Positions 1-64,000 of a DNA stretch of 64,000 bases are shown piece by piece. The notes below the pieces were generated by a model. The model was not told the DNA's origin and did not search any database. It worked only from the letters and a program-made list of their open reading frames with translations. Positions within the stretch are counted from its first letter, which is position 1. Every line of letters begins with the position of its first letter. The DNA comes from Bacteroidia bacterium (lineage in GTDB: Bacteria > Bacteroidota > Bacteroidia > M30B66), in NCBI GenBank assembly GCA_965279035.1, contig OZ257142.1:3488001-3552000 (forward strand). The letters run 5' to 3'. The position numbers were made by a program, and so were the translations under genes.

Positions 1-728
1 TAAGTTTCAAATTGTCCGCGATGATTTATGCCAGGAATGGTGATTTTTTGCATCTCTGAAATTCCACTTGGACTTAATAAACCTATGAAATATTCATCTT
101 CAAAAATCCCAGGTTTTATGAGCCACCAATCGCGTCCATTTGCATGTCGACAAGCTTGCATATCGCCCGAAGCGGAAGTGTCGTTCATCACAACATTATT
201 CTGGCTTATTAGAGCACGATTTGGGACATCTAAGTATGCATAAGTAAAAACAACATCTGCCTTAGGAACATTAGAATTAAAATTAGCAGCCTTAAATTGA
301 CCATAAAATAAATATGCACGATCAGGATTGCCCGGATCATTTAAAAACAATGGACCAAGTGAATTAAGAATGCTTGATGTATCAGGATTATCAGCTGGCC
401 ATGGAACCCAATTGAAATACAGTCGGTACGATAAAACGTTTCCTAAATTATCAACCAATCGCCATCCATTCGATGCAAAAACAAAATTTCCATCCGCATC
501 AGAATATGCAGCTCGACTGTAATAGGTGGATAAACCCAAATCTAAGGGTTCAATTATTTCTTCCAAATTATCATCATTAAACTTAAAAACTACATTGGCG
601 TATGGAGGTAAGCAATCGCCTGCACCAGGGACTTGGTCACAGTTGCCATTAACCAAATTATCAGCCTGCCTTTGAGCCCAAACATTACTTATCCAAAAAG
701 TCATCAAGAACAAAAAACTACTTCGCAT
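1..728 (-). CDS. T9SS-pair partner protein, runs off the window start (paralog of 3615-5159, 12663-14201, 16566-18059)
   Basis: Manual translation from ATG at 728: MRSSFLFLMTFWISNVWAQRQADN...FASNGWRLV...CRHANGRDWWLIKPG. Same motifs as the paralogs. Absent from the ORF track because it has no stop in the window. Confidence 0.85.
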   Translation of the reverse strand, partial: MRSSFLFLMTFWISNVWAQRQADNLVNGNCDQVPGAGDCLPPYANVVFKFNDDNLEEIIEPLDLGLSTYYSRAAYSDADGNFVFASNGWRLVDNLGNVLSYRLYFNWVPWPADNPDTSSILNSLGPLFLNDPGNPDRAYLFYGQFKAANFNSNVPKADVVFTYAYLDVPNRALISQNNVVMNDTSASGDMQACRHANGRDWWLIKPGIFEDEYFIGLLSPSGISEMQKITIPGINHRGQFET

Positions 729-1447
729 AAACCAATTTTTTATATTCAATACGTCCATTGAAAGGAAATGAAATCTGCAAAGTATAAATTCCTTGTGCTA
801 ATTCATTATTCATAAAATCAAGTAAGAATTGATTTCCTGAATCTCTTTTTCTTAGTACAATTTGACCTAGTGAGTTAAATAAAATCAATTCCTTTATCTC
901 ATCAATCCCTTTAGACCCTGTATATACCATAAATACCGATTTGGAAGGATTAGGATAAACTATACATTCTTCTAAAGTCTCTGTAGAATCAGAATGTTGC
1001 TGAGCCATGCGATAAGCATAGCCCTGTTCTGAACAAAGTGAATCATCATAAAAAACTAAAGTGTCGTTAAACAAAGTAAGCATTGCTCGAGCTTTATAAA
1101 CTGCTGGTCCTCCAGCTACAGGGCATAATGATGCAATGTTTTCAATTACTTGCTCTTGTTCAGGAAGATAATACATTAATTCAGCATTTAAACGCTTTAT
1201 CTCAATTGTATTTAACTCCTGATCGTATAATTCATAATGTTTATTTGAAACGATTCGATTATTCATTGATGTTATTGAATCTCTCTGAATTTGAGAAGCA
1301 GTTTGCAATGTTTGAGTTAAAACGTTGATTTGATTTTGTTTTGCAAGATGTATTTCAAATAGCTCTTGACGTTCGACATCTAGTATAGATCCTAAAGTAT
1401 CCTCATTTGATGTAAATAAACTATCAAGCAAATTAACTTGTTGTAAT
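718..1447 (-). pseudogene. C-terminal fragment of a large T9SS type A-sorted protein, truncated by IS3
   Basis: CP..GG.AV..AR motif and YPNP...G.Y CTD as in the 2626 aa protein. The listed N-terminus (1448-1485) is IS3 sequence. Confidence 0.8.
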
Positions 1448-1529
1448 TGTAAATCGTCAGCATAAAGTGGACTAAATATAGTCAAAACTAAGAGAGTGTT
1501 TCTAAGTTATATTTTTAATTTTAACAACC

Positions 1530-1883
1530 ATGGAAACAAAGAAAAAACAAACGACCGAGAATTACATTAAAGAAATCCGCAGAAAGACAAGAAGAATTTT
1601 CAGTTCAGAACAGAAGATCCAGATAGTTATGGAGGCATTGCGTGCTGAATTGTCAGTAGCAGAATTGTGTAGGAAGTATTCTATACAGGAGAGTCAATTT
1701 TATAAATGGAATAAGGAGTTTTTGGAAGCAGGTAAGAAGCGTCTCTCCGGTGATGTAACCCGCGAAGCTACGAGTGATGAAGTGTCAGAGCTTCGCAAAG
1801 AAAATCAGCGCTTAAAGGAAATGGTCGCTGATTTGGTTTTGCGCTATGACATTGTAAAAAAAAGCTTGTCCATGCTGGATTAA
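1530..1883 (+). CDS. IS3 transposase OrfA (HTH)
   Basis: HTH_Tnp_1-like sequence; A-run at ~1856-1863 is a candidate -1 frameshift site. Confidence 0.9.
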   Translation: METKKKQTTENYIKEIRRKTRRIFSSEQKIQIVMEALRAELSVAELCRKYSIQESQFYKWNKEFLEAGKKRLSGDVTREATSDEVSELRKENQRLKEMVADLVLRYDIVKKSLSMLD

Positions 1884-1903
1884 CTGTAAAACTGAAAAAA
1901 TAT

Positions 1904-2920
1904 ATGCGTTTTACAGCATCCGAAAAGCAGGAACTCATCGATCTCGTTGTTCAATCTGAAATTGGTGTCAATCGCACCTTACGTGAAATAGGGCTTAATA
2001 AGAGCACATTTTACAAATGGTATAAATCATATGCTGACAACGGCGTTGATGGCTTAAATCCAAGCAAGCGGGTTTTAAAAAGGCAATGGAATAGTATTCC
2101 ACAACAGCAAAAGAATCTTGTAGTAGATCTTGCTTTGAATTATCCTGAATTATCATCTCGTGAACTTGCTTTTAAGCTAACTGATGAGCAACAGATTTTC
2201 ATTTCAGAATCGAGCGTTTATCGCATTTTGAAATCGAGAGGCTTAATCAATTCACCAGCCCATATTTTCATTTCAGCAGCCGATGAATTTTCTAAGAAAA
2301 CAGGATTTGTTCATCAAATGTGGCAAACAGACTTTACTTACTTTAAAATCATTGGTTGGGGCTGGTATTATTTAAGTACCATCTTAGATGATTACAGCCG
2401 ATATATTGTGCATTGGGAACTCTGTTCTGGGATGAAAGTTGAAGATGTAAAAAGAACCGTTGATAGAGCCATTAAAAAGGCCAAATTACTGTCAAAGCCT
2501 CGTCCCAAACTATTATCGGATAATGGTTCATGTTATATTGCTGCGGAACTCAGTGCTTACCTTAAGCAAAACCATGAGATAGATCAAATACACGGTAGGC
2601 CTTTTCATCCTCAAACACAAGGTAAAATAGAACGTTATCATCGTACAATGAAAAACGTGGTTAAGCTAAATCACTATTATTGTCCGGAAGAACTTGAAGA
2701 TGCCCTGGGAAAATTTGTTGATAATTACAATAACCAACGTTATCATGAATCATTGCAAAACCTAACTCCTGCTGATATATACTATGGAAGAGGTGATCAA
2801 ATCCTTAAAGAAAGAAAACGCTTAAAACACGAAGCATTAAACTCAAGAAGAATGGAATATGAGATGATAAAATCTAAACTCAAATCACAAAATCAAAATT
2901 TAAATCTAATTTTGATTTGA
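1904..2920 (+). CDS. IS3 transposase OrfB (DDE/rve)
   Basis: WQTDFT, SDNGS, GKIERYH integrase-core motifs. Confidence 0.93.
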   Translation: MRFTASEKQELIDLVVQSEIGVNRTLREIGLNKSTFYKWYKSYADNGVDGLNPSKRVLKRQWNSIPQQQKNLVVDLALNYPELSSRELAFKLTDEQQIFISESSVYRILKSRGLINSPAHIFISAADEFSKKTGFVHQMWQTDFTYFKIIGWGWYYLSTILDDYSRYIVHWELCSGMKVEDVKRTVDRAIKKAKLLSKPRPKLLSDNGSCYIAAELSAYLKQNHEIDQIHGRPFHPQTQGKIERYHRTMKNVVKLNHYYCPEELEDALGKFVDNYNNQRYHESLQNLTPADIYYGRGDQILKERKRLKHEALNSRRMEYEMIKSKLKSQNQNLNLILI

Positions 2921-2969
2921 TAATGAAATAATCTCTAAGTAAAAGTCCACTTTTGTTTGAAGACATACA

Positions 2970-3607
2970 CCCTCCAAAATGATATCAATACATTGGCTTC
3001 TAGTTTAACAAATATTCATAGCAATTATATTTCAATGAAGGCAGCTAGTAATGAAAGTGCTAAGCAAGTAAATATTGCCATTACTCCTGTTAACTTTATG
3101 GAATATTTAGAAAAGAAAATCAATGTATATAATCACTTATATAATAGAGTATCGTTTGTTGAATTTAATGAATCTGAAAAAAACATAATTGATTCTATTG
3201 CTTCAGTTTGCCCACTACTGGGCGGAAATGCTGTTTTCCTCGCTAGAAGTATTCAATTTTCATACAATGACAGTATTTTTTACGATGATTTGCTTTTGTG
3301 CAATCAACAAGGTGTTTACAATCGTATGTCAAATAAAGACAGCATTTATGAATTGAAAGAAGAGCATTTTGTAGTTTATCCAAATCCTACAAATGGTGAA
3401 TTGAATATATATTTAAGCTCAGGGGATAAATACTCAATACGAATCTTTAATTTATTAGGTCTATTAATAATAGAAGAATTTGATTTGAAATTAAAAGCAA
3501 CAATACATTTAGACAAAGAAAATATTGCAAATGGCTCTTACATTCTATTCCTTGAAAATAAATTAACGGGGAAAATAGAGCGTAAAAAAATCAATTTCAA
3601 TCATTGA
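2970..3607 (+). pseudogene. C-terminal fragment of a large T9SS-sorted protein, truncated by IS3
   Basis: Near-identical to ~12018-12655; the ORF-track start lies inside the IS end. Confidence 0.85.
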
Positions 3608-3614
3608 ATTTAAA

Positions 3615-5159
3615 ATGAAAATCAAAATGTGTAGTACAAAAATTATTTTTTGTTTTTTTTCTGTCATATTATCATTGTCGCTCACAGCACAGCGTCAATC
3701 TGATGTTTTGGTAATGGGTAATTGTTTTTATAGTATACCATCTGAAGCTCCTGCTTCAAATTTTTTATTAGTATTTAATGAAGATAGTTTGGAATATATC
3801 GACAATAATACTCCAATAGTTCTATCTAATTTTTATAGTCGAGCATCCTATTCAGACAAACATGGAAATATAAAATTTGCCTCCAATGGTTGGCGATTGG
3901 TAAATAGTTATGGAGAAGTATTGTCCTATAAATTATGGAGTGATAGTATTGTATGGCCTGGAGGATCACCAGATACAACTCGAGTAGATTTATCTAAAGG
4001 ACCTTTGTTTCTTGAAGATCCATCTGATAGCAATCGAGTATATTTATTTTATGGACAATATTTAAGTGGTATCCCATCATCAATAGGGATGCTAAATCAA
4101 GATATATTATTTTCTTATGCAATTTTAGATGTATCGTCACAGAGTATGATAAGTAATAATCATATATTATTAAGTGATACAACATCCATTTCGGATGCTG
4201 TGGCTGTTCGCCATGGGAATGGTCGCGACTGGTGGATTATAAAGCCCGGAGTATTATCTAATGAATATTATATTGGATTATTGGATATCAATGGGGTAAC
4301 TCCTATGCAACATGTCTTTATTGAAGGATTAGAGCCGCACAATCAAACTTACACTAGTTCACATTTTAGTCAAGATGGTAATCACTTTATTCATTTTTCT
4401 GGTTTTGGCCCTAAATGGGTTCAGCGAATGGATTTTGATCGTTGCACTGGAATTTTTAGTAACCCTCAAGAGAAGGATATTAGTTCTCTATTTAGACCTG
4501 CCGACTTATCTAACTTTATTCCAAGCCCTGATCTTACAAAATTTTATGGTTATCGTTTAAATTACAATGATAGTAATTATATTACAGGAACTTACCAATA
4601 TGACTTTAATACTGATTCTTTAACTTTCATTTATCCAGATGCAGGTATTTCTTTAATATCGCCTAATTATAATAATTTATTTATTTTCGATGTTTTTGAT
4701 TATAATCAACCATATGAAAATATGTATTTCAGCACTATTAACCAACCAAATGAACCTGGTAATTCATGCGAAATCCAAACCTTTAGATACAATATTGAAA
4801 ATGCACCATTTATAGTTTCAGCTCCCAACATAGTTAATTATCGTCTTGGGCCATTCGTTGGCAGCGCTTGTGATCCTTTAGCTATAGAAGATAAGTTATT
4901 CAATAAAACAAAAAATATCCGTTTAGAACTATTTCCCAATCCAGCAAATAGTCAATTGCATTTACGCTTAAATGATCCCCAACATGATTATTCAATTCGA
5001 TTGTTTAATTCAATTGGTGAATTGGTGTATTCAACTCAATTAAGCAATGGTCTTTTGGATATTGATTTAACTAGTTTATCATTAGGTTCAGGTGTGTATG
5101 TTATTGAGTTATCAAATTCAATTATCATAAAGCGGGAGAAAATATTGATTGCTAATTGA
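3615..5159 (+). CDS. T9SS type A-sorted partner protein (possible beta-propeller)
   Basis: Signal peptide, RHGNGRDWW motif, C-terminal FPNP...G.Y CTD. Confidence 0.85.
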   Translation: MKIKMCSTKIIFCFFSVILSLSLTAQRQSDVLVMGNCFYSIPSEAPASNFLLVFNEDSLEYIDNNTPIVLSNFYSRASYSDKHGNIKFASNGWRLVNSYGEVLSYKLWSDSIVWPGGSPDTTRVDLSKGPLFLEDPSDSNRVYLFYGQYLSGIPSSIGMLNQDILFSYAILDVSSQSMISNNHILLSDTTSISDAVAVRHGNGRDWWIIKPGVLSNEYYIGLLDINGVTPMQHVFIEGLEPHNQTYTSSHFSQDGNHFIHFSGFGPKWVQRMDFDRCTGIFSNPQEKDISSLFRPADLSNFIPSPDLTKFYGYRLNYNDSNYITGTYQYDFNTDSLTFIYPDAGISLISPNYNNLFIFDVFDYNQPYENMYFSTINQPNEPGNSCEIQTFRYNIENAPFIVSAPNIVNYRLGPFVGSACDPLAIEDKLFNKTKNIRLELFPNPANSQLHLRLNDPQHDYSIRLFNSIGELVYSTQLSNGLLDIDLTSLSLGSGVYVIELSNSIIIKREKILIAN

Positions 5160-5289
5160 ATTTATACATAACCCAATAATTGAATGATCATAGTGCTTAT
5201 TGTATTGCAGTATGCTGATTACAAAGTGTTGCATAACCTTTAGACTTGCAGTCAAAGATTTTAGCTGATAAATTTACCATAAATAAATG

Positions 5290-5440
5290 TAGTTAACCGA
5301 AAGCAGGGCGACCTATGCGCTAACAAGGATAATAGGCCTATGGAACGATATAGTGCCCTACTTTCTGGTTATTTAAGCCTCAGATAGATATTCGGGATTC
5401 AGGCCCATTATAAAGGTTTTGAGGTACAAATAACCATTGG
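5290..5440 (+). ncRNA. Putative IS110 bridge RNA (target-binding and donor-binding loops)
   Basis: Stems agggc/gccct and cctca/tgagg enclose guides gcgctaac, ggaacg, atagatat and taaagg that match the target and donor; ends approximate. Confidence 0.8.
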
Positions 5441-5467
5441 TTAATCCGTTTTGCTAATTATAAAATT

Positions 5468-6481
5468 ATGAATTCAAACCAGAACAACCAAAAACATTTT
5501 GTAGGAACAGATGTTTCAAAAGAAACACTTGATGTAACGATCTTTTTCAACTCCTCAATGCATTTTCATCAGCAATTTTCAAATGACAGCAAGGGCTTTA
5601 AGCAATTGCTGAAATGGCTAGAAACCTATCCTGAATTCAGTTTTGAAAATACTTTATTCTGCATGGAACATACAGGAATTTACACTCGTCAGTTTGTTGA
5701 ATTCCTCCTTTCGAAAGAAGCAAAGGTATGGATGGAGTCGGCACTGCATTTAAAGCGTTCTATGGGCATGACAAGGGGCAAAAGTGATAAGATCGATTCA
5801 CTGCGAATTGCACGCTATGCAATGACTCATCAGGACCAAGCCAGGCTCGTAAATCTTTCCAATAAAACATTGTTGCTTATCAAAGACCTTATGAGTGCAA
5901 GAGAGCGGAGTAAAAAGGCCTACCAGTCCATAAAAGTCTCCATTGATGAAATGCAAAGAGTCGATGCAGCAACAGCAAAAGAGCTCTTGAGGATTAATAA
6001 ACCAGCCCTTTCTGGATTATTGAAAAGCAAGATGGCGTTGGAAAAACGGATGATGGAATTAATAGCGATGGATCCTGAACTGAACGAGCTATTTGAGCTG
6101 GTTACTTCTGTCAAAGGTGTGGGTAATGTATTGGCAACCGAACTGATTGTTTATACACATGCATTTAAAAGAATGGATGAAGCCAAACAACTGGCCTGCT
6201 ATTGCGGAGTCGCTCCTTTTTCTCATACTTCCGGCACGAGTGTGCATGGAAGAAATGGAACTTCAAACTTTGCTAACATGGGACTTAAATCAACTTTACA
6301 CTTGGCTGCACTTTCTTCAATTCGTTACGTACCTGAGCTTAAAACATATTATCAGAGGAAAGTAGCTGAGGGAAAATCCAAAATGAGCGTAATTAATGCC
6401 GTGCGGAATAAACTGTTGCAACGTGTCTTAGCAGTGGTAAAAAGAGGAACGCCTTACCAAGAAAATTATCAAGTAAATTAA
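5468..6481 (+). CDS. IS110 DEDD recombinase/transposase
   Basis: GTDVSK, MEHTG, KSDKIDS (DEDD) and C-terminal TSG serine motif. Confidence 0.95.
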   Translation: MNSNQNNQKHFVGTDVSKETLDVTIFFNSSMHFHQQFSNDSKGFKQLLKWLETYPEFSFENTLFCMEHTGIYTRQFVEFLLSKEAKVWMESALHLKRSMGMTRGKSDKIDSLRIARYAMTHQDQARLVNLSNKTLLLIKDLMSARERSKKAYQSIKVSIDEMQRVDAATAKELLRINKPALSGLLKSKMALEKRMMELIAMDPELNELFELVTSVKGVGNVLATELIVYTHAFKRMDEAKQLACYCGVAPFSHTSGTSVHGRNGTSNFANMGLKSTLHLAALSSIRYVPELKTYYQRKVAEGKSKMSVINAVRNKLLQRVLAVVKRGTPYQENYQVN

Positions 6482-6501
6482 TTTGGAAAACTCATAGATA
6501 T

Positions 6502-6624
6502 CGTTCCGCACACACCTGAAGAGCCAAATGAGGTGAACGAAATGCTTTAGATTAGACGAATATAACAAGAAAAACGGATGCCTCACACCACCGAAATGCT
6601 TGGCTTTGCTGGTGTGTGCTGTTA
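6502..6624. repeat. attC-like repeat 1 (family B), interrupted by IS110; its TAAC is at 5234-5237
   Basis: gttcc-gcacacacc...ggtgtgtgc-t-gtta. Confidence 0.85.
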
Positions 6625-6929
6625 TGCGACGCTTTGTTTTCAAAATGCCCTTATAATTGATTTTGAATATACTGATTTTACTCTACTGGAAGTTCAAGTG
6701 ATAAGTGCAAATTTACTTTTAAAATTTTCAAAGTAGTAAAAGAAATTATACTTCGATATTTTGTAAAAATGATTTGTAATTGAATAGAACTAAATTAAAT
6801 ATTTCAAATAAATGAACACAAAAATGCTATACATAATATATGTATAAAAGATCAAATGACTTTTAAAAGATTTACAAAAGTTTAATACCAGGAAATTTGG
6901 ATTCTAAAAATATTGAATATATATTCACC

Positions 6930-8300
6930 CACACCCGTCCAAGACGTTTGTATAACGAAAATACAATCCTGATTTGATGCGAGATTACTCATCAAAGAAC
7001 GCTCTTTTGAAAATTAAACCCTCTATAATTTAAAAAAGGGACATTTGTAATTCCAGTTTATCAATTTCGTCATCATCTAAAAAGGGTTTATCAAGCCATT
7101 TTTTGAGGTCAATTTTCACAAAGAGATTTAATCGAATAAAGGACACCAAATTTGAGAGGTGCCAAGAGTGTTTTGCTTCCTTTTGAAGTGTCTTTAAAAG
7201 CAGTATGGTGATTAGTGCTGTCCAAATCTGTATCAGAACAGCATTCATGCTGGTTCCTATGAAAGACTTGATTTTCAGGTGTGTTTTGATCTCCTTGAAG
7301 AACGATTCGATGCTCCATCTACGTTTATATAGTTCTGAAATGGTCGATGCTGTCCAAGAAAAATTGTTTGTAAGAAGTTCAAGATATATCTGTTGTTCTT
7401 CATCCCAGATCTGAACCATTCGGAGCTTTTGCGGGTATTTTTCTTTTGATTGAGGTAAACTCAAAAAGCCTTTCCAGTCGTATTGCAAGTCTGGATTTGC
7501 TTCATCGGTTGGGCTCTTAGTTCGCTCATAAAGTTCAAACTGAATGTTTTCTTTTCCTCGAATAACAAAGAATACTCCTTGTTCATCTAATTTTCTCATC
7601 CAGTTAAAATCGACATATCCTCTATCAGCTACAACAATGCTTCCTGTGGGAAATTCAATATCATGTGCTGCATTTACATCGTGCTTTTTGCCATCACTCA
7701 AATCAGCAAAAACGGGCATACAGCCGTCAAAGTCAAGGACTGTGTGAAGTTTTATAGCTCCCTTCTTCTTTCGAAATAGTGCCCAGTCGAACACTTTAAG
7801 ACAAAGGTCAATCGTGGTTGAATCGAGCAGATAGATTTTACGTTTGGGAAGCAGCTTTCGGCTTGTTTTTAAGGTTGATTCAAACTGCTCATACAAGTTA
7901 AAATACATCGCTTGAAACAGCTCCCAGTTGCGATGTTGGTTATTATATGCCAACGATGATCGCCTCATGGCTTTTGACACTCCCAGATGATTTAAATCGC
8001 CTGTTGCTGATCGCATTCCATTGCAAACGTCATTTAAGCTATTAGACTTGGAAAACTGGCAAAAAACCATTGTCACAAAGTGAGACCAAGCATCATTGCC
8101 TTTACAATGTTTATTGGACTCAAACTTTTCTACTAGTTTATTGAAAGAATCTCGCTTAATTTTTTGGAATATCTGAGCAAATAATGTGATCTTCATGCCG
8201 GAGTTGGTTTATGTTTTTGTGTCGTAACTCAAACATACCGGATTTAATCCGGACCAACTCTATTTTTTTACCCTATTTTAAAACGTCTTGGACGGGTGTG
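6930..8300 (-). mobile_element. IS4-family insertion sequence
   Basis: Perfect 20 bp TIR cacacccgtccaagacgttt; 9 bp TSD atattcacc at 6921-6929 and 8301-8309. Confidence 0.95.
7030..8196 (-). CDS. IS4-family DDE transposase
   Basis: LLDST, VADRGY, YKRRWSIESFFK (YREK) motifs. Confidence 0.93.
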   Translation of the reverse strand: MKITLFAQIFQKIKRDSFNKLVEKFESNKHCKGNDAWSHFVTMVFCQFSKSNSLNDVCNGMRSATGDLNHLGVSKAMRRSSLAYNNQHRNWELFQAMYFNLYEQFESTLKTSRKLLPKRKIYLLDSTTIDLCLKVFDWALFRKKKGAIKLHTVLDFDGCMPVFADLSDGKKHDVNAAHDIEFPTGSIVVADRGYVDFNWMRKLDEQGVFFVIRGKENIQFELYERTKSPTDEANPDLQYDWKGFLSLPQSKEKYPQKLRMVQIWDEEQQIYLELLTNNFSWTASTISELYKRRWSIESFFKEIKTHLKIKSFIGTSMNAVLIQIWTALITILLLKTLQKEAKHSWHLSNLVSFIRLNLFVKIDLKKWLDKPFLDDDEIDKLELQMSLF

Positions 8301-8376
8301 ATATTCACCATACAAAATATTAAATGAATCGGCTCAAATAGATTCATTCTTTCCAGTAAATTTTAATTAATAGCTT

Positions 8377-9732
8377 ATGAATAACATTTACTCTTTCGAA
8401 AAAACATCAAAAGAATTTTACCTTGCTTGTAAAATTATTAGTTTCTTATTCTTAATGTTTTTAATTCATGATCCATTATCTGCTCAATCTAGTAATCCAA
8501 CTTTGACATGTAACTGGTCTCAATCTAACAATATTTCTGATTGTAATAATTTACTTTATCCATGTGTAAGCAATATTTCTGCAACTATTACTTATACTGA
8601 TTTCCCGGAGAATACTCAAATTAATTTCAATTTTCCAAATTCTTTTCATGTTGATATAACAGGGGCAATTAGTGTTGATGCGCCTGAAGCAATTAATGAT
8701 GGGCAATTTTATAATATTAATTCAATTGTAAGTGGCTCTGGAAGTTTAAATGTAAACCTGCAATTTCTTAATTGCAATTCAAATGGACCTGAAGTTATAA
8801 ATTTTAATAATTTAAGTTTTGATTGTTATGCGCCTTCGATTGGTCAGAATGGTTTAGAATCAGAATTTACTGGTCAAAATTTATCGATAGTTCCTGCGCC
8901 AAATACAATATTTACTTATACTTATGGAGGTCTTCCTTTTGAAATTATTAGTTGTAATAATTGTAATACTAGTTTAACCGCTCCTGGTTCAATAACAAGA
9001 AGTATTACTATTAAAGTTAATGCACCTCAAATTACTAATCTACTTTTTTCATATTCCGATGAAGCAGATGTGACTGAATCTTCTTTTGCTTTAAATGGTA
9101 ATGCAATAGTTAATTATATTGATTTAAATGGCATTCAGGTTGATGGTAACTGTGATAGGATTTTTAGTTTAACGCAGGATGTTGATGTGCAATGTGAAAA
9201 TTTTAGTGGTATTGGAAGTGTAAATATTTCTTTACCTTGTGGTGAATGTCAACCTTATTCCATATCAAATACTTTAAATGCGAGTATTAATTTGAATAAT
9301 CCTAATTTTTACATTACAAATACATTACAACAAGAAAATAATATTCTTGATGGATGCCCTGGTACTTATACAAATACTTATGTATTCCATAATATAAATC
9401 ATATTCCAATTAAAATTACGAATATTCAAGTTCCTCTAAATACAGGACTTTATTATATTTTAAATACCAAAGTAAATGGAATAGTAGTTGATTTCATTGA
9501 TACTTTAACTTTAATTGATGTTGGATATAATGATTTTACGCTTGTTTATGAATTAGGATTAAATTGTGAATATTATAAAAACTGTTCTCATCCAGTAAAT
9601 TATTTGAATCCTGAATCTGGAGAAATAAATATTTCATTTCAAAAAAATTGCACTGATACAATAACTTCACTTAATGTAGATTACACACCAATTTTAGGAC
9701 TGAATTATGCTTCAACTTTATTAGGTGGTGCA
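8377..9732 (+). pseudogene. N-terminal fragment of a large secreted protein, interrupted by IS3
   Basis: Signal peptide; LYPC...FPNSF similar to the N-terminus of the 2626 aa protein; reads into the IS3 end. Confidence 0.75.
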
Positions 9733-9781
9733 TGTATGTCTTCAAACAAAAGTGGACTTTTACTTAGAGAGTATTTCATTA

Positions 9782-10798
9782 TCAAATCAAAATTAGATTT
9801 AAATTTTGATTTTGTGATTTGAGTTTAGATTTTATCATCTCATATTCCATTCTTCTTGAGTTTAATGCTTCGTGTTTTAAGCGTTTTCTTTCTTTAAGGA
9901 TTTGATCACCTCTTCCATAGTATATATCAGCAGGAGTTAGGTTTTGCAATGATTCATGATAACGTTGGTTATTGTAATTATCAACAAATTTTCCCAGGGC
10001 ATCTTCAAGTTCTTCCGGACAATAATAGTGATTTAGCTTAACCACGTTTTTCATTGTACGATGATAACGTTCTATTTTACCTTGTGTTTGAGGATGAAAA
10101 GGCCTACCGTGTATTTGATCTATCTCATGGTTTTGCTTAAGGTAAGCACTGAGTTCCGCAGCAATATAACATGAACCATTATCCGATAATAGTTTGGGAC
10201 GAGGCTTTGACAGTAATTTGGCCTTTTTAATGGCTCTATCAACGGTTCTTTTTACATCTTCAACTTTCATCCCAGAACAGAGTTCCCAATGCACAATATA
10301 TCGGCTGTAATCATCTAAGATGGTACTTAAATAATACCAGCCCCAACCAATGATTTTAAAGTAAGTAAAGTCTGTTTGCCACATTTGATGAACAAATCCT
10401 GTTTTCTTAGAAAATTCATCGGCTGCTGAAATGAAAATATGGGCTGGTGAATTGATTAAGCCTCTCGATTTCAAAATGCGATAAACGCTCGATTCTGAAA
10501 TGAAAATCTGTTGCTCATCAGTTAGCTTAAAAGCAAGTTCACGAGATGATAATTCAGGATAATTCAAAGCAAGATCTACTACAAGATTCTTTTGCTGTTG
10601 TGGAATACTATTCCATTGCCTTTTTAAAACCCGCTTGCTTGGATTTAAGCCATCAACGCCGTTGTCAGCATATGATTTATACCATTTGTAAAATGTGCTC
10701 TTATTAAGCCCTATTTCACGTAAGGTGCGATTGACACCAATTTCAGATTGAACAACGAGATCGATGAGTTCCTGCTTTTCGGATGCTGTAAAACGCAT
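9782..10798 (-). CDS. IS3 transposase OrfB
   Basis: Identical to 1904-2920. Confidence 0.93.
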   Translation of the reverse strand: MRFTASEKQELIDLVVQSEIGVNRTLREIGLNKSTFYKWYKSYADNGVDGLNPSKRVLKRQWNSIPQQQKNLVVDLALNYPELSSRELAFKLTDEQQIFISESSVYRILKSRGLINSPAHIFISAADEFSKKTGFVHQMWQTDFTYFKIIGWGWYYLSTILDDYSRYIVHWELCSGMKVEDVKRTVDRAIKKAKLLSKPRPKLLSDNGSCYIAAELSAYLKQNHEIDQIHGRPFHPQTQGKIERYHRTMKNVVKLNHYYCPEELEDALGKFVDNYNNQRYHESLQNLTPADIYYGRGDQILKERKRLKHEALNSRRMEYEMIKSKLKSQNQNLNLILI

Positions 10799-10818
10799 AT
10801 ATTTTTTCAGTTTTACAG

Positions 10819-11172
10819 TTAATCCAGCATGGACAAGCTTTTTTTTACAATGTCATAGCGCAAAACCAAATCAGCGACCATTTCCTTTAAGCGCTGATTT
10901 TCTTTGCGAAGCTCTGACACTTCATCACTCGTAGCTTCGCGGGTTACATCACCGGAGAGACGCTTCTTACCTGCTTCCAAAAACTCCTTATTCCATTTAT
11001 AAAATTGACTCTCCTGTATAGAATACTTCCTACACAATTCTGCTACTGACAATTCAGCACGCAATGCCTCCATAACTATCTGGATCTTCTGTTCTGAACT
11101 GAAAATTCTTCTTGTCTTTCTGCGGATTTCTTTAATGTAATTCTCGGTCGTTTGTTTTTTCTTTGTTTCCAT
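10819..11172 (-). CDS. IS3 transposase OrfA
   Basis: Identical to 1530-1883. Confidence 0.9.
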   Translation of the reverse strand: METKKKQTTENYIKEIRRKTRRIFSSEQKIQIVMEALRAELSVAELCRKYSIQESQFYKWNKEFLEAGKKRLSGDVTREATSDEVSELRKENQRLKEMVADLVLRYDIVKKSLSMLD

Positions 11173-11254
11173 GGTTGTTAAAATTAAAAATATAACTTAG
11201 AAACACTCTCTTAGTTTTGACTATATTTAGTCCACTTTATGCTGACGATTTACA

Positions 11255-12655
11255 GCCAGTAATTCAGGAATAATTTTCCAACAAAATACAATGAAGTCTC
11301 ATGGAAATTCTTCACATATAGGAGCAGGTTTACTTTTAGGCTTTAACCCTAATATTATTTACAATAATAATCCAACGTCTATAACAATAGCTTCAGTAAT
11401 TGGACCTCAAGATACTACTAAAAATCAATGGCTTGATATGACATATGGTATTGGAGCAGTTGAACCTCAGGCAAGCTATTCATCCCAGACTAATCGTTTT
11501 TTTGTAAAAGGCAGTAATGATATTTCATTTTATACAAATCATGAACCTAATGATCCAACTTGCAACTTTGATTTGTTTTTTACTTGTCTTCCTGGTTCAA
11601 CATCTGCAGAAAGTAATATTTGTAGTTATGCTGGTTCAATAATAACGGGATATCGCATTGCAAATCCAAAGAACCTTATTGATATAATAAGTAAATCTGT
11701 TCATGACAGTTTATATTTTGACATGTATGATTCTGAAATTAACTATCAAGTAAAAAAAGATATTGATGTTCTTATTAAAAATCAAACTGGTACTATTCCA
11801 GATACGGGTACTATAAGTATTATGAATGCTATGATACAAACAACGAATATTCCTCAATTCAATAGTGTTAATAAACTTTCGGGTGAAAACAAAATTGATT
11901 CTTTAGAACTTGTAGAGTTTAAATTGAAAAGTAGAATCTTAGATTCATTAACTTTAATCAAAGATTCGTTAATCTTTGTTTATGATTCTGACTCAACAGT
12001 GATTAATGCTATTAATGCCCTCCAAAATGATATCAATACATTGGCTTCTAGTTTAACAAATATTCATAGCAATTATATTTCAATGAAGGCAGCTAGTAAT
12101 GAAAGTGCTAAGCAAGTAAATACTGCCATTACTCCTGTTAACTTAATGGAATATTTAGAAAAGAAAATCAATGTATACAATCACTTATACAATAGAGTAT
12201 CGTTTGTTGAATTTAATGAATCTGAAAAAAACATAATTGATTCTATTGCTTCAGTTTGCCCACTACTGGGCGGAAATGCTGTTTTCCTTGCCAGAAGTAT
12301 TCAATTTTCATACAATGACAGTATTTTTTACGATGATTTACTATTGTGCAATCAACAAGGTGTTTACAATCGTTTGGCAAATAAAGACAGCATTTATGAA
12401 TTGAAAGAAGAGCATTTTGTAGTTTATCCAAATCCATCAACTGGTGAATTGAATATATATTTAAGCTCAGGGGATATATACTCAATTCAAATCTTTAATT
12501 TATTAGGTCAATTGGTGTTTAAAGAATCTGATTTGAAATTAAAAACAACAGTTCTTATAGACAAAGAAAAGCTTGCAAATGGCACCTATATTCTGTTGCT
12601 TGAAAATAAAGTAACGGGGAAAATAGAGCGTAAAAAAATCAATTTCAATCATTGA
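11255..12655 (+). pseudogene. C-terminal part of a large T9SS-sorted protein
   Basis: No signal peptide, begins at the IS3 end, CPLLGGNAVFLAR motif and YPNP CTD. Confidence 0.8.
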
Positions 12656-12662
12656 ACTTAAA

Positions 12663-14201
12663 ATGAAAATCAAAATGTGTAATACAAAAATTATTTTTTG
12701 TTTTTTTATTGTCTTGTTATCATTGTCGCTCAAAGCACAACGTCAATCTGATGTTTTGGTAATGGGTAATAGTGTATATAGTATACCCGCCGAAGCTCCA
12801 GGTTCTAATTTCTTGATGGTATTTAATGAAGATAGTTTAGAATATATCGACAATGAAACCCCCATTATTCTATCCAATTTTTTTAGTCGTGCCTCATACT
12901 CAGATAAACACGGGAATTTAAAATTTGCATCCAATGGTTGGCGATTGGTGAATAGTTTTGGAGAAGTTCTTTCCTATAAATTATGGCGAGAAGATATGGA
13001 ATGGCCTCAAGGCTCTCCAGATACTACTCTAGTTGATATATCCAAAGGACCTTTGTTTTTAGAGGATCCCGCCGACAGCAATCGGGTGTATTTGTTTTAT
13101 GGACAATATAAACGCGATATACCATCTTCAATTGGACTAATTAGTCAAGATGTATATTTTACTTATGCTATTTTAGATGTACCATCACAGAGTATGATTA
13201 GTATTAATCATACTGTTTTGAGTGACACTACGTCTATTTCGGATGCAGTGGCTGTTCGTCATGGAAATGGTCGCGATTGGTGGATTATTAAGCCTGGAAT
13301 TTTTTCTAATGAATACTATATTGGATTATTGGATATCAATGGGGTATCCTCTATGCAGCATGTATTTATTGAAGGATTAGAACCTCATACACAAACCTAT
13401 ACAACATCTCATTTTAGTCAAGATGGAAATCACTTTATTCATTTTTCTGGATTTGGTCCTAAATGGGTTCAACGAATGGATTTTGATCGTTGCACTGGTA
13501 TTTTAAGTAACCCGCAAGATCTGGATATTAGTTCCTTATTTAGACCTGCTGACTTGCCTAATTTTATTCCAAGTCCAGATTTATCTAAGTTTTACGGAAA
13601 ACGATTAAATTACAATGATAGTAGTTATCAATACGGAACATATCAATATGATTTTGTTAATGATTCATTAACCTTTATAACCTTAGCTACAGGTCTTTCT
13701 TTTATTTCACCAAATTATAATAACGTATTCAACTTTGAATTATTTGATAATTCTAATCCATTTGAAAATATGTATTATAGCACAATAAATAACCTTACTG
13801 GAAATGGATTGGAATACCAACAGTTTCGTTATGAATTAACTAATACTGCAACGTGCGTTTTAGCACCTAATATAGTTAACTATAGGCTTGGCTCTTTAGT
13901 CGGGAGTGCTTGTGATCCTTTAGCCTTAGAAGATATGGCATTAATTAAATCAAAAAAACTCAGTCTCGAACTATTTCCCAATCCAGCAAATACTCAATTG
14001 CATGTCCGCATAAATGATCCCCAAAATGATTATTCAATACGATTGTATAACTCAATTGGTGAATTAGTGTATTCAACTCAATTAAGTAAAGGACTATTGG
14101 ATATTGATTTGACTTCTTTATCTCTTAGTTCTGGTGTGTATTTTATTGAATTATCCAATTCTACAGTCATAAAGCGTGAGAAAATTTTGATTGCTAATTG
14201 A
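12663..14201 (+). CDS. T9SS type A-sorted partner protein
   Basis: Close paralog of 3615-5159. Confidence 0.85.
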   Translation: MKIKMCNTKIIFCFFIVLLSLSLKAQRQSDVLVMGNSVYSIPAEAPGSNFLMVFNEDSLEYIDNETPIILSNFFSRASYSDKHGNLKFASNGWRLVNSFGEVLSYKLWREDMEWPQGSPDTTLVDISKGPLFLEDPADSNRVYLFYGQYKRDIPSSIGLISQDVYFTYAILDVPSQSMISINHTVLSDTTSISDAVAVRHGNGRDWWIIKPGIFSNEYYIGLLDINGVSSMQHVFIEGLEPHTQTYTTSHFSQDGNHFIHFSGFGPKWVQRMDFDRCTGILSNPQDLDISSLFRPADLPNFIPSPDLSKFYGKRLNYNDSSYQYGTYQYDFVNDSLTFITLATGLSFISPNYNNVFNFELFDNSNPFENMYYSTINNLTGNGLEYQQFRYELTNTATCVLAPNIVNYRLGSLVGSACDPLALEDMALIKSKKLSLELFPNPANTQLHVRINDPQNDYSIRLYNSIGELVYSTQLSKGLLDIDLTSLSLSSGVYFIELSNSTVIKREKILIAN

Positions 14202-14275
14202 ATTTATACATAACCCAATAATTGAATGATCATAGTGCTTATTTTATTGCATTATGCTTATTACAAAGTGTTGCA

Positions 14276-14402
14276 TAACGCTCCGCGTGCAACTCGAGGT
14301 TTGGGAATTGGTCAGCAGAATGCTTTAGATTAGACGAATATAGCAAGAAAATTGAAATGATTTAACCGAGCAGAATGCCCAAATCTTGAGTGCACGCTGT
14401 TA
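14276..14402. repeat. attC-like repeat 2 (family A)
   Basis: taac-gctcc-gcgtgcaactcgaggtttggg...cccaaatcttgagtgcacgc-t-gtta. Confidence 0.88.
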
Positions 14403-14413
14403 GTGGCTGGTGT

Positions 14414-15328
14414 TTAGTTATCAATAAATTTATTGCTCTTACTTATGTTACACTCTTCACATAAAGTTTGAAGATTATTGAGTTCTGTTAATCCTCCGAG
14501 TGAAAAAGGTGTTTTATGATCTATATGTAACTTAATATCATCTTTTGCAGAGCGACCACAAGCAATACATTTAAAATTATCTTTTTTAAATACTTTATAT
14601 CTCATGCTTAAAGGAATAGATCTCTTAGACTTATTCTCAATAACTTTTAATGGCAACTCATCAATATCATTATCATCCACTTCATTTATGGAATCAAACT
14701 TATTAAAGTTGGGTAATATTTCTAACTGATAACCTTTGTTTCCTTGAAAATGACCTTTAATTATTGAAACAACAATAAAATCATTTAAGAATTTTTCAGG
14801 TGAAGTATTAACCAATTCTTCTGATTGTGGATCAAAAATCCCTAAAATGATATCATTATTTTCTGTTATTTCAAATCCTAGATTTCTTAACATGTCACAA
14901 AATACAATTTGTTTTTGTCTACGATGAGCTTGGGCTCGTTTATCGTCGCCATCATATCGTTCTGCGAATTTTATTTTTTGTGTAAGGAAAATTACATTAT
15001 CACTTTCTTTCTCTGTTGTTAAATTTAAAGAAAATGTCATTCCTACAGATTTATTAGCTTTTGTATAGCAAAATAGTCTGTAATGATTTGATGTGTTTTC
15101 ATATAACTGAACTGAAACCTGCAATTCTCCTTGTAGAATAGGAAATGTGTATTCATGAATATTCCCTAATAATTGAAAATCCGATTGATTGTATTGAATT
15201 ACATCTTTAACACCTTGACTTCCTTGTAAAATAAATTTACCAATTGAAATTTGATCCGGTAATTCTGTTTTTGCCAATAATAAAGCGAACTTAATTGCAT
15301 CTAAATGATATTCTTCAAGATTGTCCAT
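14414..15328 (-). CDS. HNH endonuclease (C-terminal zinc-finger HNH), cassette copy 1
   Basis: CIACG...HIDH...GG...NLQTLCEECN; likely start MDNLEE at 15328. Confidence 0.85.
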   Translation of the reverse strand: MDNLEEYHLDAIKFALLLAKTELPDQISIGKFILQGSQGVKDVIQYNQSDFQLLGNIHEYTFPILQGELQVSVQLYENTSNHYRLFCYTKANKSVGMTFSLNLTTEKESDNVIFLTQKIKFAERYDGDDKRAQAHRRQKQIVFCDMLRNLGFEITENNDIILGIFDPQSEELVNTSPEKFLNDFIVVSIIKGHFQGNKGYQLEILPNFNKFDSINEVDDNDIDELPLKVIENKSKRSIPLSMRYKVFKKDNFKCIACGRSAKDDIKLHIDHKTPFSLGGLTELNNLQTLCEECNISKSNKFIDN

Positions 15329-15358
15329 AGTAAAATGATAGTTAAAAACACTTGCCAC

Positions 15359-15485
15359 TAACGCTCCGCGTGCAACTCGTGGTTTGGGAATTGGTTTGCA
15401 GAATGCTTTATTTTAGACGAATATAGCAAGAAAATTGAATTGCTTTAACCTAGCAAAATGCCCAAATCTTGAGTGCACGCTGTTA
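15359..15485. repeat. attC-like repeat 3 (family A)
   Basis: taac...gtta palindrome. Confidence 0.88.
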
Positions 15486-15928
15486 TAAGATGCGCGCCAA
15501 CTCAGCCTATGCGTGACTAGTAAAATTCAATCAAAATAAGCCATTCCAAAATCTTCATTACAAAGAAGCTTTCCCAAAACTCTGAGCAGATTTGATTGCA
15601 TTCTATGCTGAATATAGAATTTGAAAATCTCTAATGCCTTTTCGTCATGCACATTCTCGAGGCCATTTTTTATGGATCTCGCTCACCAAACTAGCAAAGG
15701 CATTTACATTCGATTTCATTCATATAAAATATCAAGCAAACAAAACCGAGATAAATATTTCTGCTGAATTTGAGTTCTGACCTTTTCAATGGCTTATTTT
15801 GAACTTGCAAAATCTAAGGCGATTTTTCCTGTTCGATCCCAACTAAAAACAGTTTTACAAATTGCATGAATAACTCATTTGTGCAAAATGTTGCCGACTT
15901 TGCGGAAGAGATTCGCGTTTCTTATAAC
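15482..15928. repeat. Non-coding cassette X, copy 1
   Basis: gttataagatgcgcg...cgcgtttcttataac; nested inverted repeats; no conserved ORF. Confidence 0.85.
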
Positions 15929-16049
15929 GGTCCGGCGATTTGCGAATGCGCGGAACAGTTTACCCAAATGTATCAAAACAAACGAAATGATTCAATCAGA
16001 AAAATGACTTAGAGAACGAAAATGCCCGCGTATCGCAGATTGCCTGTTA
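15925..16049. repeat. attC-like repeat 4 (family C)
   Basis: taac-ggtcc-ggcgatttgcg...cgcagattgcc-t-gtta. Confidence 0.88.
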
Positions 16050-16430
16050 TTTGATGCGCGCCAAGTCAGATTCAGTTCTAGCAAACTTTCCAAGCAAAAA
16101 AAGCGACTTGAATACACATTCTGAAATAAGGCCAAAAACCATTCTGCAAATATTCTGTGTTTGTCGCCATCAATTCTCTAGTTGATTTCATCAATCCATT
16201 AATTTGATTTTATCAGCAGTTCATTCCAGGCATATGGCGACAAACTTTTCAAAAACCTCTCAAATGGTTTTTGCCTATCCCTCAAATGCCGAGCTTTTTT
16301 TATCAAAAACGATTAGACATTCGTTTATTACTTTATTGTTTCCTGATAGCCGAAACTTCCTTTCGCCTTTAATGAATTATCTGACCACAATGCGAATGGC
16401 GAGTTTGGAAAATTTCGCGTTTCAAATAAC
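16046..16430. repeat. Non-coding cassette Y, copy 1
   Basis: gttatttgatgcgcg...cgcgtttcaaataac; internal IR gtttgtcgccat/atggcgacaaac. Confidence 0.85.
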
Positions 16431-16552
16431 GTTCCGCACACACCTGAAGAGCCAAACGAGGTGAACGAAATGCTTTAGATTAGACGAAAATAACAAGAAA
16501 AACGAACGTCTCAACCTCCCGAAATGCTTGGCTTTTCTGGTGTGTGCTGTTA
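16427..16552. repeat. attC-like repeat 5 (family B)
   Basis: taac...gtta palindrome. Confidence 0.88.
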
Positions 16553-16565
16553 GCCCTTGGCGGTT

Positions 16566-18059
16566 TTATTGTTTAATAAATTTCTTTCCTGAGCGATTGC
16601 CAGTTTTCAAATCTTGTATTTCAATCCAATATATCCCTTGACTTAAGCCATTAATTTCATTTGATAATACAGTTTTTTGATTTTGAATCTGACCTTTCCA
16701 GTGAATTCTTCCAAGCATATCTGAAATAATTGCTTCACAATGTGATGGAATATCTTGTTCAATTATTAAAGAAGATTCAACAGGATTTGGGTATAATTTA
16801 AATCGTATATTTAAATTATTATCGATTGATTGAATACCTGTGCTTAAACTATCACAAATACTTCCTGTTAAAGCACCTAGTCTAAAATTGGCATAATTGG
16901 GAGAAACTTCAATAAATCCATAATTGATTAGATCAAATACTTGAGGTGTAAATCCACAATTTAATGTTGGGTTATTTGGTTGATAGAGAACACTAAGTTT
17001 AGGCTCATATGGATTAGAGGTAAAATCAGTTGTTGGAGAAACGACCCACAAGTTATTGGGAGTTAAACATGGTGCTCCTTGCCCTTCAGCAATAACTGAA
17101 AAAATAGATGTTTCAAAATCGTATTGACATAATTCAATTGTCAAAAATGCATTCATATTAGATCTTCTAAAATACAACTTTGTGCCATCAGGACTTAAAC
17201 AGCAAGCATTAACAGCATCTTCATTAAAATATGAACTCAAATCATGTTCAATCGGATTTGATAATCCTCCAGTACATCGGTCAAAATTATATATATATGC
17301 TTTTCTAACTGAACCGATAATTACGTTTATAAATTTGCCTCCATCACTTGAAAATAGATTCCAACCACCACCCGGTTGGTGGATATGAGGTATAGGTGTA
17401 TAAATTGAGTTAAAATCAAAACCCGAAGGGTTTAATAAAGCTTGATAAAATTTATCCTGATAAATAGTTGATTTCATAATCCACCAATCTCTACCATTTG
17501 CGTGCCTGCATGCGGCAATAGTGCCTGCTGCGCTTGAGTCTAATTCAATAGGATGCTTTCTGATTATAGTCTCAATTTCTGAATCTGTTGTTTTGAATTC
17601 TGAATAATAAAAACTAGTATCAATTCCTAAAATAAATGGATCGTCAAGAATAGGTTTAGAATAGGAATTTAATAAACAATATTTTTGGGAAGAACCAGGA
17701 ACATTCAAAAAAAGTGAGTTTTTAAATCCAAGCGGCATTTCACTAAAATTTCCTGAATAAAAAGAATCAATTATTGCACCTGATGAGTCAAATAAATATT
17801 TGCCATTAAAAACAAGCAAAAGATTACCTAAAGAATCTGAAATTGAAGCAGAACCCTTATTAATTCTGTATTGAAAATTAGCACTTTCTATACTTTCCAG
17901 TCCAGTATTATTAAATTTAAGAACACCACTCCCGTATGGTTCTGGACAGCCATTTTCAGGAGAACATAACCCCCATACCCAGTTATCAGCTTGGCGTTGA
18001 GATAAAAGCTCTGAAAAAGAAGTTAAAGCAAAAACCAAAATAAGTAAATTAAATTTCAT
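16566..18059 (-). CDS. T9SS type A-sorted partner protein
   Basis: Signal peptide, QRQADN, RHANGRDWW, FDRCTG, YPNP CTD. Confidence 0.85.
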   Translation of the reverse strand: MKFNLLILVFALTSFSELLSQRQADNWVWGLCSPENGCPEPYGSGVLKFNNTGLESIESANFQYRINKGSASISDSLGNLLLVFNGKYLFDSSGAIIDSFYSGNFSEMPLGFKNSLFLNVPGSSQKYCLLNSYSKPILDDPFILGIDTSFYYSEFKTTDSEIETIIRKHPIELDSSAAGTIAACRHANGRDWWIMKSTIYQDKFYQALLNPSGFDFNSIYTPIPHIHQPGGGWNLFSSDGGKFINVIIGSVRKAYIYNFDRCTGGLSNPIEHDLSSYFNEDAVNACCLSPDGTKLYFRRSNMNAFLTIELCQYDFETSIFSVIAEGQGAPCLTPNNLWVVSPTTDFTSNPYEPKLSVLYQPNNPTLNCGFTPQVFDLINYGFIEVSPNYANFRLGALTGSICDSLSTGIQSIDNNLNIRFKLYPNPVESSLIIEQDIPSHCEAIISDMLGRIHWKGQIQNQKTVLSNEINGLSQGIYWIEIQDLKTGNRSGKKFIKQ

Positions 18060-18061
18060 GT

Positions 18062-21000
18062 TTATCGTTTAATTAATTTTTCATTCAAAACTTTCAATCC
18101 TGAGTTGTCAAATACCTGAATAAAGTATAATCCTTGAGCAACAGGATTTAAAATGTCAACTTCAAACTCACCAGAAATTCTGAGTGATTTATTATAAATT
18201 AATTGACCCATTGAATTCATAATTTTAATTATAAAATCATTAGATCCAGGCAATAAACTTCTAATAATAAATTTACCAGTTGTTGGATTAGGGTAAATTC
18301 GTAAAAACTGATTCAAGTTATTATTTGAATTTGACATATCAGTTTTAGATAAACGAAACATAACTCCTTGCTGTATACAAACACCATCATCGTTGTATAA
18401 AGCTGTATCATTTATGAGTGCATAAAGGCTTCGTGCTTTGAATACAGCAGAGCCTCCCAAAGCAGGGCACAAATGCGCAATTTCATATAATTCAGAAATT
18501 TGAAATTCATCGAATATTAGATTGTTTTGAGCTACTGTGTTTAAATATATCTTGTTTACTCGTCGCTCAAAATCCTCAAATTCAATATTAGTTACTACCC
18601 CATTATTGTATAAAAAGGAACTATCACGTGCAAATCCTTGTTTATCTAAAACATTGTTGTCTATTAACTCTAATTGTAATTTTAATTGATAAATGATAGT
18701 TACCAAAGCTGCTCGCTGGTTAATTGTTTGTTCATCATCATATAAGTTATCAGCGATAATAGTACTATCAAGAATATCTATTTGACTCATCACTAATTTC
18801 ATTTCCTGTAAATACCCTTTTTTAATTTGATCGGTAGTTTCAGAAGTTTCATTTATAACCTGAGTTTGATCCACATAAACGTAGTTCTGAGCAGGACTTT
18901 GCTGATATGCTTCAATGAATGAAACAAAATTACCAGTATCTGGTAGGATTAGCTCTTGGGAATTTAAAGCTTGGAAAATATCTTTACTAAGTGAGAATTT
19001 TACCGATTCTGTAAACGGGTCAAAAGCAAGAGAATCATACGCCAAAAGTCGAGCTAGGTTTTCCTGATCTTTAACAGAAGCTCCTGTAACGAAAGCAGGT
19101 GCAGAAATTATTGAGCAATATGGTTCTGAAGGAGAATTAAATGAGTTATCGCAATAGAAAAAATCCCCTTCACAAAAACCTGTAAATGGTTGAAAGGGAG
19201 GAAATATTGGATAGATTGTTAAATCTGATGGATTGTGAACTGTAAAGCTGTTTAAAGTCGTATTTGCAGAGTTAGTGCTTTGCCTTCTAGCAGGAGTAAT
19301 AATATAACCGCCAGTCCATTTATTTCCATTGTTTATCTGATTCCCTAAAATTCCAGTTGCTGTTATATCAACACCATATTGATGATTTACAATAGTGTTT
19401 AATTTAAAACTATCAGTTTGGCAATTACCATAAATCTTAAATCCATATCTCGAATTATTTACATAATTATTTTTAATGATGCCATTTCTAGAATTTGTAA
19501 GATTAATTCCAAATTGTCTAGTTGTTGTATTACCATTGATAAAATTACACGAAACCAATGATTTATTTGTATTAGACATGTAAATTCCACCACCTATATC
19601 CCAACTACTATTAAAGAATGTAAAGGGAAGAATTACAATTGTATCGGATTGAATTCTAATTCCCGTTGCTGAATTAACAGATATTCCAAAAGATGATGTT
19701 ATTTTATTTGCAAGAATCGTAGTATATCTCCCCATAAATTGATTTGAAACAAAGATCCCGTTGTTAAATGAAACCTGAGGCAATTGTGAAAAAAGAGGAA
19801 GAGATGTTATTGTATTATAACCAATAGTATCATTTAACATAAAATCACTTTGCATTAGACTAACACCCTGAATCTTTGAAGCAATTTTATTTTTCATTAT
19901 TTTAAAGCTCTTAGCTCTTAAATTCAAACCGCGAACTCCAACATTAACATTATCAAAAGAACAATTTCTCACATGTACATCACTTGCATTTACAAATACA
20001 CCCTTATTACAATTATTAAAATGCGTGTTATTTCCCCAATTATTTGGCTCTAATTGACTAAATCCTCCTACGAACAAAAATGAATTAGTGCTTGCATAAA
20101 TACCGTTTCCACTTACATTATTAAACTGAGAAATTGGACTTATTTGATTATCTAACCAATAACTACTCCCTTGGTAATTTACACCAAATGGCTGGATATT
20201 ATCAAATTTTGATTGATATACTTTTGCATAAGCATATTTATTTAAAATAACACCATTACATAAATTCTTAAATCTACTTCCAGAAGTTACATACAAATTA
20301 TAATAATTGGTAGCAACAATTCCGGCTAAACTATAACCCAAAGGTAAAGGAGATTGATTAGGAAATGTTTGCAATAATTGCCCTCCAATAAAAGAACAAC
20401 TTTTCAAAGCAAGTGGATGCTCGCCTAATTCGTCTCCAGATTTGATAGCAACAAAATTATTTTCGAAAATCGTATTATCTACATTAGAATATGCATTCCC
20501 AAAACGTCTTAGCAAAATGCCATAGTGTGCATCTTTAATATTACAATTACTAATTTTCAATTTTCCCAAATTATTAATACCATTCCACATTTGCTCACAT
20601 CCTTTTAAATTACAAGAGTCCAATTTTAAAGTTCCAGTTACTTTAATTTCTTTCCCCCCAGCAATAGTGATATCACAATTATTAAACTCAAAAATATTAT
20701 CAACAGTTAAACTATGATTCAACTGAATGCATTTATCAGATAATATACTTAACCCCAATGATGTAGCAAGTTGAGAGGTTGTTAAAACATTTGCTGGAAT
20801 AATATATAATGGCGTACCTAAACTATCACAAATTTGACAATTACAAAGTGTATTAGAACTGATAGTTATCGCAGTATCTATACTAACACACCCTGAATCG
20901 TTTGTGAATGAATAAGTCAACATCAATGTATCTGAAATATAACTTGACGGGTCTACTACAAAGCTATTATTTGATAAACCATTAATTGAGAATATACCTC

Positions 21001-24000
21001 CTACTGGTGATACAGAAACTAAATAGTTCATACTTGCACAAATGCTATCACCTAATTGTAAAATATTAGCAGAAGAAATCTCATTAATTGAAACATCAAT
21101 ACTCGCCGTATCAATACACCCACTCAAATGCGAAACTATAACAGTATAGCTAGTATCATTATTTGGAGAATCGTAAGCAATTGAGTTATTAAGGCTATCA
21201 GCGGTCGCGTTCATGCTCCATTGGTATGTATGAGCATTTGTTACTAACGTATCTGTTGCAATAAATGGGTTGCTATTGTTAAAACCAAGATTATTAGTAG
21301 CATTTGAATCAACAGCGTGAAGTGAAATTGGACTACCACCACAAATAGAACTTTGACTGAGAATAATATGAGCTTGCACTCCATGATTTTGAATTTCTAA
21401 TGCATTGAAAACATATATGAGACCACCATTAGTGGTTACTGTTGCAGAATAAAGCCCTTGCTCAACATTTATATTAAGAATTGTGTCTTGAATTGTTAAA
21501 TCGGAAACAAGTAAAATGCTATCCAATTCAATTTTATATAATTGAATGTGCTTATCACTAGAATCAGTAAAATGTAAACTAATAATGCCTAGAGAATCTG
21601 CATTACAAGGATGCTTTAGAGATACTGTCGCTGCAGATTGCAAACAACAATCAGGAGAACCTGCCATAGCAGATATTTGAGACTGAGTTGAAGGCGATGC
21701 GTTATTTATGAAACTTTGTGAAAGGTAATTTGATGTATACAAAGCAGAATCATTACATTCTGTGTAACCAGTAAAGGTTGCTTCTAATATGCGATATAAA
21801 AAGTTACTTTGGAAAACAGAAGGTGATAAATTACATGTTGATTGATCTAGTTTAAATCTTAATGCAAATTGGAGATGAGCTCCGGCGTGAAGTGTATCTA
21901 CAGATGGAAATGCTAATACTAAAACAGTTGTCGGAGGCGTTGGAAAATCTTCAAATTGAAAAGAGTAATTAGGATCAATGGTATCATTGAGATAATTACC
22001 ACTTTGGCTTGACAAAGAATCTCCAGCTAAAAAATACTCAAACGTACTTGAACCAGTATTTAAAATTAAGCCAGAAGGAATGTTAATTAGTAATTTCCCA
22101 TTTACAATATTTGGGCGATTAATAGGATTATCAATATCAATTAACCATGTTAAGTCACAGCCTGAAGAGTCATTATTAATAATTAACTGCGAGCTTCTGT
22201 TTACATAAGCAGTATCACGATGAAAATTAACAATTGAAGTCCCCCCAAAACATTGAGGAGCTCTATTAACATTCTCTTTAAAAACTTCGAATGAATCAGT
22301 TATACAAAAGCATCCATAGTTTAAAGAAAGTCTATAATTATCAATGCCACAAACAACCGGAATAGCTAATTGTGTTGACATACTGTCTATTGGAAAACCA
22401 TTTTGAAAAAAATGATAAACAACTCCAAGTGAATCAATAACACTTAATGAATCATTCAAAAATGGTATTGTCGGGGAAAAAGGATTTATTGTTACAGGTA
22501 AATTAGGTGCGTTCGGCAGTAAACTTGAAACACCGTAACTCAACCAACAATTACCTATTTGTAATGAATCAGGCGATTTAATATGAAGATCAAAATGGAC
22601 TGAATCCGATTCAGCAATTCCTTGTATTTGATTAGGCATAGGTAATCCTAGAAACAATCCATTAAATACATTAGGGGAAGTATATATCCAATATGGTGTT
22701 TTAACTTTTTGAATATCAAATTGACTATGATTTGATACATCAACCGAATCATAAAATGAATAATCAACAAGCCGTAAAGAATCAACTACATATAAATAAG
22801 TTGGTATAAAATCTGAATCAATATAGTTTAAAGGGGATATGTAGGCAAAATCATAAAACGGGAGTTTGTGTGGTATTGTATCATTCCCGCTTGAACAAAA
22901 TTTGTTTGCTTTTATATAAATGTCCTGAAAGCCAGGTTTCTCAAGAGGATGCAAAAATGTTTGATTAGGATACCAAAGTTTTCTAAGTGTATCTGAATAA
23001 ACTAATGTATCTGTTCCATTTTCAATTGCAAAACCTTCAATAAAATTGCTTGAATATGCAGTATCTGCATATCCAATAAATGGTCGAAACTCATATGGAA
23101 AATCATCCATAAAGGTTCCTAAACCTCCAGAAAGCCGAATCTTAAAATGTGCTTCTGATATACAATGAGATGTAGAATCGTTTTGTGTAATGATTGAAAT
23201 CGACTTGTTGGGTACTAAAACTTTTAACTGAGTTCCCCAAGGATCGCAGCTATAAGTTGTCAATTGCGAATCCATATTAGTAGAACAGATAAATTGCCCT
23301 CTAAATAATACCGGATTTATTGGAGTTGTTACATCAGGTAGAACCCAAAATTCTGCATTAAGTCTGAGTTTATATGAATGAGTATTGATTGAATTGAGTT
23401 GAGGGAGTGCTGATAAGTTATCAATACCTAATTCAAAACTATAAAGTGTATCTCCACTCATTCCAAATACACTTGAATTATTGGGATTAATATTTTGAAC
23501 AATCAATGGAACTGAAAAAGAATCAGCAGCAATTGAATCTATAAAATAAAGTTCCGAATTCTTTAATTTTAACAATGGTTGATCACCAATTATTGTATGA
23601 GCTAATTCAAATGAAATATTTTGAAATTCAAATGTTTCACTACTACCATTGACTGTTAAATCAGGATAAGAGACCAAAGTCCCAATTGAAGATAATTTAA
23701 CAATATCAAATGGATATAGCTTGGTTAATTCATTACTAATTATAGATTCTCTTAGTATGCTTGGTAATGAAGGATTTGAAATATCAATTAATGAATCAAT
23801 ATGCAATGTTAATTCATCCCTTGATAATATAGGAGTATTAGGAAAATCAGTAGTATCACGAAAACCAAAGGTTGATCTTTCCAAATTTACACTCTTTGTT
23901 CCCATTGGTACAAATCCATCACATTCTCCCGGACAATGTGCAACTACATTCAAAGTATTGCATGCAAGTGTTTTATAACATTCTTCACACGAAGCGCAAA

Positions 24001-25942
24001 AAGCTTGGATTTGCATTAATAATTGAATTCCACCTGAATTGGGCGGATTACCAAAGGGACATGAATTTAAATTGTAATCAAATGAAAAATTAACAACAGA
24101 ATCTAAACTAGACCCAAGTGGAATTGTTAATGTATAATTGATAAATGTACCATGATTCGGGTTACTTATAACGTTATCAATTGGAACTAAATCATTATTA
24201 ACATAAAGCTGCTGAACATTATAACTTAATGGATTAATTGCATCGTCTGGAACTGGAATATGGAATACTGCTCTGTATTTTATAGTTGAATCACATGCTA
24301 ATCCTAATATATTTGATGGAATAATGCCACTCGGATAAAAGGAATAACTGACTCTGTCAGGAGCCATATCATGATCAATGTTAACAAAAGCATCAATATA
24401 ATCACCACCAGACGAATCCTGAATACTTAAAGGTGTTATTGAAGAAATATAATCTGATTCGCAAGAATTTTTCCAATAAAGTTTTATCGGTGTGTTTGCA
24501 AATGAATTAATATTATTGATTACTTGATTACTTTTTCCTTGCAGATAGAATTGGGAATTAAAACAACTTTGCTGTTTATTGCAATCATAATTGAATTTAA
24601 TTCTTAAATAGAAAAAGTTAGAATTTAACCAAGGACCTTGTGTACTCAATTGTGTTGAATCGATATAACTTTGAAATCCTGGCCAAATATTAGATGAAGA
24701 AAAATTATTTATCAAATCAATAGATAAAATTGAATTATTTGGACTTAAAGAATCAATAGTAAAATCTATTGGACCTAGAATTGGAATCAAATTATTCAAT
24801 GAATTTCCTATAAATATGCTATCAACTCCAGATATGTAGTTTGCATTCAATGCAATATCTATACTATCAATGAGAGCAATAGGGCCAGTTTTGGAGATTA
24901 AAATATCGTAGTTGTACAACCCTCCACAACTTGGCTTAACAGTACTATCAGCAACACTTAAGTTGACATAAGTGTTTGCAAATGTTTGATTTCCAGAAAT
25001 CCTTCCATACATATTAGCTGAAGTGATATTATTACCTGAACAACAAATTCGCTCAATTTTTATAACACTAGATGTATTGGGTTGAACACAAAATAGCTGA
25101 ACCTTTTGTCTGAATTTAAGAGTTTTTAAATTATTGGTGATCGAATAGTAATTTGCTAACGTATTTAAGTTTATTGAGGAATTAATTATTGAAGAGCCAA
25201 TTGTGTTATTCAATGAAATATTGGGACTAATGCCATTAGAGGGATTATTATCCACTAAAATCAATTCTTGATGTTGGACATCGTTTTCTTGCTCAATAAC
25301 TAAATCAAAAGTATTAATTGAAGTTGAATTAACTTTTACTTCAAATTCACGGTAATATATTTCACCAGAATTTCCTTGATAATTACTTAACAGTGTTGGA
25401 GTGATTTGAAATGCGGGAGAAGAATTTTGAAATGTAACATAAGCAGGAGTGCCTGTTGATAATTGCATCGGTGAATTATTGAAAGAAAACGAGGGAACAC
25501 CAGAGTTATCTTCATAGTGTGCTTGAAATCTTAGATCTGATAAATTCAATACTGAACCATTTGCAGCTAAATCATTAAGACAATTAGACAATTGAAAAGT
25601 AAAGTTCAATTGTCCAGTATTTGAAACAGGAAAAGTAATTTCAACAAAACCGTTAGTACTATCAGTTACTACATAATTAGAAGGTAAAGTTGTTAAGTCA
25701 AAACTATTGGGGAAATATAAAACTATCGAATTTGTATTTTGAACACTATATGAAATATTCAAATTTAATTGAGATTCACAAGGATATAGAGGAACTTGCC
25801 CTGTAATTCCATTTCCTGTTGTAAATGAATTTACAAGAGTCTGACTTTGAATGCAAAAACTAGAAAACAATAAAAGAAAACTGAGAAGTAATCTAAATTT
25901 AACATTAAAAATGTTTCTATTTTTTAGGTAGATATTTTCCAT
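18062..25942 (-). CDS. Large (2626 aa) T9SS-sorted surface protein with a probable right-handed beta-helix region
   Basis: Signal peptide, Asn-ladder GI.....N repeats in the C-terminal third, YPNP...G.Y CTD. Confidence 0.85.
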   Translation of the reverse strand: MENIYLKNRNIFNVKFRLLLSFLLLFSSFCIQSQTLVNSFTTGNGITGQVPLYPCESQLNLNISYSVQNTNSIVLYFPNSFDLTTLPSNYVVTDSTNGFVEITFPVSNTGQLNFTFQLSNCLNDLAANGSVLNLSDLRFQAHYEDNSGVPSFSFNNSPMQLSTGTPAYVTFQNSSPAFQITPTLLSNYQGNSGEIYYREFEVKVNSTSINTFDLVIEQENDVQHQELILVDNNPSNGISPNISLNNTIGSSIINSSINLNTLANYYSITNNLKTLKFRQKVQLFCVQPNTSSVIKIERICCSGNNITSANMYGRISGNQTFANTYVNLSVADSTVKPSCGGLYNYDILISKTGPIALIDSIDIALNANYISGVDSIFIGNSLNNLIPILGPIDFTIDSLSPNNSILSIDLINNFSSSNIWPGFQSYIDSTQLSTQGPWLNSNFFYLRIKFNYDCNKQQSCFNSQFYLQGKSNQVINNINSFANTPIKLYWKNSCESDYISSITPLSIQDSSGGDYIDAFVNIDHDMAPDRVSYSFYPSGIIPSNILGLACDSTIKYRAVFHIPVPDDAINPLSYNVQQLYVNNDLVPIDNVISNPNHGTFINYTLTIPLGSSLDSVVNFSFDYNLNSCPFGNPPNSGGIQLLMQIQAFCASCEECYKTLACNTLNVVAHCPGECDGFVPMGTKSVNLERSTFGFRDTTDFPNTPILSRDELTLHIDSLIDISNPSLPSILRESIISNELTKLYPFDIVKLSSIGTLVSYPDLTVNGSSETFEFQNISFELAHTIIGDQPLLKLKNSELYFIDSIAADSFSVPLIVQNINPNNSSVFGMSGDTLYSFELGIDNLSALPQLNSINTHSYKLRLNAEFWVLPDVTTPINPVLFRGQFICSTNMDSQLTTYSCDPWGTQLKVLVPNKSISIITQNDSTSHCISEAHFKIRLSGGLGTFMDDFPYEFRPFIGYADTAYSSNFIEGFAIENGTDTLVYSDTLRKLWYPNQTFLHPLEKPGFQDIYIKANKFCSSGNDTIPHKLPFYDFAYISPLNYIDSDFIPTYLYVVDSLRLVDYSFYDSVDVSNHSQFDIQKVKTPYWIYTSPNVFNGLFLGLPMPNQIQGIAESDSVHFDLHIKSPDSLQIGNCWLSYGVSSLLPNAPNLPVTINPFSPTIPFLNDSLSVIDSLGVVYHFFQNGFPIDSMSTQLAIPVVCGIDNYRLSLNYGCFCITDSFEVFKENVNRAPQCFGGTSIVNFHRDTAYVNRSSQLIINNDSSGCDLTWLIDIDNPINRPNIVNGKLLINIPSGLILNTGSSTFEYFLAGDSLSSQSGNYLNDTIDPNYSFQFEDFPTPPTTVLVLAFPSVDTLHAGAHLQFALRFKLDQSTCNLSPSVFQSNFLYRILEATFTGYTECNDSALYTSNYLSQSFINNASPSTQSQISAMAGSPDCCLQSAATVSLKHPCNADSLGIISLHFTDSSDKHIQLYKIELDSILLVSDLTIQDTILNINVEQGLYSATVTTNGGLIYVFNALEIQNHGVQAHIILSQSSICGGSPISLHAVDSNATNNLGFNNSNPFIATDTLVTNAHTYQWSMNATADSLNNSIAYDSPNNDTSYTVIVSHLSGCIDTASIDVSINEISSANILQLGDSICASMNYLVSVSPVGGIFSINGLSNNSFVVDPSSYISDTLMLTYSFTNDSGCVSIDTAITISSNTLCNCQICDSLGTPLYIIPANVLTTSQLATSLGLSILSDKCIQLNHSLTVDNIFEFNNCDITIAGGKEIKVTGTLKLDSCNLKGCEQMWNGINNLGKLKISNCNIKDAHYGILLRRFGNAYSNVDNTIFENNFVAIKSGDELGEHPLALKSCSFIGGQLLQTFPNQSPLPLGYSLAGIVATNYYNLYVTSGSRFKNLCNGVILNKYAYAKVYQSKFDNIQPFGVNYQGSSYWLDNQISPISQFNNVSGNGIYASTNSFLFVGGFSQLEPNNWGNNTHFNNCNKGVFVNASDVHVRNCSFDNVNVGVRGLNLRAKSFKIMKNKIASKIQGVSLMQSDFMLNDTIGYNTITSLPLFSQLPQVSFNNGIFVSNQFMGRYTTILANKITSSFGISVNSATGIRIQSDTIVILPFTFFNSSWDIGGGIYMSNTNKSLVSCNFINGNTTTRQFGINLTNSRNGIIKNNYVNNSRYGFKIYGNCQTDSFKLNTIVNHQYGVDITATGILGNQINNGNKWTGGYIITPARRQSTNSANTTLNSFTVHNPSDLTIYPIFPPFQPFTGFCEGDFFYCDNSFNSPSEPYCSIISAPAFVTGASVKDQENLARLLAYDSLAFDPFTESVKFSLSKDIFQALNSQELILPDTGNFVSFIEAYQQSPAQNYVYVDQTQVINETSETTDQIKKGYLQEMKLVMSQIDILDSTIIADNLYDDEQTINQRAALVTIIYQLKLQLELIDNNVLDKQGFARDSSFLYNNGVVTNIEFEDFERRVNKIYLNTVAQNNLIFDEFQISELYEIAHLCPALGGSAVFKARSLYALINDTALYNDDGVCIQQGVMFRLSKTDMSNSNNNLNQFLRIYPNPTTGKFIIRSLLPGSNDFIIKIMNSMGQLIYNKSLRISGEFEVDILNPVAQGLYFIQVFDNSGLKVLNEKLIKR

Positions 25943-26094
25943 ACTGATTAAATTAAATTACTAAATGAGATTGGGGGCTAATTACTTTACCTTTCAGCTA
26001 AAATATAAAATCCTTTCAAATAGACAACAATTGTTCAAAAGTTTGTTTATAAGTCCTGTTTGATTCACCTGAAACGGGAACAACCGCTTAGGGC

Positions 26095-26220
26095 TAACGT
26101 TCCGCACACACCTGAAGAGCCAAATGAGGCGAACGAAATGCTTTAGATAAGACGAATATAACAAGAAAAACGAATGCCTCAAACTCCCGAAATGCTTGGC
26201 TTTGCTGGTGTGTGCTGTTA
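26095..26220. repeat. attC-like repeat 6 (family B)
   Basis: taac...gtta palindrome. Confidence 0.88.
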
Positions 26221-26374
26221 GCGGTTCGTTGTTTTTTGTTCATTGATTATCAATGTTATTTTCCAGAAATAAACAATTTGTATACTGCAAGAATGATAAT
26301 TGCAAATGTAATTGTGCCTAAAATAAAGGCAACCTTTTTCATTCTTTGTTTATTTTCTTGTTTCATTTCTTGAT

Positions 26375-27127
26375 TTATTTATTTTTTCTTCCAAGTTTTA
26401 ATATCAATCTCCATGTTACTGTTTTTTCTTCGCTTGCATTAGTCCATGCCGACAGAAGTTTATGAAACAATTCATCTGTAGGGTTAATTTGATTTTCATT
26501 AATGAATCGTTGAGTGGCTGACCACGTATTTAAATAACCAATGAAATCATACAAAGTCATTGATTTTTCATAAAAATAATCTGGAGCATTAATTTTCTGA
26601 AATGGAAATGGAATGGTTCGGTATTCTTTTTCCACTATTCTATTTTCTACGAGCCAATAGTTATCCAAGGTATTGTAGTGAAAATGATTTACAATTTCAT
26701 CAACTTCTTTTGAAACAGTTGGAATACCATAACACCAAGCTGCAATAATTCCGTTTGGCTTCAATACTCTATTTACTTCTTTATAAAACACATCGAAATT
26801 GAACCAATGTAAGGCATTAGCAATAGTAATTAGGTCAACTGAATTTTTTAGAATAGAATTATTTTCTGCTGTTTCTACTAAATATTTCACATTTGGATGT
26901 GGCAAACAATGTTTGATTTGTTTTTCGCTTGGGTCGGTTGCAATTACTTGCTCATAATGTTCTGCTAATCCAATTGCTGCTTGTCCATTACCAGTTCCAC
27001 AATCCCAAACCAACTTATGTTCTTTTGACAGCAATGCTAAAAACGAATAAAGTTCATTCGGGTAAAGTGGACGATACTTTACATAAATATCCGACTGTTT
27101 TGAAAAATTATCTTTAAAAAGTGCCAT
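26375..27127 (-). CDS. Class I SAM-dependent methyltransferase
   Basis: WDCGTGNG motif I; ALHWF. Confidence 0.88.
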   Translation of the reverse strand: MALFKDNFSKQSDIYVKYRPLYPNELYSFLALLSKEHKLVWDCGTGNGQAAIGLAEHYEQVIATDPSEKQIKHCLPHPNVKYLVETAENNSILKNSVDLITIANALHWFNFDVFYKEVNRVLKPNGIIAAWCYGIPTVSKEVDEIVNHFHYNTLDNYWLVENRIVEKEYRTIPFPFQKINAPDYFYEKSMTLYDFIGYLNTWSATQRFINENQINPTDELFHKLLSAWTNASEEKTVTWRLILKLGRKNK

Positions 27128-27134
27128 TGCTATT

Positions 27135-27689
27135 TTAATTCAGTTTGTAAAAAGGTTCAATGATTTTCCATTTTGTTCCTTCGGGTTGATTGTAATTGTA
27201 TTCTTCAAATGCTCCTCCCCAAACATTGTTTGGATATTTAATGAGTTGGTCAATGATTAAAACCATTGTTGGATATGGAATTATTCTTTTTGCTTCTTCT
27301 AATGAAAACCATTTTGTTCGTGTTGTATCTGAAAAAGAATTTCCGTTTGTGTAGCCAGTGAAATGAACTACATAAATTGGTTTAACTGTTACTCTGTATC
27401 GGTTTGGTTTTTGGTAAGTGAACATTCCCCCCAATTTATAAGTGTCGTATTTGAAGCCAAGATAAATTGCAACTGAATCCATTAAGTTTTTTAAAGTGAT
27501 TGGCCCCTCGTAACCAACTCCTTCTAATTCCCAAGCTTGATAACTGTTGTCATAGCGTAAAAGAATTTGTTTACTGTCATTCATCACTAAATACTTTGTC
27601 CATGTAGTTGTGATGCTGTCAGCTCTTGTTTGTGAAAAGCAATGAAATGAGACTAATAAAATAAGTGTTGTTGCCAAAATATTTTTCAT
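27135..27689 (-). CDS. Secreted hypothetical protein
   Basis: Signal peptide, 184 aa, in the same cassette as the methyltransferase. Confidence 0.7.
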   Translation of the reverse strand: MKNILATTLILLVSFHCFSQTRADSITTTWTKYLVMNDSKQILLRYDNSYQAWELEGVGYEGPITLKNLMDSVAIYLGFKYDTYKLGGMFTYQKPNRYRVTVKPIYVVHFTGYTNGNSFSDTTRTKWFSLEEAKRIIPYPTMVLIIDQLIKYPNNVWGGAFEEYNYNQPEGTKWKIIEPFYKLN

Positions 27690-27776
27690 TGTCGTTTTAT
27701 TTGTTAAAGTTAAATTTTTGTCTGCTCGCTTTTTGCATAAATGTTTGGGTTAGTAGCGTTGCTTTACAATGACCGC

Positions 27777-27903
27777 TAACGCTCCGCGTGCAACTCGAGG
27801 TTTGGGAATTGGTCAGCAGAATGCTTTAGATTAGACGAATATAGCAAGAAAATTGAAATGATTTAACCGAGCAGAATGCCCAAATCTTGAGTGCACGCTG
27901 TTA
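27777..27903. repeat. attC-like repeat 7 (family A)
   Basis: Copy of repeat 2. Confidence 0.88.
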
Positions 27904-28348
27904 TAAGATGCGCGCCAACTCAGCAAATGCGTGACTAGCAATGTTCAATCAAAATAAGACATTCCAAAATCTCATTACAAAGAAGCTTTCCCAAAACTCA
28001 GAGCAGATTTGTTTGCATTCTAAGCTGAATATAGAATTTGAAACTCTATAATGCCTTTCCTTCATTCTCATTCTCGAGGCCATTTTTTATGGATCTCGCT
28101 TACCAAACTAGTAAAGGCATTTCAATTCGATTTCATTCTAGTAAAATATCAAGCAAACATAGCCGTGAATAATATTTCTGCTGAATTTGAGTTCCGCCCT
28201 TTTCAATGGCTTATTTTGAACTTGTAAAATCTAAGGCGATTTTATTCTATTCGATTCCAGCTAAAAATAGCTTTTGCAAATTGTCTAGAAAATCCATTTG
28301 TGCAAAATGATAGCCGACTTTGCGGAAGAGATTCGCGTTTCTTATAAC
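27900..28348. repeat. Non-coding cassette X, copy 2
   Basis: Homologous to 15482-15928. Confidence 0.85.
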
Positions 28349-28471
28349 GCTCCGCGTGCAACTCGAGGTTTGGGAATTGGTCAGCAGAATGCTTTAGATT
28401 AGACGAATATAGCAAGAAAATTGAAATGATTTAACCGAGCAGAATGCCCAAATCTTGAGTGCACGCTGTTA
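28345..28471. repeat. attC-like repeat 8 (family A)
   Basis: Copy of repeat 2. Confidence 0.88.
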
Positions 28472-28852
28472 TTTGATGCGCGCCAAGTCCGATTCAGTTC
28501 TAGCAAACTTTCCAAGCAAAAAAAGCGACTTGAATACACATTCTGAAATAAGGCCAATAACCATTCATCAAATTTCCTGTGTTTGTCGCCATCAATTCTC
28601 TAGTTTATTTCAATTGTCCTTTAACTTGATCTCATATGCAGTTAATTCCAGGCATATGGCGACAAACTTTTTAAAAAACCTCTCAAATGGTTTTTGCCTT
28701 TCCCTCAAATGCCGAGCTTTTTTTTCAAGAGCGATTAGACATTCGTTTATTACTTTATTATTTCCTGATAGCCGAAACTTCCTTTCGCCTTGAATGAATT
28801 ATCTGACCACAATGCGAATGGCGAGTTTGGAAAATTTCGCGTTTCAAATAAC
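28468..28852. repeat. Non-coding cassette Y, copy 2
   Basis: Homologous to 16046-16430. Confidence 0.85.
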
Positions 28853-28974
28853 GTTTTGCGGGTTTAAGAAGTTGGCGATTTCGGAGCACAAAACTGTCAA
28901 CCTGCACGAATGTTTGATTGGAAAACTGAACTTCAATTAACCACTGAACCGCCAATTTCTTAAACCCGCTGTTA
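28849..28974. repeat. attC-like repeat 9 (family D)
   Basis: taac-gtttt-gcgggtttaagaagttggcg...cgccaatttcttaaacccgc-t-gtta. Confidence 0.88.
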
Positions 28975-29148
28975 CCGGATGCCCTTCTATCTATCCTAAG
29001 CGTTGAATTGTCAATTTTGCAACCACAATTTTCAAAGTGTTTAGCAGTTAGGGTGTTGTCTGTCAAAGTTTGCAGTGGTGTGGTGGAATGAAGTTTTATT
29101 TTTTTGTGCGGTGGGGATTTTTGTTTTTAAATTTTATTTGGGGTGGAA

Positions 29149-29217
29149 AAATAAATACTCTCTTACAAGTTTTGGTTTCAGCGTGGGGCTGTGGGACTTG
29201 TAAGAGTGTATTTATTT
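29149..29217. terminator. Strong hairpin downstream of the multi-gene cassette operon
   Basis: aaataaatactctcttacaagt / acttgtaagagtgtatttattt inverted repeat; function inferred. Confidence 0.4.
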
Positions 29218-29303
29218 GCGCGAGGGCTTTTTGATTCAACATCAATTTATAAGAAATACGAGATTTATACTTCAATGATAGAAAAAAATTCCTTTCGAAG
29301 AAC

Positions 29304-29705
29304 CTAAACCTTATCTATTTTTTTCTTGCCTGTGAGAAGGATATACATAATGTATAAAGCAACCATAAAGGAATCAGCAATCACTGCTGTTCCTGCTCCA
29401 AATCCCATGTAACTTTCAGTTGAAGAAAGCACGAGGACAATGAATATAACTTTGCTGCTTCCAGCAATTACAAGAACAAATCGCCTTACCGATTCTGTAA
29501 ATGCTCCGTAGATAAGCATCATGCCAATAAGTCCAATTAATGCTCCCCAATTGCGAACAATGATTTCGGATAGATTGCCTTCTATTGTTTGCCCAAAATT
29601 TGATTGAAGCGAAGCTTGAGGCGAGATTAATGCCAGGAGCATTGTACAGGTTAAAAGTCCTGAAACAAGCATAACCCATTTGAAGTTTGATACGAAGAAA
29701 CGCAT
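29304..29705 (-). CDS. Small membrane protein
   Basis: Four hydrophobic segments. Confidence 0.75.
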   Translation of the reverse strand: MRFFVSNFKWVMLVSGLLTCTMLLALISPQASLQSNFGQTIEGNLSEIIVRNWGALIGLIGMMLIYGAFTESVRRFVLVIAGSSKVIFIVLVLSSTESYMGFGAGTAVIADSFMVALYIMYILLTGKKKIDKV

Positions 29706-29736
29706 AGCTTAAGAGTTTTTATTTTGTGAAATATTA

Positions 29737-30447
29737 TTATTCAATTACAAGTTCTTTCTTTTTAAGAAACATAATTCCAACTACAATCAGCCAAACCAAC
29801 CAAAGGGTGCTTCCGATAAAACCTGCCATGTCCCATACAGGAAAATCGGGCATCACCGTTGCAAATAATTCTGCTTGTGCTAACAAATAAATAAACGAAC
29901 TGATGAAGCCAAGCCAGTTAACCCATTTAGGAATCAGGTTTAATTTGCCAAATGAAAAGGAAATCATAACTGTCCATGCAATGGTAAATAACTGTCCTAA
30001 ATGCTCACCTAAAATAACTCCACCATATTGATGAATTGTTTTGAAGGCAACAATAGCAGCAGCTTTTGTTGGTTCATCAACAGCGGTAACAAATGTGTTT
30101 GCCAAAACAGGCACAACAAATGTCCAACGCAATAAGCCAATCATTTGAACGATTAAACCAATAACTCCAATGTTGGTAGCAACTCGAACCAAAGAAGTTT
30201 TATTTTCCAATTGTTGACCTAAGAGAATATAAGCAGGTAATAATGGAATACCAGTGATGGCAAAAGCAAACCATGTCCAAATTAAATTATTACCACCTTG
30301 ATGAAATTTTGTGAGAATGGTAGCAGTGTCCTGTCTTAGTATGACAGGATACTCAAAAATGATTGTTAGAATAGTGTAAGGGATAAATAATGCGATAGCA
30401 CCAGCTATCAATAAGTATCCGATTGTTTTGTAATTATTCTTTTTCAT
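29737..30447 (-). CDS. DUF4386-like membrane protein
   Basis: Multi-TM; F.YP.ILR and GLLRW.FVVP.LA motifs. Confidence 0.7.
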   Translation of the reverse strand: MKKNNYKTIGYLLIAGAIALFIPYTILTIIFEYPVILRQDTATILTKFHQGGNNLIWTWFAFAITGIPLLPAYILLGQQLENKTSLVRVATNIGVIGLIVQMIGLLRWTFVVPVLANTFVTAVDEPTKAAAIVAFKTIHQYGGVILGEHLGQLFTIAWTVMISFSFGKLNLIPKWVNWLGFISSFIYLLAQAELFATVMPDFPVWDMAGFIGSTLWLVWLIVVGIMFLKKKELVIE

Positions 30448-30452
30448 GATTT

Positions 30453-30911
30453 TTATTTTTTATTAAAGAAGAATGAATAACTGATTCCACCTGCGGGATT
30501 AAACTTTAAACTTTCGCCTTCGGCTGCAACTGAAATAGCACCAATGCGAAGGTTAAGCCCTTTCCAAATCATCCAACGAAAGCCTACTTCCGTTCCTAAC
30601 GCATTTTTGTCTTTATAGTCATGGTCTAATCCTCTCATGTAAGATGCACCTGCATAGAATGAGGAAGGATTTTCTTTTTTGCCAACAGGAAGAAACCAAT
30701 AGGTAAGACCTGTTTTGACAAAGTTGTTGGTTACGCCTGAAAATGCGGTAAGGTAATATCCTGCATGGACGGAAACCTGTTGATACCTGAATTCTGCACC
30801 AATTGATGGCGCACGAAAGGCGTTAATACTTAATTCGCTTTTTGAAAAGCGACTCTGCGAATAGGCAGATGTTGACAATAATAACATGAGTAACATAATT
30901 TGTTTTTTCAT
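30453..30911 (-). CDS. Small outer-membrane beta-barrel-like protein
   Basis: Signal peptide, alternating beta strands, C-terminal aromatic residues. Confidence 0.6.
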   Translation of the reverse strand: MKKQIMLLMLLLSTSAYSQSRFSKSELSINAFRAPSIGAEFRYQQVSVHAGYYLTAFSGVTNNFVKTGLTYWFLPVGKKENPSSFYAGASYMRGLDHDYKDKNALGTEVGFRWMIWKGLNLRIGAISVAAEGESLKFNPAGGISYSFFFNKK

Positions 30912-30948
30912 TTTTATTTTTGATTTTTAATTGTGAATGATTAATTAT

Positions 30949-31515
30949 TTAATTATTGATTTTGTTTTTTGAATTTATCTGCTTCCAGTCGTTGTAAAGA
31001 AAAATTCCCCACACCACCTCAACAGTTTGGAGCATGGCATACCCTGATGATAATGCCCAACCAAAATACGATTGACCCGATTGAACATTGATAAACACTA
31101 ATAGAAAAAGGATGCTTGGAATTAATCCTGTTATCCGCAGCCACATAGGATAAAGACTGCACCAAAACATGAAAATGAAAGATGGTATCATTGGTATTGC
31201 CATCATTATACCTCTGTCAGCATTTATTCCAACCTTATTCAATGATGATAAAGAAATGCCATGTGCAATACCAAGTAAAATATATGCAGATGCTGATACA
31301 TGCTGTCCACGCAGCCCTGTATATCTTGCAGCCATCACCGATGCTGAAATTGCGAACGCATTTGCAATTTGATAGTGTAACAATTCATAGCTTAAACTAT
31401 TGCTGAACAGATAGCCAACTGAAGTGCATATTAAATTTAAGCTATACCCAATGAGTATAATTAATACAAGGCTTTTGTTTTCAAAATCACTTTTGCTCAT
31501 AGCAGTTGAATTCAT
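30949..31515 (-). CDS. Membrane protein
   Basis: Multi-TM ORF in operon. Confidence 0.7.
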   Translation of the reverse strand: MNSTAMSKSDFENKSLVLIILIGYSLNLICTSVGYLFSNSLSYELLHYQIANAFAISASVMAARYTGLRGQHVSASAYILLGIAHGISLSSLNKVGINADRGIMMAIPMIPSFIFMFWCSLYPMWLRITGLIPSILFLLVFINVQSGQSYFGWALSSGYAMLQTVEVVWGIFLYNDWKQINSKNKINN

Positions 31516-31547
31516 TGTAGCAGTTTTTAAATTTTACAAATGATTTA

Positions 31548-32117
31548 TTATTTCTGTTGTTGTTTATCTTCTGATTTCTTTTTTAGTTCAGCAAGCCAAA
31601 CATTATGCATCTTTCTTAATTTATTCGGTTGAACTATTTTTTCCAAAGAAGTAAGCCAGCCGTTTTGAGATTCATCAACAATTACTTTGCAGCCTTTTTC
31701 TGTCGGCACAATCAACCAAACAGTATAGGCTTGAACACTTTTCTTTTTTGATTCCCAAGCCAACAAATTATTTGGCTCATATTGCTTAATGGAAGATTGA
31801 AATTTCATTCCCATTGTGTGCCAATTAAAAACTGAATTGGATTCTAATATTGTGTCAGTAAGATTTGCATACGAGACATTTTTTGCACCTCTATACCATT
31901 CTTCCCACTTTAAAGCATCAATTAAAAATTCCCAAACAATATTTGCAGAAGCATTTATTTCTATTTCGTTGTGAACAAAGAATTTGCCTTTGTCGGGATT
32001 ATATTCATCTGTCCAATTAATTTTTTCAGAATTGTTTTGATTCAGATTCTCCTGTGCCAATAGACTTGCGTTTAGCACTAAGGAGATTAATATAGTTGTG
32101 AAAATGTATTTTATCAT
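31548..32117 (-). CDS. SRPBCC (START/polyketide cyclase-like) protein with signal peptide
   Basis: EIEINAS...VW..L.D...W..W motif. Confidence 0.78.
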   Translation of the reverse strand: MIKYIFTTILISLVLNASLLAQENLNQNNSEKINWTDEYNPDKGKFFVHNEIEINASANIVWEFLIDALKWEEWYRGAKNVSYANLTDTILESNSVFNWHTMGMKFQSSIKQYEPNNLLAWESKKKSVQAYTVWLIVPTEKGCKVIVDESQNGWLTSLEKIVQPNKLRKMHNVWLAELKKKSEDKQQQK

Positions 32118-32225
32118 TTCAAATAATTTATTCTGTTGTTATTGAATTGCTATTAGAATGCGAGGGCATAGAAACAGTGTCATACAAAGAATTCCTTTTA
32201 CATATGTTGAGGAAATGAAAAATCT

Positions 32226-32633
32226 TTATGTATTGTCAGGTAAGAGGTTCTTATCTGTGAAGATAAATTCCCACAGATGTCCGTCTAAGTCGGCAAAACT
32301 GTGCTGATACATCCATCCATGATTCTGTGGTTCGGAATAGATGTGAGCACCTAATTGTTGTGCTTTTGAAATGATGTTTTGAATATCCTGCTTTGATTCA
32401 GCATCCAAAGAAATCAGCACTTCGTTAAATGCTTTAGTGTCACTAATATTCTTCTTAGTGAATGTTTTAAAATATTCTTCTTTAAGCAGCATAACAAATA
32501 TGTTATCGCTGATAATTATGCAGGCTGCAAGTTCATCCGAGATTTGGTCATTGAAGCGATAACCAAGGTTTGAGAAAAAGGATTTTGATTTTTCAATATC
32601 CTTTACAGGTAAGTTAATAAATACTTTTGTTGC
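32226..32633 (-). CDS. VOC/glyoxalase family protein
   Basis: INLPVKD..KS..FF..LG and F.DLDGHLWE; likely start MATKVF. Confidence 0.88.
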   Translation of the reverse strand, partial: ATKVFINLPVKDIEKSKSFFSNLGYRFNDQISDELAACIIISDNIFVMLLKEEYFKTFTKKNISDTKAFNEVLISLDAESKQDIQNIISKAQQLGAHIYSEPQNHGWMYQHSFADLDGHLWEFIFTDKNLLPDNT

Positions 32634-32714
32634 CATTATTTTAGTGAGATAATGGCGCAAAGGTGCGATGGGGATTTTTTAAAACCCTTTACCTATGTTG
32701 AGAAAACGAAGTAT

Positions 32715-33293
32715 TTATTTATTTGCAAATAATATTCTGCTTAGCTGTGTTGGAGTAATTCCTAAATAAGAAGCAATGTGATGTTTCTTCAGTCGCTTTA
32801 CTAATTGCGGATATTTTTCTAAAAATTCTCCATACCTGACTTTCGCATCAAAATGTCGCAATGAAATTTCCAAAGGCTCTTTTTCAATAATCCAATGCTG
32901 CTCCATGTATTTTATGTAGAATGCTGCTATATCGCTATGCTCCGAAACTAATTTTTTAAATTCAAAAAAGTTGTAAGTTAAAACATCACTTTTTTCAATG
33001 GCGATTATGTTATACATACTTTGCGTATCGCTTAACATAGCTCCCACAGATGCAGCAAGCCGCTGTTCAGGAAAAAAAACTTTAATGACAATATCACCTG
33101 TGTTGGATGTGTATGACTGGTACATCAACCCTTTAACAACAAATCCAACTTCTTTTGGATACTGACCTTCGGTAACAAAATAATCACCTCTCTTATAGGT
33201 TTTCAAACGCAATAATTTTGACCATGCCGATTCGGCTTGTTCAGAAATATTGTGATAGCTTCTTATTTTTTTAAAAAATAGTTCAGTACTCAT
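32715..33293 (-). CDS. Crp/Fnr family transcriptional regulator
   Basis: cNMP domain plus HIASYLGITP..LSRI HTH. Confidence 0.9.
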   Translation of the reverse strand: MSTELFFKKIRSYHNISEQAESAWSKLLRLKTYKRGDYFVTEGQYPKEVGFVVKGLMYQSYTSNTGDIVIKVFFPEQRLAASVGAMLSDTQSMYNIIAIEKSDVLTYNFFEFKKLVSEHSDIAAFYIKYMEQHWIIEKEPLEISLRHFDAKVRYGEFLEKYPQLVKRLKKHHIASYLGITPTQLSRILFANK

Positions 33294-33295
33294 TG

Positions 33296-33724
33296 CTATT
33301 CAGTAAAGCCGTTTTGTTGCATTCTTTCTCTATTTACAAATAATGCCATGCCCGTTTTCAATCTCCTGTAACCTATCTTTTCATAAAACAGTTCTTTGCC
33401 GGGTGCAGCGTACAGTATGTAATTACAACCGGGTGTTTTATCTACAAGATGTTGGAGAATCGTTTTGCCAATTCCCTTTCGCTGATATTCAGGAAGTATG
33501 GCTACATCATAAATGGCAGCTTGGTACTCTCCGTCAGAAATAACTCTGCCGAAACCAATAAGATTTTCATTATCGAAAACAAATACTACAGTGTGACTAT
33601 TACTGAATGCTCGTTTATGTTTTTCACCTGCATGAAAAGCCATTCCCACTTTTTGGAGTATTTCTGACACCAGTTCCCAATTAATATTTTGCATGTCAAA
33701 TTGAAATCGCAGATTCATTTCCAA
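33296..33724 (-). CDS. GNAT acetyltransferase
   Basis: DVAILPEYQRKGIGK motif A. Confidence 0.9.
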   Translation of the reverse strand: MEMNLRFQFDMQNINWELVSEILQKVGMAFHAGEKHKRAFSNSHTVVFVFDNENLIGFGRVISDGEYQAAIYDVAILPEYQRKGIGKTILQHLVDKTPGCNYILYAAPGKELFYEKIGYRRLKTGMALFVNRERMQQNGFTE

Positions 33725-33729
33725 CTATT

Positions 33730-34251
33730 TTAGTGCTGATTATTATATGTTGCCTTTGTTAGTTCATTTATTTGCTCCACGAATTTAGTCATGTTTTCTT
33801 TCTCATCGTTGTTGGTTACAAAATGTGCATTTCCAAAATACTTCATGCCTAAATATCCTGCTGATTCAGAAAAGGGAAGCCAGAAATAATCGTCTAAATG
33901 ACTACCCTTTGAAGAACTAATTGCTGCCATACTTTTAGCTCTTAATTTTCTTCCTAATTCCTTTTCATCATCTAACAAGTCGGTAAACCTGTCAAAAAAT
34001 GTTTTCATAATGCCGCTCATTGCATACCAATAAACGGGTGTTGCAAAAACCAACACATCGTAATTATTTATGATTTTTCGCATAAGCGATAAGTAATCAT
34101 CGTCCTTGTTTTTGTGTTGATAGTCGTAGTAGCTTATTTTGTAATCGTTCAAATCAATCACATCCCAATTAGAGATATGCTTTAATTGTTTCACAACCTC
34201 ACCAGTCTCACCATCTGTTCTTGAACTTCCAAGTATTACTACAATGTTCAT
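33730..34251 (-). CDS. Flavodoxin-like NAD(P)H-dependent FMN reductase
   Basis: GSSR..G.T; ATPVYWY...MK.FFDR. Confidence 0.88.
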   Translation of the reverse strand: MNIVVILGSSRTDGETGEVVKQLKHISNWDVIDLNDYKISYYDYQHKNKDDDYLSLMRKIINNYDVLVFATPVYWYAMSGIMKTFFDRFTDLLDDEKELGRKLRAKSMAAISSSKGSHLDDYFWLPFSESAGYLGMKYFGNAHFVTNNDEKENMTKFVEQINELTKATYNNQH

Positions 34252-34576
34252 TTTTCAGTTTTAAAATACATACGAGGGTCAAACCTCATTTGCAAATTTA
34301 GATTTATAAAAGAAATATTCTACCGAGAAATAAAGCGAGGGAGATTGCACTCTATTGCAAGCTTTGGCTGTGCTGTTGGTTTTTCGTGCGGCTTGCAATT
34401 GTGTGCAATGTGCGGTTGGCATAAAATTAAAAAACAAAAAATGCGGGGAGGGAAAAAATAAAAATTCATCGGGGTGGCTGGTTGGTCTGGTGGTCAGTCT
34501 TTCGATTTTGTTGTCCAAAAATGATAGTTTCATGTCAGTCAGTTTAATGTTAGTACTGTCGTCATAGGGTTTCCGG

Positions 34577-34701
34577 TAACGGTCCGGCGATTTGCAGATG
34601 CGCGGAACAGTTTACTCAAATGTATCAAAACAAACGAAATGCTTCAATCAGAAGAATGATTTAGAGAACGAAAATGCCCGCGTATCGCAAATTGCCTGTT
34701 A
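34577..34701. repeat. attC-like repeat 10 (family C)
   Basis: taac...gtta palindrome. Confidence 0.88.
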
Positions 34702-35147
34702 TAAGATGCGCGCCAACTCAGCCAATGCGTGACTAGCAATGTTCAATCAAAATAAGCCATTTCAAAATCTTCATCACAAAGAAGCTTTCCCAAAACTCTG
34801 ATCAGATTTGTTTGCATTCTAAGCTGAATATAGAATTTGAAAATCTCTAATGCCTTTTCTTCATACTCATTCTCGAGGCCATTTTTTATGGATCTCGCTC
34901 ACCAAAATAGCAAAGGCATTTTCATTCGATTTCATTCTAGTAAAATATCAAGCAAACAAAGCCGTGAAAAATATTTCTGCTGAATTTGAGTTCTGCGCTT
35001 TTCAATGGCTTATTTTGAACTTGTAAAATCTAAGGCGATTTTTTACTATTCGATTCCAGCTAAAAATAGCTTTTGCAAATTGTCTAGAAAATCTATTTGT
35101 GCAAAATGATAGCCGACTTTGCGGAAGAGATTCGCGTTTCTTATAAC
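34698..35147. repeat. Non-coding cassette X, copy 3
   Basis: Homologous to copy 1. Confidence 0.85.
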
Positions 35148-35269
35148 GCTTCGGCGATTTACGATGCGCGGAACGGTTGAAACCAAATGTATCAAAAGAA
35201 ACGAAATGATTCAATTAGCACTGTTGTTTTAGAGAATGAAAATGCCCGCGTATTGTAAATTGCCTGTTG
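35144..35269. repeat. attC-like repeat 11 (family C')
   Basis: taac-gcttc-ggcgatttacgatgcgcgg...ccgcgtattgtaaattgcc-t-gttg. Confidence 0.88.
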
Positions 35270-35483
35270 TACGTTGTGCTTTACTCTATTGTATATTATT
35301 AGAGTTTCAATTTTCAGGCATTGGACATATTTGACAGTTTAATAGTGTCTTTCATTCTCTTGGGCTTTGTTAAATACTATTTGTGATCTAATTTATTTGG
35401 GCACTTTTCTTATTTCTTCTCCTTAGTGTTTAATCTTTTTGGGCGTTTTTTTCACAACTGGACACACCTCTCCCATCTACGTT

Positions 35484-36695
35484 TTATGCAGCAATTTTTT
35501 CAGCCTGTTTTTTAAGCTCTTTTTTCTTGTAAATAAACCATTTCACACTTCCTTTTGATGCCCGAGTATCTATATACTGCATTGGACCATTGCACTCAAT
35601 ACAGACTTTTGTATCGGTAAAGTCTATTACTTTTTGTCCGCTTTCATTGGATTTGGGCTTTTCTCTAAAGGCCTGGGCTATTTTCGTTTTTGTTGAGTAT
35701 AAGCCGTAATACCTTACCAATCGAGAATTTGGTAGCGGAACATGTTGTAATAACAAAGGGAAAAAATCGCGATAATGAAGTGTTAATTCCTTTTCTATTG
35801 CCTTACCATTTGCATCTTTCTCTTTATAGTCTTTGTATCTAAAACTGATGTATTCACCTTCAATATTGGTTATTTTATATTCACTCAAACATGCTCGTTT
35901 TGAATACCTTCCAATATATCGAATGACCTGCTCTGGAATATTCATCGGATCTTCCAAATGAATGATCCACTGCTTTTCTACGAGCGTTGATATGAATTGA
36001 TTAAATTCATTTTCGTTTGCAAAATGGTGTTTAAGATTTTTGCTGAAATAGTGTTCTGACAAAGCCTTAATAAAACCTTTTCTGAACGTTTCTTTTAAAT
36101 CCAAATAGCCAACATGTGTTTTTACTGGTATTGATTTTAACTGTTTGGTTTTCTTATCGATTCCACCCCAGCTTACAATCATATGAACGTGAACATGCAA
36201 ATTCTTTTTCTCTCCATAAGTATGCAACACAGATATCACTCCCGCCTGTACTCCATACTGATTTAAAATATAATCCTTCATCGTATTGCTTGCCAGTGAC
36301 ATTAGCGTATCGAAGAAGAATTTTTTATTGAGTTTAATCAGCGGATTTAATGCATGAGGTAGTGTCATGACCACATGCCGATGCGGAACATTGACAAGCT
36401 TATCATAAACACGATCTGCCCATTTGAGCGTATCTGTCCAACTACAGTTTGGGCAAAAACGATTTTTACAACTGTGATAGATCTCTGCTATATATCCACA
36501 GTCTTTACATCGATAGCGGTCTTTGCCCAACTTGCTCGTACGGCATATTCTTAATGCATTGACTGCTTTGTATTGCTCAGGCGTTATAAACGCTTTAGGC
36601 GATGCTGAATACGCTGGCCAATGGGCATTAAAAAACTCTGCTAATGTGAATCGCTTTTCAAAAGTCTTTGCTTTTGAATGAGACTGCTCGCACAT
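35484..36695 (-). CDS. IS91-like Y2 HUH transposase (Zn-binding + Y2_Tnp), cassette copy 1
   Basis: C..CG...HSCKNRFCP.C; H.V.TLP; HTYG...LHVHVH (HUH); YIGRY (Y2); R.VRYYG. Confidence 0.9.
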   Translation of the reverse strand: MCEQSHSKAKTFEKRFTLAEFFNAHWPAYSASPKAFITPEQYKAVNALRICRTSKLGKDRYRCKDCGYIAEIYHSCKNRFCPNCSWTDTLKWADRVYDKLVNVPHRHVVMTLPHALNPLIKLNKKFFFDTLMSLASNTMKDYILNQYGVQAGVISVLHTYGEKKNLHVHVHMIVSWGGIDKKTKQLKSIPVKTHVGYLDLKETFRKGFIKALSEHYFSKNLKHHFANENEFNQFISTLVEKQWIIHLEDPMNIPEQVIRYIGRYSKRACLSEYKITNIEGEYISFRYKDYKEKDANGKAIEKELTLHYRDFFPLLLQHVPLPNSRLVRYYGLYSTKTKIAQAFREKPKSNESGQKVIDFTDTKVCIECNGPMQYIDTRASKGSVKWFIYKKKELKKQAEKIAA

Positions 36696-36698
36696 CTT

Positions 36699-36968
36699 TT
36701 ATTCATAATTACCATCATCCAAAACTTCCAGAGCGATGCCATAAGCTTCAAAGGAATCAGGTGCGATAAGCTCACGTTTACCCGCCTTTTCACCATAAAT
36801 ATTGTCGTCCTCATCGATTACTATCGTGTCATACAAGGAAAACAACTTCTCAACTTCCTCATCGAAATCTTCATAATTAGGAAAGCCGTCATCATCTGTA
36901 AATAGTTGAAACTGATCTCCATCATTGAAGATATAAAATTGTGCTTTGTTTAGTTTTAATTCTCTCAT
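36699..36968 (-). CDS. Small acidic hypothetical protein upstream of the Y2 transposase
   Basis: 89 aa, about 25 D/E residues, identical in 3 copies, 3 bp from the transposase start. Confidence 0.7.
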   Translation of the reverse strand: MRELKLNKAQFYIFNDGDQFQLFTDDDGFPNYEDFDEEVEKLFSLYDTIVIDEDDNIYGEKAGKRELIAPDSFEAYGIALEVLDDGNYE

Positions 36969-37026
36969 AATGTATGTTGTATAAATTGATAATCTTATAA
37001 TGGTAACGCGATAAAAGCATTACGTA

Positions 37027-37150
37027 CAACGTTCCGCGGCTTTGCGATGAGCGGAATAGTTTAACGCAATGCTTTAGATTAAACGAATGTAACAAGTTAG
37101 AACGATGATTCAAAGTTGCAGAATATCCGCTTATCGCAAAACCGCTGTTA
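37027..37150. repeat. attC-like repeat 12 (variant family)
   Basis: caac-gttcc-gcggctttgcgatgagcgga...tccgcttatcgcaaaaccgc-t-gtta. Confidence 0.85.
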
Positions 37151-37692
37151 GCTGTGAGTAAGGTTACGCCCGTTATTGGTTTCCGCAAATTTCTATGAAA
37201 TAAAAGCATTTGAACTTTCCTGTTTCATTGCAAAAGAAGCGATTACGATTTCTTAAATTCAGTTTTTCTTTCAAGCACAATGTATTTTGGTTTCTCAAAA
37301 GATGCGACTTCAGTTTTCTATGTCAAGATTGTATTTCTAGTTATCGTGAAATCTAAAATCAAAATCAGTCGCATCATCGTTCAATAACTAGTGAACTTGA
37401 TCTCGAAAAACTGAATTCTGTTTTAGTTTGTTCCAGCAAAAACATTCATAGAATTTTTAGCCAATCTGTTTCTGCAATGTTTCTATTGAAATCAAGAACA
37501 AACTAAAAAATGGAAAATATCCATTCGCTGAGTTTTGCTGTCTATTCTGCTTCACCGCTTTTATTGAAAACTTGTTATAGGCATTTTGGCGAGCTTAATT
37601 TTACAAGACAAGCAAATGCCGCGAAAGTCCGAAATAGTTCATTCTAGCAAGTGCCGATGCCGGCTGAGATAGCAAACCTTATTACAGCTAAC
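37147..37692. repeat. Non-coding cassette Z, copy 1
   Basis: gttagctgt...acagctaac; internal IR ttttagtttgttc/gaacaaactaaaa. Confidence 0.8.
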
Positions 37693-38957
37693 CTTTAGAC
37701 TTGCAGTCAAAGATTTTAGCTGATAAATTTACCATAAATAAATGTAGTTAACCGAAAGCAGGGCGACCTATGCGCTAACAAGGATAATAGGCCTATGGAA
37801 CGATATAGTGCCCTACTTTCTGGTTATTTAAGCCTCAGATAGATATTCGGGATTCAGGCCCATTATAAAGGTTTTGAGGTACAAATAACCATTGGTTAAT
37901 CCGTTTTGCTAATTATAAAATTATGAATTCAAACCAGAACAACCAAAAACATTTTGTAGGAACAGATGTTTCAAAAGAAACACTTGATGTAACGATCTTT
38001 TTCAACTCCTCAATGCATTTTCATCAGCAATTTTCAAATGACAGCAAGGGCTTTAAGCAATTGCTGAAATGGCTAGAAACCTATCCTGAATTCAGTTTTG
38101 AAAATACTTTATTCTGCATGGAACATACAGGAATTTACACTCGTCAGTTTGTTGAATTCCTCCTTTCGAAAGAAGCAAAGGTATGGATGGAGTCGGCACT
38201 GCATTTAAAGCGTTCTATGGGCATGACAAGGGGCAAAAGTGATAAGATCGATTCACTGCGAATTGCACGCTATGCAATGACTCATCAGGACCAAGCCAGG
38301 CTCGTAAATCTTTCCAATAAAACATTGTTGCTTATCAAAGACCTTATGAGTGCAAGAGAGCGGAGTAAAAAGGCCTACCAGTCCATAAAAGTCTCCATTG
38401 ATGAAATGCAAAGAGTCGATGCAGCAACAGCAAAAGAGCTCTTGAGGATTAATAAACCAGCCCTTTCTGGATTATTGAAAAGCAAGATGGCGTTGGAAAA
38501 ACGGATGATGGAATTAATAGCGATGGATCCTGAACTGAACGAGCTATTTGAGCTGGTTACTTCTGTCAAAGGTGTGGGTAATGTATTGGCAACCGAACTG
38601 ATTGTTTATACACATGCATTTAAAAGAATGGATGAAGCCAAACAACTGGCCTGCTATTGCGGAGTCGCTCCTTTTTCTCATACTTCCGGCACGAGTGTGC
38701 ATGGAAGAAATGGAACTTCAAACTTTGCTAACATGGGACTTAAATCAACTTTACACTTGGCTGCACTTTCTTCAATTCGTTACGTACCTGAGCTTAAAAC
38801 ATATTATCAGAGGAAAGTAGCTGAGGGAAAATCCAAAATGAGCGTAATTAATGCCGTGCGGAATAAACTGTTGCAACGTGTCTTAGCAGTGGTAAAAAGA
38901 GGAACGCCTTACCAAGAAAATTATCAAGTAAATTAATTTGGAAAACTCATAGATATC
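37693..38957 (+). mobile_element. IS110-family element, copy 2
   Basis: Same 1265 bp element at TAAC|GTTCC. Confidence 0.93.
37923..38936 (+). CDS. IS110 recombinase
   Basis: Identical to 5468-6481. Confidence 0.95.
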   Translation: MNSNQNNQKHFVGTDVSKETLDVTIFFNSSMHFHQQFSNDSKGFKQLLKWLETYPEFSFENTLFCMEHTGIYTRQFVEFLLSKEAKVWMESALHLKRSMGMTRGKSDKIDSLRIARYAMTHQDQARLVNLSNKTLLLIKDLMSARERSKKAYQSIKVSIDEMQRVDAATAKELLRINKPALSGLLKSKMALEKRMMELIAMDPELNELFELVTSVKGVGNVLATELIVYTHAFKRMDEAKQLACYCGVAPFSHTSGTSVHGRNGTSNFANMGLKSTLHLAALSSIRYVPELKTYYQRKVAEGKSKMSVINAVRNKLLQRVLAVVKRGTPYQENYQVN

Positions 38958-39079
38958 GTTCCGCACACACCTGAAGAGCCAAACGAGGTGAACGAAATGC
39001 TTTAGATTAGACGAATATAACAAGAAAAACGAATGCCTCAAACTCCCAAAATGCTTGGCTTTGCTGGTGTGTGCTGTTA
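38957..39079. repeat. attC-like repeat 13 (family B), IS110-interrupted
   Basis: Its TAAC is at 37689-37692. Confidence 0.85.
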
Positions 39080-39525
39080 TAAGATGCGCGCCAACTCAGC
39101 AAATGCGTGACTAGCAATGTTCAATCAAAATAAGCCATTCCAAAATCTTCATTACAAAGAAGCTTTCCCAAAACTCTGATCAGATTTGTTTGCATTCTAA
39201 GCTGAATATAGAATTTGAAAATCTCTAATGCCTTTTCTTCATACTCATTCTCGAGGCCATTTTTTATGGATCTCGCTCACCAAAATAGCAAAGGCATTTT
39301 CATTCGATTTCATTCTAGTAAAATATCAAGCAAACAAAGCCGTGAAAAATATTTCTGCTGAATTTGAGTTCTGCGCTTTTCAATGGCTTATTTTGAATTT
39401 GTAAAATCTAAGGCGATTTTTTACTATTCGATTCCAGCTAAAAATAGCTTTTGCAAATTGTCTAGAAAATCTATTTGTGCAAAATGATAGCCGACTTTGC
39501 GGAAGAGATTCGCGTTTCTTATAAC
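39076..39525. repeat. Non-coding cassette X, copy 4
   Basis: Homologous to copy 1. Confidence 0.85.
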
Positions 39526-39646
39526 GGTCCGGCGATTTGCGAATGCGCGGAACAGTTTACCCAAATGTATCAAAACAAACGAAATGTTTCAATCAGAAAA
39601 ATGACTTAGAGAAAGATAATGCCCGCGTATCGCAGATTGCCTGTTA
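39522..39646. repeat. attC-like repeat 14 (family C)
   Basis: taac...gtta palindrome. Confidence 0.88.
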
Positions 39647-40027
39647 TTTGATGCGCGCCAAGTTCGATTCAGTTCTAGCAAAGTTTCCATGCAAAAAAAG
39701 CGACTTGAATACACATTCTGAAATAAGGCCAAAAACCATTCATCAAATTTCCTGTGTTTGTCGCCATCAATTCTCTGGTTGATTTCATCAATCCATTAAT
39801 TTGATTTTATCAGCAGTTCATTCCAGGCATATGGCGACAAACTTTTCAAAAACCTCTCAAATGGTTTTTGCCTTTCCCTCAAATGCCGAGCTTTTTTTAT
39901 CAAGAGCGATTAGACATTCGTTTATTACTTTATTCTTTTCTGATAGCCGAAACTTTCTTTCGCCTTTTATGAATTATCTGATCACAATGCGAATGGCGAG
40001 TTTGGAAAATTTCGCGTTTCAAATAAC
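39643..40027. repeat. Non-coding cassette Y, copy 3
   Basis: Homologous to copy 1. Confidence 0.85.
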
Positions 40028-40148
40028 GGTCCGGCGATTTGCAGATGCGCGGAACAGTTTACTCAAATGTATCAAAACAAACGAAATGCTTCAATCAGAA
40101 GAATGATTTAGAGAACGAAAATGCCCGCGTATCGCAAATTGCCTGTTA
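40024..40148. repeat. attC-like repeat 15 (family C)
   Basis: Copy of repeat 10. Confidence 0.88.
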
Positions 40149-40594
40149 TAAGATGCGCGCCAACTCAGCCAATGCGTGACTAGCAATGTTCAATCAAAAT
40201 AAGCCATTTCAAAATCTTCATCACAAAGAAGCTTTCCCAAAACTCTGATCAGATTTGTTTGCATTCTAAGCTGAATATAGAATTTGAAAATCTCTAATGC
40301 CTTTTCTTCATACTCATTCTCGAGGCCATTTTTTATGGATCTCGCTCACCAAAATAGCAAAGGCATTTTCATTCGATTTCATTCTAGTAAAATATCAAGC
40401 AAACAAAGCCGTGAAAAATATTTCTGCTGAATTTGAGTTCTGCGCTTTTCAATGGCTTATTTTGAACTTGTAAAATCTAAGGCGATTTTTTACTATTCGA
40501 TTCCAGCTAAAAATAGCTTTTGCAAATTGTCTAGAAAATCTATTTGTGCAAAATGATAGCCGACTTTGCGGAAGAGATTCGCGTTTCTTATAAC
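40145..40594. repeat. Non-coding cassette X, copy 5
   Basis: Nearly identical to copy 3. Confidence 0.85.
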
Positions 40595-40716
40595 GTTCCG
40601 CACACACCTGAAGAGCCAAATGAGGTAAACGGAATGCTTTAGAATAGACGAATATAACAAGAAAAAAGGATGACTCAAACTCCCGAAATGCTTGGCTTTG
40701 CTGGTGTGTGCTGTTA
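40591..40716. repeat. attC-like repeat 16 (family B)
   Basis: taac...gtta palindrome. Confidence 0.88.
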
Positions 40717-40754
40717 CCTGCTGGGGCTTGTTCTTCAATATTCAGCTCTTTACC

Positions 40755-41630
40755 CTATTTATTATCTTTCGATATTCTTTTCAACCAATCCTTTGCTCCT
40801 GTTTTTGATTCCCAAATTCTCTTTGATTGGCTCACGTAATAATCTGCTTCTTCCTCACTTCCCGATGTGTATCCGTCCGAATCGAAAATAGAATCCCTTC
40901 TTGAATTCAGTTTCTTTGCAACATACTTGTTTTGTTTAATTGCTTTTCTTAGCAATGTCTCAGAATTCTTTGTTTCTCCTTCATTTATAAATGCAAACAA
41001 GGCTCTATTAAAAAGAGCAAAAGTCATAAAATCATTCTTAAATTGTTTGTCATACTTTGTGAACTTAGACTTGTCTTCAACTTCAATCAAATACAAAAGC
41101 AGTTGATCTCGAATTCCTTGATTGTCATTCGGATTTAATTCAATCATTTCCTCAAAGACCTCTATTGATTCTTGAATTTTGTTCAATTCATACAAACAGT
41201 TTGCGTGTAAATGCATGCAGCGCATAAACGGTCTTGTCTCATGCAACAACCAAAAGTGTCCTTTATTCTCTTTGAAATACTTGGCACCGAATTTTTTCCT
41301 TCCTATGGAAATTCCTTTCTCATAAAATGCATCTGAAATCGGAGGGAAATCATTTATATTACCAAGAAATTCATACGCTTCAATACAGTCAGAATCCAAT
41401 TCAAGCGCCTCCATTACTTTTTCAAATCCTATTCTTGGATCAAAATCATATGCACTTAATACCAAGTCAATGGCTTTTTCCTCATTTGTCAAAGTCTCCT
41501 CTGGAAAAGATGGCAATTCAGTTCCAACCAAACTATTCATGAAATCTCTCAATTCCTTTTCCGTTTTGAAATCCTTTGTTGATAGAAGTCTTTGAAAGTC
41601 TATCATTGCTTTTTCATGTTGTTTACCCAT
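40755..41630 (-). CDS. TPR-like helical protein
   Basis: W...ETRPFMR and LNPNDNQGIR motifs; helical repeats. Confidence 0.7.
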   Translation of the reverse strand: MGKQHEKAMIDFQRLLSTKDFKTEKELRDFMNSLVGTELPSFPEETLTNEEKAIDLVLSAYDFDPRIGFEKVMEALELDSDCIEAYEFLGNINDFPPISDAFYEKGISIGRKKFGAKYFKENKGHFWLLHETRPFMRCMHLHANCLYELNKIQESIEVFEEMIELNPNDNQGIRDQLLLYLIEVEDKSKFTKYDKQFKNDFMTFALFNRALFAFINEGETKNSETLLRKAIKQNKYVAKKLNSRRDSIFDSDGYTSGSEEEADYYVSQSKRIWESKTGAKDWLKRISKDNK

Positions 41631-41660
41631 AATCTGATGTCATTTTTTTGCCCTTGCAGG

Positions 41661-41785
41661 TAACGGTCCGGCGATTTGCAGATGCGCGGAACAGTTTACT
41701 CAAATGTATCAAAACAAACGAAATGCTTCAATCAGAAGAATGATTTAGAGAACGAAAATGCCCGCGTATCGCAAATTGCCTGTTA
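41661..41785. repeat. attC-like repeat 17 (family C)
   Basis: Copy of repeat 10. Confidence 0.88.
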
Positions 41786-42231
41786 TAAGATGCGCGCCAA
41801 CTCAGCAAATGCGTGACTAGCAATGTTCAATCAAAATAAGCCATTCCAAAATCTTCATTACAAAGAAGCTTTCCCAAAACTCAGAGCAGTTTTGTTTGCA
41901 TTCTAAGCTGAATATAGAATTTGAAACTCTATAATGCCTTTCCTTCATTCTCATTCTCGAGGCCATTTTTTATGGATCTCGCTTACCAAAATAGCAAAGG
42001 CATTTTCATCCGATTACATTCTAGAAAAATATCAAGCAAATAAAACCGAGATAAATATTTCTGCTGAATTTGAGTTCTGCCCTTTTCAATGGCTTATTTT
42101 GAACTTACAAAATCTAAGGCGATTTTTTACTATTCGATTCCAGCTAAAAATAGCTTTTGCAAATTGTCTAGAACATTAATTTGTGCAAAATGACAGCCGA
42201 CATTGCGGAAGAGATTCGCGTTTCTTATAAC
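41782..42231. repeat. Non-coding cassette X, copy 6
   Basis: Homologous to copy 1. Confidence 0.85.
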
Positions 42232-42354
42232 GGTCCGCGTGCAACTCGAGGTTTGGGAATTGGTTAGCAGAATGCTTTAATTTAGACGAATATAGCAAGA
42301 AAATTAAAATGATTTAACTAAGCACAATGCCCAAATCTTGAGTGCACGCTGTTA
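42228..42354. repeat. attC-like repeat 18 (family A)
   Basis: taac...gtta palindrome. Confidence 0.88.
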
Positions 42355-42735
42355 TTTGATGCGCGCCAAGTCCGATTCATTTTCCCTCAAGTTTCCAAGC
42401 AAAAAAAGCGACTTGAATACACATTCTGAAATAAGGCCAAAAACCATTCTGCAAATATTCTGTGTTTGTCGCTATCAATTCTCTAGTTGATTTCATCAAT
42501 CCATTAATTTGATTTTATCAGCAGTTCATTCCAGGCATATGGCGACAAACTTTTCAAAAACCTCTCAAATGGTTTTTGCCTTTCCCTCAAATGCCGAGCT
42601 TTTTTTATCAAGTGCGATTAGACATTCGTTTATTACTTTATTGTTTCCTGATAGCCGAAACTTCCTTTCGCCTTTAATGATTAATCTGACAACAATGCGA
42701 ATGGCGAGTTTGGAAAATTTCGCGTTTCAAATAAC
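42351..42735. repeat. Non-coding cassette Y, copy 4
   Basis: Homologous to copy 1. Confidence 0.85.
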
Positions 42736-42857
42736 GTTCCGCACACACCTGAAGAGCCAAACGAGGTGAACGAAATGCTTTAGATTAGACGAATATAACA
42801 AGAAAAACGGATGCTTCAAACTCCCGAAATGCTTGGCTTTGCTGGTGTGTGCTGTTA
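42732..42857. repeat. attC-like repeat 19 (family B)
   Basis: taac...gtta palindrome. Confidence 0.88.
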
Positions 42858-42876
42858 TATGCAGCTGAAATTTATT

Positions 42877-43146
42877 TTACGGAAACTTCTTGTAGATATC
42901 TTTTCTATGCAAAATCGTAATCAATCTAATTTCATTTGAACTAATTAGTTCTAACCCGATTCTATAGTCACCGATTTTTATTCTGTAGTATACAGTAAAA
43001 CCGATAAGCTTTTTGGTGTTTGATATTTGCTCGAGAACTTCAGCTTCTTCTGCTTTTTGAATAACTGATTCAATTCTTTTTAGGACACTTTTATCCTTGA
43101 TTTTATCAAGAGCTTTAATGAATGATTTGTCAAATCTGACTATCAT
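42877..43146 (-). CDS. RelE/ParE family toxin
   Basis: F.K.L.K...YRIKIGDYRIG...HRKDIY; basic, 89 aa. Confidence 0.88.
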   Translation of the reverse strand: MIVRFDKSFIKALDKIKDKSVLKRIESVIQKAEEAEVLEQISNTKKLIGFTVYYRIKIGDYRIGLELISSNEIRLITILHRKDIYKKFP

Positions 43147-43340
43147 TTCTTCTTGAGTTTTTGAAAAACTTCTTCTCTAGAAGCATCTATTCCAGTTTTC
43201 TCAGAATCGATGATTGTTCCCAAAAGAAAGTCTTCATATTGATTATCTTTCAGACTAACAACATTAGCACCTAGTCTCTTTGCTAACTCTTTGAGAATCT
43301 TATTACTCTTGTCGTCTGCTTTAATTATAATGGCGCTCAT
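43143..43340 (-). CDS. Putative antitoxin
   Basis: 65 aa, ATGA overlap with the toxin. Confidence 0.78.
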   Translation of the reverse strand: MSAIIIKADDKSNKILKELAKRLGANVVSLKDNQYEDFLLGTIIDSEKTGIDASREEVFQKLKKK

Positions 43341-43359
43341 AGCGAATGTTTCTTTACTT

Positions 43360-43367
43360 CAAAAGTA
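43360..43367 (-). promoter_or_regulatory. Bacteroidota -7 promoter box of the TA cassette
   Basis: TACTTTTG (TAnnTTTG) about 20 nt upstream of the antitoxin ATG. Confidence 0.6.
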
Positions 43368-43459
43368 ATCAATATTCTTGAAGTTTTCTAAATGTAATTC
43401 TTGTGTCTCAATTATTCTAGTGTAATGCTGATTAGCTAACGGATGGCTTCAGTTGCATA

Positions 43460-43585
43460 TAACGGTTTCGGGCTTGGCGAAGGTGGCGATTTTCACCACA
43501 AATGTTGATGCGGAGAACCAAACTTTGATTAACCACAAATGTGTCTGCGGAGCACTGAACCGCCACTTTTGCCAAACCCGTGTTA
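43460..43585. repeat. attC-like repeat 20 (family E)
   Basis: taac-ggttt-cgggcttggcgaaggtggcg...cgccacttttgccaaacccg-t-gtta. Confidence 0.88.
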
Positions 43586-43619
43586 CCAGCCGTTTTTCTA
43601 TCTGTCAAACTCGTTGAAG

Positions 43620-44339
43620 TCATTTTTTTGTTATGAATTTCATAAAGGTTGAAGTCAGGTCAATGATAAATTCTATTTCCTTTTCGTTTACATTGTCATC
43701 GTGCTTGGCATATTTATTTTGATATTTCCCGTAATAGTCCAAAAGGGTATTAAACATATTTGTCGTTTCAGGACTTATACCTTTAGCTTGCTGAAATTGT
43801 CCTACGTCTGCAATTTGTTTTTCTAAAGGCTTATCATTGTTAAGAACCTCCTTTAAAAGTAACTCTAATGAAAGTCTCAAATCGTCAATTAAATTTCTTT
43901 GGTAAACATTCTTATTCAACTTGTCTAAGGAAGAGTTATATAATTCAAAAGCCTTTTTATAAGTAGAAAGCCAATGTTGAGTTTCCTTTACAAGTTCAGT
44001 TGTAAGAATATGTTGTCCGCTTGGAATATACTCAGGGTATTGCGAATACAATTTGTTTTTTAAATCCTTTACACTGTCAAGATGTTGAAGCCTATCAATA
44101 GTCTCGGAAATAATTTCAAATTGTTGGTCAGCGTTAAAACGTTTCAAATTTTCAAGAAATGCTGTTCTTTTATTAGGAACATCAACAAAAGGAGGCTTAT
44201 GGAATGGAATATCTACATTGTAATCCAAACTTTTGGCTGAGAAATACTTGCCAATTTCAGTTGAAGTAAGTCCCGTATTGGTGTCTGCCAATATATCCGA
44301 TGCGTATGTTAGGAAAACATTATTTATTGGTTTCTTCAT
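43620..44339 (-). CDS. Hypothetical protein, possibly abortive-infection (AbiJ/Abi_C-like)
   Basis: Helical; C-terminal YQNKYAKH resembles a degenerate HEPN motif; family call is tentative. Confidence 0.5.
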   Translation of the reverse strand: MKKPINNVFLTYASDILADTNTGLTSTEIGKYFSAKSLDYNVDIPFHKPPFVDVPNKRTAFLENLKRFNADQQFEIISETIDRLQHLDSVKDLKNKLYSQYPEYIPSGQHILTTELVKETQHWLSTYKKAFELYNSSLDKLNKNVYQRNLIDDLRLSLELLLKEVLNNDKPLEKQIADVGQFQQAKGISPETTNMFNTLLDYYGKYQNKYAKHDDNVNEKEIEFIIDLTSTFMKFITKK

Positions 44340-45840
44340 TTTCAGTTTGCTCGTTTTGTTTTACTTCTTCGTTGATTGCGTTATCAACTCTAGCTTCATT
44401 TTCAACTTCTTCTTTTGCACCAACTCTTTTGAAAGTTATGCTACTCTTATCTTTAATTGATACGAGTATTAAATCATCTTGATTGATTTTTTCGATTTTG
44501 TAAAACAGTTCTTTATTTGGATAGGAAAGATTGACGGTATTTCCTTTATCTGTAAATTTTACAACACCTTTTGAAACTTTATCATTAATAATTTCAATGA
44601 AGGTGTGTTTGCCCAAAAAGGAATGTTCAAAAAAGAATATTTGCTCTTGGTATGAAGTATTTTTCCAACGTTTCCCGAACAAGTTCAAATTTCTGAAATA
44701 CTTTGGTTTTGAAAATAAACCAATTAATAATAATAGTAAGATTGTCCCAATTGATACGCCTAAATAGGTGAAAAATTCTTTGTTTATTGCAGTGTCATTT
44801 TCTGTGATTTCATAGTGTTTCCCATAACTTGAATAATATACTGCCCAATCTTCCGTATTTATGTTTGCACTGTGGTCGTCAGAACTGTTCCAAGAAGGGG
44901 CGAAAATTCCAGAAGAAGAATATTGCTTTGGACTAGTGTTGTCCATATAGAAATATTCGTTTCTAATGTCGGAGAAGTTGGAAATGTCAACATATTTTCC
45001 AGGCGTGTATGCTCCTGATGATTTCTTATCGTCTTTTGTAAAATACTCAAAAGCTTCTGTGTAGCATTGTCGAACTGGCAACCTGTAATTACTTGAATAA
45101 TAACCTCCACCAACTTTCATTTTTTCACCCCACCCCATATCCATATATTCAGGTTCTACATATCTTCCAGATGATTTTTTATAACCCATATCACCTGATG
45201 AAAAAGTTTCTACATCATAACCGTCATCATTTTGTTTTGTGAGTTGCTTTATTGTGAAACCACCACTGGATGCTTTATAAATAGTGTAAAGCTTTTCTCG
45301 TTCCCACCAATCTTGGAAAAGGCTTGAATATCCGTCATCGTTTTTATTTTTTGATTTTGAATATCCTGTTTCTTCAAGCTCACCTTGTGTCAAGGAATGA
45401 ATACCGTCAAGAACAACAGTTTTGCCGTCAAGAATATTGTCAACCTTTGAGTAAATCTCTTTTTTCAATTTCTGCTTTTTGTTATTTGAAATTAAATATG
45501 CGGAGAGAGCAGCGGCTCCAATTAACAAAAAAGCTACTGAATATATTTTGAATGAAGCCCAAAATTTCACATTGCTATCTTCTACAAGAATTTTCTTTTC
45601 TTCTTTGGCTTCATCTTGAACTTGAATTGTTGAATTTGTCGAGTTGTCAATAATTGGAGGTGGAGGCGGTGTTTTTTTGAGAAGTCCTTTAAGTTCTTCT
45701 ACTTCCTTAACTGGTTTCCAATTTTCAAAACCGTCAGCCCAAACTAAGGTATCGGGTTTCAAACCAACTGTCCTTAGTTGGTCAATGCTAAAAGGTCCTT
45801 TTTGTTCCTTTTCGTCTAAGTAATAAAATTCTTTTTCCAT
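44320..45840 (-). CDS. GYF_2 (DUF4339) domain membrane protein
   Basis: N-terminal QKGPFS...L...TLVW..G...W, proline linker, two TM segments. Confidence 0.8.
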   Translation of the reverse strand: MEKEFYYLDEKEQKGPFSIDQLRTVGLKPDTLVWADGFENWKPVKEVEELKGLLKKTPPPPPIIDNSTNSTIQVQDEAKEEKKILVEDSNVKFWASFKIYSVAFLLIGAAALSAYLISNNKKQKLKKEIYSKVDNILDGKTVVLDGIHSLTQGELEETGYSKSKNKNDDGYSSLFQDWWEREKLYTIYKASSGGFTIKQLTKQNDDGYDVETFSSGDMGYKKSSGRYVEPEYMDMGWGEKMKVGGGYYSSNYRLPVRQCYTEAFEYFTKDDKKSSGAYTPGKYVDISNFSDIRNEYFYMDNTSPKQYSSSGIFAPSWNSSDDHSANINTEDWAVYYSSYGKHYEITENDTAINKEFFTYLGVSIGTILLLLLIGLFSKPKYFRNLNLFGKRWKNTSYQEQIFFFEHSFLGKHTFIEIINDKVSKGVVKFTDKGNTVNLSYPNKELFYKIEKINQDDLILVSIKDKSSITFKRVGAKEEVENEARVDNAINEEVKQNEQTENEETNK

Positions 45841-45880
45841 ACTGTCAATTTTATTCGTGTCTGTCTTTTAAAATGGCTGG

Positions 45881-46007
45881 TAACGCTCCGCGTGCAACTC
45901 GAGGTTTGGGAATTGGTTTGCAGAATGCTTTAGTTTAGACGAATATAGCAAGAAAATTAAAATGATTTAACTAAGCACAATGCCCAAATCTTGAGTGCAC
46001 GCTGTTA
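45881..46007. repeat. attC-like repeat 21 (family A)
   Basis: taac...gtta palindrome. Confidence 0.88.
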
Positions 46008-46450
46008 TAAGATGCGCGCCAACTCAGCCAATGCGTGAAAAGCAAAGTTCAATCAAAATAAGCCATTTCAAAATCTTCATCACAAAGAAGCATTCCCAAA
46101 ACGCTGAGCAGATTTGTTTGCATTCTAAGCTGAATATAGAATTTGAAAATCTCTAATGCCTTTTCTTTATACTCATTCTCGAGGCCATTTTTTATGGATC
46201 TCGCTCACCAAAATAGCAAAGGCATTTTCATTCGATTTCATTCTAGTAAAATATCAAGCAAACAAAGCCGTGAAAAATATTTCTGCTGATTTTGACTTCT
46301 GCCCTATTCTTGGCTTATTTTGAACTTGCAAAATCTAAGGCGATTTTTTCTATTCGATTCCAGTTAAAATAGCTTTTCCAAATTGACTGAAAAATTCATT
46401 TGTGCAAAATGATAGCCGACTTTGCGGAAGAGATTCGCGTTTCTTATAAC
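46004..46450. repeat. Non-coding cassette X, copy 7
   Basis: Homologous to copy 1. Confidence 0.85.
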
Positions 46451-46571
46451 GGTCCGGCGATTTGCAGATGCGCGGAACAGTTTACTCAAATGTATCAAAA
46501 CAAACGAAATGTTGAAAACAGAAGAATGACTTAGAGAACGAAAATGCCCGCGTATCGCAAATTGCCTGTTA
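46447..46571. repeat. attC-like repeat 22 (family C)
   Basis: taac...gtta palindrome. Confidence 0.88.
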
Positions 46572-47036
46572 GCGGATAGTAAGGTCAAGCCCGCAAATGG
46601 TTTCCGCAAATTTCCATGAAATAAAAGCCTTTTATCATTCTGCCTTTCATACAAAAGAAGCGATTACGATTTCTCAAATTCAGTTTCTCATCACTTTTTC
46701 ATTTCAAATTCTTCGATTCAAGTTTCGTCAATTTTGCATTTGAAAATCTGTTAAAACTGAATTCTGTTTTAGTTTGTTCAATCAAATTCTTTAATTGATT
46801 TCGATTGCAAATATCTTCAGCGATGTTTCATTTGATTTCAAGAACAAACTAAAACTCCTGGAATTTCATTTCGCTGAATTTTGTTTCCGATTCTGTTTCA
46901 TGGCTTTTATTGAAAACTCGATATAGGCATTTTGATTCTCGATTTCTCTTGATTATCAAATGCCGCGAAAGTCTGAGAAGTTTCATTCTCTCAAATGCCG
47001 ATGCCGGCTGTGCGTGCAAACCTTATTTCCGCTAAC
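46568..47036. repeat. Non-coding cassette Z, copy 2 (diverged)
   Basis: gttagcgga...tccgctaac; same internal stems as 37147-37692. Confidence 0.8.
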
Positions 47037-48301
47037 CTTTAGACTTGCAGTCAAAGATTTTAGCTGATAAATTTACCATAAATAAATGTAGTTAACCGAA
47101 AGCAGGGCGACCTATGCGCTAACAAGGATAATAGGCCTATGGAACGATATAGTGCCCTACTTTCTGGTTATTTAAGCCTCAGATAGATATTCGGGATTCA
47201 GGCCCATTATAAAGGTTTTGAGGTACAAATAACCATTGGTTAATCCGTTTTGCTAATTATAAAATTATGAATTCAAACCAGAACAACCAAAAACATTTTG
47301 TAGGAACAGATGTTTCAAAAGAAACACTTGATGTAACGATCTTTTTCAACTCCTCAATGCATTTTCATCAGCAATTTTCAAATGACAGCAAGGGCTTTAA
47401 GCAATTGCTGAAATGGCTAGAAACCTATCCTGAATTCAGTTTTGAAAATACTTTATTCTGCATGGAACATACAGGAATTTACACTCGTCAGTTTGTTGAA
47501 TTCCTCCTTTCGAAAGAAGCAAAGGTATGGATGGAGTCGGCACTGCATTTAAAGCGTTCTATGGGCATGACAAGGGGCAAAAGTGATAAGATCGATTCAC
47601 TGCGAATTGCACGCTATGCAATGACTCATCAGGACCAAGCCAGGCTCGTAAATCTTTCCAATAAAACATTGTTGCTTATCAAAGACCTTATGAGTGCAAG
47701 AGAGCGGAGTAAAAAGGCCTACCAGTCCATAAAAGTCTCCATTGATGAAATGCAAAGAGTCGATGCAGCAACAGCAAAAGAGCTCTTGAGGATTAATAAA
47801 CCAGCCCTTTCTGGATTATTGAAAAGCAAGATGGCGTTGGAAAAACGGATGATGGAATTAATAGCGATGGATCCTGAACTGAACGAGCTATTTGAGCTGG
47901 TTACTTCTGTCAAAGGTGTGGGTAATGTATTGGCAACCGAACTGATTGTTTATACACATGCATTTAAAAGAATGGATGAAGCCAAACAACTGGCCTGCTA
48001 TTGCGGAGTCGCTCCTTTTTCTCATACTTCCGGCACGAGTGTGCATGGAAGAAATGGAACTTCAAACTTTGCTAACATGGGACTTAAATCAACTTTACAC
48101 TTGGCTGCACTTTCTTCAATTCGTTACGTACCTGAGCTTAAAACATATTATCAGAGGAAAGTAGCTGAGGGAAAATCCAAAATGAGCGTAATTAATGCCG
48201 TGCGGAATAAACTGTTGCAACGTGTCTTAGCAGTGGTAAAAAGAGGAACGCCTTACCAAGAAAATTATCAAGTAAATTAATTTGGAAAACTCATAGATAT
48301 C
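47037..48301 (+). mobile_element. IS110-family element, copy 3
   Basis: Same 1265 bp element at TAAC|GTTCC. Confidence 0.93.
47267..48280 (+). CDS. IS110 recombinase
   Basis: Identical to 5468-6481. Confidence 0.95.
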   Translation: MNSNQNNQKHFVGTDVSKETLDVTIFFNSSMHFHQQFSNDSKGFKQLLKWLETYPEFSFENTLFCMEHTGIYTRQFVEFLLSKEAKVWMESALHLKRSMGMTRGKSDKIDSLRIARYAMTHQDQARLVNLSNKTLLLIKDLMSARERSKKAYQSIKVSIDEMQRVDAATAKELLRINKPALSGLLKSKMALEKRMMELIAMDPELNELFELVTSVKGVGNVLATELIVYTHAFKRMDEAKQLACYCGVAPFSHTSGTSVHGRNGTSNFANMGLKSTLHLAALSSIRYVPELKTYYQRKVAEGKSKMSVINAVRNKLLQRVLAVVKRGTPYQENYQVN

Positions 48302-48423
48302 GTTCCGCACACACTTGAAGTGCCAAATGAAATGAGCAGAATGCTTTAGATTAAACGAAAGTAACAAAGAAAACGGATGATTCAATACAGCGGAAAGCTT
48401 GGCATTTCTAGTGTGTGCTGTTA
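48301..48423. repeat. attC-like repeat 23 (family B variant), IS110-interrupted
   Basis: Its TAAC is at 47033-47036. Confidence 0.85.
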
Positions 48424-48434
48424 GTGGCTGGTGT

Positions 48435-49349
48435 TTAGTTATCAATAAATTTATTGCTCTTACTTATGTTACACTCTTCACATAAAGTTTGAAGATTATT
48501 GAGTTCTGTTAATCCTCCGAGTGAAAAAGGTGTTTTATGATCTATATGTAACTTAATATCATCTTTTGCAGAGCGACCACAAGCAATACATTTAAAATTA
48601 TCTTTTTTAAATACTTTATATCTCATGCTTAAAGGAATAGATCTCTTAGACTTATTCTCAATAACTTTTAATGGCAACTCATCAATATCATTATCATCCA
48701 CTTCATTTATGGAATCAAACTTATTAAAGTTGGGTAATATTTCTAACTGATAACCTTTGTTTCCTTGAAAATGACCTTTAATTATTGAAACAACAATAAA
48801 ATCATTTAAGAATTTTTCAGGTGAAGTATTAACCAATTCTTCTGATTGTGGATCAAAAATCCCTAAAATGATATCATTATTTTCTGTTATTTCAAATCCT
48901 AGATTTCTTAACATGTCACAAAATACAATTTGTTTTTGTCTACGATGAGCTTGGGCTCGTTTATCGTCGCCATCATATCGTTCTGCGAATTTTATTTTTT
49001 GTGTAAGGAAAATTACATTATCACTTTCTTTCTCTGTTGTTAAATTTAAAGAAAATGTCATTCCTACAGATTTATTAGCTTTTGTATAGCAAAATAGTCT
49101 GTAATGATTTGATGTGTTTTCATATAACTGAACTGAAACCTGCAATTCTCCTTGTAGAATAGGAAATGTGTATTCATGAATATTCCCTAATAATTGAAAA
49201 TCCGATTGATTGTATTGAATTACATCTTTAACACCTTGACTTCCTTGTAAAATAAATTTACCAATTGAAATTTGATCCGGTAATTCTGTTTTTGCCAATA
49301 ATAAAGCGAACTTAATTGCATCTAAATGATATTCTTCAAGATTGTCCAT
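48435..49349 (-). CDS. HNH endonuclease, cassette copy 2
   Basis: Protein identical to copy 1. Confidence 0.85.
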   Translation of the reverse strand: MDNLEEYHLDAIKFALLLAKTELPDQISIGKFILQGSQGVKDVIQYNQSDFQLLGNIHEYTFPILQGELQVSVQLYENTSNHYRLFCYTKANKSVGMTFSLNLTTEKESDNVIFLTQKIKFAERYDGDDKRAQAHRRQKQIVFCDMLRNLGFEITENNDIILGIFDPQSEELVNTSPEKFLNDFIVVSIIKGHFQGNKGYQLEILPNFNKFDSINEVDDNDIDELPLKVIENKSKRSIPLSMRYKVFKKDNFKCIACGRSAKDDIKLHIDHKTPFSLGGLTELNNLQTLCEECNISKSNKFIDN

Positions 49350-49379
49350 AGTAAAATGATAGTTAAAAACACTTGCCAC

Positions 49380-49503
49380 TAACGCTTCGGCGATTTACGA
49401 TGCGCGGAACAGTTTACCCAAATGTATCAAAACAAACGAAATGATTCAAACAGAAAAATGACTTAGAGAACGAAAATGCCCGCGTATCGCAGATTGCCTG
49501 TTA
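49380..49503. repeat. attC-like repeat 24 (C'/C chimera)
   Basis: Left arm of family C', loop and right arm of family C. Confidence 0.85.
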
Positions 49504-49884
49504 TTTGATGCGCGCCAAGTCCGATTCAGTTCTAGCAAAGATTCCAAGCAAAAAAAGCGATTTGAATACACATTCTGAAATAAGCCAAAACCCAATCATC
49601 AAATTTCCTGTGTTTGTCGCCTTCAATTCTCTGGTTGATTTCATCAATCCATTAATTTGATTTTATCAGCAGTTCATTCCAGGCATATGGCGACAAACTT
49701 TTCAAAAACCTCTCAAATGGTTTTTGCCTTTCAATCAAATGCCGAGCTTTTTTTTATCAAGAGCGATTAGACATTCGTTTATTACTTTATTTATTCCTGA
49801 TAGCCGAAACTTCCTTTCGCCTTTTATGATTTATCTGAGAACAATGCGAATGGCGAGTTTGGAAAATTTCGCGTTTCAAATAAC
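49500..49884. repeat. Non-coding cassette Y, copy 5
   Basis: Homologous to copy 1. Confidence 0.85.
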
Positions 49885-50006
49885 GCTTCGGCGATTTACG
49901 ATGCGCGGAACGGTTGAAACCAAATGTATCAAAAGAAACGAAATGATTCAATTAGCACTGTTGTTTTAGAGAATGAAAATGCCCGCGTATTGTAAATTGC
50001 CTGTTG
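49881..50006. repeat. attC-like repeat 25 (family C')
   Basis: Copy of repeat 11. Confidence 0.88.
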
Positions 50007-50220
50007 TACGTTGTGCTTTACTCTATTGTATATTATTAGAGTTTCAATTTTCAGGCATTGGACATATTTGACAGTTTAATAGTGTCTTTCATTCTCTTGG
50101 GCTTTGTTAAATACTATTTGTGATCTAATTTATTTGGGCACTTTTCTTATTTCTTCTCCTTAGTGTTTAATCTTTTTGGGCGTTTTTTTCACAACTGGAC
50201 ACACCTCTCCCATCTACGTT

Positions 50221-51432
50221 TTATGCAGCAATTTTTTCAGCCTGTTTTTTAAGCTCTTTTTTCTTGTAAATAAACCATTTCACACTTCCTTTTGATGCCC
50301 GAGTATCTATATACTGCATTGGACCATTGCACTCAATACAGACTTTTGTATCGGTAAAGTCTATTACTTTTTGTCCGCTTTCATTGGATTTGGGCTTTTC
50401 TCTAAAGGCCTGGGCTATTTTCGTTTTTGTTGAGTATAAGCCGTAATACCTTACCAATCGAGAATTTGGTAGCGGAACATGTTGTAATAACAAAGGGAAA
50501 AAATCGCGATAATGAAGTGTTAATTCCTTTTCTATTGCCTTACCATTTGCATCTTTCTCTTTATAGTCTTTGTATCTAAAACTGATGTATTCACCTTCAA
50601 TATTGGTTATTTTATATTCACTCAAACATGCTCGTTTTGAATACCTTCCAATATATCGAATGACCTGCTCTGGAATATTCATCGGATCTTCCAAATGAAT
50701 GATCCACTGCTTTTCTACGAGCGTTGATATGAATTGATTAAATTCATTTTCGTTTGCAAAATGGTGTTTAAGATTTTTGCTGAAATAGTGTTCTGACAAA
50801 GCCTTAATAAAACCTTTTCTGAACGTTTCTTTTAAATCCAAATAGCCAACATGTGTTTTTACTGGTATTGATTTTAACTGTTTGGTTTTCTTATCGATTC
50901 CACCCCAGCTTACAATCATATGAACGTGAACATGCAAATTCTTTTTCTCTCCATAAGTATGCAACACAGATATCACTCCCGCCTGTACTCCATACTGATT
51001 TAAAATATAATCCTTCATCGTATTGCTTGCCAGTGACATTAGCGTATCGAAGAAGAATTTTTTATTGAGTTTAATCAGCGGATTTAATGCATGAGGTAGT
51101 GTCATGACCACATGCCGATGCGGAACATTGACAAGCTTATCATAAACACGATCTGCCCATTTGAGCGTATCTGTCCAACTACAGTTTGGGCAAAAACGAT
51201 TTTTACAACTGTGATAGATCTCTGCTATATATCCACAGTCTTTACATCGATAGCGGTCTTTGCCCAACTTGCTCGTACGGCATATTCTTAATGCATTGAC
51301 TGCTTTGTATTGCTCAGGCGTTATAAACGCTTTAGGCGATGCTGAATACGCTGGCCAATGGGCATTAAAAAACTCTGCTAATGTGAATCGCTTTTCAAAA
51401 GTCTTTGCTTTTGAATGAGACTGCTCGCACAT
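50221..51432 (-). CDS. IS91-like Y2 HUH transposase, cassette copy 2
   Basis: Identical to copy 1. Confidence 0.9.
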   Translation of the reverse strand: MCEQSHSKAKTFEKRFTLAEFFNAHWPAYSASPKAFITPEQYKAVNALRICRTSKLGKDRYRCKDCGYIAEIYHSCKNRFCPNCSWTDTLKWADRVYDKLVNVPHRHVVMTLPHALNPLIKLNKKFFFDTLMSLASNTMKDYILNQYGVQAGVISVLHTYGEKKNLHVHVHMIVSWGGIDKKTKQLKSIPVKTHVGYLDLKETFRKGFIKALSEHYFSKNLKHHFANENEFNQFISTLVEKQWIIHLEDPMNIPEQVIRYIGRYSKRACLSEYKITNIEGEYISFRYKDYKEKDANGKAIEKELTLHYRDFFPLLLQHVPLPNSRLVRYYGLYSTKTKIAQAFREKPKSNESGQKVIDFTDTKVCIECNGPMQYIDTRASKGSVKWFIYKKKELKKQAEKIAA

Positions 51433-51435
51433 CTT

Positions 51436-51705
51436 TTATTCATAATTACCATCATCCAAAACTTCCAGAGCGATGCCATAAGCTTCAAAGGAATCAGGTG
51501 CGATAAGCTCACGTTTACCCGCCTTTTCACCATAAATATTGTCGTCCTCATCGATTACTATCGTGTCATACAAGGAAAACAACTTCTCAACTTCCTCATC
51601 GAAATCTTCATAATTAGGAAAGCCGTCATCATCTGTAAATAGTTGAAACTGATCTCCATCATTGAAGATATAAAATTGTGCTTTGTTTAGTTTTAATTCT
51701 CTCAT
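51436..51705 (-). CDS. Small acidic protein, copy 2
   Basis: Identical to 36699-36968. Confidence 0.7.
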   Translation of the reverse strand: MRELKLNKAQFYIFNDGDQFQLFTDDDGFPNYEDFDEEVEKLFSLYDTIVIDEDDNIYGEKAGKRELIAPDSFEAYGIALEVLDDGNYE

Positions 51706-51763
51706 AATGTATGTTGTATAAATTGATAATCTTATAATGGTAACGCGATAAAAGCATTACGTA

Positions 51764-51889
51764 CAACGCTTCGGCGATTTACGATGCGCGGAACGGTTGA
51801 AACCAAATGTATCAAAAGAAACGAAATGATTCAATTAGCACTGTTGTTTTAGAGAATGAAAATGCCCGCGTATTGTAAATTGCCTGTTG
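51764..51889. repeat. attC-like repeat 26 (family C')
   Basis: caac...gttg palindrome. Confidence 0.88.
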
Positions 51890-52102
51890 TACGTTGTGCT
51901 TTACTCTATTGTATATTATTAGAGTTTCAATTTTCAGGCATTGGGCATATTTGACAGTTTAATAGTGTCTTTCATTCTCTTGGGCTTTGTTAAATACTAT
52001 TTGTGTTCTAATTTATTTGGGCAATTGTATTTATTTCTTGTCTTTCCGTTTAGTCTGTTTGGGCGTTTTTTCATAACAGGACACACCTCTCCCATCTACG
52101 TT

Positions 52103-53314
52103 TTATGCAGCAATTTTTTCAGCCTGTTTTTTAAGCTCTTTTTTCTTGTAAATAAACCATTTCACACTTCCTTTTGATGCCCGAGTATCTAAATACTGCA
52201 TTTGACCATTGCACTCAATACAGACTTTTGTATCGGTAAAGTCTATTACTTTTTGTCCGCTTTCATTGGATTTGGGCTTTTCTCTAAAGGCCTGGGCTAT
52301 TTTCGTTTTTGTTGAGTATAAGCCGTAATACCTTACCAATCGAGAATTTGGTAGCGGAACATGTTGTAATAACAAAGGGAAAAAATCGCGATAATGAAGT
52401 GTTAATTCCTTTTCTATTGCCTTACCATTTGCATCTTTCTCTTTATAGTCTTTGTATCTAAAACTGATGTATTCACCTTCAATATTGGTTATTTTATATT
52501 CACTCAAACATGCTCGTTTTGAATACCTTCCAATATATCGAATGACCTGCTCTGGAATATTCATCGGATCTTCCAAATGAATGATCCACTGCTTTTCTAC
52601 GAGCGTTGATATGAATTGATTAAATTCATTTTCGTTTGCAAAATGGTGTTTAAGATTTTTGCTGAAATAGTGTTCTGACAAAGCCTTAATAAAACCTTTT
52701 CTGAACGTTTCTTTTAAATCCAAATAGCCAACATGTGTTTTTACTGGTATTGATTTTAACTGTTTGGTTTTCTTATCGATTCCACCCCAGCTTACAATCA
52801 TATGAACGTGAACATGCAAATTCTTTTTCTCTCCATAAGTATGCAACACAGATATCACTCCCGCCTGTACTCCATACTGATTTAAAATATAATCCTTCAT
52901 CGTATTGCTTGCCAGTGACATTAGCGTATCGAAGAAGAATTTTTTATTGAGTTTAATCAGCGGATTTAATGCATGAGGTAGTGTCATGACCACATGCCGA
53001 TGCGGAACATTGACAAGCTTATCATAAACACGATCTGCCCATTTGAGCGTATCTGTCCAACTACAGTTTGGGCAAAAACGATTTTTACAACTGTGATAGA
53101 TCTCTGCTATATATCCACAGTCTTTACATCGATAGCGGTCTTTGCCCAACTTGCTCGTACGGCATATTCTTAATGCATTGACTGCTTTGTATTGCTCAGG
53201 CGTTATAAACGCTTTAGGCGATGCTGAATACGCTGGCCAATGGGCATTAAAAAACTCTGCTAATGTGAATCGCTTTTCAAAAGTCTTTGCTTTTGAATGA
53301 GACTGCTCGCACAT
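52103..53314 (-). CDS. IS91-like Y2 HUH transposase, cassette copy 3
   Basis: Two substitutions near the C-terminus versus copies 1 and 2. Confidence 0.9.
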   Translation of the reverse strand: MCEQSHSKAKTFEKRFTLAEFFNAHWPAYSASPKAFITPEQYKAVNALRICRTSKLGKDRYRCKDCGYIAEIYHSCKNRFCPNCSWTDTLKWADRVYDKLVNVPHRHVVMTLPHALNPLIKLNKKFFFDTLMSLASNTMKDYILNQYGVQAGVISVLHTYGEKKNLHVHVHMIVSWGGIDKKTKQLKSIPVKTHVGYLDLKETFRKGFIKALSEHYFSKNLKHHFANENEFNQFISTLVEKQWIIHLEDPMNIPEQVIRYIGRYSKRACLSEYKITNIEGEYISFRYKDYKEKDANGKAIEKELTLHYRDFFPLLLQHVPLPNSRLVRYYGLYSTKTKIAQAFREKPKSNESGQKVIDFTDTKVCIECNGQMQYLDTRASKGSVKWFIYKKKELKKQAEKIAA

Positions 53315-53317
53315 CTT

Positions 53318-53587
53318 TTATTCATAATTACCATCATCCAAAACTTCCAGAGCGATGCCATAAGCTTCAAAGGAATCAGGTGCGATAAGCTCACGTTTAC
53401 CCGCCTTTTCACCATAAATATTGTCGTCCTCATCGATTACTATCGTGTCATACAAGGAAAACAACTTCTCAACTTCCTCATCGAAATCTTCATAATTAGG
53501 AAAGCCGTCATCATCTGTAAATAGTTGAAACTGATCTCCATCATTGAAGATATAAAATTGTGCTTTGTTTAGTTTTAATTCTCTCAT
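53318..53587 (-). CDS. Small acidic protein, copy 3
   Basis: Identical to 36699-36968. Confidence 0.7.
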   Translation of the reverse strand: MRELKLNKAQFYIFNDGDQFQLFTDDDGFPNYEDFDEEVEKLFSLYDTIVIDEDDNIYGEKAGKRELIAPDSFEAYGIALEVLDDGNYE

Positions 53588-53645
53588 AATGTATGTTGTA
53601 TAAATTGATAATCTTATAATGGTAACGCGATAAAAGCATTACGTA

Positions 53646-53771
53646 CAACGTTTTGCAGATTTGCGATGGGCGGGTTTTTTACCACAAATGTTTATGCGGA
53701 GTACTAAACTTTCAGCTACCACAAAACCGTCTGCGAAATACGAAACCCCGCCTATTGCAAATGTGCTGTTA
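53646..53771. repeat. attC-like repeat 27 (family F)
   Basis: caac-gtttt-gcagatttgcgatgggcggg...cccgcctattgcaaatgtgc-t-gtta. Confidence 0.88.
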
Positions 53772-53783
53772 CCTGCTGGCATT

Positions 53784-54614
53784 TTAGTTTGTAGTTATTA
53801 CTGTCGTTTGAATAAAACCACTCTTTGAATTTAAGTCAAGGTCGAAATTGTCAAGTTTCATATTCATTCCCATTTCTGTGTCAATTTGATATTTAAGATA
53901 ATAATTATTTGAAACGTCATAAAGCAATTTTCCTTTTCCGCTACCTGTCGCTTTGATAGTATATTTTGTAATGGTAGATTTCATTGTGTAAACTTGTGAT
54001 ACGTCAAAGTTCGCAATGCCATTTGTTATACTCAACAATTTATAGTTTGTTGTAATTGTCATTTCAATTGTCACGCCAGCAATAGGAATTGAAAGAGGCG
54101 ATTCTCTTGAGAAACTTTCACCAACCTTAACCTTTTTCTCTGGAAAAGATAGTTGTGAAAATGTGCTTTGCATTGCTTGAAGTAATGTCTTTTTAAACTC
54201 CTCGTCAAGTCCCTCTGAAACAATTGAGTCAAGTGTAGGCATATTTCCAATTGAACCGTGTCCATAAATAAGTGTTCCGTCTGGAATGTCTTTTTTGCCG
54301 TCACTACTTGTTGTCTTAACAAACTCCATAGTTAAGGGGAAATTTGTCCCGTCAGTAAGCTTACCCGTTTTGAAAACAGATTCTATTTTGGATACCTTGT
54401 CCGTTATGGTCGGATTTTGAACTCCCTTGTCTTTTAATTTTTGAAGGAATTCCTCAGAACCTGAATATTTCATGTCCGTATGAGATGTTTGTTCAATTGT
54501 CTGACTATATTTTGTTTCAGGTTTATATTGAACCTTGAAGGTAAGTCCGTCTTTTGATTGACTATTACACGAAATTTGTGTCAGCGTTAAAAGCAGTAAA
54601 ATAATTTTTCTCAT
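53784..54614 (-). CDS. Putative lipoprotein
   Basis: Lipobox-like ISC at residues 14-16; beta-rich. Confidence 0.75.
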   Translation of the reverse strand: MRKIILLLLTLTQISCNSQSKDGLTFKVQYKPETKYSQTIEQTSHTDMKYSGSEEFLQKLKDKGVQNPTITDKVSKIESVFKTGKLTDGTNFPLTMEFVKTTSSDGKKDIPDGTLIYGHGSIGNMPTLDSIVSEGLDEEFKKTLLQAMQSTFSQLSFPEKKVKVGESFSRESPLSIPIAGVTIEMTITTNYKLLSITNGIANFDVSQVYTMKSTITKYTIKATGSGKGKLLYDVSNNYYLKYQIDTEMGMNMKLDNFDLDLNSKSGFIQTTVITTN

Positions 54615-54653
54615 CTGTTTGTCTGTTTCTGTGTGGTCTGTTATGCTTGCAGG

Positions 54654-54779
54654 TAACGTTTTCGGGCTTGGCGAAGGTGGCGATTTTCACCAAAAATGTT
54701 GATGCGGAGAACCAATGTTTGATTAACCACAAAACTGTCTACGGAGCACTGAACCGCCACTTTTGCCAAGCCCGTGTTA
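54654..54779. repeat. attC-like repeat 28 (family E)
   Basis: taac...gtta palindrome. Confidence 0.88.
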
Positions 54780-54801
54780 TGCGGTCGTTTTTCTTTTAGT
54801 G

Positions 54802-55356
54802 TCATGGTTTGTAATATTTTATTAGCCATATAAAACTTGTCAAATATAAAAGTCTTTGTGCAATGCCTTGGTAATTTTTCAGCAGACCAAAAGTTGCAGA
54901 AAGTCCTATAACAAGAATAAAAAATGCTAGGTGAAAATATTTTATGGTGTTGTCTGTCGTGAAAAATATTTGCGTCAAAATACCAATACTAAATGTAATA
55001 CCTGCGATTTGAGCAAAGGCCGAATGAAGTGTTGATTGTGTTGTCGAGTAAGTGTCGATATCAACGAATGGTTTGGTGCAGAATATTCCTGTCAATGCTA
55101 CACAAATTCCATAAATAAAGATTGGGCTTGTCCGCCAAGTAAGTCCGTTAATAAAAATCCCAATAGCCAAAGTCAGCCCGAACGCTAAAAAACCAATTTG
55201 CATAACTAGTTTTCTGTCGTAGCCTTGAGAACCTAGGTCGCTAATTGTGTTTTTTGTCCAGTCATAATTGTCTATCGAGAAAATATGAGCAATTAAAATA
55301 AATAATACAAAGAGTGTAGTTGATATAATATGATAATTTAATTTGAAAAGTTCCAT
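54802..55356 (-). CDS. DUF998-like membrane protein
   Basis: Y.W...TISDLG; LH...A; G..QR. Confidence 0.78.
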   Translation of the reverse strand: MELFKLNYHIISTTLFVLFILIAHIFSIDNYDWTKNTISDLGSQGYDRKLVMQIGFLAFGLTLAIGIFINGLTWRTSPIFIYGICVALTGIFCTKPFVDIDTYSTTQSTLHSAFAQIAGITFSIGILTQIFFTTDNTIKYFHLAFFILVIGLSATFGLLKNYQGIAQRLLYLTSFIWLIKYYKP

Positions 55357-55357
55357 T

Positions 55358-56194
55358 TTAATAATCAGTTATTTTTTCTTTACTAATAAAATAGTTTCCT
55401 TGCCTATCGGTTAAACTCAAATTATTTGTCCCAAAGTTTTTAAAAATATATATTGCAATAAAAACAAACCCTGTACTTAAAACTGCAACTATGATTTCCT
55501 TGTCAAATTCCGAACAGAAATTATTTAAAAAATGGAAAGTCATTGCAGGTATCAGAAATCCTTTGCTTGAATTGTATATGGAAGTCAGAATTACTGAACC
55601 CACAAAAATTCCGAAGAAAAAGCCAATGGCTATTCCCAACGAAAAGTCAAAGCGATAAAAGAAAAAGGGGATGTGCCATAAAGCCCAAATTACAGTTAAA
55701 ATGATTGTTGATTTCCAGGCGGAAAAATTTTCTTGTAAATGAGGCAACAAAAAACCTCTCCAACCTATTTCTTCGAGTATTGAATAAGTCAATAGTGGCA
55801 GAAGCCAGATAATGAAAGGATTTAAAGAAGTCCAATTTAATTTTGCAAATGCTTCAAAATTGTAATAGTCCGATTTTACTATTTTGAAAATCAATAACCC
55901 GAATATGAAAAATAGTATAGGGGTAATTGTCAGTTGTATTGTTTGCTTGCTAGGGATATGAAATTTGAGTTTTGACAGTAGTTTCTTTATTCCTTGTTTG
56001 CCATAAAATGAATAAGTTGTAACGAAAGCTGCAATTGTAGGTCCTATTGCTGCGAATGAGTGGAAAAAATTCAAATGACTTTGATCAATAGTCTCCTTTC
56101 TGAAAAGCCAATTAATTCCAAATGCAATTGACCAAGTAATACCAAAGGCTAAACTTGAATAGAGAATTACTTTTTTATTTAAGTCCTTTGTCAT
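55358..56194 (-). CDS. CPBP/CAAX (Abi) intramembrane metalloprotease
   Basis: EEIGWRG, WALWH, H...N motifs; start MTKDL at 56194. Confidence 0.9.
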   Translation of the reverse strand: MTKDLNKKVILYSSLAFGITWSIAFGINWLFRKETIDQSHLNFFHSFAAIGPTIAAFVTTYSFYGKQGIKKLLSKLKFHIPSKQTIQLTITPILFFIFGLLIFKIVKSDYYNFEAFAKLNWTSLNPFIIWLLPLLTYSILEEIGWRGFLLPHLQENFSAWKSTIILTVIWALWHIPFFFYRFDFSLGIAIGFFFGIFVGSVILTSIYNSSKGFLIPAMTFHFLNNFCSEFDKEIIVAVLSTGFVFIAIYIFKNFGTNNLSLTDRQGNYFISKEKITDY

Positions 56195-56233
56195 TTCTGT
56201 CTGTGTTCTAGTGGTCTGTCCTAAAATGCCGCA

Positions 56234-56359
56234 TAACGTTTTGCAGCTACAAGAAGTTGGCGATTTCGGAGACGAAAACTGTCTGCCAGCACTGAACTTG
56301 ATACGAAGCACAAATGTTCATTTAACCACTGAACCGCCAATTTCTTGTAGGTGCTGTTA
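56234..56359. repeat. attC-like repeat 29 (family G)
   Basis: taac-gtttt-gcagctacaagaagttggcg...cgccaatttcttgtaggtgc-t-gtta. Confidence 0.88.
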
Positions 56360-56375
56360 TAGGGCGTTGTTCTTC

Positions 56376-57359
56376 TCATGCTTTTACGTCTGTCTGTTTT
56401 CTACTTTTTATAATTCTATTTGTCGTACCGATAATAATTGCACAAACAAGTCCAATTGCTGTCAGTAGAAGTGAAAAGAAAGGTGCTATGTTTGCATATT
56501 CAAGTCCTTCTATTCCCGCAACGTCTGTATAAAATCTTTGTTTTTTGATAAGTTCATATTGATTGTTCTTTTCAGCGAACAAGAATTCATATTTTGAGTA
56601 ATGGTCATTTGAGACTTGTCCACCACTCAACCCAGCAAAAATATATTTTTCATTGTCTTCTGTTGTGAATTCAGTAATAATGCCATTTAACTGACCAGAA
56701 GTGTCCCAATTTTTTTCGCCTTTATCAATTAGCTTACTTTCTTTAATTTGCTTGTCAATGGTCAGCAAAATATTTTGGGATGCTTTTAATTCTGGATTGT
56801 TATATATTTTAGGAAAGTCATACAAGTATCCGTTTATATGAGCCCTGTCTTCGAAAACCATAAAAATCCTATCAGAAGTACCATAATAAAAATCTTTTCT
56901 ACCATATAAATTGTCCATTGATTTTGTAGTGTCTATTGTAACATGAAGCGGTTTAATACCTATGGAATCAATATTAGAAACTCTCGAACATGTTACAACT
57001 TTGTCTGCTTTTAGGATTTCACTAAAAACTGCTGGTCTTTTAAAAGCATACCCCCAATAATTATAATTCATAATTGAAGCTGTCACGGTAAAGGCAAGTT
57101 GCAAAATAAGCAATGACCCTAAAAGTATTTTTAAACCTTTAGAAATATATTTATTCTTAAACCAAAAATAAAAGGTCAGTCCCGCAAGTAATGGAACTAA
57201 AAAGAAAATGAAATACCAAGTTAAACTTTCTGAATAATGAAGAGAAATGTTGTCATATAATTGTCGATTACTAGCCGTCAAGAACGTAAGAAGTCCATGA
57301 GCAATAGTAAAACCTGTCGCTGTGTAAATCAATATGTCTATGGTCTTTTGTCGTGTCAT
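56376..57359 (-). CDS. Membrane-anchored hypothetical protein
   Basis: Three N-terminal and one C-terminal TM segment; fills its cassette. Confidence 0.75.
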   Translation of the reverse strand: MTRQKTIDILIYTATGFTIAHGLLTFLTASNRQLYDNISLHYSESLTWYFIFFLVPLLAGLTFYFWFKNKYISKGLKILLGSLLILQLAFTVTASIMNYNYWGYAFKRPAVFSEILKADKVVTCSRVSNIDSIGIKPLHVTIDTTKSMDNLYGRKDFYYGTSDRIFMVFEDRAHINGYLYDFPKIYNNPELKASQNILLTIDKQIKESKLIDKGEKNWDTSGQLNGIITEFTTEDNEKYIFAGLSGGQVSNDHYSKYEFLFAEKNNQYELIKKQRFYTDVAGIEGLEYANIAPFFSLLLTAIGLVCAIIIGTTNRIIKSRKQTDVKA

Positions 57360-57373
57360 TTTACAATGCCCTA

Positions 57374-57499
57374 TAACGTTTTGCAGCTACAAGAAGTTGG
57401 CGATTTCGGAGACGAAAACTGTCTGCCAGCACTGAACTTGATACGAAGCACAAAGCTTCATTTAACCACTTAACCGCCAATTTCTTGTAGGTGCTGTTA
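57374..57499. repeat. attC-like repeat 30 (family G)
   Basis: taac...gtta palindrome. Confidence 0.88.
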
Positions 57500-57524
57500 G
57501 CGGTTCGTGCTTCTTGTTCTGTCC

Positions 57525-57977
57525 TCATTTGAAAATGTCAAAGTTGGTGTGAAGAAATTTGTCCCATTGCGGTTTTGGATGTTCAGTTTTTTTCTTTGTG
57601 TCTTTGCCGTTAAACCATATTGAACGCTTGCCCTTATTTTTTCCTGTCTTGTTTTGAACCGCATTGTCAACAAACTCTTGTGATGATAAAATCCATGTCT
57701 TGTCCATGCGGTGAGAATAAAATACAAAATAATAATTGTCCCGTTGCTCATGAGTGATTGCTGCAAAAAGTGCTGCATCTCCGAACAGAACGTCTTTTGA
57801 ACGGGCTTTGATTTGAAGTTCTACAAATGAACCGTCTTTCTTTCTAACAACTGCGTCAATTCCGAAGTCGTCAATAAGTGGAATGTAAACGTCAAGTCCT
57901 TGTTCAAGCATTTTGCTAATTACAAAATACTCCATTCGTTTTCCAAAGCCAGCGTTGTGTCTGAAAGTATTACTCAT
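57525..57977 (-). CDS. PD-(D/E)XK nuclease superfamily protein
   Basis: G...E, DD.GID, ELQIKAR. Confidence 0.78.
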   Translation of the reverse strand: MSNTFRHNAGFGKRMEYFVISKMLEQGLDVYIPLIDDFGIDAVVRKKDGSFVELQIKARSKDVLFGDAALFAAITHEQRDNYYFVFYSHRMDKTWILSSQEFVDNAVQNKTGKNKGKRSIWFNGKDTKKKTEHPKPQWDKFLHTNFDIFK

Positions 57978-58300
57978 TAGCTAAAAATTAAAGTTGCCAC
58001 AAAACTGTCATTGTCATGTCGCTTGTAAAAAACTCGTCCGCCCTCCATGTAAGTGCGAACCATAGTTCTTATCCATCGTCCTTTGTCATTTGTCGGTGCG
58101 AAAGCTAAAACTTGTGCCAGATGTTTGTTGTCCATAATGATTGGTGGTACTTCAAAGTTCTTGGTCGTGTCGGTGCCTTGCAAGTCCGTTTCAATGTTTT
58201 CAAAACTTAAAGTTGTTCTGTCAACCAAAAGTTCTGTCGTGATGTGATTACTTAAAACATTTTCTCTTTCGTTTTCTGTCCAGTCAGTGAATTTTGTCAT
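57977..58300 (-). CDS. Hypothetical protein
   Basis: 107 aa, translationally coupled to the nuclease gene. Confidence 0.65.
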   Translation of the reverse strand: MTKFTDWTENERENVLSNHITTELLVDRTTLSFENIETDLQGTDTTKNFEVPPIIMDNKHLAQVLAFAPTNDKGRWIRTMVRTYMEGGRVFYKRHDNDSFVATLIFS

Positions 58301-58362
58301 AATTGTATTGTTTGTTTAGTTAATGTCTGTTGATGTTTGCACTGTCGTCATAGCATGACCGC

Positions 58363-58488
58363 TAACGGTTTGCAGCTACAAGAAGTTGGCGATTACGAAG
58401 ACGAAAACTGTCTGCCACCACAGAACTTGATACGAAGCTCAAAGCTTCATTTAACCACTGAACCGCCAATTTCTTGTAGGTGCTGTTA
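58363..58488. repeat. attC-like repeat 31 (family G)
   Basis: taac...gtta palindrome. Confidence 0.88.
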
Positions 58489-58504
58489 TGCCCAGTTTTT
58501 CTTC

Positions 58505-59605
58505 TCACGTCAAGTCGTTTATGTCGTCCTGGAATACATAGTTTCTATGATAGTCTAGATATTCCTGTCTATCCTCTGGATATATTCTCAAGTTGTTTTT
58601 AGCGTTTGGATTAATATTAAGTCTTTCCCAAGTGTATGCTGAAAGCAAAGTGCCACAAACTAAATCTCCGTTGTCTTTAAAAGTTATGTAGCCTTGGTCA
58701 AAAAGTTTGTCGTAAGTTGGAGTTAAAGCAAGTCCGTTTAAATAATCAATTGCTTGGTCTTCACGTCCCTCCTTAATACAAACTCTGTAAGGTTTGATAT
58801 GGCTTGCAATTAGCAGTTTCTCGTCTGATATTTTTGTGAATGGACATTGTGGCATATGCTCAATAACTTTCTTTCTGTATTGGTCAGCACCTTGTCGTCC
58901 AATTGATTTTGTAGTTTCTCTTTTAGCTTTTTCTTCAACTTCAAGTTCGGCTGTCGTACCAATTAGTTTTGGGTGAACAATTGACCTAAATTGATAATCT
59001 AACAATATTCTGAAATAGAAAAGTGGTTTTTGATTTTCTTTATTTCCAACTACTGGTATGAGTTTTAGAATTGATAAATAGCTAATCTTTGGTAGAACTA
59101 ATTTTCTCCAAATATCCCAAATAGGTTCATCTGAACGTATATAACCTCTGCTTAATTTGTTATCTGTGAAATCCGAAACATCATAGATGCTAAAAAATAT
59201 CTTTTCATCTTCAAGTGCAGTGATGCTTTCTAAATTTTGAGTGTAAAATTCCGCAATATCAAAATTGTAGATTTGTTCTTGTTTTTGATATTCAATTCTT
59301 GCATCGTACATATATTTTAGCAAGTTTGACTTGCTAAAAAAGCAATTTCCTTCTTGAATTGGTGTATAAACTCTTTCGCCATTTTCTATCCCTTTTCCCC
59401 AATCTGAATATTCAAAAAAATCACTTAATCTTTCACCACTTTTCCCTACATAACCACCTACATATTTTCTTGATTCGCCATTGCCTTTGAACATTTGAAG
59501 CTTATTCTTGCGATAAATGAAACTATCCTCAGCTCTTAAATTTTGAATTGAATCAATAATAAAGTACTCCTTGCCTTCAATATGTATTTTTTGAAAATTC
59601 TCCAT
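58505..59605 (-). CDS. HNH restriction endonuclease-like protein
   Basis: CPFT...LIASHIKP...NGLAL...DKLFD.G.ITF (HNH_2). Confidence 0.85.
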   Translation of the reverse strand: MENFQKIHIEGKEYFIIDSIQNLRAEDSFIYRKNKLQMFKGNGESRKYVGGYVGKSGERLSDFFEYSDWGKGIENGERVYTPIQEGNCFFSKSNLLKYMYDARIEYQKQEQIYNFDIAEFYTQNLESITALEDEKIFFSIYDVSDFTDNKLSRGYIRSDEPIWDIWRKLVLPKISYLSILKLIPVVGNKENQKPLFYFRILLDYQFRSIVHPKLIGTTAELEVEEKAKRETTKSIGRQGADQYRKKVIEHMPQCPFTKISDEKLLIASHIKPYRVCIKEGREDQAIDYLNGLALTPTYDKLFDQGYITFKDNGDLVCGTLLSAYTWERLNINPNAKNNLRIYPEDRQEYLDYHRNYVFQDDINDLT

Positions 59606-59608
59606 AAT

Positions 59609-61084
59609 TTATTTAGCAAATTTAGTAATGTCCATTTGTTTTAATAGTGCAATAAGAACATCTACTACAATGCTATTACCTGCTTGTCTATACATTTGTG
59701 TGTCGCTAACAACTTGCTTAAAGTCGTCACGGAAGCCCATTAGGCGTAGGCATTCTTTTGGTGTTAGTTTTCTAATTCGTCCTGTATGAGTAACATAATT
59801 GTCAACCCCAGCTCGGTGCATTTTATGCATACTTTGTAAAAGAGGTCTTGCTACTTCAAGGTCTGTTTTTACTGATGTTTTAAAGGTTTTCGTTCCGCTA
59901 CTTAGAACGTAATCTCTTACTTTATCCGACAAATAATATTTCTCTTCAACTTTATTTACATCAAAAACAAAATCTGAAAATTCAGGTTCGTTACCTTGTT
60001 CAAAAACAAAATCACCGTGCCAATTAAATTGTTGATTTGCTTTTTGACAAAGTGCAACTTCGCCATTTATTTGTGTGTAACGTTTGTTTCTGTTTTTTGA
60101 ACTGGTTACGAATTTTACACCTTTTTCTTTCAAGTAATATTTGCTGTCTGTGTAATCTTCTAAAAAGTCTTGCATTTTATGTTCAAGTGCAATTGATTCT
60201 GGAAATTGAAAATCAATTGTTTTGTCTTTGAAACCAACAACAAAAATTCTTTCTCTATGCTGTGGCATTCCATAGTTTTTTGCATTTAGAACTTGGAAAT
60301 AATATTTATAACCTAATTCGTCAAATGTCGCTTTAATGGTTTCAAAAGTGTTGCCATTGTCGTGATTGATTAATCCTTTTACGTTTTCAAAAATGAAAAC
60401 ATTCGGCTGACTTTCTTTTACAACTCTTGCAAATTCATAAAATAAAGTTCCTCTTGTGTCATCAAAACCTCTGCGTTTTCCAACCATTGAAAATGATTGA
60501 CAAGGGCTACCACCAACCAATAAGTCTAATTTCCCTTTGTATTTTTTCCCGTTTATGTCGTGAACATCATTGTACCAATTGCTTTCAGCAATTTCATAAT
60601 TTGCAAAATAACTTTGCTTTGCAAAGCTATCAATGTCGCTTGCAAATTGAATTTCAGAATTTAAGTTTAAGCGTTTTAAAGCGTACTCAATAGCACCAAT
60701 TCCTGAAAACATTGTTCCAATTCTAATGGTTGCGTTAGGGTTTGAAAATTCTTTTTCTCTCCAGTCTTTTTGAAATTTTAAAACTTGTTGATTTGCGTAG
60801 AAACCTAATTGTTCATTTACAATATTTAAGACTTCTTGATATTCGGGATATGATTTTAATTCTTCAACAATTTTGGTTGAGTAATGATAATTTAGAAGTA
60901 CTCTTTTGTCTGTTTGCAGTATTTGACAAAGGTTTTCAAGTTGGTCAATGTTTAGATGCCTTTCGTCCTTTTCAATTTTTCCAAGGGTCGAAGGGTCTAT
61001 GTCTATGTGTGAAGCAACTTTGCGAAGGGGAAAACCTAATTCGGTTCTTTTCTGTTTTATATATTCTCCAAATGTAACTTCCAT
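59609..61084 (-). CDS. XRE-HTH-fused DNA (cytosine-5) methyltransferase
   Basis: N-terminal HTH; FSGIG, GSPCQ, ENV, Q.RER, Q.GNS motifs. Confidence 0.93.
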   Translation of the reverse strand: MEVTFGEYIKQKRTELGFPLRKVASHIDIDPSTLGKIEKDERHLNIDQLENLCQILQTDKRVLLNYHYSTKIVEELKSYPEYQEVLNIVNEQLGFYANQQVLKFQKDWREKEFSNPNATIRIGTMFSGIGAIEYALKRLNLNSEIQFASDIDSFAKQSYFANYEIAESNWYNDVHDINGKKYKGKLDLLVGGSPCQSFSMVGKRRGFDDTRGTLFYEFARVVKESQPNVFIFENVKGLINHDNGNTFETIKATFDELGYKYYFQVLNAKNYGMPQHRERIFVVGFKDKTIDFQFPESIALEHKMQDFLEDYTDSKYYLKEKGVKFVTSSKNRNKRYTQINGEVALCQKANQQFNWHGDFVFEQGNEPEFSDFVFDVNKVEEKYYLSDKVRDYVLSSGTKTFKTSVKTDLEVARPLLQSMHKMHRAGVDNYVTHTGRIRKLTPKECLRLMGFRDDFKQVVSDTQMYRQAGNSIVVDVLIALLKQMDITKFAK

Positions 61085-61104
61085 ATTTGTCTATTTTTTT
61101 GTTC

Positions 61105-61126
61105 GGACTATTTTTGTCCAAAAGTA
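61105..61126 (-). promoter_or_regulatory. Promoter -7 box and palindromic operator of the MTase gene
   Basis: TACTTTTG (61119-61126) abutting GGAC-N7-GTCC (61105-61119). Confidence 0.55.
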
Positions 61127-61187
61127 TGGAATGTTTGTCATGTTCGCAAATTTTGTTGTCAACGGTCGGTCGTCCTAAAATTGGGCA

Positions 61188-61313
61188 TAACGTTTTGCAG
61201 ATTTGCGATGGGCGGGATTTTCAGCACAAATGTTGATGCGGAGCACAAATCTTTCGGCTACCACTAAACTGTCTGCGGAGAACGAAACCCCGCCTATTGC
61301 AAATGTGCTGTTA
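61188..61313. repeat. attC-like repeat 32 (family F)
   Basis: taac...gtta palindrome. Confidence 0.88.
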
Positions 61314-61511
61314 GCAGTAGTGCTTTCTCGTTTGTCGAAGTGCAGTCTGTCCATGTTTGCGGTGTCTTGGTGCGTTGGCTTGGTGGCTCTTTTGGATTTT
61401 TTTAGCGTTGGTCAATGCGTTGAAAAAAAATACAAATGTGCCACCAAATGCGTTGCAGAGGTATGTTGAGTAATTTTGTTTCCATAACGTTAGCATCTAA
61501 ATTCAGTTGCT

Positions 61512-62546
61512 TTAAAAAATTTCAATTCCATGTTCAATATAGTAGCTTTTTAACTTGTTTGTTTTTTCGATAAATAAACTATAAAACCAATTGTCATATT
61601 CTGCTAAATAAAAGCTTTCGTTATCTGAATTCGTTAAACAGGATATAATTGTATTCGCTGCTTTAATTCCAGAATATAAAGCATTTAAAATGCCTTGTCC
61701 AGCAGCAGGGTCTATAATACCAGCAGCATCACCACATAAAATAATGCCTTCTTTGCATAATGGTCTAAACAATCGCCAACGCATATTTGACTTTCGTATA
61801 TTACCCTTTAATGGATAGTTTTTTAAAATATTTGGCTTTAAAAAAAATTGTTTCCCTTTGGTAGAAAGTACAGTCCAAGTGCAGTCATTAGGAGGTGTCG
61901 GTGCAATCCAAGTCCAACCATTTCTATTAGGAATAAAATTAGTGTTAGCTTCTTTAAACATCAAATTTTCAGCCTCAATTGCGGTTGAAATGCCCGTCCA
62001 AGAAATCAATGGAGGGGAAATAAAAAGTTCTCTAAACTTCATTTTTTTTCCACCAAATCGTTTGAAACCTGTTGCATCAATTACATATTTTGAAAGAATT
62101 TGTGACCCTGAATTTGTTATAACTCCAATAACACAATTGTCATCAATTACTAATTCGCTAACCACATTATCAAGAGTATTTACATTCTGCTGAATAGCTG
62201 ATTGTAATAGTGTTTCGTCAAATATTGTTCTGTTTATGTGGTAACCAAACCAAATGCCATTTTCATCTGAACCCAAATTAGTAACTATGTTACTTGTTCT
62301 TATGCCTTGATATTTTCCAATTGTAGATTGCCTTATACTACTTTCTGCTTTTAAGGACGTAAGAATAGTCAAGATGCCTGGGTGAACGCTTTCTGCTGGT
62401 CTTATTTTATTAGAATTGATAATATTTGAAATTAGAAGAACTGATAAATCATTTTGCACACAAGTTATTGCGGCAGATAATCCTGCTGGGCCGCTTCCAA
62501 TAACAATAACATCATATTGTGCATGAAATTCCATTAAATCCCCCAA
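61512..62546 (-). CDS. FAD-dependent oxidoreductase (LodB/halogenase-like)
   Basis: GSGPAG, DATG, GDAA...DP..GQG. Confidence 0.85.
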   Translation of the reverse strand: MGDLMEFHAQYDVIVIGSGPAGLSAAITCVQNDLSVLLISNIINSNKIRPAESVHPGILTILTSLKAESSIRQSTIGKYQGIRTSNIVTNLGSDENGIWFGYHINRTIFDETLLQSAIQQNVNTLDNVVSELVIDDNCVIGVITNSGSQILSKYVIDATGFKRFGGKKMKFRELFISPPLISWTGISTAIEAENLMFKEANTNFIPNRNGWTWIAPTPPNDCTWTVLSTKGKQFFLKPNILKNYPLKGNIRKSNMRWRLFRPLCKEGIILCGDAAGIIDPAAGQGILNALYSGIKAANTIISCLTNSDNESFYLAEYDNWFYSLFIEKTNKLKSYYIEHGIEIF

Positions 62547-64000
62547 TCAATTATTTTAACTACATTGTAATTGCTAATTACTTTGCATTTTGCAATTGCA
62601 TTTTCGGAAATTTGACAAACAAAGAGTTCTTTACATTTTTGTAGTCGTCTTTTAACATCTGCTCCTGATTCTGCCCATTGTCGAGAATTTAAATCGGCAT
62701 CTTTGTCGGTATCTGCAAAAACAAATAAGTAACAATTTTCATCTTTATTAATACTAGGTTGAATTGTTAAAGCCCAATCTTTATTGATGCCAAAAAGTTG
62801 CTGAGGTATTCCATGACCTTCAAATGAGTTGTTACCTTTTTTTAATTTCTCCCCACTTATTAGCCACAATGTAGTACCACCAACGGTTGTCTTGTTGTTT
62901 ATAGAATTGATAGATTTTCGCAGTGCTTCCATTCGGTTTATTAGCTCACCACTTGTTAACTCACTCAACTTGGATAAATCTATCTTTCCATTAATTCCAT
63001 TTTCTACATAATCAGCTCTACCTAAATCGGTGAAATTTACATACCAACTATTTTTATCCTTTGGGTATTCCAAAAACGGACCTTGCTCACCGTCCCATCC
63101 AAACTCTGAATCTCTCTTTGCATTTTGGCTTGCAGGGGATTTTGTATGAAAACCTAATTCATCATCCATAAGCGGAATAGCCGTTGGATTTCTATACCAA
63201 TTATTATCTTTTATTTGATTTTTGGTAACAGTACCTTGATATACTCTAGCAGCATCTGGAGATGCAACTGGCCACATACCATTCATTGCTGCACATAGTT
63301 TCATGTCCTCAACAAATGGTGCACCCAGCCCCATTGTGCTTAAGAAAATGTTTTTTGTGTCATTTCCATTATTTCCATAAGTCACATCCCAACCAGGGGC
63401 AAATACTGAAGAGCATACATCAGGAAGATAACTTGTGGTTTTATAATCATCTGCCCAATTTTTCTTATTTGTATTTAATGTTGATATTACAGCTGTTAAG
63501 GTATTATATAATTTGTCTGAATTATTTGAAGAGGGAAATGCTTTCTGATTACTATTTGGTATAGTTATGCTGGGATTCGGTCTTATTCTAGCAGAAGCAA
63601 GGCAAGCAATACCACCTTCGTAAAAATTACTTTCAATAGATATTCCAGGTTTAACATCATAATTAACTATGTCAAATACATTTACATATTGGAAAAAATC
63701 AGGTGCAGTCACAATTGAAAAGGCGTTATATGAACCTCTATTTATTACACTCTGTAATATTGAACTTTTAAAATTAGTTATATTAATTGTTACTACTCCA
63801 TCACACAAGGAATCTTCATAAACAGGAGCAAAATAACCACCTTTACTAATTGTGGTCTCAAATAAATCGTCATTCCTTTTTGAAATTTTTTCTGGATTTC
63901 TCATGTTATCAAGTTTATGAGCAATATGAACGTACATTGGTTTATTGCGTGCGTCCTTATAATTATTTGGAATTCGATAATCTTCGTTATCACTTAATAT
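62534..64000 (-). CDS. Possible LodA/GoxA-like protein, C-terminal part (starts beyond the window)
   Basis: ED..CDG.V, APDF and D..LC......WP...PD motifs resemble the LodA family; coupled to the flavoprotein gene. Confidence 0.5.
   Translation of the reverse strand: MLSDNEDYRIPNNYKDARNKPMYVHIAHKLDNMRNPEKISKRNDDLFETTISKGGYFAPVYEDSLCDGVVTINITNFKSSILQSVINRGSYNAFSIVTAPDFFQYVNVFDIVNYDVKPGISIESNFYEGGIACLASARIRPNPSITIPNSNQKAFPSSNNSDKLYNTLTAVISTLNTNKKNWADDYKTTSYLPDVCSSVFAPGWDVTYGNNGNDTKNIFLSTMGLGAPFVEDMKLCAAMNGMWPVASPDAARVYQGTVTKNQIKDNNWYRNPTAIPLMDDELGFHTKSPASQNAKRDSEFGWDGEQGPFLEYPKDKNSWYVNFTDLGRADYVENGINGKIDLSKLSELTSGELINRMEALRKSINSINNKTTVGGTTLWLISGEKLKKGNNSFEGHGIPQQLFGINKDWALTIQPSINKDENCYLFVFADTDKDADLNSRQWAESGADVKRRLQKCKELFVCQISENAIAKCKVISNYNVVKIIDWGI

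What the first reader, a model, noticed from the sequence alone, without database searches (positions are those of the whole stretch)
5234..64000. Non-canonical integron-like cassette array in a Bacteroidota genome
Seen: 32 repeats of 124-127 bp share one architecture despite divergent sequence: YAAC, a 5-nt bulge, a ~20 bp stem, a ~70-80 nt loop, the return stem, one T, then GTTR. Many stem mismatches are G.T on the + strand, i.e. the non-coding strand folds best. Cassette ends are consistent with a G^TT crossover. Known: integron attC sites recombine as folded bottom strands at G^TT. Inference: this is an ssDNA-hairpin cassette system, but the 5-versus-1 nt bulge next to AAC does not fit the canonical R-spacer-L attC layout, and no IntI is present in 64 kb. 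It may be a distinct recombination platform.
Basis: partly seen in the sequence, partly recalled or inferred. Interest (0 to 1): 0.92.

Follow-up and report, generated by a model that had tools for sequence, protein, structure and literature searches.

The report
Integron-like cassette array without integron integrase
This Bacteroidota DNA is a row of 31 gene cassettes separated by 32 hairpin-forming sites, and relatives of one cassette swap neighbours exactly at such sites; it likely belongs to a phylum-wide gene-capture system run by a recombinase lacking the hallmark integron domain, which likely also captured resistance genes such as tet(X).

Summary
Confirmed: 32 sites of 124-127 bp, all on one strand, with strong covariation. 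They fold better on the non-coding strand (27 of 29) and bound 31 cassettes of 0.4-9.6 kb. Relatives of one cassette keep their 3' site and change neighbours at AAC. No recombinase is in the window. In other Bacteroidota the same site type lies beside one tyrosine-recombinase family that lacks the IntI I2 insertion, often has a HARP-like N-terminal domain and has an attI-like site (21 of 40 loci; all 46 sites in cassette geometry). Correction: the 5-versus-1 bulge is not the distinguishing mark, because sites beside true IntI in this phylum have it too. What differs is the lack of extrahelical bases (0 of 26 versus 27 of 28) and 15-bp cassette arms with an invariant T. Also seen: site bodies swapped between cassettes, an IS110 whose predicted bridge RNA spells the crossover point, and these sites behind tet(X) on Riemerella and Sphingobacterium plasmids. 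A 2026 Riemerella paper shows homology-free uptake of a unit of matching size, enzyme unnamed. The scan found this system before on other DNA. Recombinase activity is untested.

The parts
5234..6624 (+). Site 1 (type B), split by IS110
5237..6501 (+). IS110 copy 1 (transposase 5468-6481), inserted at TAA|C; identical to copies 2 and 3
5285..5460 (+). Predicted bridge RNA of the IS110: target guides GCTAAC (5319) and GGAACG (5342), donor guides AGATAT (5386) and TAAAGG (5411)
6621..14279 (+). 7.7-kb cassette with T9SS-signal genes on + (8377-9822, 11291-12655, 12663-14201), carrying an IS4-family (7030-8196) and an IS3-like (9782-11172) transposase; partly paralogous to 2957-5236
14276..14402 (+). 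Site 2 (type A)
14399..15362 (-). HNH nuclease cassette; cargo 100% identical to 48420-49383 but with a different 3' site body
15359..15485 (+). Site 3 (A)
15482..15928 (.). ORF-less cassette family E1, 447-450 bp, 7 copies starting at 15482, 27900, 34698, 39076, 40145, 41782, 46004
15925..16049 (+). Site 4 (C)
16046..16430 (.). ORF-less cassette family E2, 385 bp, 5 copies starting at 16046, 28468, 39643, 42351, 49500
16427..16552 (+). Site 5 (B)
16549..26098 (-). 9.55-kb cassette: 2626-aa and 497-aa proteins with T9SS sorting domains; ends pair over 15 bp
26095..26220 (+). Site 6 (B)
26217..27780 (-). Cassette: SAM methyltransferase and unknown gene
27777..27903 (+). Site 7 (A)
28345..28471 (+). 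Site 8 (A)
28849..28974 (+). Site 9 (H)
28971..34580 (-). 5.6-kb cassette of ten genes (DUF4386, polyketide cyclase, glyoxalase, Crp-like, GNAT, flavodoxin and others)
34577..34701 (+). Site 10 (C')
35144..35269 (+). Site 11 (D)
35266..37030 (-). Cassette with an IS91-family HUH transposase (403 aa) and an 89-aa gene; 3 copies (35266, 50003, 51886), each with site D on its 3' side
37027..37150 (+). Site 12 (F)
37147..37692 (.). ORF-less cassette X1 (related to X2, 46568-47036)
37689..39079 (+). Site 13 (B), split by IS110 copy 2 (37692-38956)
39522..39646 (+). Site 14 (C)
40024..40148 (+). Site 15 (C')
40591..40716 (+). Site 16 (B)
40713..41664 (-). Cassette: TPR protein
41661..41785 (+). Site 17 (C')
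42228..42354 (+). Site 18 (A)
42732..42857 (+). Site 19 (B)
42854..43463 (-). Cassette: ParE/RelE-type toxin (89 aa) with a 65-aa likely antitoxin
43460..43585 (+). Site 20 (J)
43582..45884 (-). Cassette: candidate defence gene PDC-S32 and GYF_2 protein
45881..46007 (+). Site 21 (A)
46447..46571 (+). Site 22 (C')
47033..48423 (+). Site 23 (B-like), split by IS110 copy 3 (47036-48300)
48420..49383 (-). HNH cassette, second copy
49380..49503 (+). Site 24, hybrid of a D left arm and a C remainder
49881..50006 (+). Site 25 (D)
51764..51889 (+). Site 26 (D)
53646..53771 (+). Site 27 (G)
53768..54657 (-). Cassette: 276-aa unknown gene
54654..54779 (+). Site 28 (J)
54776..56237 (-). Cassette: CAAX protease and DUF998
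56234..56359 (+). Site 29 (K)
56356..57377 (-). Cassette: 327-aa unknown gene; relatives in metagenomes show neighbour exchange at AAC
57374..57499 (+). Site 30 (K)
57496..58366 (-). Cassette: two unknown genes (107 and 150 aa)
58363..58488 (+). Site 31 (K)
58485..61191 (-). Cassette: type II restriction-modification pair (C5 methyltransferase and HNH nuclease)
61188..61313 (+). Site 32 (G)
61310..64000 (-). Open cargo (FAD oxidoreductase, 467-aa unknown gene); its partner arm lies beyond the window, on the side where attI and the recombinase are expected

Best explanation
The window holds part of a long array of swappable gene cassettes, which is likely run like an integron but by a tyrosine recombinase that lacks the integron I2 insertion and is predicted to lie beyond base 64,000 or elsewhere in the genome. 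Shown: each cassette is a cargo plus the hairpin site at its 3' end, and neighbours change within AAC-G on the non-coding strand. Shown: the cargo ends are complementary over 15 bp, with a fixed T at position 11. Shown in other genomes: the recombinase gene sits 46-276 bp from an attI-like site, YAA|C-N6-ATAnnCGCWA, that is two inverted 10-bp arms around a 7-nt core, with the cassettes reading away from it. Inferred: the non-coding strand folds, the enzyme cuts at AA|C, and the cassette leaves as a circle whose site now has a fully paired 15-bp arm. That circle would insert at the double-stranded attI, with the junction probably resolved by replication. Inferred, weaker: with no extrahelical bases and no I2 domain, strand choice would rest on the 4-nt bulge and the G.T pairs, perhaps read by the HARP-like domain. 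Choice would be leaky, so occasional cutting on the coding strand would hand a cargo its neighbour's site body. An IS110 is predicted to parasitise the array with a bridge RNA that spells the crossover point.
For: Cargo ends: 30 of 31 have 9 of 9 Watson-Crick pairs, 31 of 31 have T at position 11 (T.G in 26), 26 of 31 pair at all of 12-15. The same pattern over 60 cargos exceeds shuffled partners and stops at position 16. Mobility: L171, L172, L173 and L178 hold one cargo variant with an identical 3' site but four different next cassettes starting at TAAC; L171-L173 and L177 have four different sites after the cargo's own AAC (12 loci fetched, the rest more diverged or cut short). The three IS91 cassettes all keep site D. 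Recombinase link, tested from the protein side: 40 loci picked by protein profile alone (40 of 59 matches); 21 of 40 carry sites; of 46 sites, 40 lie downstream co-oriented and 6 upstream divergent, none otherwise. Sites in 16 of 26 recombinase-positive vs 16 of 54 negative genomes, Fisher p 0.008, kinship not corrected. I2 absent: 5 of 5 proteins score 192-213 bits on TIGR02249 (cut-off 265) in two stretches, and one aligned to IntI4 (2a3v) skips about 42 residues. Extrahelical G absent in 0 of 26 window bodies and 0 of 44 recombinase-adjacent sites; an extra base there in 27 of 28 IntI-adjacent sites. PMC5027507 (passages): removing extrahelical bases favours top-strand recombination. Body swaps seen: identical HNH cargo with A and B-like bodies; E1 with A, B and C'; E2 with A and C; window vs L169 identity starts at TGCTGTTA. 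N-terminal domain model pLDDT 93.7; Foldseek top hit SMARCAL1 HARP 4o66 (E 0.088); VIA top hits XPB N-terminus Z 7.2 and UvsW N-terminus Z 6.6; Pfam HARP in 2 of 20, DUF5710 in 9 of 20. PMC13148043 (section 11): in Riemerella a unit of 27 bp + gene + 140-bp hairpin integrates site-specifically without homology. Window cassettes have 135-161 bp from stop to crossover (10 measured), and 5 strong sites lie on a Riemerella plasmid.
Against: The recombinase and attI of this array were not seen, and no genome is held, so the enzyme is assigned by site type only. Canonical IntI is common in the phylum sample (45 of 141). 11 of 20 IntI loci have arrays with the same R-proximal bulge, and IntI1 recombines some sites without extrahelical bases efficiently (PMC5027507, passages). 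16 of 54 recombinase-negative genomes have sites, and 19 of 40 recombinase loci showed none in the DNA fetched. At least 5 array-linked recombinases lack the HARP-like domain (L149, L152, L155, L156, L158), so it cannot be essential. The HARP assignment is weak: no E under 0.001 by Foldseek, Z under 8. No excised circle or empty site was observed; contigs drop rare forms. The swapped junctions were not checked against raw data of the source organism. The 140-bp Riemerella sequence was not seen, so the match is by size and genus only. PMC4889954 (passages) concluded that recombinases lacking intI_Cterm near canonical attC are not IntI.
Confidence: 0.74

Rival explanations
1. An ordinary chromosomal integron or CALIN with a lineage-specific attC, recombined by a canonical IntI; the I2-less recombinase is a bystander or decayed derivative.
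For: 45 of 141 genomes encode IntI over the cut-off. IntI-adjacent sites share AAC-G-N4 and T-GTT. Both attI types have TAA + 7 nt + TTA/ATA. 9-11 bp end complementarity is normal for cassettes (PMC2727003, introduction). Several site-positive, recombinase-negative genomes have IntI (G019, G050, G063, G064, G068).
Against: Window-type sites score 26-92 bits beside the I2-less family but only 21-33 bits at IntI loci. IntI-adjacent sites keep the extrahelical base (27 of 28), and their cassette ends pair over about 11-12 bp with no fixed T (T in 10 of 34). The I2-less genes are mostly intact and sit at attI-like sites in fixed geometry. 0 of 31 cargos fit GTTRRRY or RYYYAAC.
Confidence: 0.14
2. 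A Xer-type reaction: the same recombinase, or host XerCD, uses a dif-like site built from the 15-bp arms (as CTX phage does), and the long hairpin only presents the arm or serves another purpose such as termination.
For: Best solved-structure matches are archaeal XerA. The 10-bp arms resemble Xer arms (recalled). PMC4792948 (passages) describes XerCD recombining a folded phage site without extrahelical bases or I2.
Against: The inner stem has no conserved sequence arm but strong covariation and a fixed bulge. Arrays follow a dedicated recombinase gene and attI-like site, not dif. This reading differs from the best one mainly in the resolution step.
Confidence: 0.08
3. The repeats are REP- or MITE-like elements spread by the IS91-family HUH transposase or by homologous recombination, and the 'cassettes' are by-products.
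For: Three HUH transposase cassettes lie in the array. The ORF-less families are mosaic and site 24 is a hybrid, which suggests some homologous exchange.
Against: All 32 sites are in one orientation. Each cargo has its own complementary ends. Exchange is precise at AAC between unrelated bodies. No close homologue of the transposase was found in 301 genomes at E 1e-60, while sites occur in 32 of 80.
Confidence: 0.04

Closest known systems
Sedentary chromosomal integrons (IntI, attI, attC; Vibrio VCR type). PMC2727003 (summary and introduction), PMC5027507 (passages), structure 2a3v
   Same: Long array of mostly co-oriented cassettes with the site at the 3' end; AAC/GTT triplets; complementary cassette ends; bottom strand stabilised by G.T pairs; long (about 125 bp) host-typical sites; attI-like site with a 7-nt core beside the recombinase; TA, R-M, defence and ORF-less cargo; recombinase with the SAM_4 domain and IntI-like C-terminus.
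   Different: No extrahelical bases on the R''-L'' arm and no conserved L box; G.T plus 4-nt bulge instead of a 5/5 spacer; 15-bp arms with invariant T and no RYYYAAC/GTTRRRY; recombinase without I2, often with a HARP-like domain and usually co-oriented upstream; cassettes up to 9.6 kb; site bodies reassort.
IntI integrons of the same GTDB phylum sample (L203-L215, this work)
   Same: Same AAC-G-N4 bulge and T-GTT; same attI spacing.
   Different: They keep extrahelical G and T and an L box, have full IntI in divergent orientation, 82-121 nt sites and 11-12 bp ends without the fixed T.
Homology-independent integration of aph(3')-IVb in Riemerella anatipestifer, PMC13148043 (section 11, passages, supplement legend)
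   Same: Unit of short 5' leader + gene + 140-bp attC-like hairpin inserts site-specifically; sizes match; sites of this family lie on a Riemerella plasmid.
IS1111-attC group and IS110 bridge recombinases, PMC11187229 and PMC11208160 (passages)
   Same: A DEDD transposase element with an RNA guide that targets cassette recombination sites.
   Different: Here the non-coding region is upstream of the transposase (IS110 type) and the target is the AA|C point of the non-canonical site.
XerA/XerCD and elements exploiting Xer (CTX phage), PMC4792948 (passages)
   Same: Catalytic domain without I2; folded substrate without extrahelical bases.
   Different: Dedicated recombinase, own attI-like site, arrays of many cassettes.

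Membership tests
Integron (IntI-attI-attC) | Tyrosine recombinase with the IntI-specific I2 insertion | tested here: not met
   None in the window. The family linked to this site type scores below the TIGR02249 cut-off in 5 of 5 and lacks about 42 aa against IntI4. This genome's own enzyme was not seen.
Integron (IntI-attI-attC) | attI beside the recombinase gene | tested here: met
   In related loci, not in the window: 17 co-oriented examples YAA|C-N6-ATA, A-T-A at inner-arm positions 1-3 in 16, 16, 14 of 17. Examples were picked, four of them by eye.
Integron (IntI-attI-attC) | Cassette = cargo plus 3' site, exchange at AAC/GTT | tested here: met
Integron (IntI-attI-attC) | Cassette promoter Pc and SOS control | not tested
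   The array head is outside the window; only a -7 box scan of short cassettes was run.
Integron (IntI-attI-attC) | Single-strand recombination with replicative resolution | not testable with these tools
   Inferred from strand-biased folding and covariation.
Canonical attC | R boxes RYYYAAC / GTTRRRY | tested here: not met
   0 of 31 for each; only YAAC/GTTR kept.
Canonical attC | R-spacer-L layout with paired L box | tested here: not met
   3.9 of 7 paired in the canonical register vs 8.4 of 9 in the 5/1 register.
Canonical attC | Extrahelical bases on the R''-L'' arm | tested here: not met
   0 of 26 bodies have a 3'-arm bulge in the first 16 stem positions; control IntI-adjacent sites 27 of 28.
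Canonical attC | Bottom strand folds better, G.T skew | tested here: met
   27 of 29; invariant G.T 24 of 24.
Canonical attC | Match to the IntegronFinder attC covariance model | not testable with these tools
   That model is not on hand; Rfam gave no match.
HARP / XPB-DRD / UvsW N-terminal fold | Structural and profile match of the recombinase's N-terminal domain | tested here: inconclusive
   Foldseek rank 1 4o66 E 0.088; VIA Z 7.2, 6.6 and 4.5; Pfam HARP 2 of 20, best E 6e-5. The grouping of these folds is recalled; only the title of Mason 2014 was seen.
IS110 bridge-RNA element | DEDD transposase, upstream non-coding RNA with target and donor loops matching the junctions | tested here: met
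   Pfam PF01548 and PF02371; two-stem fold, z -3.0; four 6-nt guides in order, 0 of 20,000 shuffles hold all four (guides were first spotted by eye). RNA not shown to be made.
REP/RAYT or IS91 rolling-circle element | Repeats in mixed orientation or flanking the HUH gene as its ends | tested here: not met
   32 of 32 sites in one orientation; the transposase is ordinary cargo. IS91 ori/ter ends were not mapped.

The most novel reading that the evidence does not exclude
A second, phylum-wide single-strand cassette system in which the I2 domain and the extrahelical bases are both absent and a HARP-like junction-binding domain reads a 4-nt bulge instead. It would be the surviving pre-I2 stage from which IntI integrons arose, would shuffle sites as well as genes by cutting either strand, and would be the platform that captured tet(X) and blaVEB genes.
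Probability: 0.3. Interest if true: 0.93.

Novelty: new variant of a known kind. Interest (0 to 1): 0.78.

Why it matters
The I2 domain and extrahelical bases are held to be the coevolved core of integron chemistry (PMC4792948, passages), and IntegronFinder defines IntI by that domain (PMC4889954, passages). It reports almost no complete integrons in Bacteroidetes (PMC9024848, passage). A platform with neither feature, whose recombinase occurs in about a third of sampled genomes of the phylum, would be missed by that definition and would make the 'I2 or attC first' question testable. It offers a named enzyme and site for the unexplained homology-free gene uptake in Riemerella. It places tet(X) and blaVEB-3, which lie right behind truncated members of the family on clinical plasmids, in a capture pathway that surveillance could look for. 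Cassettes up to 9.6 kb suggest a large-cargo recombination tool.

Tried and rejected
Own genome: none held, so the array head could not be read; a contig of run X19 continues about 6 kb past 64,000 but its letters are not given. Excision joints: none credible in contigs of X19, X1, X2, X5 over 53600-64000; the listed joints fall inside repeats or are short. Eighteen runs with shares of 0.13-0.21 were listed; only X1, X2 and X5 were laid and no habitat is claimed. The swapped junctions remain unchecked against the source reads. Rfam: nothing at gathering or at E 0.1 for 34500-47100. A type-J site against plasmids: no match. My hand-made canonical-attC scanner found little even at IntI loci and is not evidence of absence; 9 of 20 IntI loci gave no site with my scanners. 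The regex selects for an L box, so the 38 of 45 figure is biased; the 27 of 28 figure uses sites found without it (site L211:2841, of window type, was left out). The 5/1 bulge as the defining novelty: rejected. ORF-less cassettes as structured RNAs: they fold well (z -2.8 and -7.0) but show 0 compensatory pairs among 6 near-identical E1 copies and were not found in 301 genomes; undecided. IS91 cassette homologues: not found in 301 genomes at E 1e-60. IS110 relatives: three at about 40% identity, not examined. Sequence search of the N-terminal profile against PDB: nothing under E 0.4. Tree: quick method only; IntI forms one clade (100) inside the I2-less family, but the root rests on two long branches, so no order of events is claimed. 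Phage matches are 33-38% integrases and were not followed. No description of the platform in ten literature searches; subscription papers and bioRxiv supplements are not covered.

Full report
1. The observation. The repeats are real. A profile built from 15 seeds finds 32 sites, all on the + strand. The 29 intact ones measure 124-127 bp from YAAC to GTTR; three are split by identical IS110 copies. A scan that uses no model gives 26 hits on + and none on -. The + strand, non-coding for nearly all cassette genes, folds better in 27 of 29. On 24 distinct sites the stem shows compensatory changes at 17 of 24 pairs, far above slid controls, and one G.T pair is invariant. The shuffle control there ignores kinship, so the slid control carries the weight. 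The fold is YAAC/GTTR, a G.T pair, a 4-nt pyrimidine-rich bulge on the 5' arm, a stem of about 20 bp and a variable loop. T9SS sorting domains in six window proteins support a Bacteroidota origin; no genome is held.

2. Cassettes. The 31 stretches between sites have complementary ends. Positions 1-9 pair fully in 30 of 31, position 11 is T in 31 of 31 (opposite G in 26), and positions 12-15 pair fully in 26 of 31. Over 60 cargos from the window and from fetched loci, pairing exceeds shuffled partners and ends at position 16 (some locus cargos span a missed site and lower the counts). Within the array, a site's two flanks come from different cassettes and usually pair over only 3-6 bases. A full arm would form only in an excised circle, which is integron logic. 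Cargo includes an R-M pair, a TA pair, HNH nucleases, a candidate defence gene, T9SS proteins of up to 2626 aa, an IS91-type transposase and 14 ORF-less units.

3. Mobility. Of 12 metagenome loci with a relative of cassette 56356-57377, four share one variant with an identical 3' site. Their next cassettes differ right up to TAAC, and the sites after the cargo's own AAC differ too. The fourth base (Y) follows the cargo, so the exchange lies within AAC-G. The unit is cargo plus 3' site. In run X5 one contig matches the R-M cassette from 58467 to 61195 and then continues in unlike DNA. A second, rarer exchange exists: identical or near-identical cargos carry different 3' bodies, switching at TGTTA. 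Cutting on the coding strand would do this without inverting anything. PMC5027507 (passages) reports that loss of extrahelical bases favours top-strand recombination. This route is inferred; homologous exchange also acts (hybrid site 24), and the junctions were not checked in source reads.

4. The recombinase. One site subtype matches an estimated 2,100 stored stretches of GTDB, nearly all Bacteroidota among the 80 loci listed. Next to arrays in those loci lies one tyrosine-recombinase family. It has the SAM_4 domain and an IntI-like C-terminus, scores below the TIGR02249 cut-off in 5 of 5, and lacks about 42 residues where IntI4 has I2. Tested from the protein side: the family is in 45 of 141 genomes. 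Of 40 loci chosen by protein alone, 21 have sites, and all 46 sites fall in the two geometries that put the gene at the array head; only about 4 kb upstream was fetched. The recombinase-proximal cassette ends at YAA|C-N6-ATAnnCGCWA, an inverted copy of the cassette arm around a 7-nt core. Genome co-occurrence is positive but loose: 16 of 26 against 16 of 54. About half of the proteins (21 of 40 by profile coverage) have an extra N-terminal domain whose best structural matches are HARP, XPB and UvsW N-terminal domains; the scores are modest, and array-linked members without it exist. The non-IntI recombinase was a lead from earlier scan notes; the HARP hit appeared, before I saw such notes.

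5. Canonical IntI is also present in 45 of 141 genomes, and 11 of 20 IntI loci carry arrays whose sites have the same G.T plus 4-nt bulge. The bulge is therefore shared. The IntI-linked sites keep an extra base 8-10 nt from GTT on the far arm (27 of 28, mostly G) and an L box, and their cassette ends lack the fixed T. Window sites (0 of 26) and sites beside the I2-less family (0 of 44) lack that G. So the enzyme without I2 goes with sites that lack the bases I2 binds, and the window's sites are of that type. This is the basis for assigning the array; the gene itself was not seen.

6. IS110. All three copies lie at TAA|C of GTTCC-type sites. The leader folds into two stems with internal loops that hold, in order, 6-nt matches to left target, right target, left donor and right donor, as in the bridge-RNA model (PMC11208160, passages). 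IS1111 elements that target attC are known (PMC11187229, passages), so this is a parallel case. A word search of the scan's notes found no earlier report for this site family.

7. What is in print. Ten searches found no description of the platform. The nearest is PMC13148043 (section 11 read whole, passages, and the legend of Fig. S6; the figure and sequence not seen): a 27 bp + gene + 140 bp unit integrates without homology in Riemerella, with an attC-like hairpin and no enzyme named. Window cassettes measure 135-161 bp from stop to crossover, and the model finds five strong sites on a Riemerella plasmid. PMC11194056 (passages) notes XerD-annotated genes beside tetX and catB in Chryseobacterium. 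PMC8138268 (passages) notes that the insertion is not fully conserved in its integron-like subgroup. PMC4889954, PMC9024848, PMC4792948 and PMC5027507 were read as passages, PMC2727003 as summary and first part of the introduction; PMC13616975, PMC6213257 and PMC8435808 (passages) added nothing. The letter labels for site types are mine; Xer arm likeness and HARP function are recalled.

8. Verdict. It works like an integron (cassette array with AAC exchange about 0.95; I2-less enzyme about 0.8; folded single strand about 0.85). It fails membership on I2, R-box consensus, L box and extrahelical bases. I file it as a new variant of a known kind. The scan has noted the system in many other genomes (168 findings matched my search words); those notes are not independent support. 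This window adds a 32-site array, the 15-bp arm, the comparison with IntI-linked sites, site swapping, the IS110 guide and the link to a published experiment. Interest 0.78.

Noticed in passing
window 5237-6501, 37692-38956, 47036-48300: Three identical IS110 copies sit at TAA|C of GTTCC-type sites; the leader folds like a bridge RNA with guides matching both target and donor junctions. Five intact AACGTTCC targets remain.
   Followed up: yes
window 14399-15362 vs 48420-49383; E1 and E2 copies: The same cargo carries different 3' site bodies, switching at (C)TGTTA. Two of the cleanest cases are at IS110-split sites; reason unknown.
   Followed up: partly
window, 14 of 31 cassettes (E1 x7, E2 x5, X x2): ORF-less cassettes of 385-546 bp, mosaic, strongly folding, not found in 301 genomes with E1 as query; role unknown.
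   Followed up: partly
window 16549-26098, 6621-14279, 28971-34580: Very large cassettes (9.6, 7.7, 5.6 kb), two with T9SS-secreted proteins; the 7.7-kb one codes on the opposite strand to the rest.
   Followed up: partly
window 35266-37030, 50003-51767, 51886-53649: An IS91-family HUH transposase carried as a cassette in three copies, two in tandem.
   Followed up: partly
L216:6139-8310, L217:4516-7415, L219:6133-7754: Truncated members of the recombinase family (annotated tnpF or tyrosine recombinase) lie directly before tet(X3), tet(X5)-estT and blaVEB-3, with an attI-like junction at the gene start; tet(X3) keeps a partial 3' site. About 50 Acinetobacter plasmids match.
   Followed up: partly
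L220 (Riemerella plasmid), L221 (Sphingobacterium plasmid): Five and two strong sites behind tet(X), estT and neighbours; tet(X2) has a full 15-bp arm pair. catB, ereD and erm(F) have arm pairs but code on the opposite strand to the sites.
   Followed up: partly
L203-L215: Canonical IntI integrons whose attC combine the 4-nt R-proximal bulge with canonical extrahelical G and T, a possible link between the two designs.
   Followed up: partly
L149, L152, L155, L156, L158: Short recombinases (about 280-306 aa) without the N-terminal domain, arranged divergently from their arrays like classical integrons.
   Followed up: partly
L058 (about 9709-9762), L077 (about 10795-10885): Short versions of the site (about 54 and 90 nt) with the same AAC-G-N4 start, missed by the 126-nt models, so site counts are lower bounds.
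   Followed up: no
L218:12278-16060: A Chryseobacterium plasmid array with an intact recombinase, interrupted by another IS110 and by a group II intron, both on the strand opposite to the cassettes.
   Followed up: no
window 1530-2920 and 9782-11172: Two copies of an IS3-like element in opposite orientation, each inside one of two paralogous T9SS gene blocks.
   Followed up: no

What the first reader, a model, noticed from the sequence alone, without database searches (positions are those of the whole stretch)
6621..61191. Every cassette body has its own ~13-17 bp terminal inverted repeat with a conserved mismatch
Seen, left end versus reverse complement of right end: HNH gttagtggc-TG-gtgttt / -AA-gtgttt; 9.5 kb cassette gttagccct-TG-gcggtt / -AA-; Y2 gttgtacgt-TG-tgcttt / -AA-; X gttataaga-TG-cgcg / -AA-; Y gttatttga-TG-cgcg / -AA-; 28971 gttaccgga-TG-ccct / -AA-; TA gttatatgc-AG / -AA; 43582 gttaccagc-CG / -CA; R-M gttatgccc-AG / -AA; 54776 and 57496 TCG / CA. 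The sequence is cassette-specific but the geometry is fixed: 9 bp, then G opposite T (sometimes with an extra base), then 4-6 bp. Canonical integrons need only the 7 bp R box to be complementary. Inference: paired cassette ends form a second recombinase-binding arm outside the repeat.
Basis: partly seen in the sequence, partly recalled or inferred. Interest (0 to 1): 0.88.

Follow-up and report, generated by a model that had tools for sequence, protein, structure and literature searches.

The report
Split recombination arm of gene cassettes
The matching ends of each gene unit in this bacterial DNA are one half of a folding recombination site that is complete only when the unit is cut out as a circle, and the same site design packages antibiotic-resistance genes such as tet(X) in related bacteria.

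Summary
Observation confirmed. The window holds 32 hairpin sites separating 31 cassettes. All 18 distinct end pairs match at positions 5-7 (54/54) and 12-15 (72/72; shuffled 28), with G opposite T at position 11 (18/18). Homologous Bacteroidota arrays agree (32/32). The stem is not an extra arm but the full R-side arm of a two-arm site. The hairpin interior carries a mirror arm with the same wobble, and the docking (attI-like) site carries the same motif. Homologous arrays follow an IntI-related recombinase lacking the IntI insertion. Best model: T.G wobbles keep a recognised T only in the bottom-strand hairpin and so replace extrahelical bases as strand selectors. This is inferred, not tested. 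Canonical cassettes also often pair 10-12 bp, without the wobble. Closest in print: rAID arrays of gut Bacteroidales, whose short sites lack this wobble. tet(X), aadS and a class D beta-lactamase are cassettes with these ends. This scan found the system before on other DNA; my look-ups found no note of the symmetry or the tet(X) link.

The parts
5235..61312 (-). Array of 32 attC-like hairpin sites. Intact (AAC start to GTT end): 14277-14401, 15360-15484, 15926-16048, 16428-16551, 26096-26219, 27778-27902, 28346-28470, 28850-28973, 34578-34700, 35145-35268, 37028-37149, 39523-39645, 40025-40147, 40592-40715, 41662-41784, 42229-42353, 42733-42856, 43461-43584, 45882-46006, 46448-46570, 49381-49502, 49882-50005, 51765-51888, 53647-53770, 54655-54778, 56235-56358, 57375-57498, 58364-58487, 61189-61312. 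Split by IS110: 5235/6623, 37690/39078, 47034/48422. Most cassette genes read on the - strand, so the + strand corresponds to the integron 'bottom' strand.
   Evidence: all on one strand, none on the other, and 0 hits in 1 Mb of shuffled DNA with the structural finder
6621..14279 (.). Cassette body, 7.7 kb: T9SS-sorted proteins on the + strand, interrupted by a DDE transposase and an IS3-type element; ends pair with G.T at 8 and 11
14399..15362 (-). HNH endonuclease cassette; identical copy at 48420-49383
15482..15928 (.). Cassette X, no recognised gene, 7 copies (15482, 27900, 34698, 39076, 40145, 41782, 46004), 90-100% alike and mosaic
16046..16430 (.). Cassette Y, no recognised gene, 5 copies (16046, 28468, 39643, 42351, 49500)
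16549..26098 (-). 9.5-kb cassette with two T9SS-sorted proteins (2626 and 497 aa)
26217..27780 (-). Cassette with a methyltransferase and an unknown gene; extra-base end type
28971..34580 (-). 5.6-kb multigene cassette (DUF4386, GNAT, glyoxalase, FMN reductase and others)
35266..37030 (-). IS91-family (Y2) transposase plus an 89-aa ORF as a cassette; copies at 50003-51767 and 51886-53649, each with the same hairpin on its left
37147..37692 (.). Cassette Z, no recognised gene, extra-base end type; related body at 46568-47036
40713..41664 (-). TPR-protein cassette
42854..43463 (-). ParE toxin (toxin-antitoxin) cassette
43582..45884 (-). Two-gene cassette (GYF_2 protein and an unknown gene)
53768..54657 (-). 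Cassette with an unknown 276-aa gene; same first 9 bp as 40713 but different distal 4 bp
54776..56237 (-). CAAX-protease plus DUF998 cassette; extra-base end type
56356..57377 (-). Unknown 327-aa gene cassette; relatives in metagenomes used for the linkage test
57496..58366 (-). Two small unknown genes; extra-base end type
58485..61191 (-). Restriction-modification-like cassette (C5 methylase and HNH_2 endonuclease)
5238..6502 (+). IS110 element inserted right after the AAC of a site; further copies at 37693-38957 and 47037-48301

Best explanation
This is a gene-cassette array of an integron-like Bacteroidota system. Each cassette is a body plus the hairpin downstream of its genes (shown by linkage). 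When a cassette is excised and single-stranded, its two ends and its hairpin fold into one long stem: a 14-15-bp outer arm, a short spacer with a 3-4-nt bulge, and an inner arm (predicted by folding). The two arms are mirror images of one motif, T-N-N-C-N-N-N-Y-A-(A) read towards the crossover, and the double-stranded docking site behind the recombinase gene has it too (shown by alignment). One recombinase monomer would bind each arm, and the monomer on the outer arm would cut the bottom strand at AA|C (inferred from integron precedent). In both hairpin arms the T ten base pairs from the cut pairs with G. That T, and a stable pair, exist only in the bottom-strand hairpin; the top strand gives C opposite A. 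This would select the strand, and so the cassette orientation, without extrahelical bases, which fits a recombinase that lacks the IntI insertion (inferred). In the linear array the outer arm is made of two unrelated cassette ends and pairs for only about 4 bp, so insertion would be favoured over excision (inferred).
For: End pairing and covariation; homologs 32/32 G.T; Bacteroidales regions 43/48 G.T and 173/192 at positions 12-15. Inner arm: G.T at stem position 14 in 144/146 and 11/12 interiors. An outer-arm profile scores best at one register only: 5 nt after AAC for the inner arm, 6 nt before GTT for attI-like sites. Unbiased attI-like set of 11: A(-8) 10, T(-9) 9, C(-13) 7, T(-16) 8. A second site geometry (8-nt instead of 9-nt spacer strand, and 61-nt interiors) keeps the wobble at the same arm position (35 of 42 site calls). 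Folding: the circle junction pairs AAC:GTT with probability 0.98 against 0.43 in the array, and the + strand folds better in 24/24. Linkage to the downstream hairpin. A co-oriented recombinase lies upstream of the sites in 11 distinct loci; it is below the IntI cut-off and lacks the insertion. In each of these 11 a perfect 9-bp match to a downstream cassette end was sought near the gene; 8 gave one within 180 nt of the stop.
Against: No recombination, binding or circle was observed; contigs of 4 runs gave no interpretable excision joint. No recombinase lies in the window and no genome is held, so the enzyme is assigned from other genomes. Ten of 16 recombinase loci with about 10 kb downstream showed no convincing site. 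Twenty-one of 53 homologous inter-site stretches did not pair at the first 7 bp (missed sites are likely but not shown). Two near-identical cassette pairs differ in the hairpin they should own, and diverged alleles often do. Gut-type sites of the same recombinase family do without the wobble and the distal 4 bp (0/9). C at arm position 7 is only moderately kept (G 0.42 in inner arms, 7/11 in attI-like sites). G.T pairs are generally enriched on attC bottom strands for stability (PMC5027507, passages), so stability alone may explain part of the pattern.
Confidence: 0.6

Rival explanations
1. Same system, but the outer stem and its G.T serve folding only. They close and stabilise a 118-nt hairpin in the excised circle and bias it to the bottom strand, with no base-specific reading by the protein.
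For: The circle junction gains about 9 kcal/mol and near-certain pairing of the triplet. G.T mispairs are known to favour bottom-strand folding in canonical attC (PMC5027507, passages). Short gut-type hairpins lack the distal stem.
Against: Stability would not fix the wobble at one position in both arms, in mirror register, across site types of different length. Nor would it keep the same T in double-stranded attI-like sites. Gut-type starts still keep the same base at position 11 (19/24).
Confidence: 0.22
2. One reading: the outer stem is a separate accessory site, bound by a further protomer or by the N-terminal HARP-like module, in addition to the two core arms. In this form the distal 4-6 bp beyond the wobble would be a module-binding site.
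For: The recombinases have an N-terminal module, longer or repeated in some, with weak likeness to XPB, UvsW, MotA and HARP domains (Z 4.2-6.7; Pfam HARP E 0.011). Pairing reaches further than in canonical cassettes.
Against: The stem is continuous with the crossover triplet and stops at about 14 bp from the cut, which is one monomer footprint for this enzyme class (recalled). Its motif mirrors the inner arm.
Confidence: 0.1
3. The ends are transposon-type terminal inverted repeats or targets of the IS91-like Y2 transposase (or of a classical IntI acting from elsewhere), and the neighbouring recombinase is incidental.
For: Three Y2 transposase copies lie in the array. IntI-like recombinases without the insertion are described from IS91 and IS3 elements (10.1101/542381, passages). 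Some recombinase loci have no sites.
Against: End sequences differ between cassettes. The Y2 gene is itself packaged as a cassette. The first cassette joins a conserved site just behind the recombinase. The sites lack the extrahelical-base geometry that IntI reads (PMC3053210, passages).
Confidence: 0.08

Closest known systems
rAID (rAID-1) arrays of gut Bacteroidales (Ross et al., bioRxiv 10.1101/471110; follow-up PMC12247911; passages read)
   Same: XerD-like tyrosine recombinase at the 5' end, co-directional short genes, and intergenic repeats 'reminiscent of integrons'. Loci that fit this description (Imm43 and Tdi1 immunity genes) have recombinases 43-47% identical to the array-head enzyme. 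Their repeat also occurs in Parabacteroides gordonii MS-1, a strain used in that paper. Their cassette ends pair at positions 2-9.
   Different: Gut-type sites have a mostly 40-nt interior, start with ATT rather than GTT (23/24), and lack the G.T at 11 and the distal 4 bp (0/9). Cargo here is not immunity genes. [quoted passage not shown] Supplementary figure S4 (motifs) could not be seen.
Classical integrons (IntI, attI, attC), including sedentary chromosomal integrons and clusters of attC sites without integrase
   Same: Tandem co-oriented cassettes; AAC/GTT triplet; hairpin owned by the upstream gene; bottom strand folds better; 5-nt spacer after AAC; 7-bp spacer in the docking site; cassette-specific end pairing beyond 7 bp; IS110 insertion in sites. 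The best fold match of the recombinase model is the Vibrio IntIA-attC complex 2A3V, tied with XerA.
   Different: No extrahelical bases in most inner arms, but a 3-4-nt spacer bulge and fixed T.G wobbles in both arms. The outer arm is 15 bp and the R box is not GTTRRRY. The recombinase lacks the IntI insertion, has an N-terminal module and is co-oriented with the cassettes.
Xer-type simple tyrosine-recombinase sites (dif; XerA, 5HXY)
   Same: Two inverted arms of about 11-14 bp around a 6-7-bp spacer (general knowledge); fold match to XerA.
   Different: One partner site here is a folded single strand whose outer arm is contributed by the two ends of the cargo, with free sequence at most positions.

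Membership tests
Classical integron | Integrase with the IntI-specific insertion | tested here: not met
   10 array-linked recombinases match TIGR02249 in two stretches at 188-213 bits, cut-off 265; about 40 residues of IntI1 are unmatched in this region. The enzymes are from other genomes; none is in the window.
Classical integron | attC hairpin with a conserved AAC/GTT triplet and better-folding bottom strand | tested here: met
   32/32 sites have the triplet; + strand more stable in 24/24 circle junctions
Classical integron | Two extrahelical bases (T-N6-G type) in the L box | tested here: not met
   146 of 159 interiors pair in register for 20 bp without a bulge; 12 have one extra base on the other arm
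Classical integron | R box consensus GTTRRRY | tested here: not met
   Position 5 is T 8, G 6, C 4 of 18; position 8 is G in 16 of 18
Classical integron | attI site beside the integrase gene, where the first cassette begins at GTT | tested here: met
   In homologous loci only: 16 attI-like junctions, 11 found by end match alone
Classical integron | Crossover on the bottom strand between A and C; cassette owns the downstream hairpin | tested here: inconclusive
   Linkage fits in Y2 x3, one X pair and four metagenome copies; two near-identical pairs are exceptions. The cut position cannot be read from sequence.
Classical integron | Demonstrated excision and insertion; cassette promoter | not testable with these tools
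   (contigs only) gave no interpretable joint; promoter not examined
rAID-1 | 5' XerD-like recombinase over 44% identical to BF9343_RS08045 | tested here: inconclusive
   The reference protein was not fetched; identity to gut Bacteroidales array-head enzymes is 43-47%; no recombinase in the window
rAID-1 | Two or more co-directional genes of at most 41% GC with intergenic repeats | tested here: met
   Window GC 0.28-0.41 per kb; most cassette genes on the - strand
rAID-1 | Cargo of orphan immunity genes | tested here: not met
   No immunity family among 47 window proteins scanned in Pfam; several have no match
rAID-1 | The short gut-type intergenic motif | tested here: not met
   Gut-type interiors are 40-48 nt and end in ATT without the wobble; window interiors are 116-119 nt

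The most novel reading that the evidence does not exclude
Bacteroidota run a second kind of integron chemistry. A Xer-like, IntI-related recombinase without the IntI insertion recombines a single-stranded hairpin whose strand is chosen by two mirror-placed T.G wobbles instead of extrahelical bases. Half of the site is donated by the cargo's own ends, so it is complete only in the excised circle. This system, which includes rAID as a reduced gut form, is the route by which tet(X), aadS, lnu(H)-like and class D beta-lactamase genes are assembled into arrays before other elements carry them to Proteobacteria.
Probability: 0.45. Interest if true: 0.87.

Novelty: new variant of a known kind. Interest (0 to 1): 0.66.

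Why it matters
It gives a base-level, testable model for the recombination site of a phylum-wide cassette system. Its gut form (rAID) is published, but with the mechanism stated as open. It suggests how an integron-like enzyme can choose one DNA strand without the domain thought necessary for that. It also supplies a search rule (paired ends, G.T at 11, mirror arm) that finds these arrays with no false hits in shuffled DNA. And it ties the system to resistance. tet(X) in an Empedobacter plasmid is a complete cassette with exactly these ends. One Bacteroidales genome has a recombinase followed by lnu(H)-like, aadS, tet(X) and class D beta-lactamase cassettes. tet(X3) and tet(X5) in Acinetobacter plasmids sit at the attI-like site behind a recombinase of this family. 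Surveillance tools that require the IntI domain would not call these integrons.

Tried and rejected
No genome is held for the window, so its own recombinase could not be sought. Rfam gave no meaningful match. I first thought the hairpin interiors were shuffled freely on both sides of the bodies; identical copies mostly keep the left hairpin, so I dropped that, with two exceptions left open. Laying contigs of 4 runs on 53600-61500 gave joints explained by the repeats, and no circle. The strict finder missed the second site geometry and the gut-type sites. Patterns found nothing. Cassette X has no match in the phage collection, in the fetched loci or in earlier notes. The protein search named no reference rAID enzyme. 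The N-terminal module's fold matches are below the level that separates relatives from common arrangements. Ten paper searches showed no description of these ends, the wobble or tet(X) as such a cassette. The library lacks most subscription papers, and I saw most hits only as listings.
Full report
1. What is in the window. The DNA is AT-rich and encodes several T9SS-sorted proteins, which points to Bacteroidota (inference; no genome is held). A search for AAC ... GTT hairpins found 29 intact sites with 116-119-nt interiors, and three more are split by IS110 copies right after the AAC. They delimit 31 bodies of 385-9550 bp. Most genes read on the - strand, so the + strand is the integron 'bottom' strand. 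No tyrosine recombinase was found among the 47 proteins scanned.

2. The observation. Across the 18 distinct end pairs, a body's left end matches its own right end at positions 5-7 in 54/54, 8-9 in 35/36 and 12-15 in 72/72 (shuffled partners 17.6, 18.5 and 28.1). Position 11 is G opposite T in 18/18, and there is no pairing at 17-22 (19/108). One extra base was allowed in 5 of 18 and in the shuffles. All four bases occur at several paired positions, so this is covariation, not conservation. A site pattern hit 127 loci, nearly all Bacteroidota. After dropping 4 duplicates, a profile found 150 sites and 53 inter-site stretches in 26 loci. Thirty-two pair at the first 7 bp; all 32 have the G.T and pair at 0.94-0.97 at positions 12-15. 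The other 21 are unexplained but probably span missed sites. In 27 of 40 fetched Bacteroidales regions (the rest were too short or not pooled), 63 site calls gave 48 distinct end pairs, located by a 9-bp match. The G.T was present in 43 and positions 12-15 paired in 173/192.

3. Control with classical integrons. From 81 IntI1-type loci a simple attC finder gave 44 distinct cassettes, 24 with a perfect 7-bp box. These pair at 0.75, 0.67, 0.67, 0.71 and 0.54 at positions 8-12, fall to 0.21-0.42 at 13-15, and show the G.T in 2 of 24. So an extended cassette-specific R arm is general; the 15-bp reach and the fixed wobble are not. The finder is crude and the set is rich in related resistance cassettes.

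4. Anatomy of the site. Of 159 distinct interiors, 158 begin with G and 158 end with T. On the + strand the triplet is therefore followed by a G.T pair, a 4-nt bulge and a 20-bp stem. Stem position 14 is G opposite T in 144/146 in-register interiors and in 11/12 with one extra base. Read outwards from the centre, the cassette start is T-T-A-N-N-N-G-N-N-A. The inner arm has T at 2 (0.93) and A at 10 (0.98). A profile of the outer arm scores best at one register: 5 nt after AAC for the inner arm (0.2 against -7.0 for the next; -1.9 against -6.6 on 33 clusters) and 6 nt before GTT at attI-like sites (3.1 against -6.8). Five of those 16 attI-like sites were found with a pattern that contained TA; the 11 found by end match alone give A(-8) 10, T(-9) 9, C(-13) 7, T(-16) 8. 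Sites with a different spacer and with 61-185-nt interiors keep the wobble at the same arm position. Modelled circle junctions pair the triplet with probability 0.98, array junctions 0.43; mean energies are -32.9 against -23.7 kcal/mol, and the + strand beats the - strand in 24/24.

5. Polarity. Three Y2 copies and two identical X copies share the left hairpin and differ on the right. Four metagenome copies of one allele of the 56356 cassette share one left hairpin behind four different neighbours; three of them show three different right hairpins. This is the integron rule: the cassette owns the hairpin downstream of its genes. Against it, the two identical HNH copies and X at 39076 (99.1% like 34698) differ in the left hairpin, both times at an IS110-split site. 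Alleles 77-95% alike often differ too.

6. The enzyme. The commonest protein family near the sites is a tyrosine recombinase: 14 ORFs, of which 11 distinct loci have it upstream of and co-oriented with the cassettes, one is a duplicate, one lies on the other side with a Y2 transposase, and one has no site nearby. It has the catalytic residues, scores below the IntI cut-off in two stretches, lacks about 40 IntI1 residues, and folds like IntIA and XerA. Its N-terminal module has only weak matches to XPB, UvsW, MotA and HARP domains. Starting from the enzyme instead, 6 of 16 loci with about 10 kb downstream showed sites and 10 did not. Homologs were found in 89 of 201 genomes of one order.

7. 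Mechanism. Shown: paired ends, mirror arm, shared motif, strand bias in folding, linkage, gene neighbourhood. Inferred: binding of one monomer per arm, the cut at AA|C (by analogy; PMC7439510 and PMC5027507, passages), and strand choice by the wobbles. Classical IntI reads extrahelical bases through its inserted helix (PMC3053210, passages). These sites mostly have none, and the enzyme lacks the insertion. A T.G pair leaves T at arm position 10 only in the bottom-strand fold, as in the double-stranded docking site; the top-strand fold has C opposite A. I put this at 0.6, pure folding stability at 0.22, an accessory site at 0.1 and other enzymes at 0.08.

8. Known relatives. Ross et al. describe a XerD-like recombinase with co-directional genes and integron-like intergenic repeats in 226 of 423 Bacteroidales genomes (10.1101/471110, passages; supplements not visible). 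A 2025 preprint calls the biogenesis mechanism open (PMC12247911, passages). Loci of that description carry this recombinase family and short sites. Of 24 distinct bodies, 9 pair at positions 2-7; all 9 also pair at 8-9, and none has the G.T at 11. IntI-like enzymes without the insertion are noted from IS91 and IS3 elements (10.1101/542381, passages). IntegronFinder requires the IntI domain to call an integrase (PMC9668308, passages). I also read passages of PMC8618304 and PMC13700133, which add nothing on these sites. Earlier notes of this scan describe the same system, including long paired ends, on other DNA. Look-ups for the symmetry and for tet(X) found no note holding all the words.

9. 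Resistance cargo. In Empedobacter plasmid NZ_CP040909, tet(X) starts and ends with the 9 + 1 + G.T + 4 pattern and is followed by a 119-nt site; lnu(H) is followed by a site too. In two Acinetobacter plasmids tet(X3) and tet(X5) begin at the attI-like GTT behind a recombinase 46% identical to the family; the site after tet(X3) is incomplete.

10. Verdict. The feature is real and far beyond chance. It is the split outer arm of a two-arm hairpin site in an integron-like system: a new variant of a known kind. The platform is partly in print and was already seen by this scan; the mirror-wobble architecture and the tet(X) link are the additions. Interest 0.66.

Noticed in passing
window 5235-6502, 37690-38957, 47034-48301: Three IS110 copies sit at the same base, right after AAC, and only in one hairpin subtype (3 of its 7 copies). 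Both exceptions to hairpin ownership lie at these sites.
   Followed up: partly
window 15482-15928 and six more (X); 16046-16430 and four more (Y); 37147-37692, 46568-47036 (Z): Fourteen of 31 bodies are short cassettes with no recognised gene. X is followed by Y four times, and X copies are mosaic. No match outside the window in the loci, phages or earlier notes searched.
   Followed up: partly
window 35266-37030, 50003-51767, 51886-53649: An IS91-family Y2 transposase with an acidic 89-aa ORF is packaged as a cassette, two copies in tandem. In L033 a related recombinase plus a Y2 transposase lie on the cassette side of a site.
   Followed up: no
L302 (NZ_CP040909) around 18165-19490; L353; L141 8960-10250; L303 4030-4100: tet(X), aadS, lnu(H)-like and class D beta-lactamase genes are cassettes of this family; tet(X3) and tet(X5) in Acinetobacter follow the family recombinase at an attI-like site.
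   Followed up: yes
L375, L355 and L381 onwards: Gut Bacteroidales arrays use short sites that end in ATT, giving a G.T pair at position 1 instead of 11, with what looks like one extra base in the inner arm.
   Followed up: partly
L140 (NZ_CP041688) 14980-25100: A Chryseobacterium plasmid carries the recombinase and an array that also holds an IS110 element and a group II intron.
   Followed up: no
window sites, inner stem position 4: The last spacer pair is a G.G mismatch in 94 of 146 interiors, next to where a second-strand cut would fall; it might disfavour a second exchange.
   Followed up: no
attI-like regions of L003, L018, L026, L036, L037, L141: A short palindrome overlaps and precedes the left arm of the docking site; it could be a further binding site.
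   Followed up: no
window 1-5235 and 6621-14279: Related T9SS-gene blocks with the same right end flank the first site, each broken by an IS3-type element, so the array probably extends beyond the window start.
   Followed up: no
window 49381-49502: A hybrid hairpin: the first part is of the Y2-linked type and the rest of another type.
   Followed up: no

Follow-up and report, generated by a model that had tools for sequence, protein, structure and literature searches.

Does a cassette body in an integron-like array keep its own hairpin repeat, or can repeat and body be exchanged separately? This question is raised by a 64-kb stretch of a Bacteroidia bacterium genome (GCA_965279035.1, contig OZ257142.1, positions 3,488,001-3,552,000 of the forward strand; hereafter the window), which carries a Bacteroidota integron-like cassette array with 32 attC-like hairpin repeats of 124-127 nt, located between positions 6499 and 61313 and all on the + strand. 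A covariance model, trained in part on these same 32 repeats, scored them at 78.9-126.8 bits, the best non-repeat match reaching 19.2 bits, and an independent structure finder returned 32 sites on the + strand, none on the - strand and none in three shuffled sequences. On the + (bottom) strand each hairpin is composed of AAC, a 5-nt spacer, a stem of ~20 bp, a loop, one base and GTT. As in attC sites, an AAC/GTT core is present and structure is kept above sequence: AACG and TGTT are unchanged across 34 aligned repeats, and 17 of the 19 stem pairs covary in the repeat alignment. Each body is bounded by a 15-bp imperfect inverted repeat, and its 9-nt ends, corresponding to R' and R'' of the circular form, are fully complementary in 30 of the 31 window bodies; outside the window, where arrays were mapped incompletely, 9/9 complementarity was found in 132 of 220 bodies.

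The repeats fall into families with 57-71% mutual similarity: A (repeats 2, 14276-14402; 3, 15359-15485; 7, 27777-27903; 8, 28345-28471; 18, 42228-42354; and 21, 45881-46007), B (repeats 1, 6499-6624; 5, 16427-16552; 6, 26095-26220; 13, 38954-39079; 16, 40591-40716; and 19, 42732-42857), B' (repeat 23, 48298-48423, ~80% identical to B), C (repeats 10, 34577-34701; 15, 40024-40148; 17, 41661-41785; 22, 46447-46571; and, of Y-type, 4, 15925-16049, and 14, 39522-39646), C' (repeats 11, 35144-35269; 25, 49881-50006; and 26, 51764-51889), D (repeat 9, 28849-28974), E (repeat 12, 37027-37150) and the widespread type F (repeat 20, 43460-43585). Repeat 24 (49380-49503), whose left arm is of C' and whose right arm is of C4 type, is the sole chimera among the 32, and repeat 18 is an A repeat with a C-type spacer base. 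Repeats 27-32 (53646-61313; starts at 53646, 54654, 56234, 57374, 58363 and 61188) belong to the widespread types G, F and D2 and enclose five single-copy bodies. The native types A, B, C and C' thus account for 23 of repeats 1-26 and for none of repeats 27-32 (P=9e-5).

Flanks are given here as left/right in window order, the left repeat being downstream of the gene and hence the cognate one. The clearest case of mixed flanks is the HNH cassette, encoded on the - strand, whose two bodies (14399-15362 and 48420-49383) show no difference over 964 nt and are flanked by A2/A3 and by B'23/C'C24, respectively, so that both repeats differ. The gene-less body X is flanked by A/C (X3, 15482-15928), A/A (X7, 27900-28348), C/C' (X10, 34698-35147), B/C (X13, 39076-39525, four differences from X10), C/B (X15, 40145-40594, identical to X10), C/A (X17, 41782-42231) and A/C (X21, 46004-46450). 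The gene-less body Y is flanked by C/B (Y4, 16046-16430), A/D (Y8, 28468-28852), C/C (Y14, 39643-40027), A/B (Y18, 42351-42735) and C'C/C' (Y24, 49500-49884), and the gene-less body Z by E/B (Z12, 37147-37692) and, in its homologue, by C/B' (Z22, 46568-47036). Conversely, A2, A7 and A8 are identical and all six neighbours differ; C10, C15 and C17 are also identical to each other. These data bear out the flanks listed in an earlier sequence-only reading of this DNA, as well as its proposal that exchange occurs at both junctions, since the left, cognate repeat varies on X, Y, Z and HNH. It had also remarked that the three Y2 (IS91-like) cassettes, all on the - strand, keep C' downstream of the gene, which they do in all three copies (35266-37030, IS91-family transposase and 89-aa ORF, flanks C'/E; 50003-51767, C'/C'; and 51886-53649, C'/G).

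The cognate repeat has thus been replaced on four of the five multi-copy bodies of the window, where the canonical rule that a cassette keeps its own downstream attC does not hold. At least five changes are required by state count, and about seven on small trees of the X and Y copies, in which X7 with its A repeat is sister to X17 with C (support 0.93) and Y4 with C is sister to Y18 with A (support 0.91). A search of the literature on repeat replacement found no paper. The same reading suggested that repeats and bodies are shuffled independently; this is true of right flanks, which agree in 6 of 36 pairs, a chance level, and not of left flanks, which agree in 13 of 36 pairs versus 6.1 expected by permutation (P≈0.01). 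"Independent" is therefore an overstatement: the downstream repeat is partly linked to its body.

Misassembly of this repeat-rich region is, in our view, an extremely improbable alternative. In Logan contigs of two public runs (X19 and X20) the HNH body is a single 970-nt piece (48417-49386) with a depth of 1480 versus 787 for single-copy neighbours in X19, and of 894 versus 496 in X20. It ends exactly where the sharing of GCTGTTA between A and B' and of TAACGCT between A and C' ends, and the joint from A to HNH is found at a depth of 650 and 401, respectively. Misassembly is unlikely because this two-copy unit branches at both ends, at the predicted points and in two samples; moreover, the joints and loose ends listed match window junctions or other cassettes, and single contigs contain several repeat-body-repeat units, including the TPR body (40713-41664, - strand, flanks B/C), both of whose junctions are held by one contig in each run. 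On the other side, these best runs may themselves be the source of the window, contig confirmation of the X junctions is incomplete, none of the contigs listed covers the whole stretch, and short contigs leave left and right flanks unphased.

Replacement is rarer in related arrays of other genomes. Eight of ten homologous cassette families outside the window keep their downstream repeat, one is swapped and one is ambiguous. Window cassettes sometimes lose their own hairpin, unlike most related arrays, although the contrast is statistically weak (Fisher P 0.03-0.09); such loss could account for a gradual re-labelling of foreign cassettes with sites of the host. The left repeat of a gene-less cassette in genome G079 is retained in 8/8 scored copies, and runs X1 and X2 also show the GYF-domain body (43582-45884, - strand, flanks F/A) with F on its left. 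The swapped case is an 875-nt body, 93% identical between G020 and G387, whose left repeats differ, each matching repeats of unrelated bodies at 97-98% identity.

The crossovers are confined to the 6-7 terminal bases shared between families, GCTGTTA for A/B and CTGTTA for A/C, and swap points within (G)CTGTTA point to site-specific exchange. The alternative that the host alone generated the pattern, through homologous recombination, gene conversion or microhomology deletion among similar copies with unchanged integrase behaviour, finds favour in the mosaic X copies, in chimeric repeat 24 and in the mixing of arm and loop types across genomes. Homologous exchange within repeats, put forward by the sequence-only reading as a counterpoint, is indeed apparent in repeat 24 and the mosaic X copies, but it cannot make a new repeat-body pair: a crossover within a body gives no new cognate repeat, X and Y diverge right after GTTAT with no X beginning like Y, and a 24-nt internal stretch common to A and B has yielded no A/B chimera. 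As a full explanation, host recombination is thus improbable.

Orientation is uniform throughout. The end-polarity signature is the same in 29/29 window bodies and in 142 of 148 bodies elsewhere, the other six being uninformative, and no inverted body was found (0/29 and 0/148, 0/177 in total); among outside bodies, 119 have a clear ORF, and genes are co-oriented in 113 of these. A shufflon or inversion system was rejected, all repeats being direct and inverted bodies absent. Since body ends are inverted relative to each other, recombining them would flip the body, which makes repeat-free circles unlikely; circles should carry one repeat, either the left or the right.

No integrase, and no canonical IntI with an I2 insert, was found within the 64 kb, though the array continues past the right window edge, the side on which relatives carry an integrase. 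Related arrays adjoin the 3' side of IntI-like recombinases, three of which score 209-211 bits against TIGR02249 (cut-off 265), with the match in two pieces; one is ~42 aa short relative to IntI4 (2A3V), ~21 aa covering 63 aa of the latter. Judged from their sequences, these integrases lack the I2 insert of IntI. An attI site is likewise absent from the window; at nine related loci the integrase stop codon precedes an AAC end of body type, and 4/9 share YAAC-N4-TTATAT.

With moderate confidence, we favour a reading in which default movement at AA|C is complemented by extra exchange at G|TT, probably through top-strand excision. By default, a tyrosine recombinase would cut the bottom strand at AA|C and move repeat and body as one cassette, which is seen as linkage in the window and in other genomes. 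In the lineage of the window, a second site-specific exchange at G|TT would substitute another repeat for the cognate one. The most likely route is recombination between two top-strand hairpins at AA|C (which reads G|TT on the + strand); one body would be deleted together with its other repeat, and the next body would inherit a foreign repeat. For example, cassettes A-X, A-X and C-Y minus X-C would give A-X-A-Y with identical A copies, as in repeats 7 and 8. The products would then be mixed as copies of X, Y and C recombine homologously. The anatomy of the array, the replacement of repeats, the crossover interval and the default linkage are observed; enzyme, strand and cause are inferred. Relaxed strand choice is suggested by an integrase family devoid of I2 and by A/B/C repeats without stem mismatch: stem position 4-5 is truly mismatched in 137 of 168 well-registered outside repeats and in 0/23 A/B/C/C' repeats. 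Counter-examples exist: a repeat free of the mismatch is kept, at 95%, by G359 and G157; the mismatch is present in both members of the swapped G020/G387 pair; and Y2 keeps C' in 3/3 cases. The favoured reading needs mostly deletions, because top-strand circles re-inserted at attI should invert.

Two known side reactions could shift the GTT-end junction. Top-strand attC recombination has been documented for IntI1 and relies on unpaired features, its events being 1,000-10,000-fold rarer than bottom-strand ones and discussed as a cause of inversions (PMC5027507, available text), and attI x attI second-strand exchange is demonstrated only with double-stranded attI (PMC4792948, available text); natural replacement of a cassette's attC is not reported in the available text of either paper. 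On the top strand of the window repeats AAC is followed by just 1 nt, and the bottom strand gives the more stable fold in 31 of the 32, both of which speak against a top-strand reading. In its favour, the top strand of most sedentary arrays lies on the lagging template, 25 of 30 having the bottom strand on the leading one (PMC5371416); in the window, GC skew is flat and gives no direction of replication.

A rather doubtful alternative is that, with no I2 in the integrase, both strand exchanges are carried through between two folded bottom-strand hairpins, so that stem-loops trade places while bodies stay and repeats are true exchangeable modules. For such a Bacteroidota integrase the hairpin would be a freely movable unit, with both ends of the two-site synapse resolved and the sites thereby swapped. 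Change in place and zero inversions (0/177) are what it predicts, and it suits the X-repeat-Y block, present four times with C, A, C and A in the middle, as well as C17-X-A18-Y, the exact reciprocal of A3-X-C4-Y. In IntI the second cut is blocked by I2 and extrahelical bases (PMC4792948; PMC3458562; available text of both), and I2 is missing from the integrases beside related arrays. The near-constant T preceding GTT (264/275 repeats) could supply homology. However, if the second cut fell at its natural site, the AAC present on the 3' stem arm of 105/168 outside repeats, the body would retain 4 nt from the previous arm, and this version fails because every swapped repeat ends in an arm of its own family. 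A cut immediately before TG would exchange merely 2 nt, a strand swap atypical of tyrosine recombinases. If repeats were free modules, the host could progressively re-cap foreign cassettes, in line with native types in 23/26 repeats on the left and 0/6 on the right; this would offer a route to attC homogenisation and to novel pairings of cassette and site that need no de novo synthesis of cassettes.

A cassette-making process that re-caps existing bodies with host repeats A, B and C, treating them like a new gene, is very unlikely. The same left-right distribution of native types fits it, as does the fact that 94 of 98 repeat pairs at least 92% alike across genomes sit on unrelated bodies, but repeated exchange at G|TT yields the same pattern, and a search for a candidate enzyme found none.

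The array resembles sedentary chromosomal integrons such as the Vibrio VCR array in its co-oriented hairpin sites with AAC/GTT cores, mostly co-oriented genes, a default cassette of body plus downstream site, host-specific repeat families, and gene-less, toxin and defence cargo. It differs in its spacer of 5 x 1 nt (5-6 nt per arm in the available text of PMC5027507), a stem mismatch in place of G/T extrahelical bases, the 15-bp body-end inverted repeats, neighbouring integrases that lack I2, share the reading direction of the cassettes and are followed, past the stop codon, by attI-like DNA, and the frequent replacement of the cognate site in the window. With no integrase in the 64 kb covered, it is also like CALINs, including, by description rather than by comparison of site sequences, the Bacteroidota attC-like cluster of Polaribacter phage P12002L (Qi et al. 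2023, PMC9892861), for which the available text reports no repeat replacement. X, Y and Z (385-547 nt), frequently situated upstream of a gene cassette and devoid of any conserved long ORF, are similar to the promoter cassettes without genes described from Vibrionaceae superintegrons (bioRxiv 10.1101/2023.11.21.568050, available text), though of 12 gene-less copies scanned just one has a consensus Bacteroidota -7 box. The remaining bodies are body 1 (6621-14279; IS4-like, IS3-like and two T9SS genes on the + strand; ends 8/9 complementary) and, on the - strand, a 9.5-kb body with two T9SS-tailed proteins (16549-26098, flanks B/B), a methyltransferase body (26217-27780, B/A), a 5.6-kb multi-gene body (28971-34580, D/C) and a ParE toxin body (42854-43463, B/F).

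IS1111/IS110 elements are known to target attC sites. Three copies of an IS110-family element, all on the + strand, similarly occupy a constant position within one repeat family, interrupting three of the seven B-type repeats: B1, whose AAC end is thereby separated (5238-6502, transposase 5468-6481), B13 (37693-38957) and B'23 (47037-48301). Unlike those elements, the window element targets B repeats at AAC|GTTCC. Exchange driven by this putative bridge recombinase or by the IS91-like Y2 enzyme, a member of a single-strand transposase family, is highly improbable: both B-type replacements (X13 and HNH copy 2) do lie at IS110-interrupted repeats, but the element enters at the AAC end, its guide-like motifs fit AAC|GTTCC and not the GTT end, and no IS lies near the A/C replacements. 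The element combines a DEDD transposase (NF033542, 157 bits, cut-off 140) with an upstream non-coding RNA bearing putative target and donor guides, as expected of IS110 bridge RNAs; the motifs, at 5319, 5342, 5386 and 5411, have 6-nt matches to halves of the target and of the donor, with loops assigned by inference. Depth suggests about 9-10 copies of this IS110 element.

With 35% G+C and many T9SS-tailed proteins, the window is assigned to Bacteroidota. Its array contains 32 repeats of 124-127 nt, which extend from 6499 to 61313 and lie without exception on the + strand. A covariance model trained on 34 repeats (the window's and those of other genomes) scored the 32 repeats at 78.9-126.8 bits and its next-best match in the window at 19.2 bits, and a separate structure finder returned 32 sites on the + strand, none on the - strand and none in three trials on shuffled sequence. 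On the + strand, each site runs from AAC through an unpaired 5-nt stretch, stem, loop, stem and a single nt to GTT. Genes are mostly on the - strand; the + strand is therefore the bottom strand, and the repeat to the left of a body (the DNA between two repeats), downstream of the gene, is the cognate one. After removal of IS110, the ends of a body are complementary over GTT plus 6 nt in 30 of the 31 bodies (8 of 9 positions in body 1), and in the window as in 132 outside bodies a mismatch at positions 10-11 is followed by pairing again to position 15. The ends carry a polarity signature, an A at right-end position 11, according to which no body is inverted among 29 here and 148 elsewhere.

Gene-less bodies (X, Y and Z) account for 14 of the 31 cassettes; a promoter scan of these bodies was unconvincing, and the GC skew of the window is flat. 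The cargo includes a 2626-aa T9SS-tailed protein on a 9.5-kb cassette with perfect ends (16549-26098), very large for a cassette, and defence genes, namely a C5 methyltransferase and HNH pair (58505-61084) and a strong match to the PADLOC candidate PDC-S32 (43620-44339). Three Y2 cassettes (35266-37030, 50003-51767 and 51886-53649), two of them in tandem, carry the gene of an IS91-family transposase and, upstream of it, an 89-aa ORF, and are built like ordinary cassettes, with 9-nt complementary ends. Two mutually inverted IS3-like copies (1448-2976 and 9726-11254) lie on either side of an IS110 element and repeat B1, and a T9SS pair at 2970-5237 is an 85% duplicate of 12018-14279, the genes being antisense to the array.

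The sequence-only reading held that repeats and bodies appear to be shuffled independently. Its flank assignments were all correct on re-check, and the HNH body that it had described as identical between different flanks shows 0 differences over 964 nt between a copy flanked by A and A and one flanked by B' and the C'/C chimera. Replacement of repeats thus stands, but independence does not: among X, Y, HNH, Z and Y2 bodies, 13 of 36 pairs share the family of their left flank, compared with 6.1 by permutation (P≈0.01), and 6 of 36 that of their right flank (P 0.57). Left repeats have changed at least five times in the window by state count and about seven times on small trees, which mosaicism makes unreliable. 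The left repeat is C for X10 and X15 (the X bodies after repeats 10 and 15), which are identical to each other, and B for X13, which differs from them at 4 sites; the A repeats 2, 7 and 8 are identical with no neighbour in common. As had been noted, all three Y2 cassettes keep C'.

Logan contigs from four sequencing runs, which are blind to rare circles, were mapped to 38940-51780; the runs X19 and X20 (labels unrelated to body X) represent two samples of one study and possibly the source of the window. In both, the HNH body is a single 970-nt piece at about twice the single-copy depth (1480 vs 787 and 894 vs 496), which starts at 48417, where A and B' cease to share GCTGTTA, and ends at 49386, where A and C' cease to share TAACGCT; the A-to-HNH joint is present at single-copy depth. 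From this depth and these branch points it follows that one identical body adjoins two neighbours on the left and two on the right, regardless of phasing. B-TPR-C, B-ParE-F and C-Z-IS110 are each contained in one contig, a confirmation that does not singly cover the X junctions, and in two runs of freshwater metagenomes the GYF body, with 3 differences, still has F on its left, although F is abundant in them.

Among other Bacteroidota genomes (G-numbers), the left repeat was kept in duplicates of G157 (99% on the left vs 60% on the right), G123 (99%) and G079 (100%), in 8 of 8 scored copies of a gene-less cassette in G079, and in a G359/G157 pair (95% vs 56%); in three outside pairs the arms were kept and the loop changed. 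One swap is clean: an 875-nt body, 93% identical between G020 and G387, has left repeats that each match, at 97-98% identity, repeats carried by unrelated bodies. A cassette family of G167, G157 and G187 was ambiguous. The tally comes to 8 kept, 1 swapped and 1 unclear outside, compared with 1 of 5 kept in the window, a contrast with P 0.03-0.09 on an interim tally. It excludes pairs from G123 and G167 owing to insertions (1.2 kb at the repeat end and 1.7 kb, respectively), a contig-end pair of G387 resembling an inserted element, a single falsely called repeat, and pairs whose homology covers merely 100-230 nt at one end. An apparent adjacent swap around ATGCCT-ended bodies (G157/G387) was set aside, as its repeat type occurs on unrelated bodies too. 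Repeat replacement is real, rare in the array family and apparently frequent in the window.

The observation is confirmed and its interpretation partly supported; the enzyme, strand and cause of replacement are inferred. Replaced repeats each end in their own family's arm, and the terminal bases common to A and B are GCTGTTA alone, those common to A and C CTGTTA alone. A and B are identical over 24 internal bases, yet the sole chimera found is repeat 24 (C'/C), which the sequence-only reading had recognised. Because exchange is confined to the short terminal match, with no A/B chimera despite the 24 shared bases, the sequences favour a site-specific event at G|TT, the repeat end opposite the usual cut at AA|C, over homologous recombination for the extra crossover.

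Such an event has, in our estimate, an even chance of being a top-strand exchange, in which two sites would recombine via their top strands, a body would be deleted together with its right repeat, and the next body would receive the left repeat of the deleted one. Deletions alone would suffice for every discordant pair, and A7-X-A8-Y, with its identical A copies, is accounted for. IntI1 is described as recombining top strands 1,000-10,000-fold less often, under the control of unpaired features (PMC5027507), and the bottom strand is reported on the leading template in 25 of 30 sedentary arrays (PMC5371416), an arrangement that exposes the top strand. Both B-type replacements are at IS110-interrupted repeats that lost AAC there and therefore fit this exchange, although these are only two cases. 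Less probably, indeed rather unlikely in our view, folded hairpins would undergo a two-exchange reaction, conceived in this analysis, that swaps stem-loops in place; it predicts no inversions, matches C17-X-A18-Y as compared with A3-X-C4-Y, and would involve a second cut of the kind said to be blocked in IntI by I2 and extrahelical bases (PMC4792948, PMC3458562). A second AAC is present on the 3' stem arm in 105 of 168 family repeats, and the opposite GCT in 137 of 168. A second cut at the stem AAC, the natural form of this reaction, would leave the body with four bases of the old arm; none was observed, and top-strand exchange is ranked higher for that reason. Repeat-free circles are judged unlikely on geometric grounds.

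A possible cause of relaxed strand selectivity is a missing stem mismatch: of the 168 outside repeats that are well registered (among 275), 137 have a true mismatch at stem position 4-5, and of the 23 A/B/C/C' repeats none has. However, a mismatch-free repeat has been kept between G359 and G157, in the G020/G387 swap the repeats do bear the mismatch, and C' stays on Y2 three times.

The F repeat is matched in 58 of 401 sampled Bacteroidota genomes, and the covariance model detected sites in 24 of the 25 genomes preselected from earlier matches and, among 41 relatives of G157, in 7; in the aligned repeats AACG and TGTT never vary, and covariation is seen at 17 of the 19 stem pairs. Nine related arrays end directly 3' of a co-directional tyrosine recombinase, with YAAC-N4-TTATAT there in 4 of the 9. 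The integron-integrase model matched three array-adjoining recombinases in two pieces, below cut-off, and one such recombinase aligns without gaps to XerA, about 21 of its residues spanning 63 of IntI4; the I2 region is therefore missing from it. The array-adjoining integrases (among them L023:4315-5937) are extended at the N-terminus, where one has a Pfam HARP match; the extension might take over the recognition of branched DNA from I2. The G157 integrase gave no usable single-sequence structure model (pLDDT 48), and no integrase gene of this kind lies within the 64-kb window. The array works like an integron, but differs in three defining features (an I2-bearing IntI, an unpaired spacer of 5-6 nt on each arm with G/T extrahelical bases, and retention of a cassette's own attC), and is therefore classed as integron-like in its working rather than canonical.

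An Rfam search gave no match. The X/Y pattern had 0 matches in metagenome contigs and 3 chance matches in genome contigs, the A-X-A-Y block merely two 30-38-nt matches in the 401 genomes, and a loose gapped pattern over these genomes matched at control level and was uninformative; viral contigs had no match to the B pattern, the C pattern or the HNH protein, and plasmids none to the F repeat. The A pattern matched one 2-kb contig (L004), carrying A and B repeats on other bodies. The literature covered, mostly other than subscription papers and excluding supplements, held no description of this array family or of replacement of a cassette's attC, nor did the excerpts of 10.1101/2024.07.02.601686, PMC8618304, PMC13616975 and PMC8946536. 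Few Bacteroidetes integrons are reported with IntegronFinder 2.0 (PMC9024848), and a Polaribacter phage CALIN is reported (PMC9892861).

By working definition, an integron cassette consists of a gene and its own attC, a rule which this array breaks repeatedly, and recently, because one case has zero differences in the body. Of positions 1-26, 23 hold native types (A, B, C and C'), and positions 27-32 hold none (P=9e-5). Should the integrase lie on the right, a polarity we infer from relatives, native repeats would sit on the older cassettes and foreign repeats on the newer, which is what replacement of repeats over time would be expected to produce. Why unrelated genes in sedentary arrays bear attC sites that are host-specific and nearly identical is tied to the open question of how cassettes arise, which is said to lack a reliable model (PMC4792948, PMC5371416). 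Site replacement would give a testable partial answer, and would also weaken attC type as a guide to cassette origin. The finding supplies defined substrates (A, B and C vs F hairpins) and an I2-less integrase family with which to probe how strand choice is enforced.

Hairpins across the outside loci combine arm and loop types in mixed fashion (12 pairs with loops at least 85% alike and arms below 65%), which suggests exchange inside the hairpin, and some bodies of L040, L042 and L050 are alike over 90-170 nt at both ends with different cargo, suggesting that genes are replaced between old ends to give new cassettes. G079 (L071-L073, L094) has at least 11 copies of an unrelated gene-less cassette of 358 nt, with an unusually short repeat of 79-83 nt. 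Insertion elements of their own lie at the ends of repeats in other genomes as well: G123 (L037-L038, 5 copies) has them after the right end, G353 (L019) and G167 (L023-L024) before the left end. In the window, all three IS110 copies lie in B or B', and read depth suggests 9-10 copies in the genome; the IS110 non-coding region (5238-5467; also 37693 and 47037) has guide-like 6-mers for both target halves at the start of the B repeat and for both halves of the element's own circle junction.

What the first reader, a model, noticed from the sequence alone, without database searches (positions are those of the whole stretch)
15482..46450. Non-coding cassette X: seven copies of a ~450 nt nested hairpin
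Seen: no ORF is conserved across copies. Nested IRs include the terminal stem, tcaaaataagccatt (15531-15545) / aatggcttattttga (15788-15802), aatgccttt (15633-15641) / aaaggcatt (15696-15704) and an apical ccat-tttt-atgg. It is the most abundant cassette in the window. Inference: a structured ncRNA, or a selfish non-autonomous ssDNA element whose fold brings the two cassette ends together and favours its own amplification.
Basis: partly seen in the sequence, partly recalled or inferred. Interest (0 to 1): 0.8.

Follow-up and report, generated by a model that had tools for sequence, protein, structure and literature searches.

The report
Gene-less folding cassettes that swap hairpins
Seven copies of a gene-free 450-base unit, plus seven relatives with the same build, make up nearly half of a bacterial integron-like gene array and sit beside different recombination-like hairpins; they are likely passengers whose predicted single-strand fold helps them get cut out and copied, although an RNA product is not excluded.

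Summary
The seven copies (447-450 nt, 89-100% alike) and the named inverted repeats are real. X is the body of a gene-less cassette in an integron-like array of a Bacteroidota genome (32 hairpin sites, 31 bodies, no recombinase motif in the window). The terminal stem is not special: coding cassettes have it too. What is special: X, a 385-nt family Y (5 copies) and a family Z (2 copies) share a left arm and a 9-bp A-rich stem placed 51-53 nt and 125-131 nt from the two ends, with paired changes at two positions between families (a 9-bp repeat at this place in 14 of 14 gene-less bodies, 0 of 17 coding). Within X there is no covariation, coding signal, promoter consensus or Rfam match, and no RNA data. 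X sits beside three different hairpin types on both sides, and two identical HNH cassettes also carry different hairpins, so bodies and hairpins appear to be exchanged separately. Best reading (0.45): a selfish-like passenger acting as folded single-stranded DNA; structured RNA 0.3. Multi-copy gene-less cassettes are known from Vibrio; the shared geometry and hairpin swapping were not found in the papers searched.

The parts
15482..15928 (.). X1 gene-less cassette body (GTT..AAC)
27900..28348 (.). X2 body
34698..35147 (.). X3 body (identical to X5)
39076..39525 (.). X4 body
40145..40594 (.). X5 body
41782..42231 (.). X6 body
46004..46450 (.). X7 body
15531..15802 (+). X1 folded core, closed by the 15-bp stem 15531-15545 / 15788-15802, which contains the 9-bp stem shared with Y and Z (15533-15541 / 15792-15800)
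15633..15704 (+). X1 inner 9-bp stem and apical hairpin, invariant in 7 of 7 copies
34807..34960 (+). additional 9-bp stem (shown in X3; perfect in 4 of 7 copies)
15360..15484 (+). type A hairpin site, left (inferred own) site of X1
27778..27902 (+). type A site left of X2; identical to the sites at 14277 (left of HNH body) and 28346 (left of Y2)
34578..34700 (+). type B site left of X3; identical to 40025 and 41662 (left of X5, X6)
38955..39078 (+). type C site left of X4, IS110 inserted at its AAC end
40025..40147 (+). type B site left of X5
41662..41784 (+). type B site left of X6
45882..46006 (+). type A site left of X7
15926..16048 (+). type B site right of X1; holds a Bacteroidota promoter consensus on the - strand (15965-15995) that points into X1
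16046..16430 (.). Y1 gene-less body, same geometry as X
28468..28852 (.). Y2 body
39643..40027 (.). Y3 body
42351..42735 (.). Y4 body
49500..49884 (.). Y5 body
37147..37692 (.). Z1 gene-less body, followed by IS110
46568..47036 (.). Z2 gene-less body, followed by IS110
14399..15362 (-). HNH cassette body, copy 1 (control for hairpin exchange; sites A and A)
48420..49383 (-). HNH cassette body, copy 2, identical over 964 nt but with sites C and B
6500..61312 (.). the whole array in the window: 32 hairpin sites of 122-125 nt in one orientation, 31 bodies; it continues past the last site

Best explanation
X is the gene-less body of a cassette in an integron-like array and one of three related families (X, Y, Z; 14 of 31 bodies); it likely spreads as a selfish passenger of a tyrosine recombinase encoded outside the window, and its predicted single-strand DNA fold would help its two ends meet for excision. 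Steps. Shown: alternating 122-125-nt hairpins and bodies whose ends pair over 15 bp; no coding signal; a 9-bp stem at fixed distances from both ends in X, Y and Z; duplication (X3 = X5 with the same left hairpin); different hairpin types on both sides of near-identical bodies. Inferred: the + strand is the recombining strand and the left hairpin is the cassette's own; because neighbouring bodies' ends do not match, the 15-bp end stem can form in the array only by long-range pairing of a body's own ends; the closing stem loops out a 205-367-nt core and leaves about 180 nt between the ends; excision plus replicative reinsertion yields copies; occasional cutting of the other strand would hand a body its neighbour's hairpin.
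For: Array anatomy and 9-10-bp ends; 15-bp end stem with a G.T pair at position 11 in 13 of 18 distinct end pairs; + strand folds better in 31 of 32 sites; a phage-contig array with the same D-type sites has a 267-aa tyrosine recombinase at its head, which fixes the polarity by analogy (L087). Fixed geometry in 14 of 14 gene-less bodies, 0 of 17 coding bodies, 0 of 89 bodies in phage and plasmid loci, chance 7-17 in 3000 per family. Arm lengths stay constant while the core varies from 205 to 367 nt, and X and Y cores are not alike (p 0.53). The core folds as DNA on both strands (z -2.1 to -3.9, 5 of 5 X copies tested). No own promoter box in 13 of 14 bodies. Left site differs in type in 15 of 21 X pairs, right in 16 of 21; contigs of three other studies join X to three different left sites. 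Vibrio non-coding cassettes are also multi-copy and lineage-limited, and selfishness was one of two proposals (PMC1382264, passages).
Against: End pairing is predicted just as well for the 7 coding bodies tested. In IntI1 assays excision fell consistently only for cassettes of 1,500 bp or more (PMC5371416, passages), so compacting 450 nt may gain little. A pure parasite could drop the core, yet the two innermost stems never vary and the inner stems vary less than the rest. With only the end stem removed, whole-body RNA z-scores are weak (-0.5 to -1.3 for 3 of 3 X copies, 15 shuffles). The outer stem is broken without compensation in X2, X7 and in two metagenome copies. No recombinase was seen in this genome, and no excised circle was observed. 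The geometry window was defined after seeing X and Y.
Confidence: 0.45

Rival explanations
1. The core (267-272 nt in X, 205-207 in Y, 292-367 in Z) is a structured non-coding RNA, closed by a stem between its 5' and 3' ends, and the cassette is an RNA-gene cassette kept in many copies for dosage or for phage defence.
For: Core RNA z-scores -2.6 to -5.3 on + for 5 of 5 X copies tested (boundaries chosen around the stem); inner stems conserved and the three inner stems unchanged in the metagenome contigs of runs X5 and X6; paired changes at two positions of the closing stem between families; type B sites right of X1, X3 and X4 carry a full promoter consensus pointing into X; a cassette-borne sRNA is known in Xanthomonas (10.1101/2025.06.18.660453, passages).
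Against: 0 of 56 pairs covary within X; RNAalifold covariation term is unfavourable, +2.37; no Rfam match; no own promoter box; the strand that folds better as RNA (+, 7 of 8 bodies) is opposite to the type B promoters; 3 of 7 copies have no type B site upstream; X and Y cores are dissimilar.
Confidence: 0.3
2. Neutral filler: decayed cassettes multiplied by drift, with inverted repeats perfected by template switching at quasi-palindromes (mechanism recalled, not read here) rather than by selection.
For: No compensatory change within X and four uncompensated breaks of the outer stem; copies are mosaics; some Vibrio gene-less cassettes are decayed genes (PMC11014356, Discussion read); the two cross-family paired changes lie in A/T runs.
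Against: The same stem at the same distances in three families that are otherwise far apart; X found at over 90% identity in three other studies; no protein homologue of the frames tested.
Confidence: 0.13
3. Promoter or regulatory cassette, as in Vibrio and Treponema, that drives or tunes the next gene.
For: Most of 29 Vibrio gene-less cassettes had promoter activity (PMC11014356, abstract), and a section heading there says such promoters cannot be found in silico; X lies directly upstream of a coding body in 5 of 7 cases (17 of 31 bodies are coding, so this is near expectation).
Against: TAnnTTTG occurs in 1 of 14 gene-less bodies, whereas 9 of 10 type B sites carry the full consensus in gene direction, so promoters seem to lie in the hairpins; a promoter needs no long-range stem.
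Confidence: 0.12

Closest known systems
Paralogous non-coding cassettes of Vibrio chromosomal integrons (Boucher et al. 2006, PMC1382264, passages read)
   Same: Gene-less, full-length conserved, 84-89% identical paralogues, up to 49% of an array, limited to one lineage; selfish, promoter and RNA roles proposed.
   Different: Here the sites are not canonical attC and no IntI is seen; a fixed-geometry closing stem shared by three families and exchange of hairpin type are not mentioned in the passages read.
Gene-less promoter cassettes of Vibrionaceae (Blanco et al. 2024, PMC11014356; abstract and Discussion read)
   Same: Size (335-515 bp between sites), AT-rich, no long ORF.
   Different: X lacks the host's promoter box; the consensus lies in type B hairpins instead; activity untested.
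Integron cassette and attC site, CALIN (PMC5027507, PMC5371416, PMC9024848; passages read)
   Same: AAC..GTT hairpins in one orientation, complementary cassette ends, non-coding strand folds better, genes mostly on one strand, IS110-family insertions at the sites.
   Different: Ends pair over 15 bp instead of 7; a 4-nt one-sided bulge and a G.T pair follow AAC; the recombinase beside a related array scores 156 bits against a cut-off of 265 for integron integrase; near-identical bodies change site type on both sides, although canonical top-strand use is about 1000-fold rarer.
MITEs and REP/REPIN hairpin repeats (recalled; not read)
   Same: Non-autonomous, multi-copy, structured, possible dependence on a HUH enzyme (an IS91 transposase cassette is in the array).
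   Different: All copies in the window are bounded by cassette junctions; no target duplication at the closing stem; no similarity to the IS91 cassette ends.

Membership tests
Gene-less integron-type cassette | Bounded by recombination-site hairpins with GTT/AAC cores and complementary ends | tested here: met
Gene-less integron-type cassette | No functional ORF | tested here: met
   22 non-synonymous to 3 synonymous changes in the one open ATG frame; no homologue; one 81-codon frame in X6 includes 243 bp, above the 150-210-bp limits used in Vibrio papers
Gene-less integron-type cassette | Moves as a unit, junctions at the core triplet | tested here: met
   different neighbours begin exactly at GTT and AAC; excision itself not observed
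Classical integron (IntI, attI, attC) | IntI-family integrase linked to the array | tested here: inconclusive
   no tyrosine recombinase motif in the window, array runs past the window, no genome held; related array L087 has a recombinase below the TIGR02249 cut-off
Classical integron (IntI, attI, attC) | Canonical attC fold: 7-bp R box, unpaired central spacer, extrahelical bases | tested here: not met
   folds show AAC, G.T pair, 4-nt one-sided bulge, then the stem; ends pair over 15 bp
Classical integron (IntI, attI, attC) | A cassette keeps its own attC | tested here: not met
   4 of 5 multi-copy families have more than one left-site type; IS91 cassette keeps its site in 3 of 3
Structured non-coding RNA family | Covariation in predicted helices | tested here: inconclusive
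   0 of 56 pairs within X, 51 never vary; two paired differences between X, Y, Z
Structured non-coding RNA family | Match to a described family | tested here: not met
Structured non-coding RNA family | Discrete transcript | not testable with these tools
   no RNA holder listed
Promoter cassette | Host promoter consensus in the body | tested here: not met
   1 of 14 bodies has TAnnTTTG
Promoter cassette | Reporter activity | not testable with these tools
   needs a bench assay
MITE | Terminal inverted repeats with target duplication, copies outside cassette context | tested here: inconclusive
   no duplication flanks the closing stem; all 7 copies are cassettes; rest of genome not held
Type I toxin-antitoxin locus | Conserved short hydrophobic ORF under a 5'-3' paired mRNA | tested here: not met
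   no ORF of 15 codons or more with conserved start, stop and codon pattern in X; shorter ORFs not tested

The most novel reading that the evidence does not exclude
These Bacteroidota arrays are two-part systems: bodies with 15-bp paired ends and free-standing hairpins are cut at both junctions, so any body can pick up a new hairpin. The gene-less X/Y/Z family would be a fast-moving, self-folding shuttle that multiplies the lineage's own hairpins (one type carrying a promoter) and passes them to incoming or newly made bodies. That would give a direct, testable route for how cassettes get their recombination site and how arrays come to share site types.
Probability: 0.25. Interest if true: 0.8.

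Novelty: new variant of a known kind. Interest (0 to 1): 0.5.

Why it matters
The role of multi-copy gene-less cassettes has been open since 2006 (PMC1382264), and cassette genesis is still named as a gap (PMC12901181, Discussion passages). This array offers three diverged families with one conserved stem to mutate, and identical bodies with different hairpins, so both questions can be tested in one plasmid assay. Integrons are reported as nearly absent from Bacteroidetes (PMC9024848, passages), so such arrays are probably overlooked. If X proves a neutral filler, the finding is an ordinary case of paralogous non-coding cassettes.

Tried and rejected
No whole genome is held, so genome-wide copy number and the recombinase could not be checked; summed contig depths are not copy numbers and were not used. 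Homologue searches: a 17-base end pattern gave 21 loci in GTDB genomes and 27 in JGI metagenomes, a 16-base one 3 in IMG/VR; none had similarity beyond the pattern or a hairpin site beside it, so all were dropped as chance. An internal 24-mer found 0 viral contigs. blastn of X, of Y with its sites and of Z2 found nothing in plasmids or (X only) phages; 0 of 31 sampled genomes of another phylum and 0 of 3 Bacteroidota plasmids matched; 3 of 36 virus records gave only 23-28-nt hits, dropped. These blanks do not show absence: exact patterns miss diverged ends and no Bacteroidota genome set could be searched. No RNA holder listed; run X9 ('RNA? probably DNA') covered hairpin sites and part of Y, not X: no evidence either way. 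Run X10 gave only 35-38-nt patches under 90%, dropped. Joints that 'skip' X have 29-32-nt sides and unknown letters between; read as other cassettes between the same hairpins, not as empty sites. The single phmmer hit P0001 is a tandem-repeat protein, dismissed. Subterminal pairing looked stronger in gene-less bodies but overlaps with coding ones and follows G+C: not used. No near-identical body pair with both sites was found among 51 bodies in phage and plasmid loci, so hairpin exchange could not be tested there. X is not a decayed hairpin site (no profile hit). IS91 transposase as the mover: no sequence shared with X ends; no relatives in IMG/VR. 6S-like, retron-like and bridge-RNA-like readings were considered from memory and found no support (no Rfam hit; no reverse transcriptase among 35 proteins scanned). 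Homologous recombination as the cause of hairpin exchange is disfavoured because types A, B, C are only 46-62% alike and share about 5 nt at the junction, but it is not excluded.
Full report
1. Observation. blastn of the first copy finds seven full-length copies. The 15-bp repeat is perfect in 5 of 7 copies (p 0.002-0.006 against 500 dinucleotide shuffles), 13 bp in X7 and 10 bp in X2; none of 47 coding windows has more than 11 bp. X1 with its ends folds better than shuffles on both strands (z -2.3 to -4.1). Without the 16-nt ends the RNA signal is weak for X2, X3 and X7 (z -0.5 to -1.3, 15 shuffles). For the 280-nt core alone it is clear (RNA + -2.6 to -5.3, RNA - -0.9 to -4.5, DNA -2.1 to -3.9; 5 of 7 copies tested, 40 shuffles), but those boundaries were chosen around the stem.

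2. Setting. T9SS sorting domains in 3 of 35 proteins scanned point to Bacteroidota; 'Flavobacteriales' comes only from an earlier AI note. A profile search finds 32 hairpin sites of 122-125 nt, all in one orientation, between 6500 and 61312. They separate 31 bodies that begin with GTT and end with AAC. 28 of 31 bodies have 9-10 bp of complementary ends, one has 7, and two are interrupted by IS110. The end pairing runs to 15 bp, with a G.T pair at position 11 in 13 of 18 distinct end pairs; in 46 end pairs from phage and plasmid loci, selected on positions 1-9 and 11, positions 12-15 pair in 45, 46, 45 and 35 cases. So the terminal stem of X is the ordinary grammar of this system. The + strand folds better in 31 of 32 sites, and most cassette genes lie on the - strand, as in integrons. 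No tyrosine recombinase motif is in the window. A D-type site pattern found 36 virus loci; one (L087) has a 267-aa tyrosine recombinase at the head of its array that scores 156 bits against the integron-integrase cut-off of 265. By analogy the left hairpin is a body's own. Patterns of the type A/C and type B sites found 0 virus contigs.

3. X is not coding. One ATG frame on + is open for 48-81 codons in all seven copies, but it ends at four different lengths, has 22 non-synonymous to 3 synonymous changes, and has no relative among 5.8 billion proteins and one spurious repeat hit among 1.84 billion. No Rfam family reaches its threshold in the window, nor anything credible at loose E-values over X4-X7, Y3, Y4, Z1 and Z2. 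The Bacteroidota -7 box TAnnTTTG (PMC7641319, PMC10309648, passages) occurs in 1 of 14 gene-less bodies. In contrast 9 of 10 type B sites hold TTG-N20-TAnnTTTG on the - strand (the -33 spacing is recalled); three of them point into X1, X3 and X4.

4. X has relatives in the same array. Y (5 x 385 nt) and Z (546 and 469 nt) are also gene-less (Z frames of 80 codons or more were screened only through). Their left arms (positions 17-70) resemble X and each other in 6 of 6 pairs (p 0.003, the floor for 300 shuffles); cores are alike for X-Z (p 0.010, 0.003) but not X-Y (0.53); right arms only for Y1-Z2 and Z1-Z2. All share a 9-bp stem, AAWAWAAGC with its complement, starting 51-53 nt from the left end and ending 125-131 nt from the right end; it is perfect in 13 of 14 bodies and encloses 205-367 nt. 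Between families both arms change together at two positions. A repeat of 9 bp or more at this geometry is found in 14 of 14 gene-less and 0 of 17 coding bodies, in 0 of 89 bodies from phage and plasmid loci, and in 7-17 of 3000 shuffles per family. The geometry was set after seeing X and Y, and the paired changes lie in A/T runs, so this is suggestive, not proof. Y and Z cores are nested too (11-14-bp repeats).

5. Covariation inside X is absent. Of 56 pairs in five helices 51 never vary and none changes on both sides; the RNAalifold covariation term is +2.37. Inner stems vary less than the rest (6 of 84 against 71 of 326 columns, Fisher p 0.0016; partly circular, copies not independent). Contigs from one freshwater and two peat metagenomes (3 of 4 runs laid) hold X at over 90% identity; their changes spare the three inner stems but break the outer stem without compensation at one position in X5 and at three in X6 (low-depth contigs, X6 in two pieces).

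6. Bodies and hairpins are exchanged separately. Left sites of X1-X7 are A, A, B, C, B, B, A; right sites B, A, B, B, C, A, B. Types are 46-62% alike. Left type differs in 15 of 21 X pairs and 6 of 10 Y pairs; two HNH bodies with 0 differences in 964 nt have left sites 62% and right sites 47% alike; X3 and X4 differ by 4 nt yet have B and C. One identical type A sequence is the left site of HNH, X2 and Y2. Against this, the IS91 cassette keeps its left site in 3 of 3 copies, and X3 and X5 share theirs, as the classical model predicts. The switch lies at the GTT, where types share about 5 nt. Single contigs from three other studies join X to type A, type B and a hairpin end not found in the window, which argues against an assembly artefact for X; the HNH junctions were not checked against reads. 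In integrons top-strand recombination happens at the other core (PMC5027507, passages) and is about 1000-fold rarer (PMC5371416, passages); such events between two sites would give exactly this exchange without inversion (inference).

7. Mechanism. Best (0.45): a passenger family moved by the array's recombinase. In the array a body's 15-bp end stem can form only with its own other end; the closing stem would loop out the core and leave about 180 nt, easing this pairing and so excision and copying. Weak points: equilibrium folding predicts end pairing for all 19 short bodies, 7 of them coding; length mattered in IntI1 assays mainly above 1,500 bp (PMC5371416); and a conserved core is more than a parasite needs. 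Rivals: RNA cassette 0.3, neutral filler 0.13, promoter cassette 0.12.

8. Known and new. Multi-copy, lineage-limited non-coding cassettes are described in Vibrio (PMC1382264, passages), and many are promoters (PMC11014356, abstract and Discussion). X works like those but fails the classical tests of attC fold and fixed site. Nine paper searches listed no title or abstract start on Bacteroidota gene-less cassettes, a shared closing stem or hairpin exchange; the library lacks most subscription journals, and I read no supplements, where cassette tables of PMC11014356 and PMC9024848 may bear on this. 10.1101/2024.07.02.601686, 10.1101/2025.06.18.660453 and PMC12901181 were read as passages only. 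Earlier AI notes of this scan describe the same kind of array, multi-copy gene-less cassettes and two swap points in other genomes; they are leads, not support, and show that the system itself is not unique to this window. No look-alike of X or Y was in those notes.

9. Verdict. Real, non-coding, structured in its core; new variant of a known kind; interest 0.5. Function is untested.

Noticed in passing
type B sites 15926, 34578, 35145, 39523, 40025, 41662, 49381, 49882, 51765: 9 of 10 type B hairpin sites carry a full Bacteroidota promoter consensus on the - strand, in gene direction; the tenth (46448) keeps only the -7 box.
   Followed up: partly
5238-6499, 37693-38954, 47037-48298: Three IS110-family copies, each inserted at the AAC end of a type C site (3 of 7 type C sites), like IS1111-attC elements (name seen in a reference list, biology recalled).
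   Followed up: partly
35266-37030, 50003-51767, 51886-53649: An IS91-family transposase with a small upstream ORF is itself packaged as a cassette, three copies, two in tandem.
   Followed up: partly
16549-26098 and 6621-14279: Very large bodies (9.5 and 7.7 kb) with T9SS-secreted proteins; the genes of the 7.7-kb body face the opposite way to the rest and are interrupted by IS3 and IS4 copies; its right part is duplicated at 2970-5237.
   Followed up: no
53647-61312 against 6500-51888: D-type sites, also common in phage contigs, dominate the right end and flank only coding bodies there; types A, B, C and all gene-less bodies lie to the left.
   Followed up: partly
X-Y pairs at 15482-16430, 27900-28852, 39076-40027, 41782-42735: Y follows X in 4 of 5 Y copies, with the hairpin between them alternating B, A, B, A.
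   Followed up: partly
42854-43463; 58485-61191; 14399-15362: RelE/ParE-type toxin-antitoxin cassette, HNH plus C5-methyltransferase cassette and HNH cassettes: likely addiction and defence cargo.
   Followed up: no
49381-49502: A type B site whose left half matches the 35145 variant and right half the 15926 variant: a chimera within one type.
   Followed up: no
L087:3064-3864 (- strand): 267-aa tyrosine recombinase directly after the first cassette of a D-type array in a virus-classed contig, below the IntI cut-off.
   Followed up: partly
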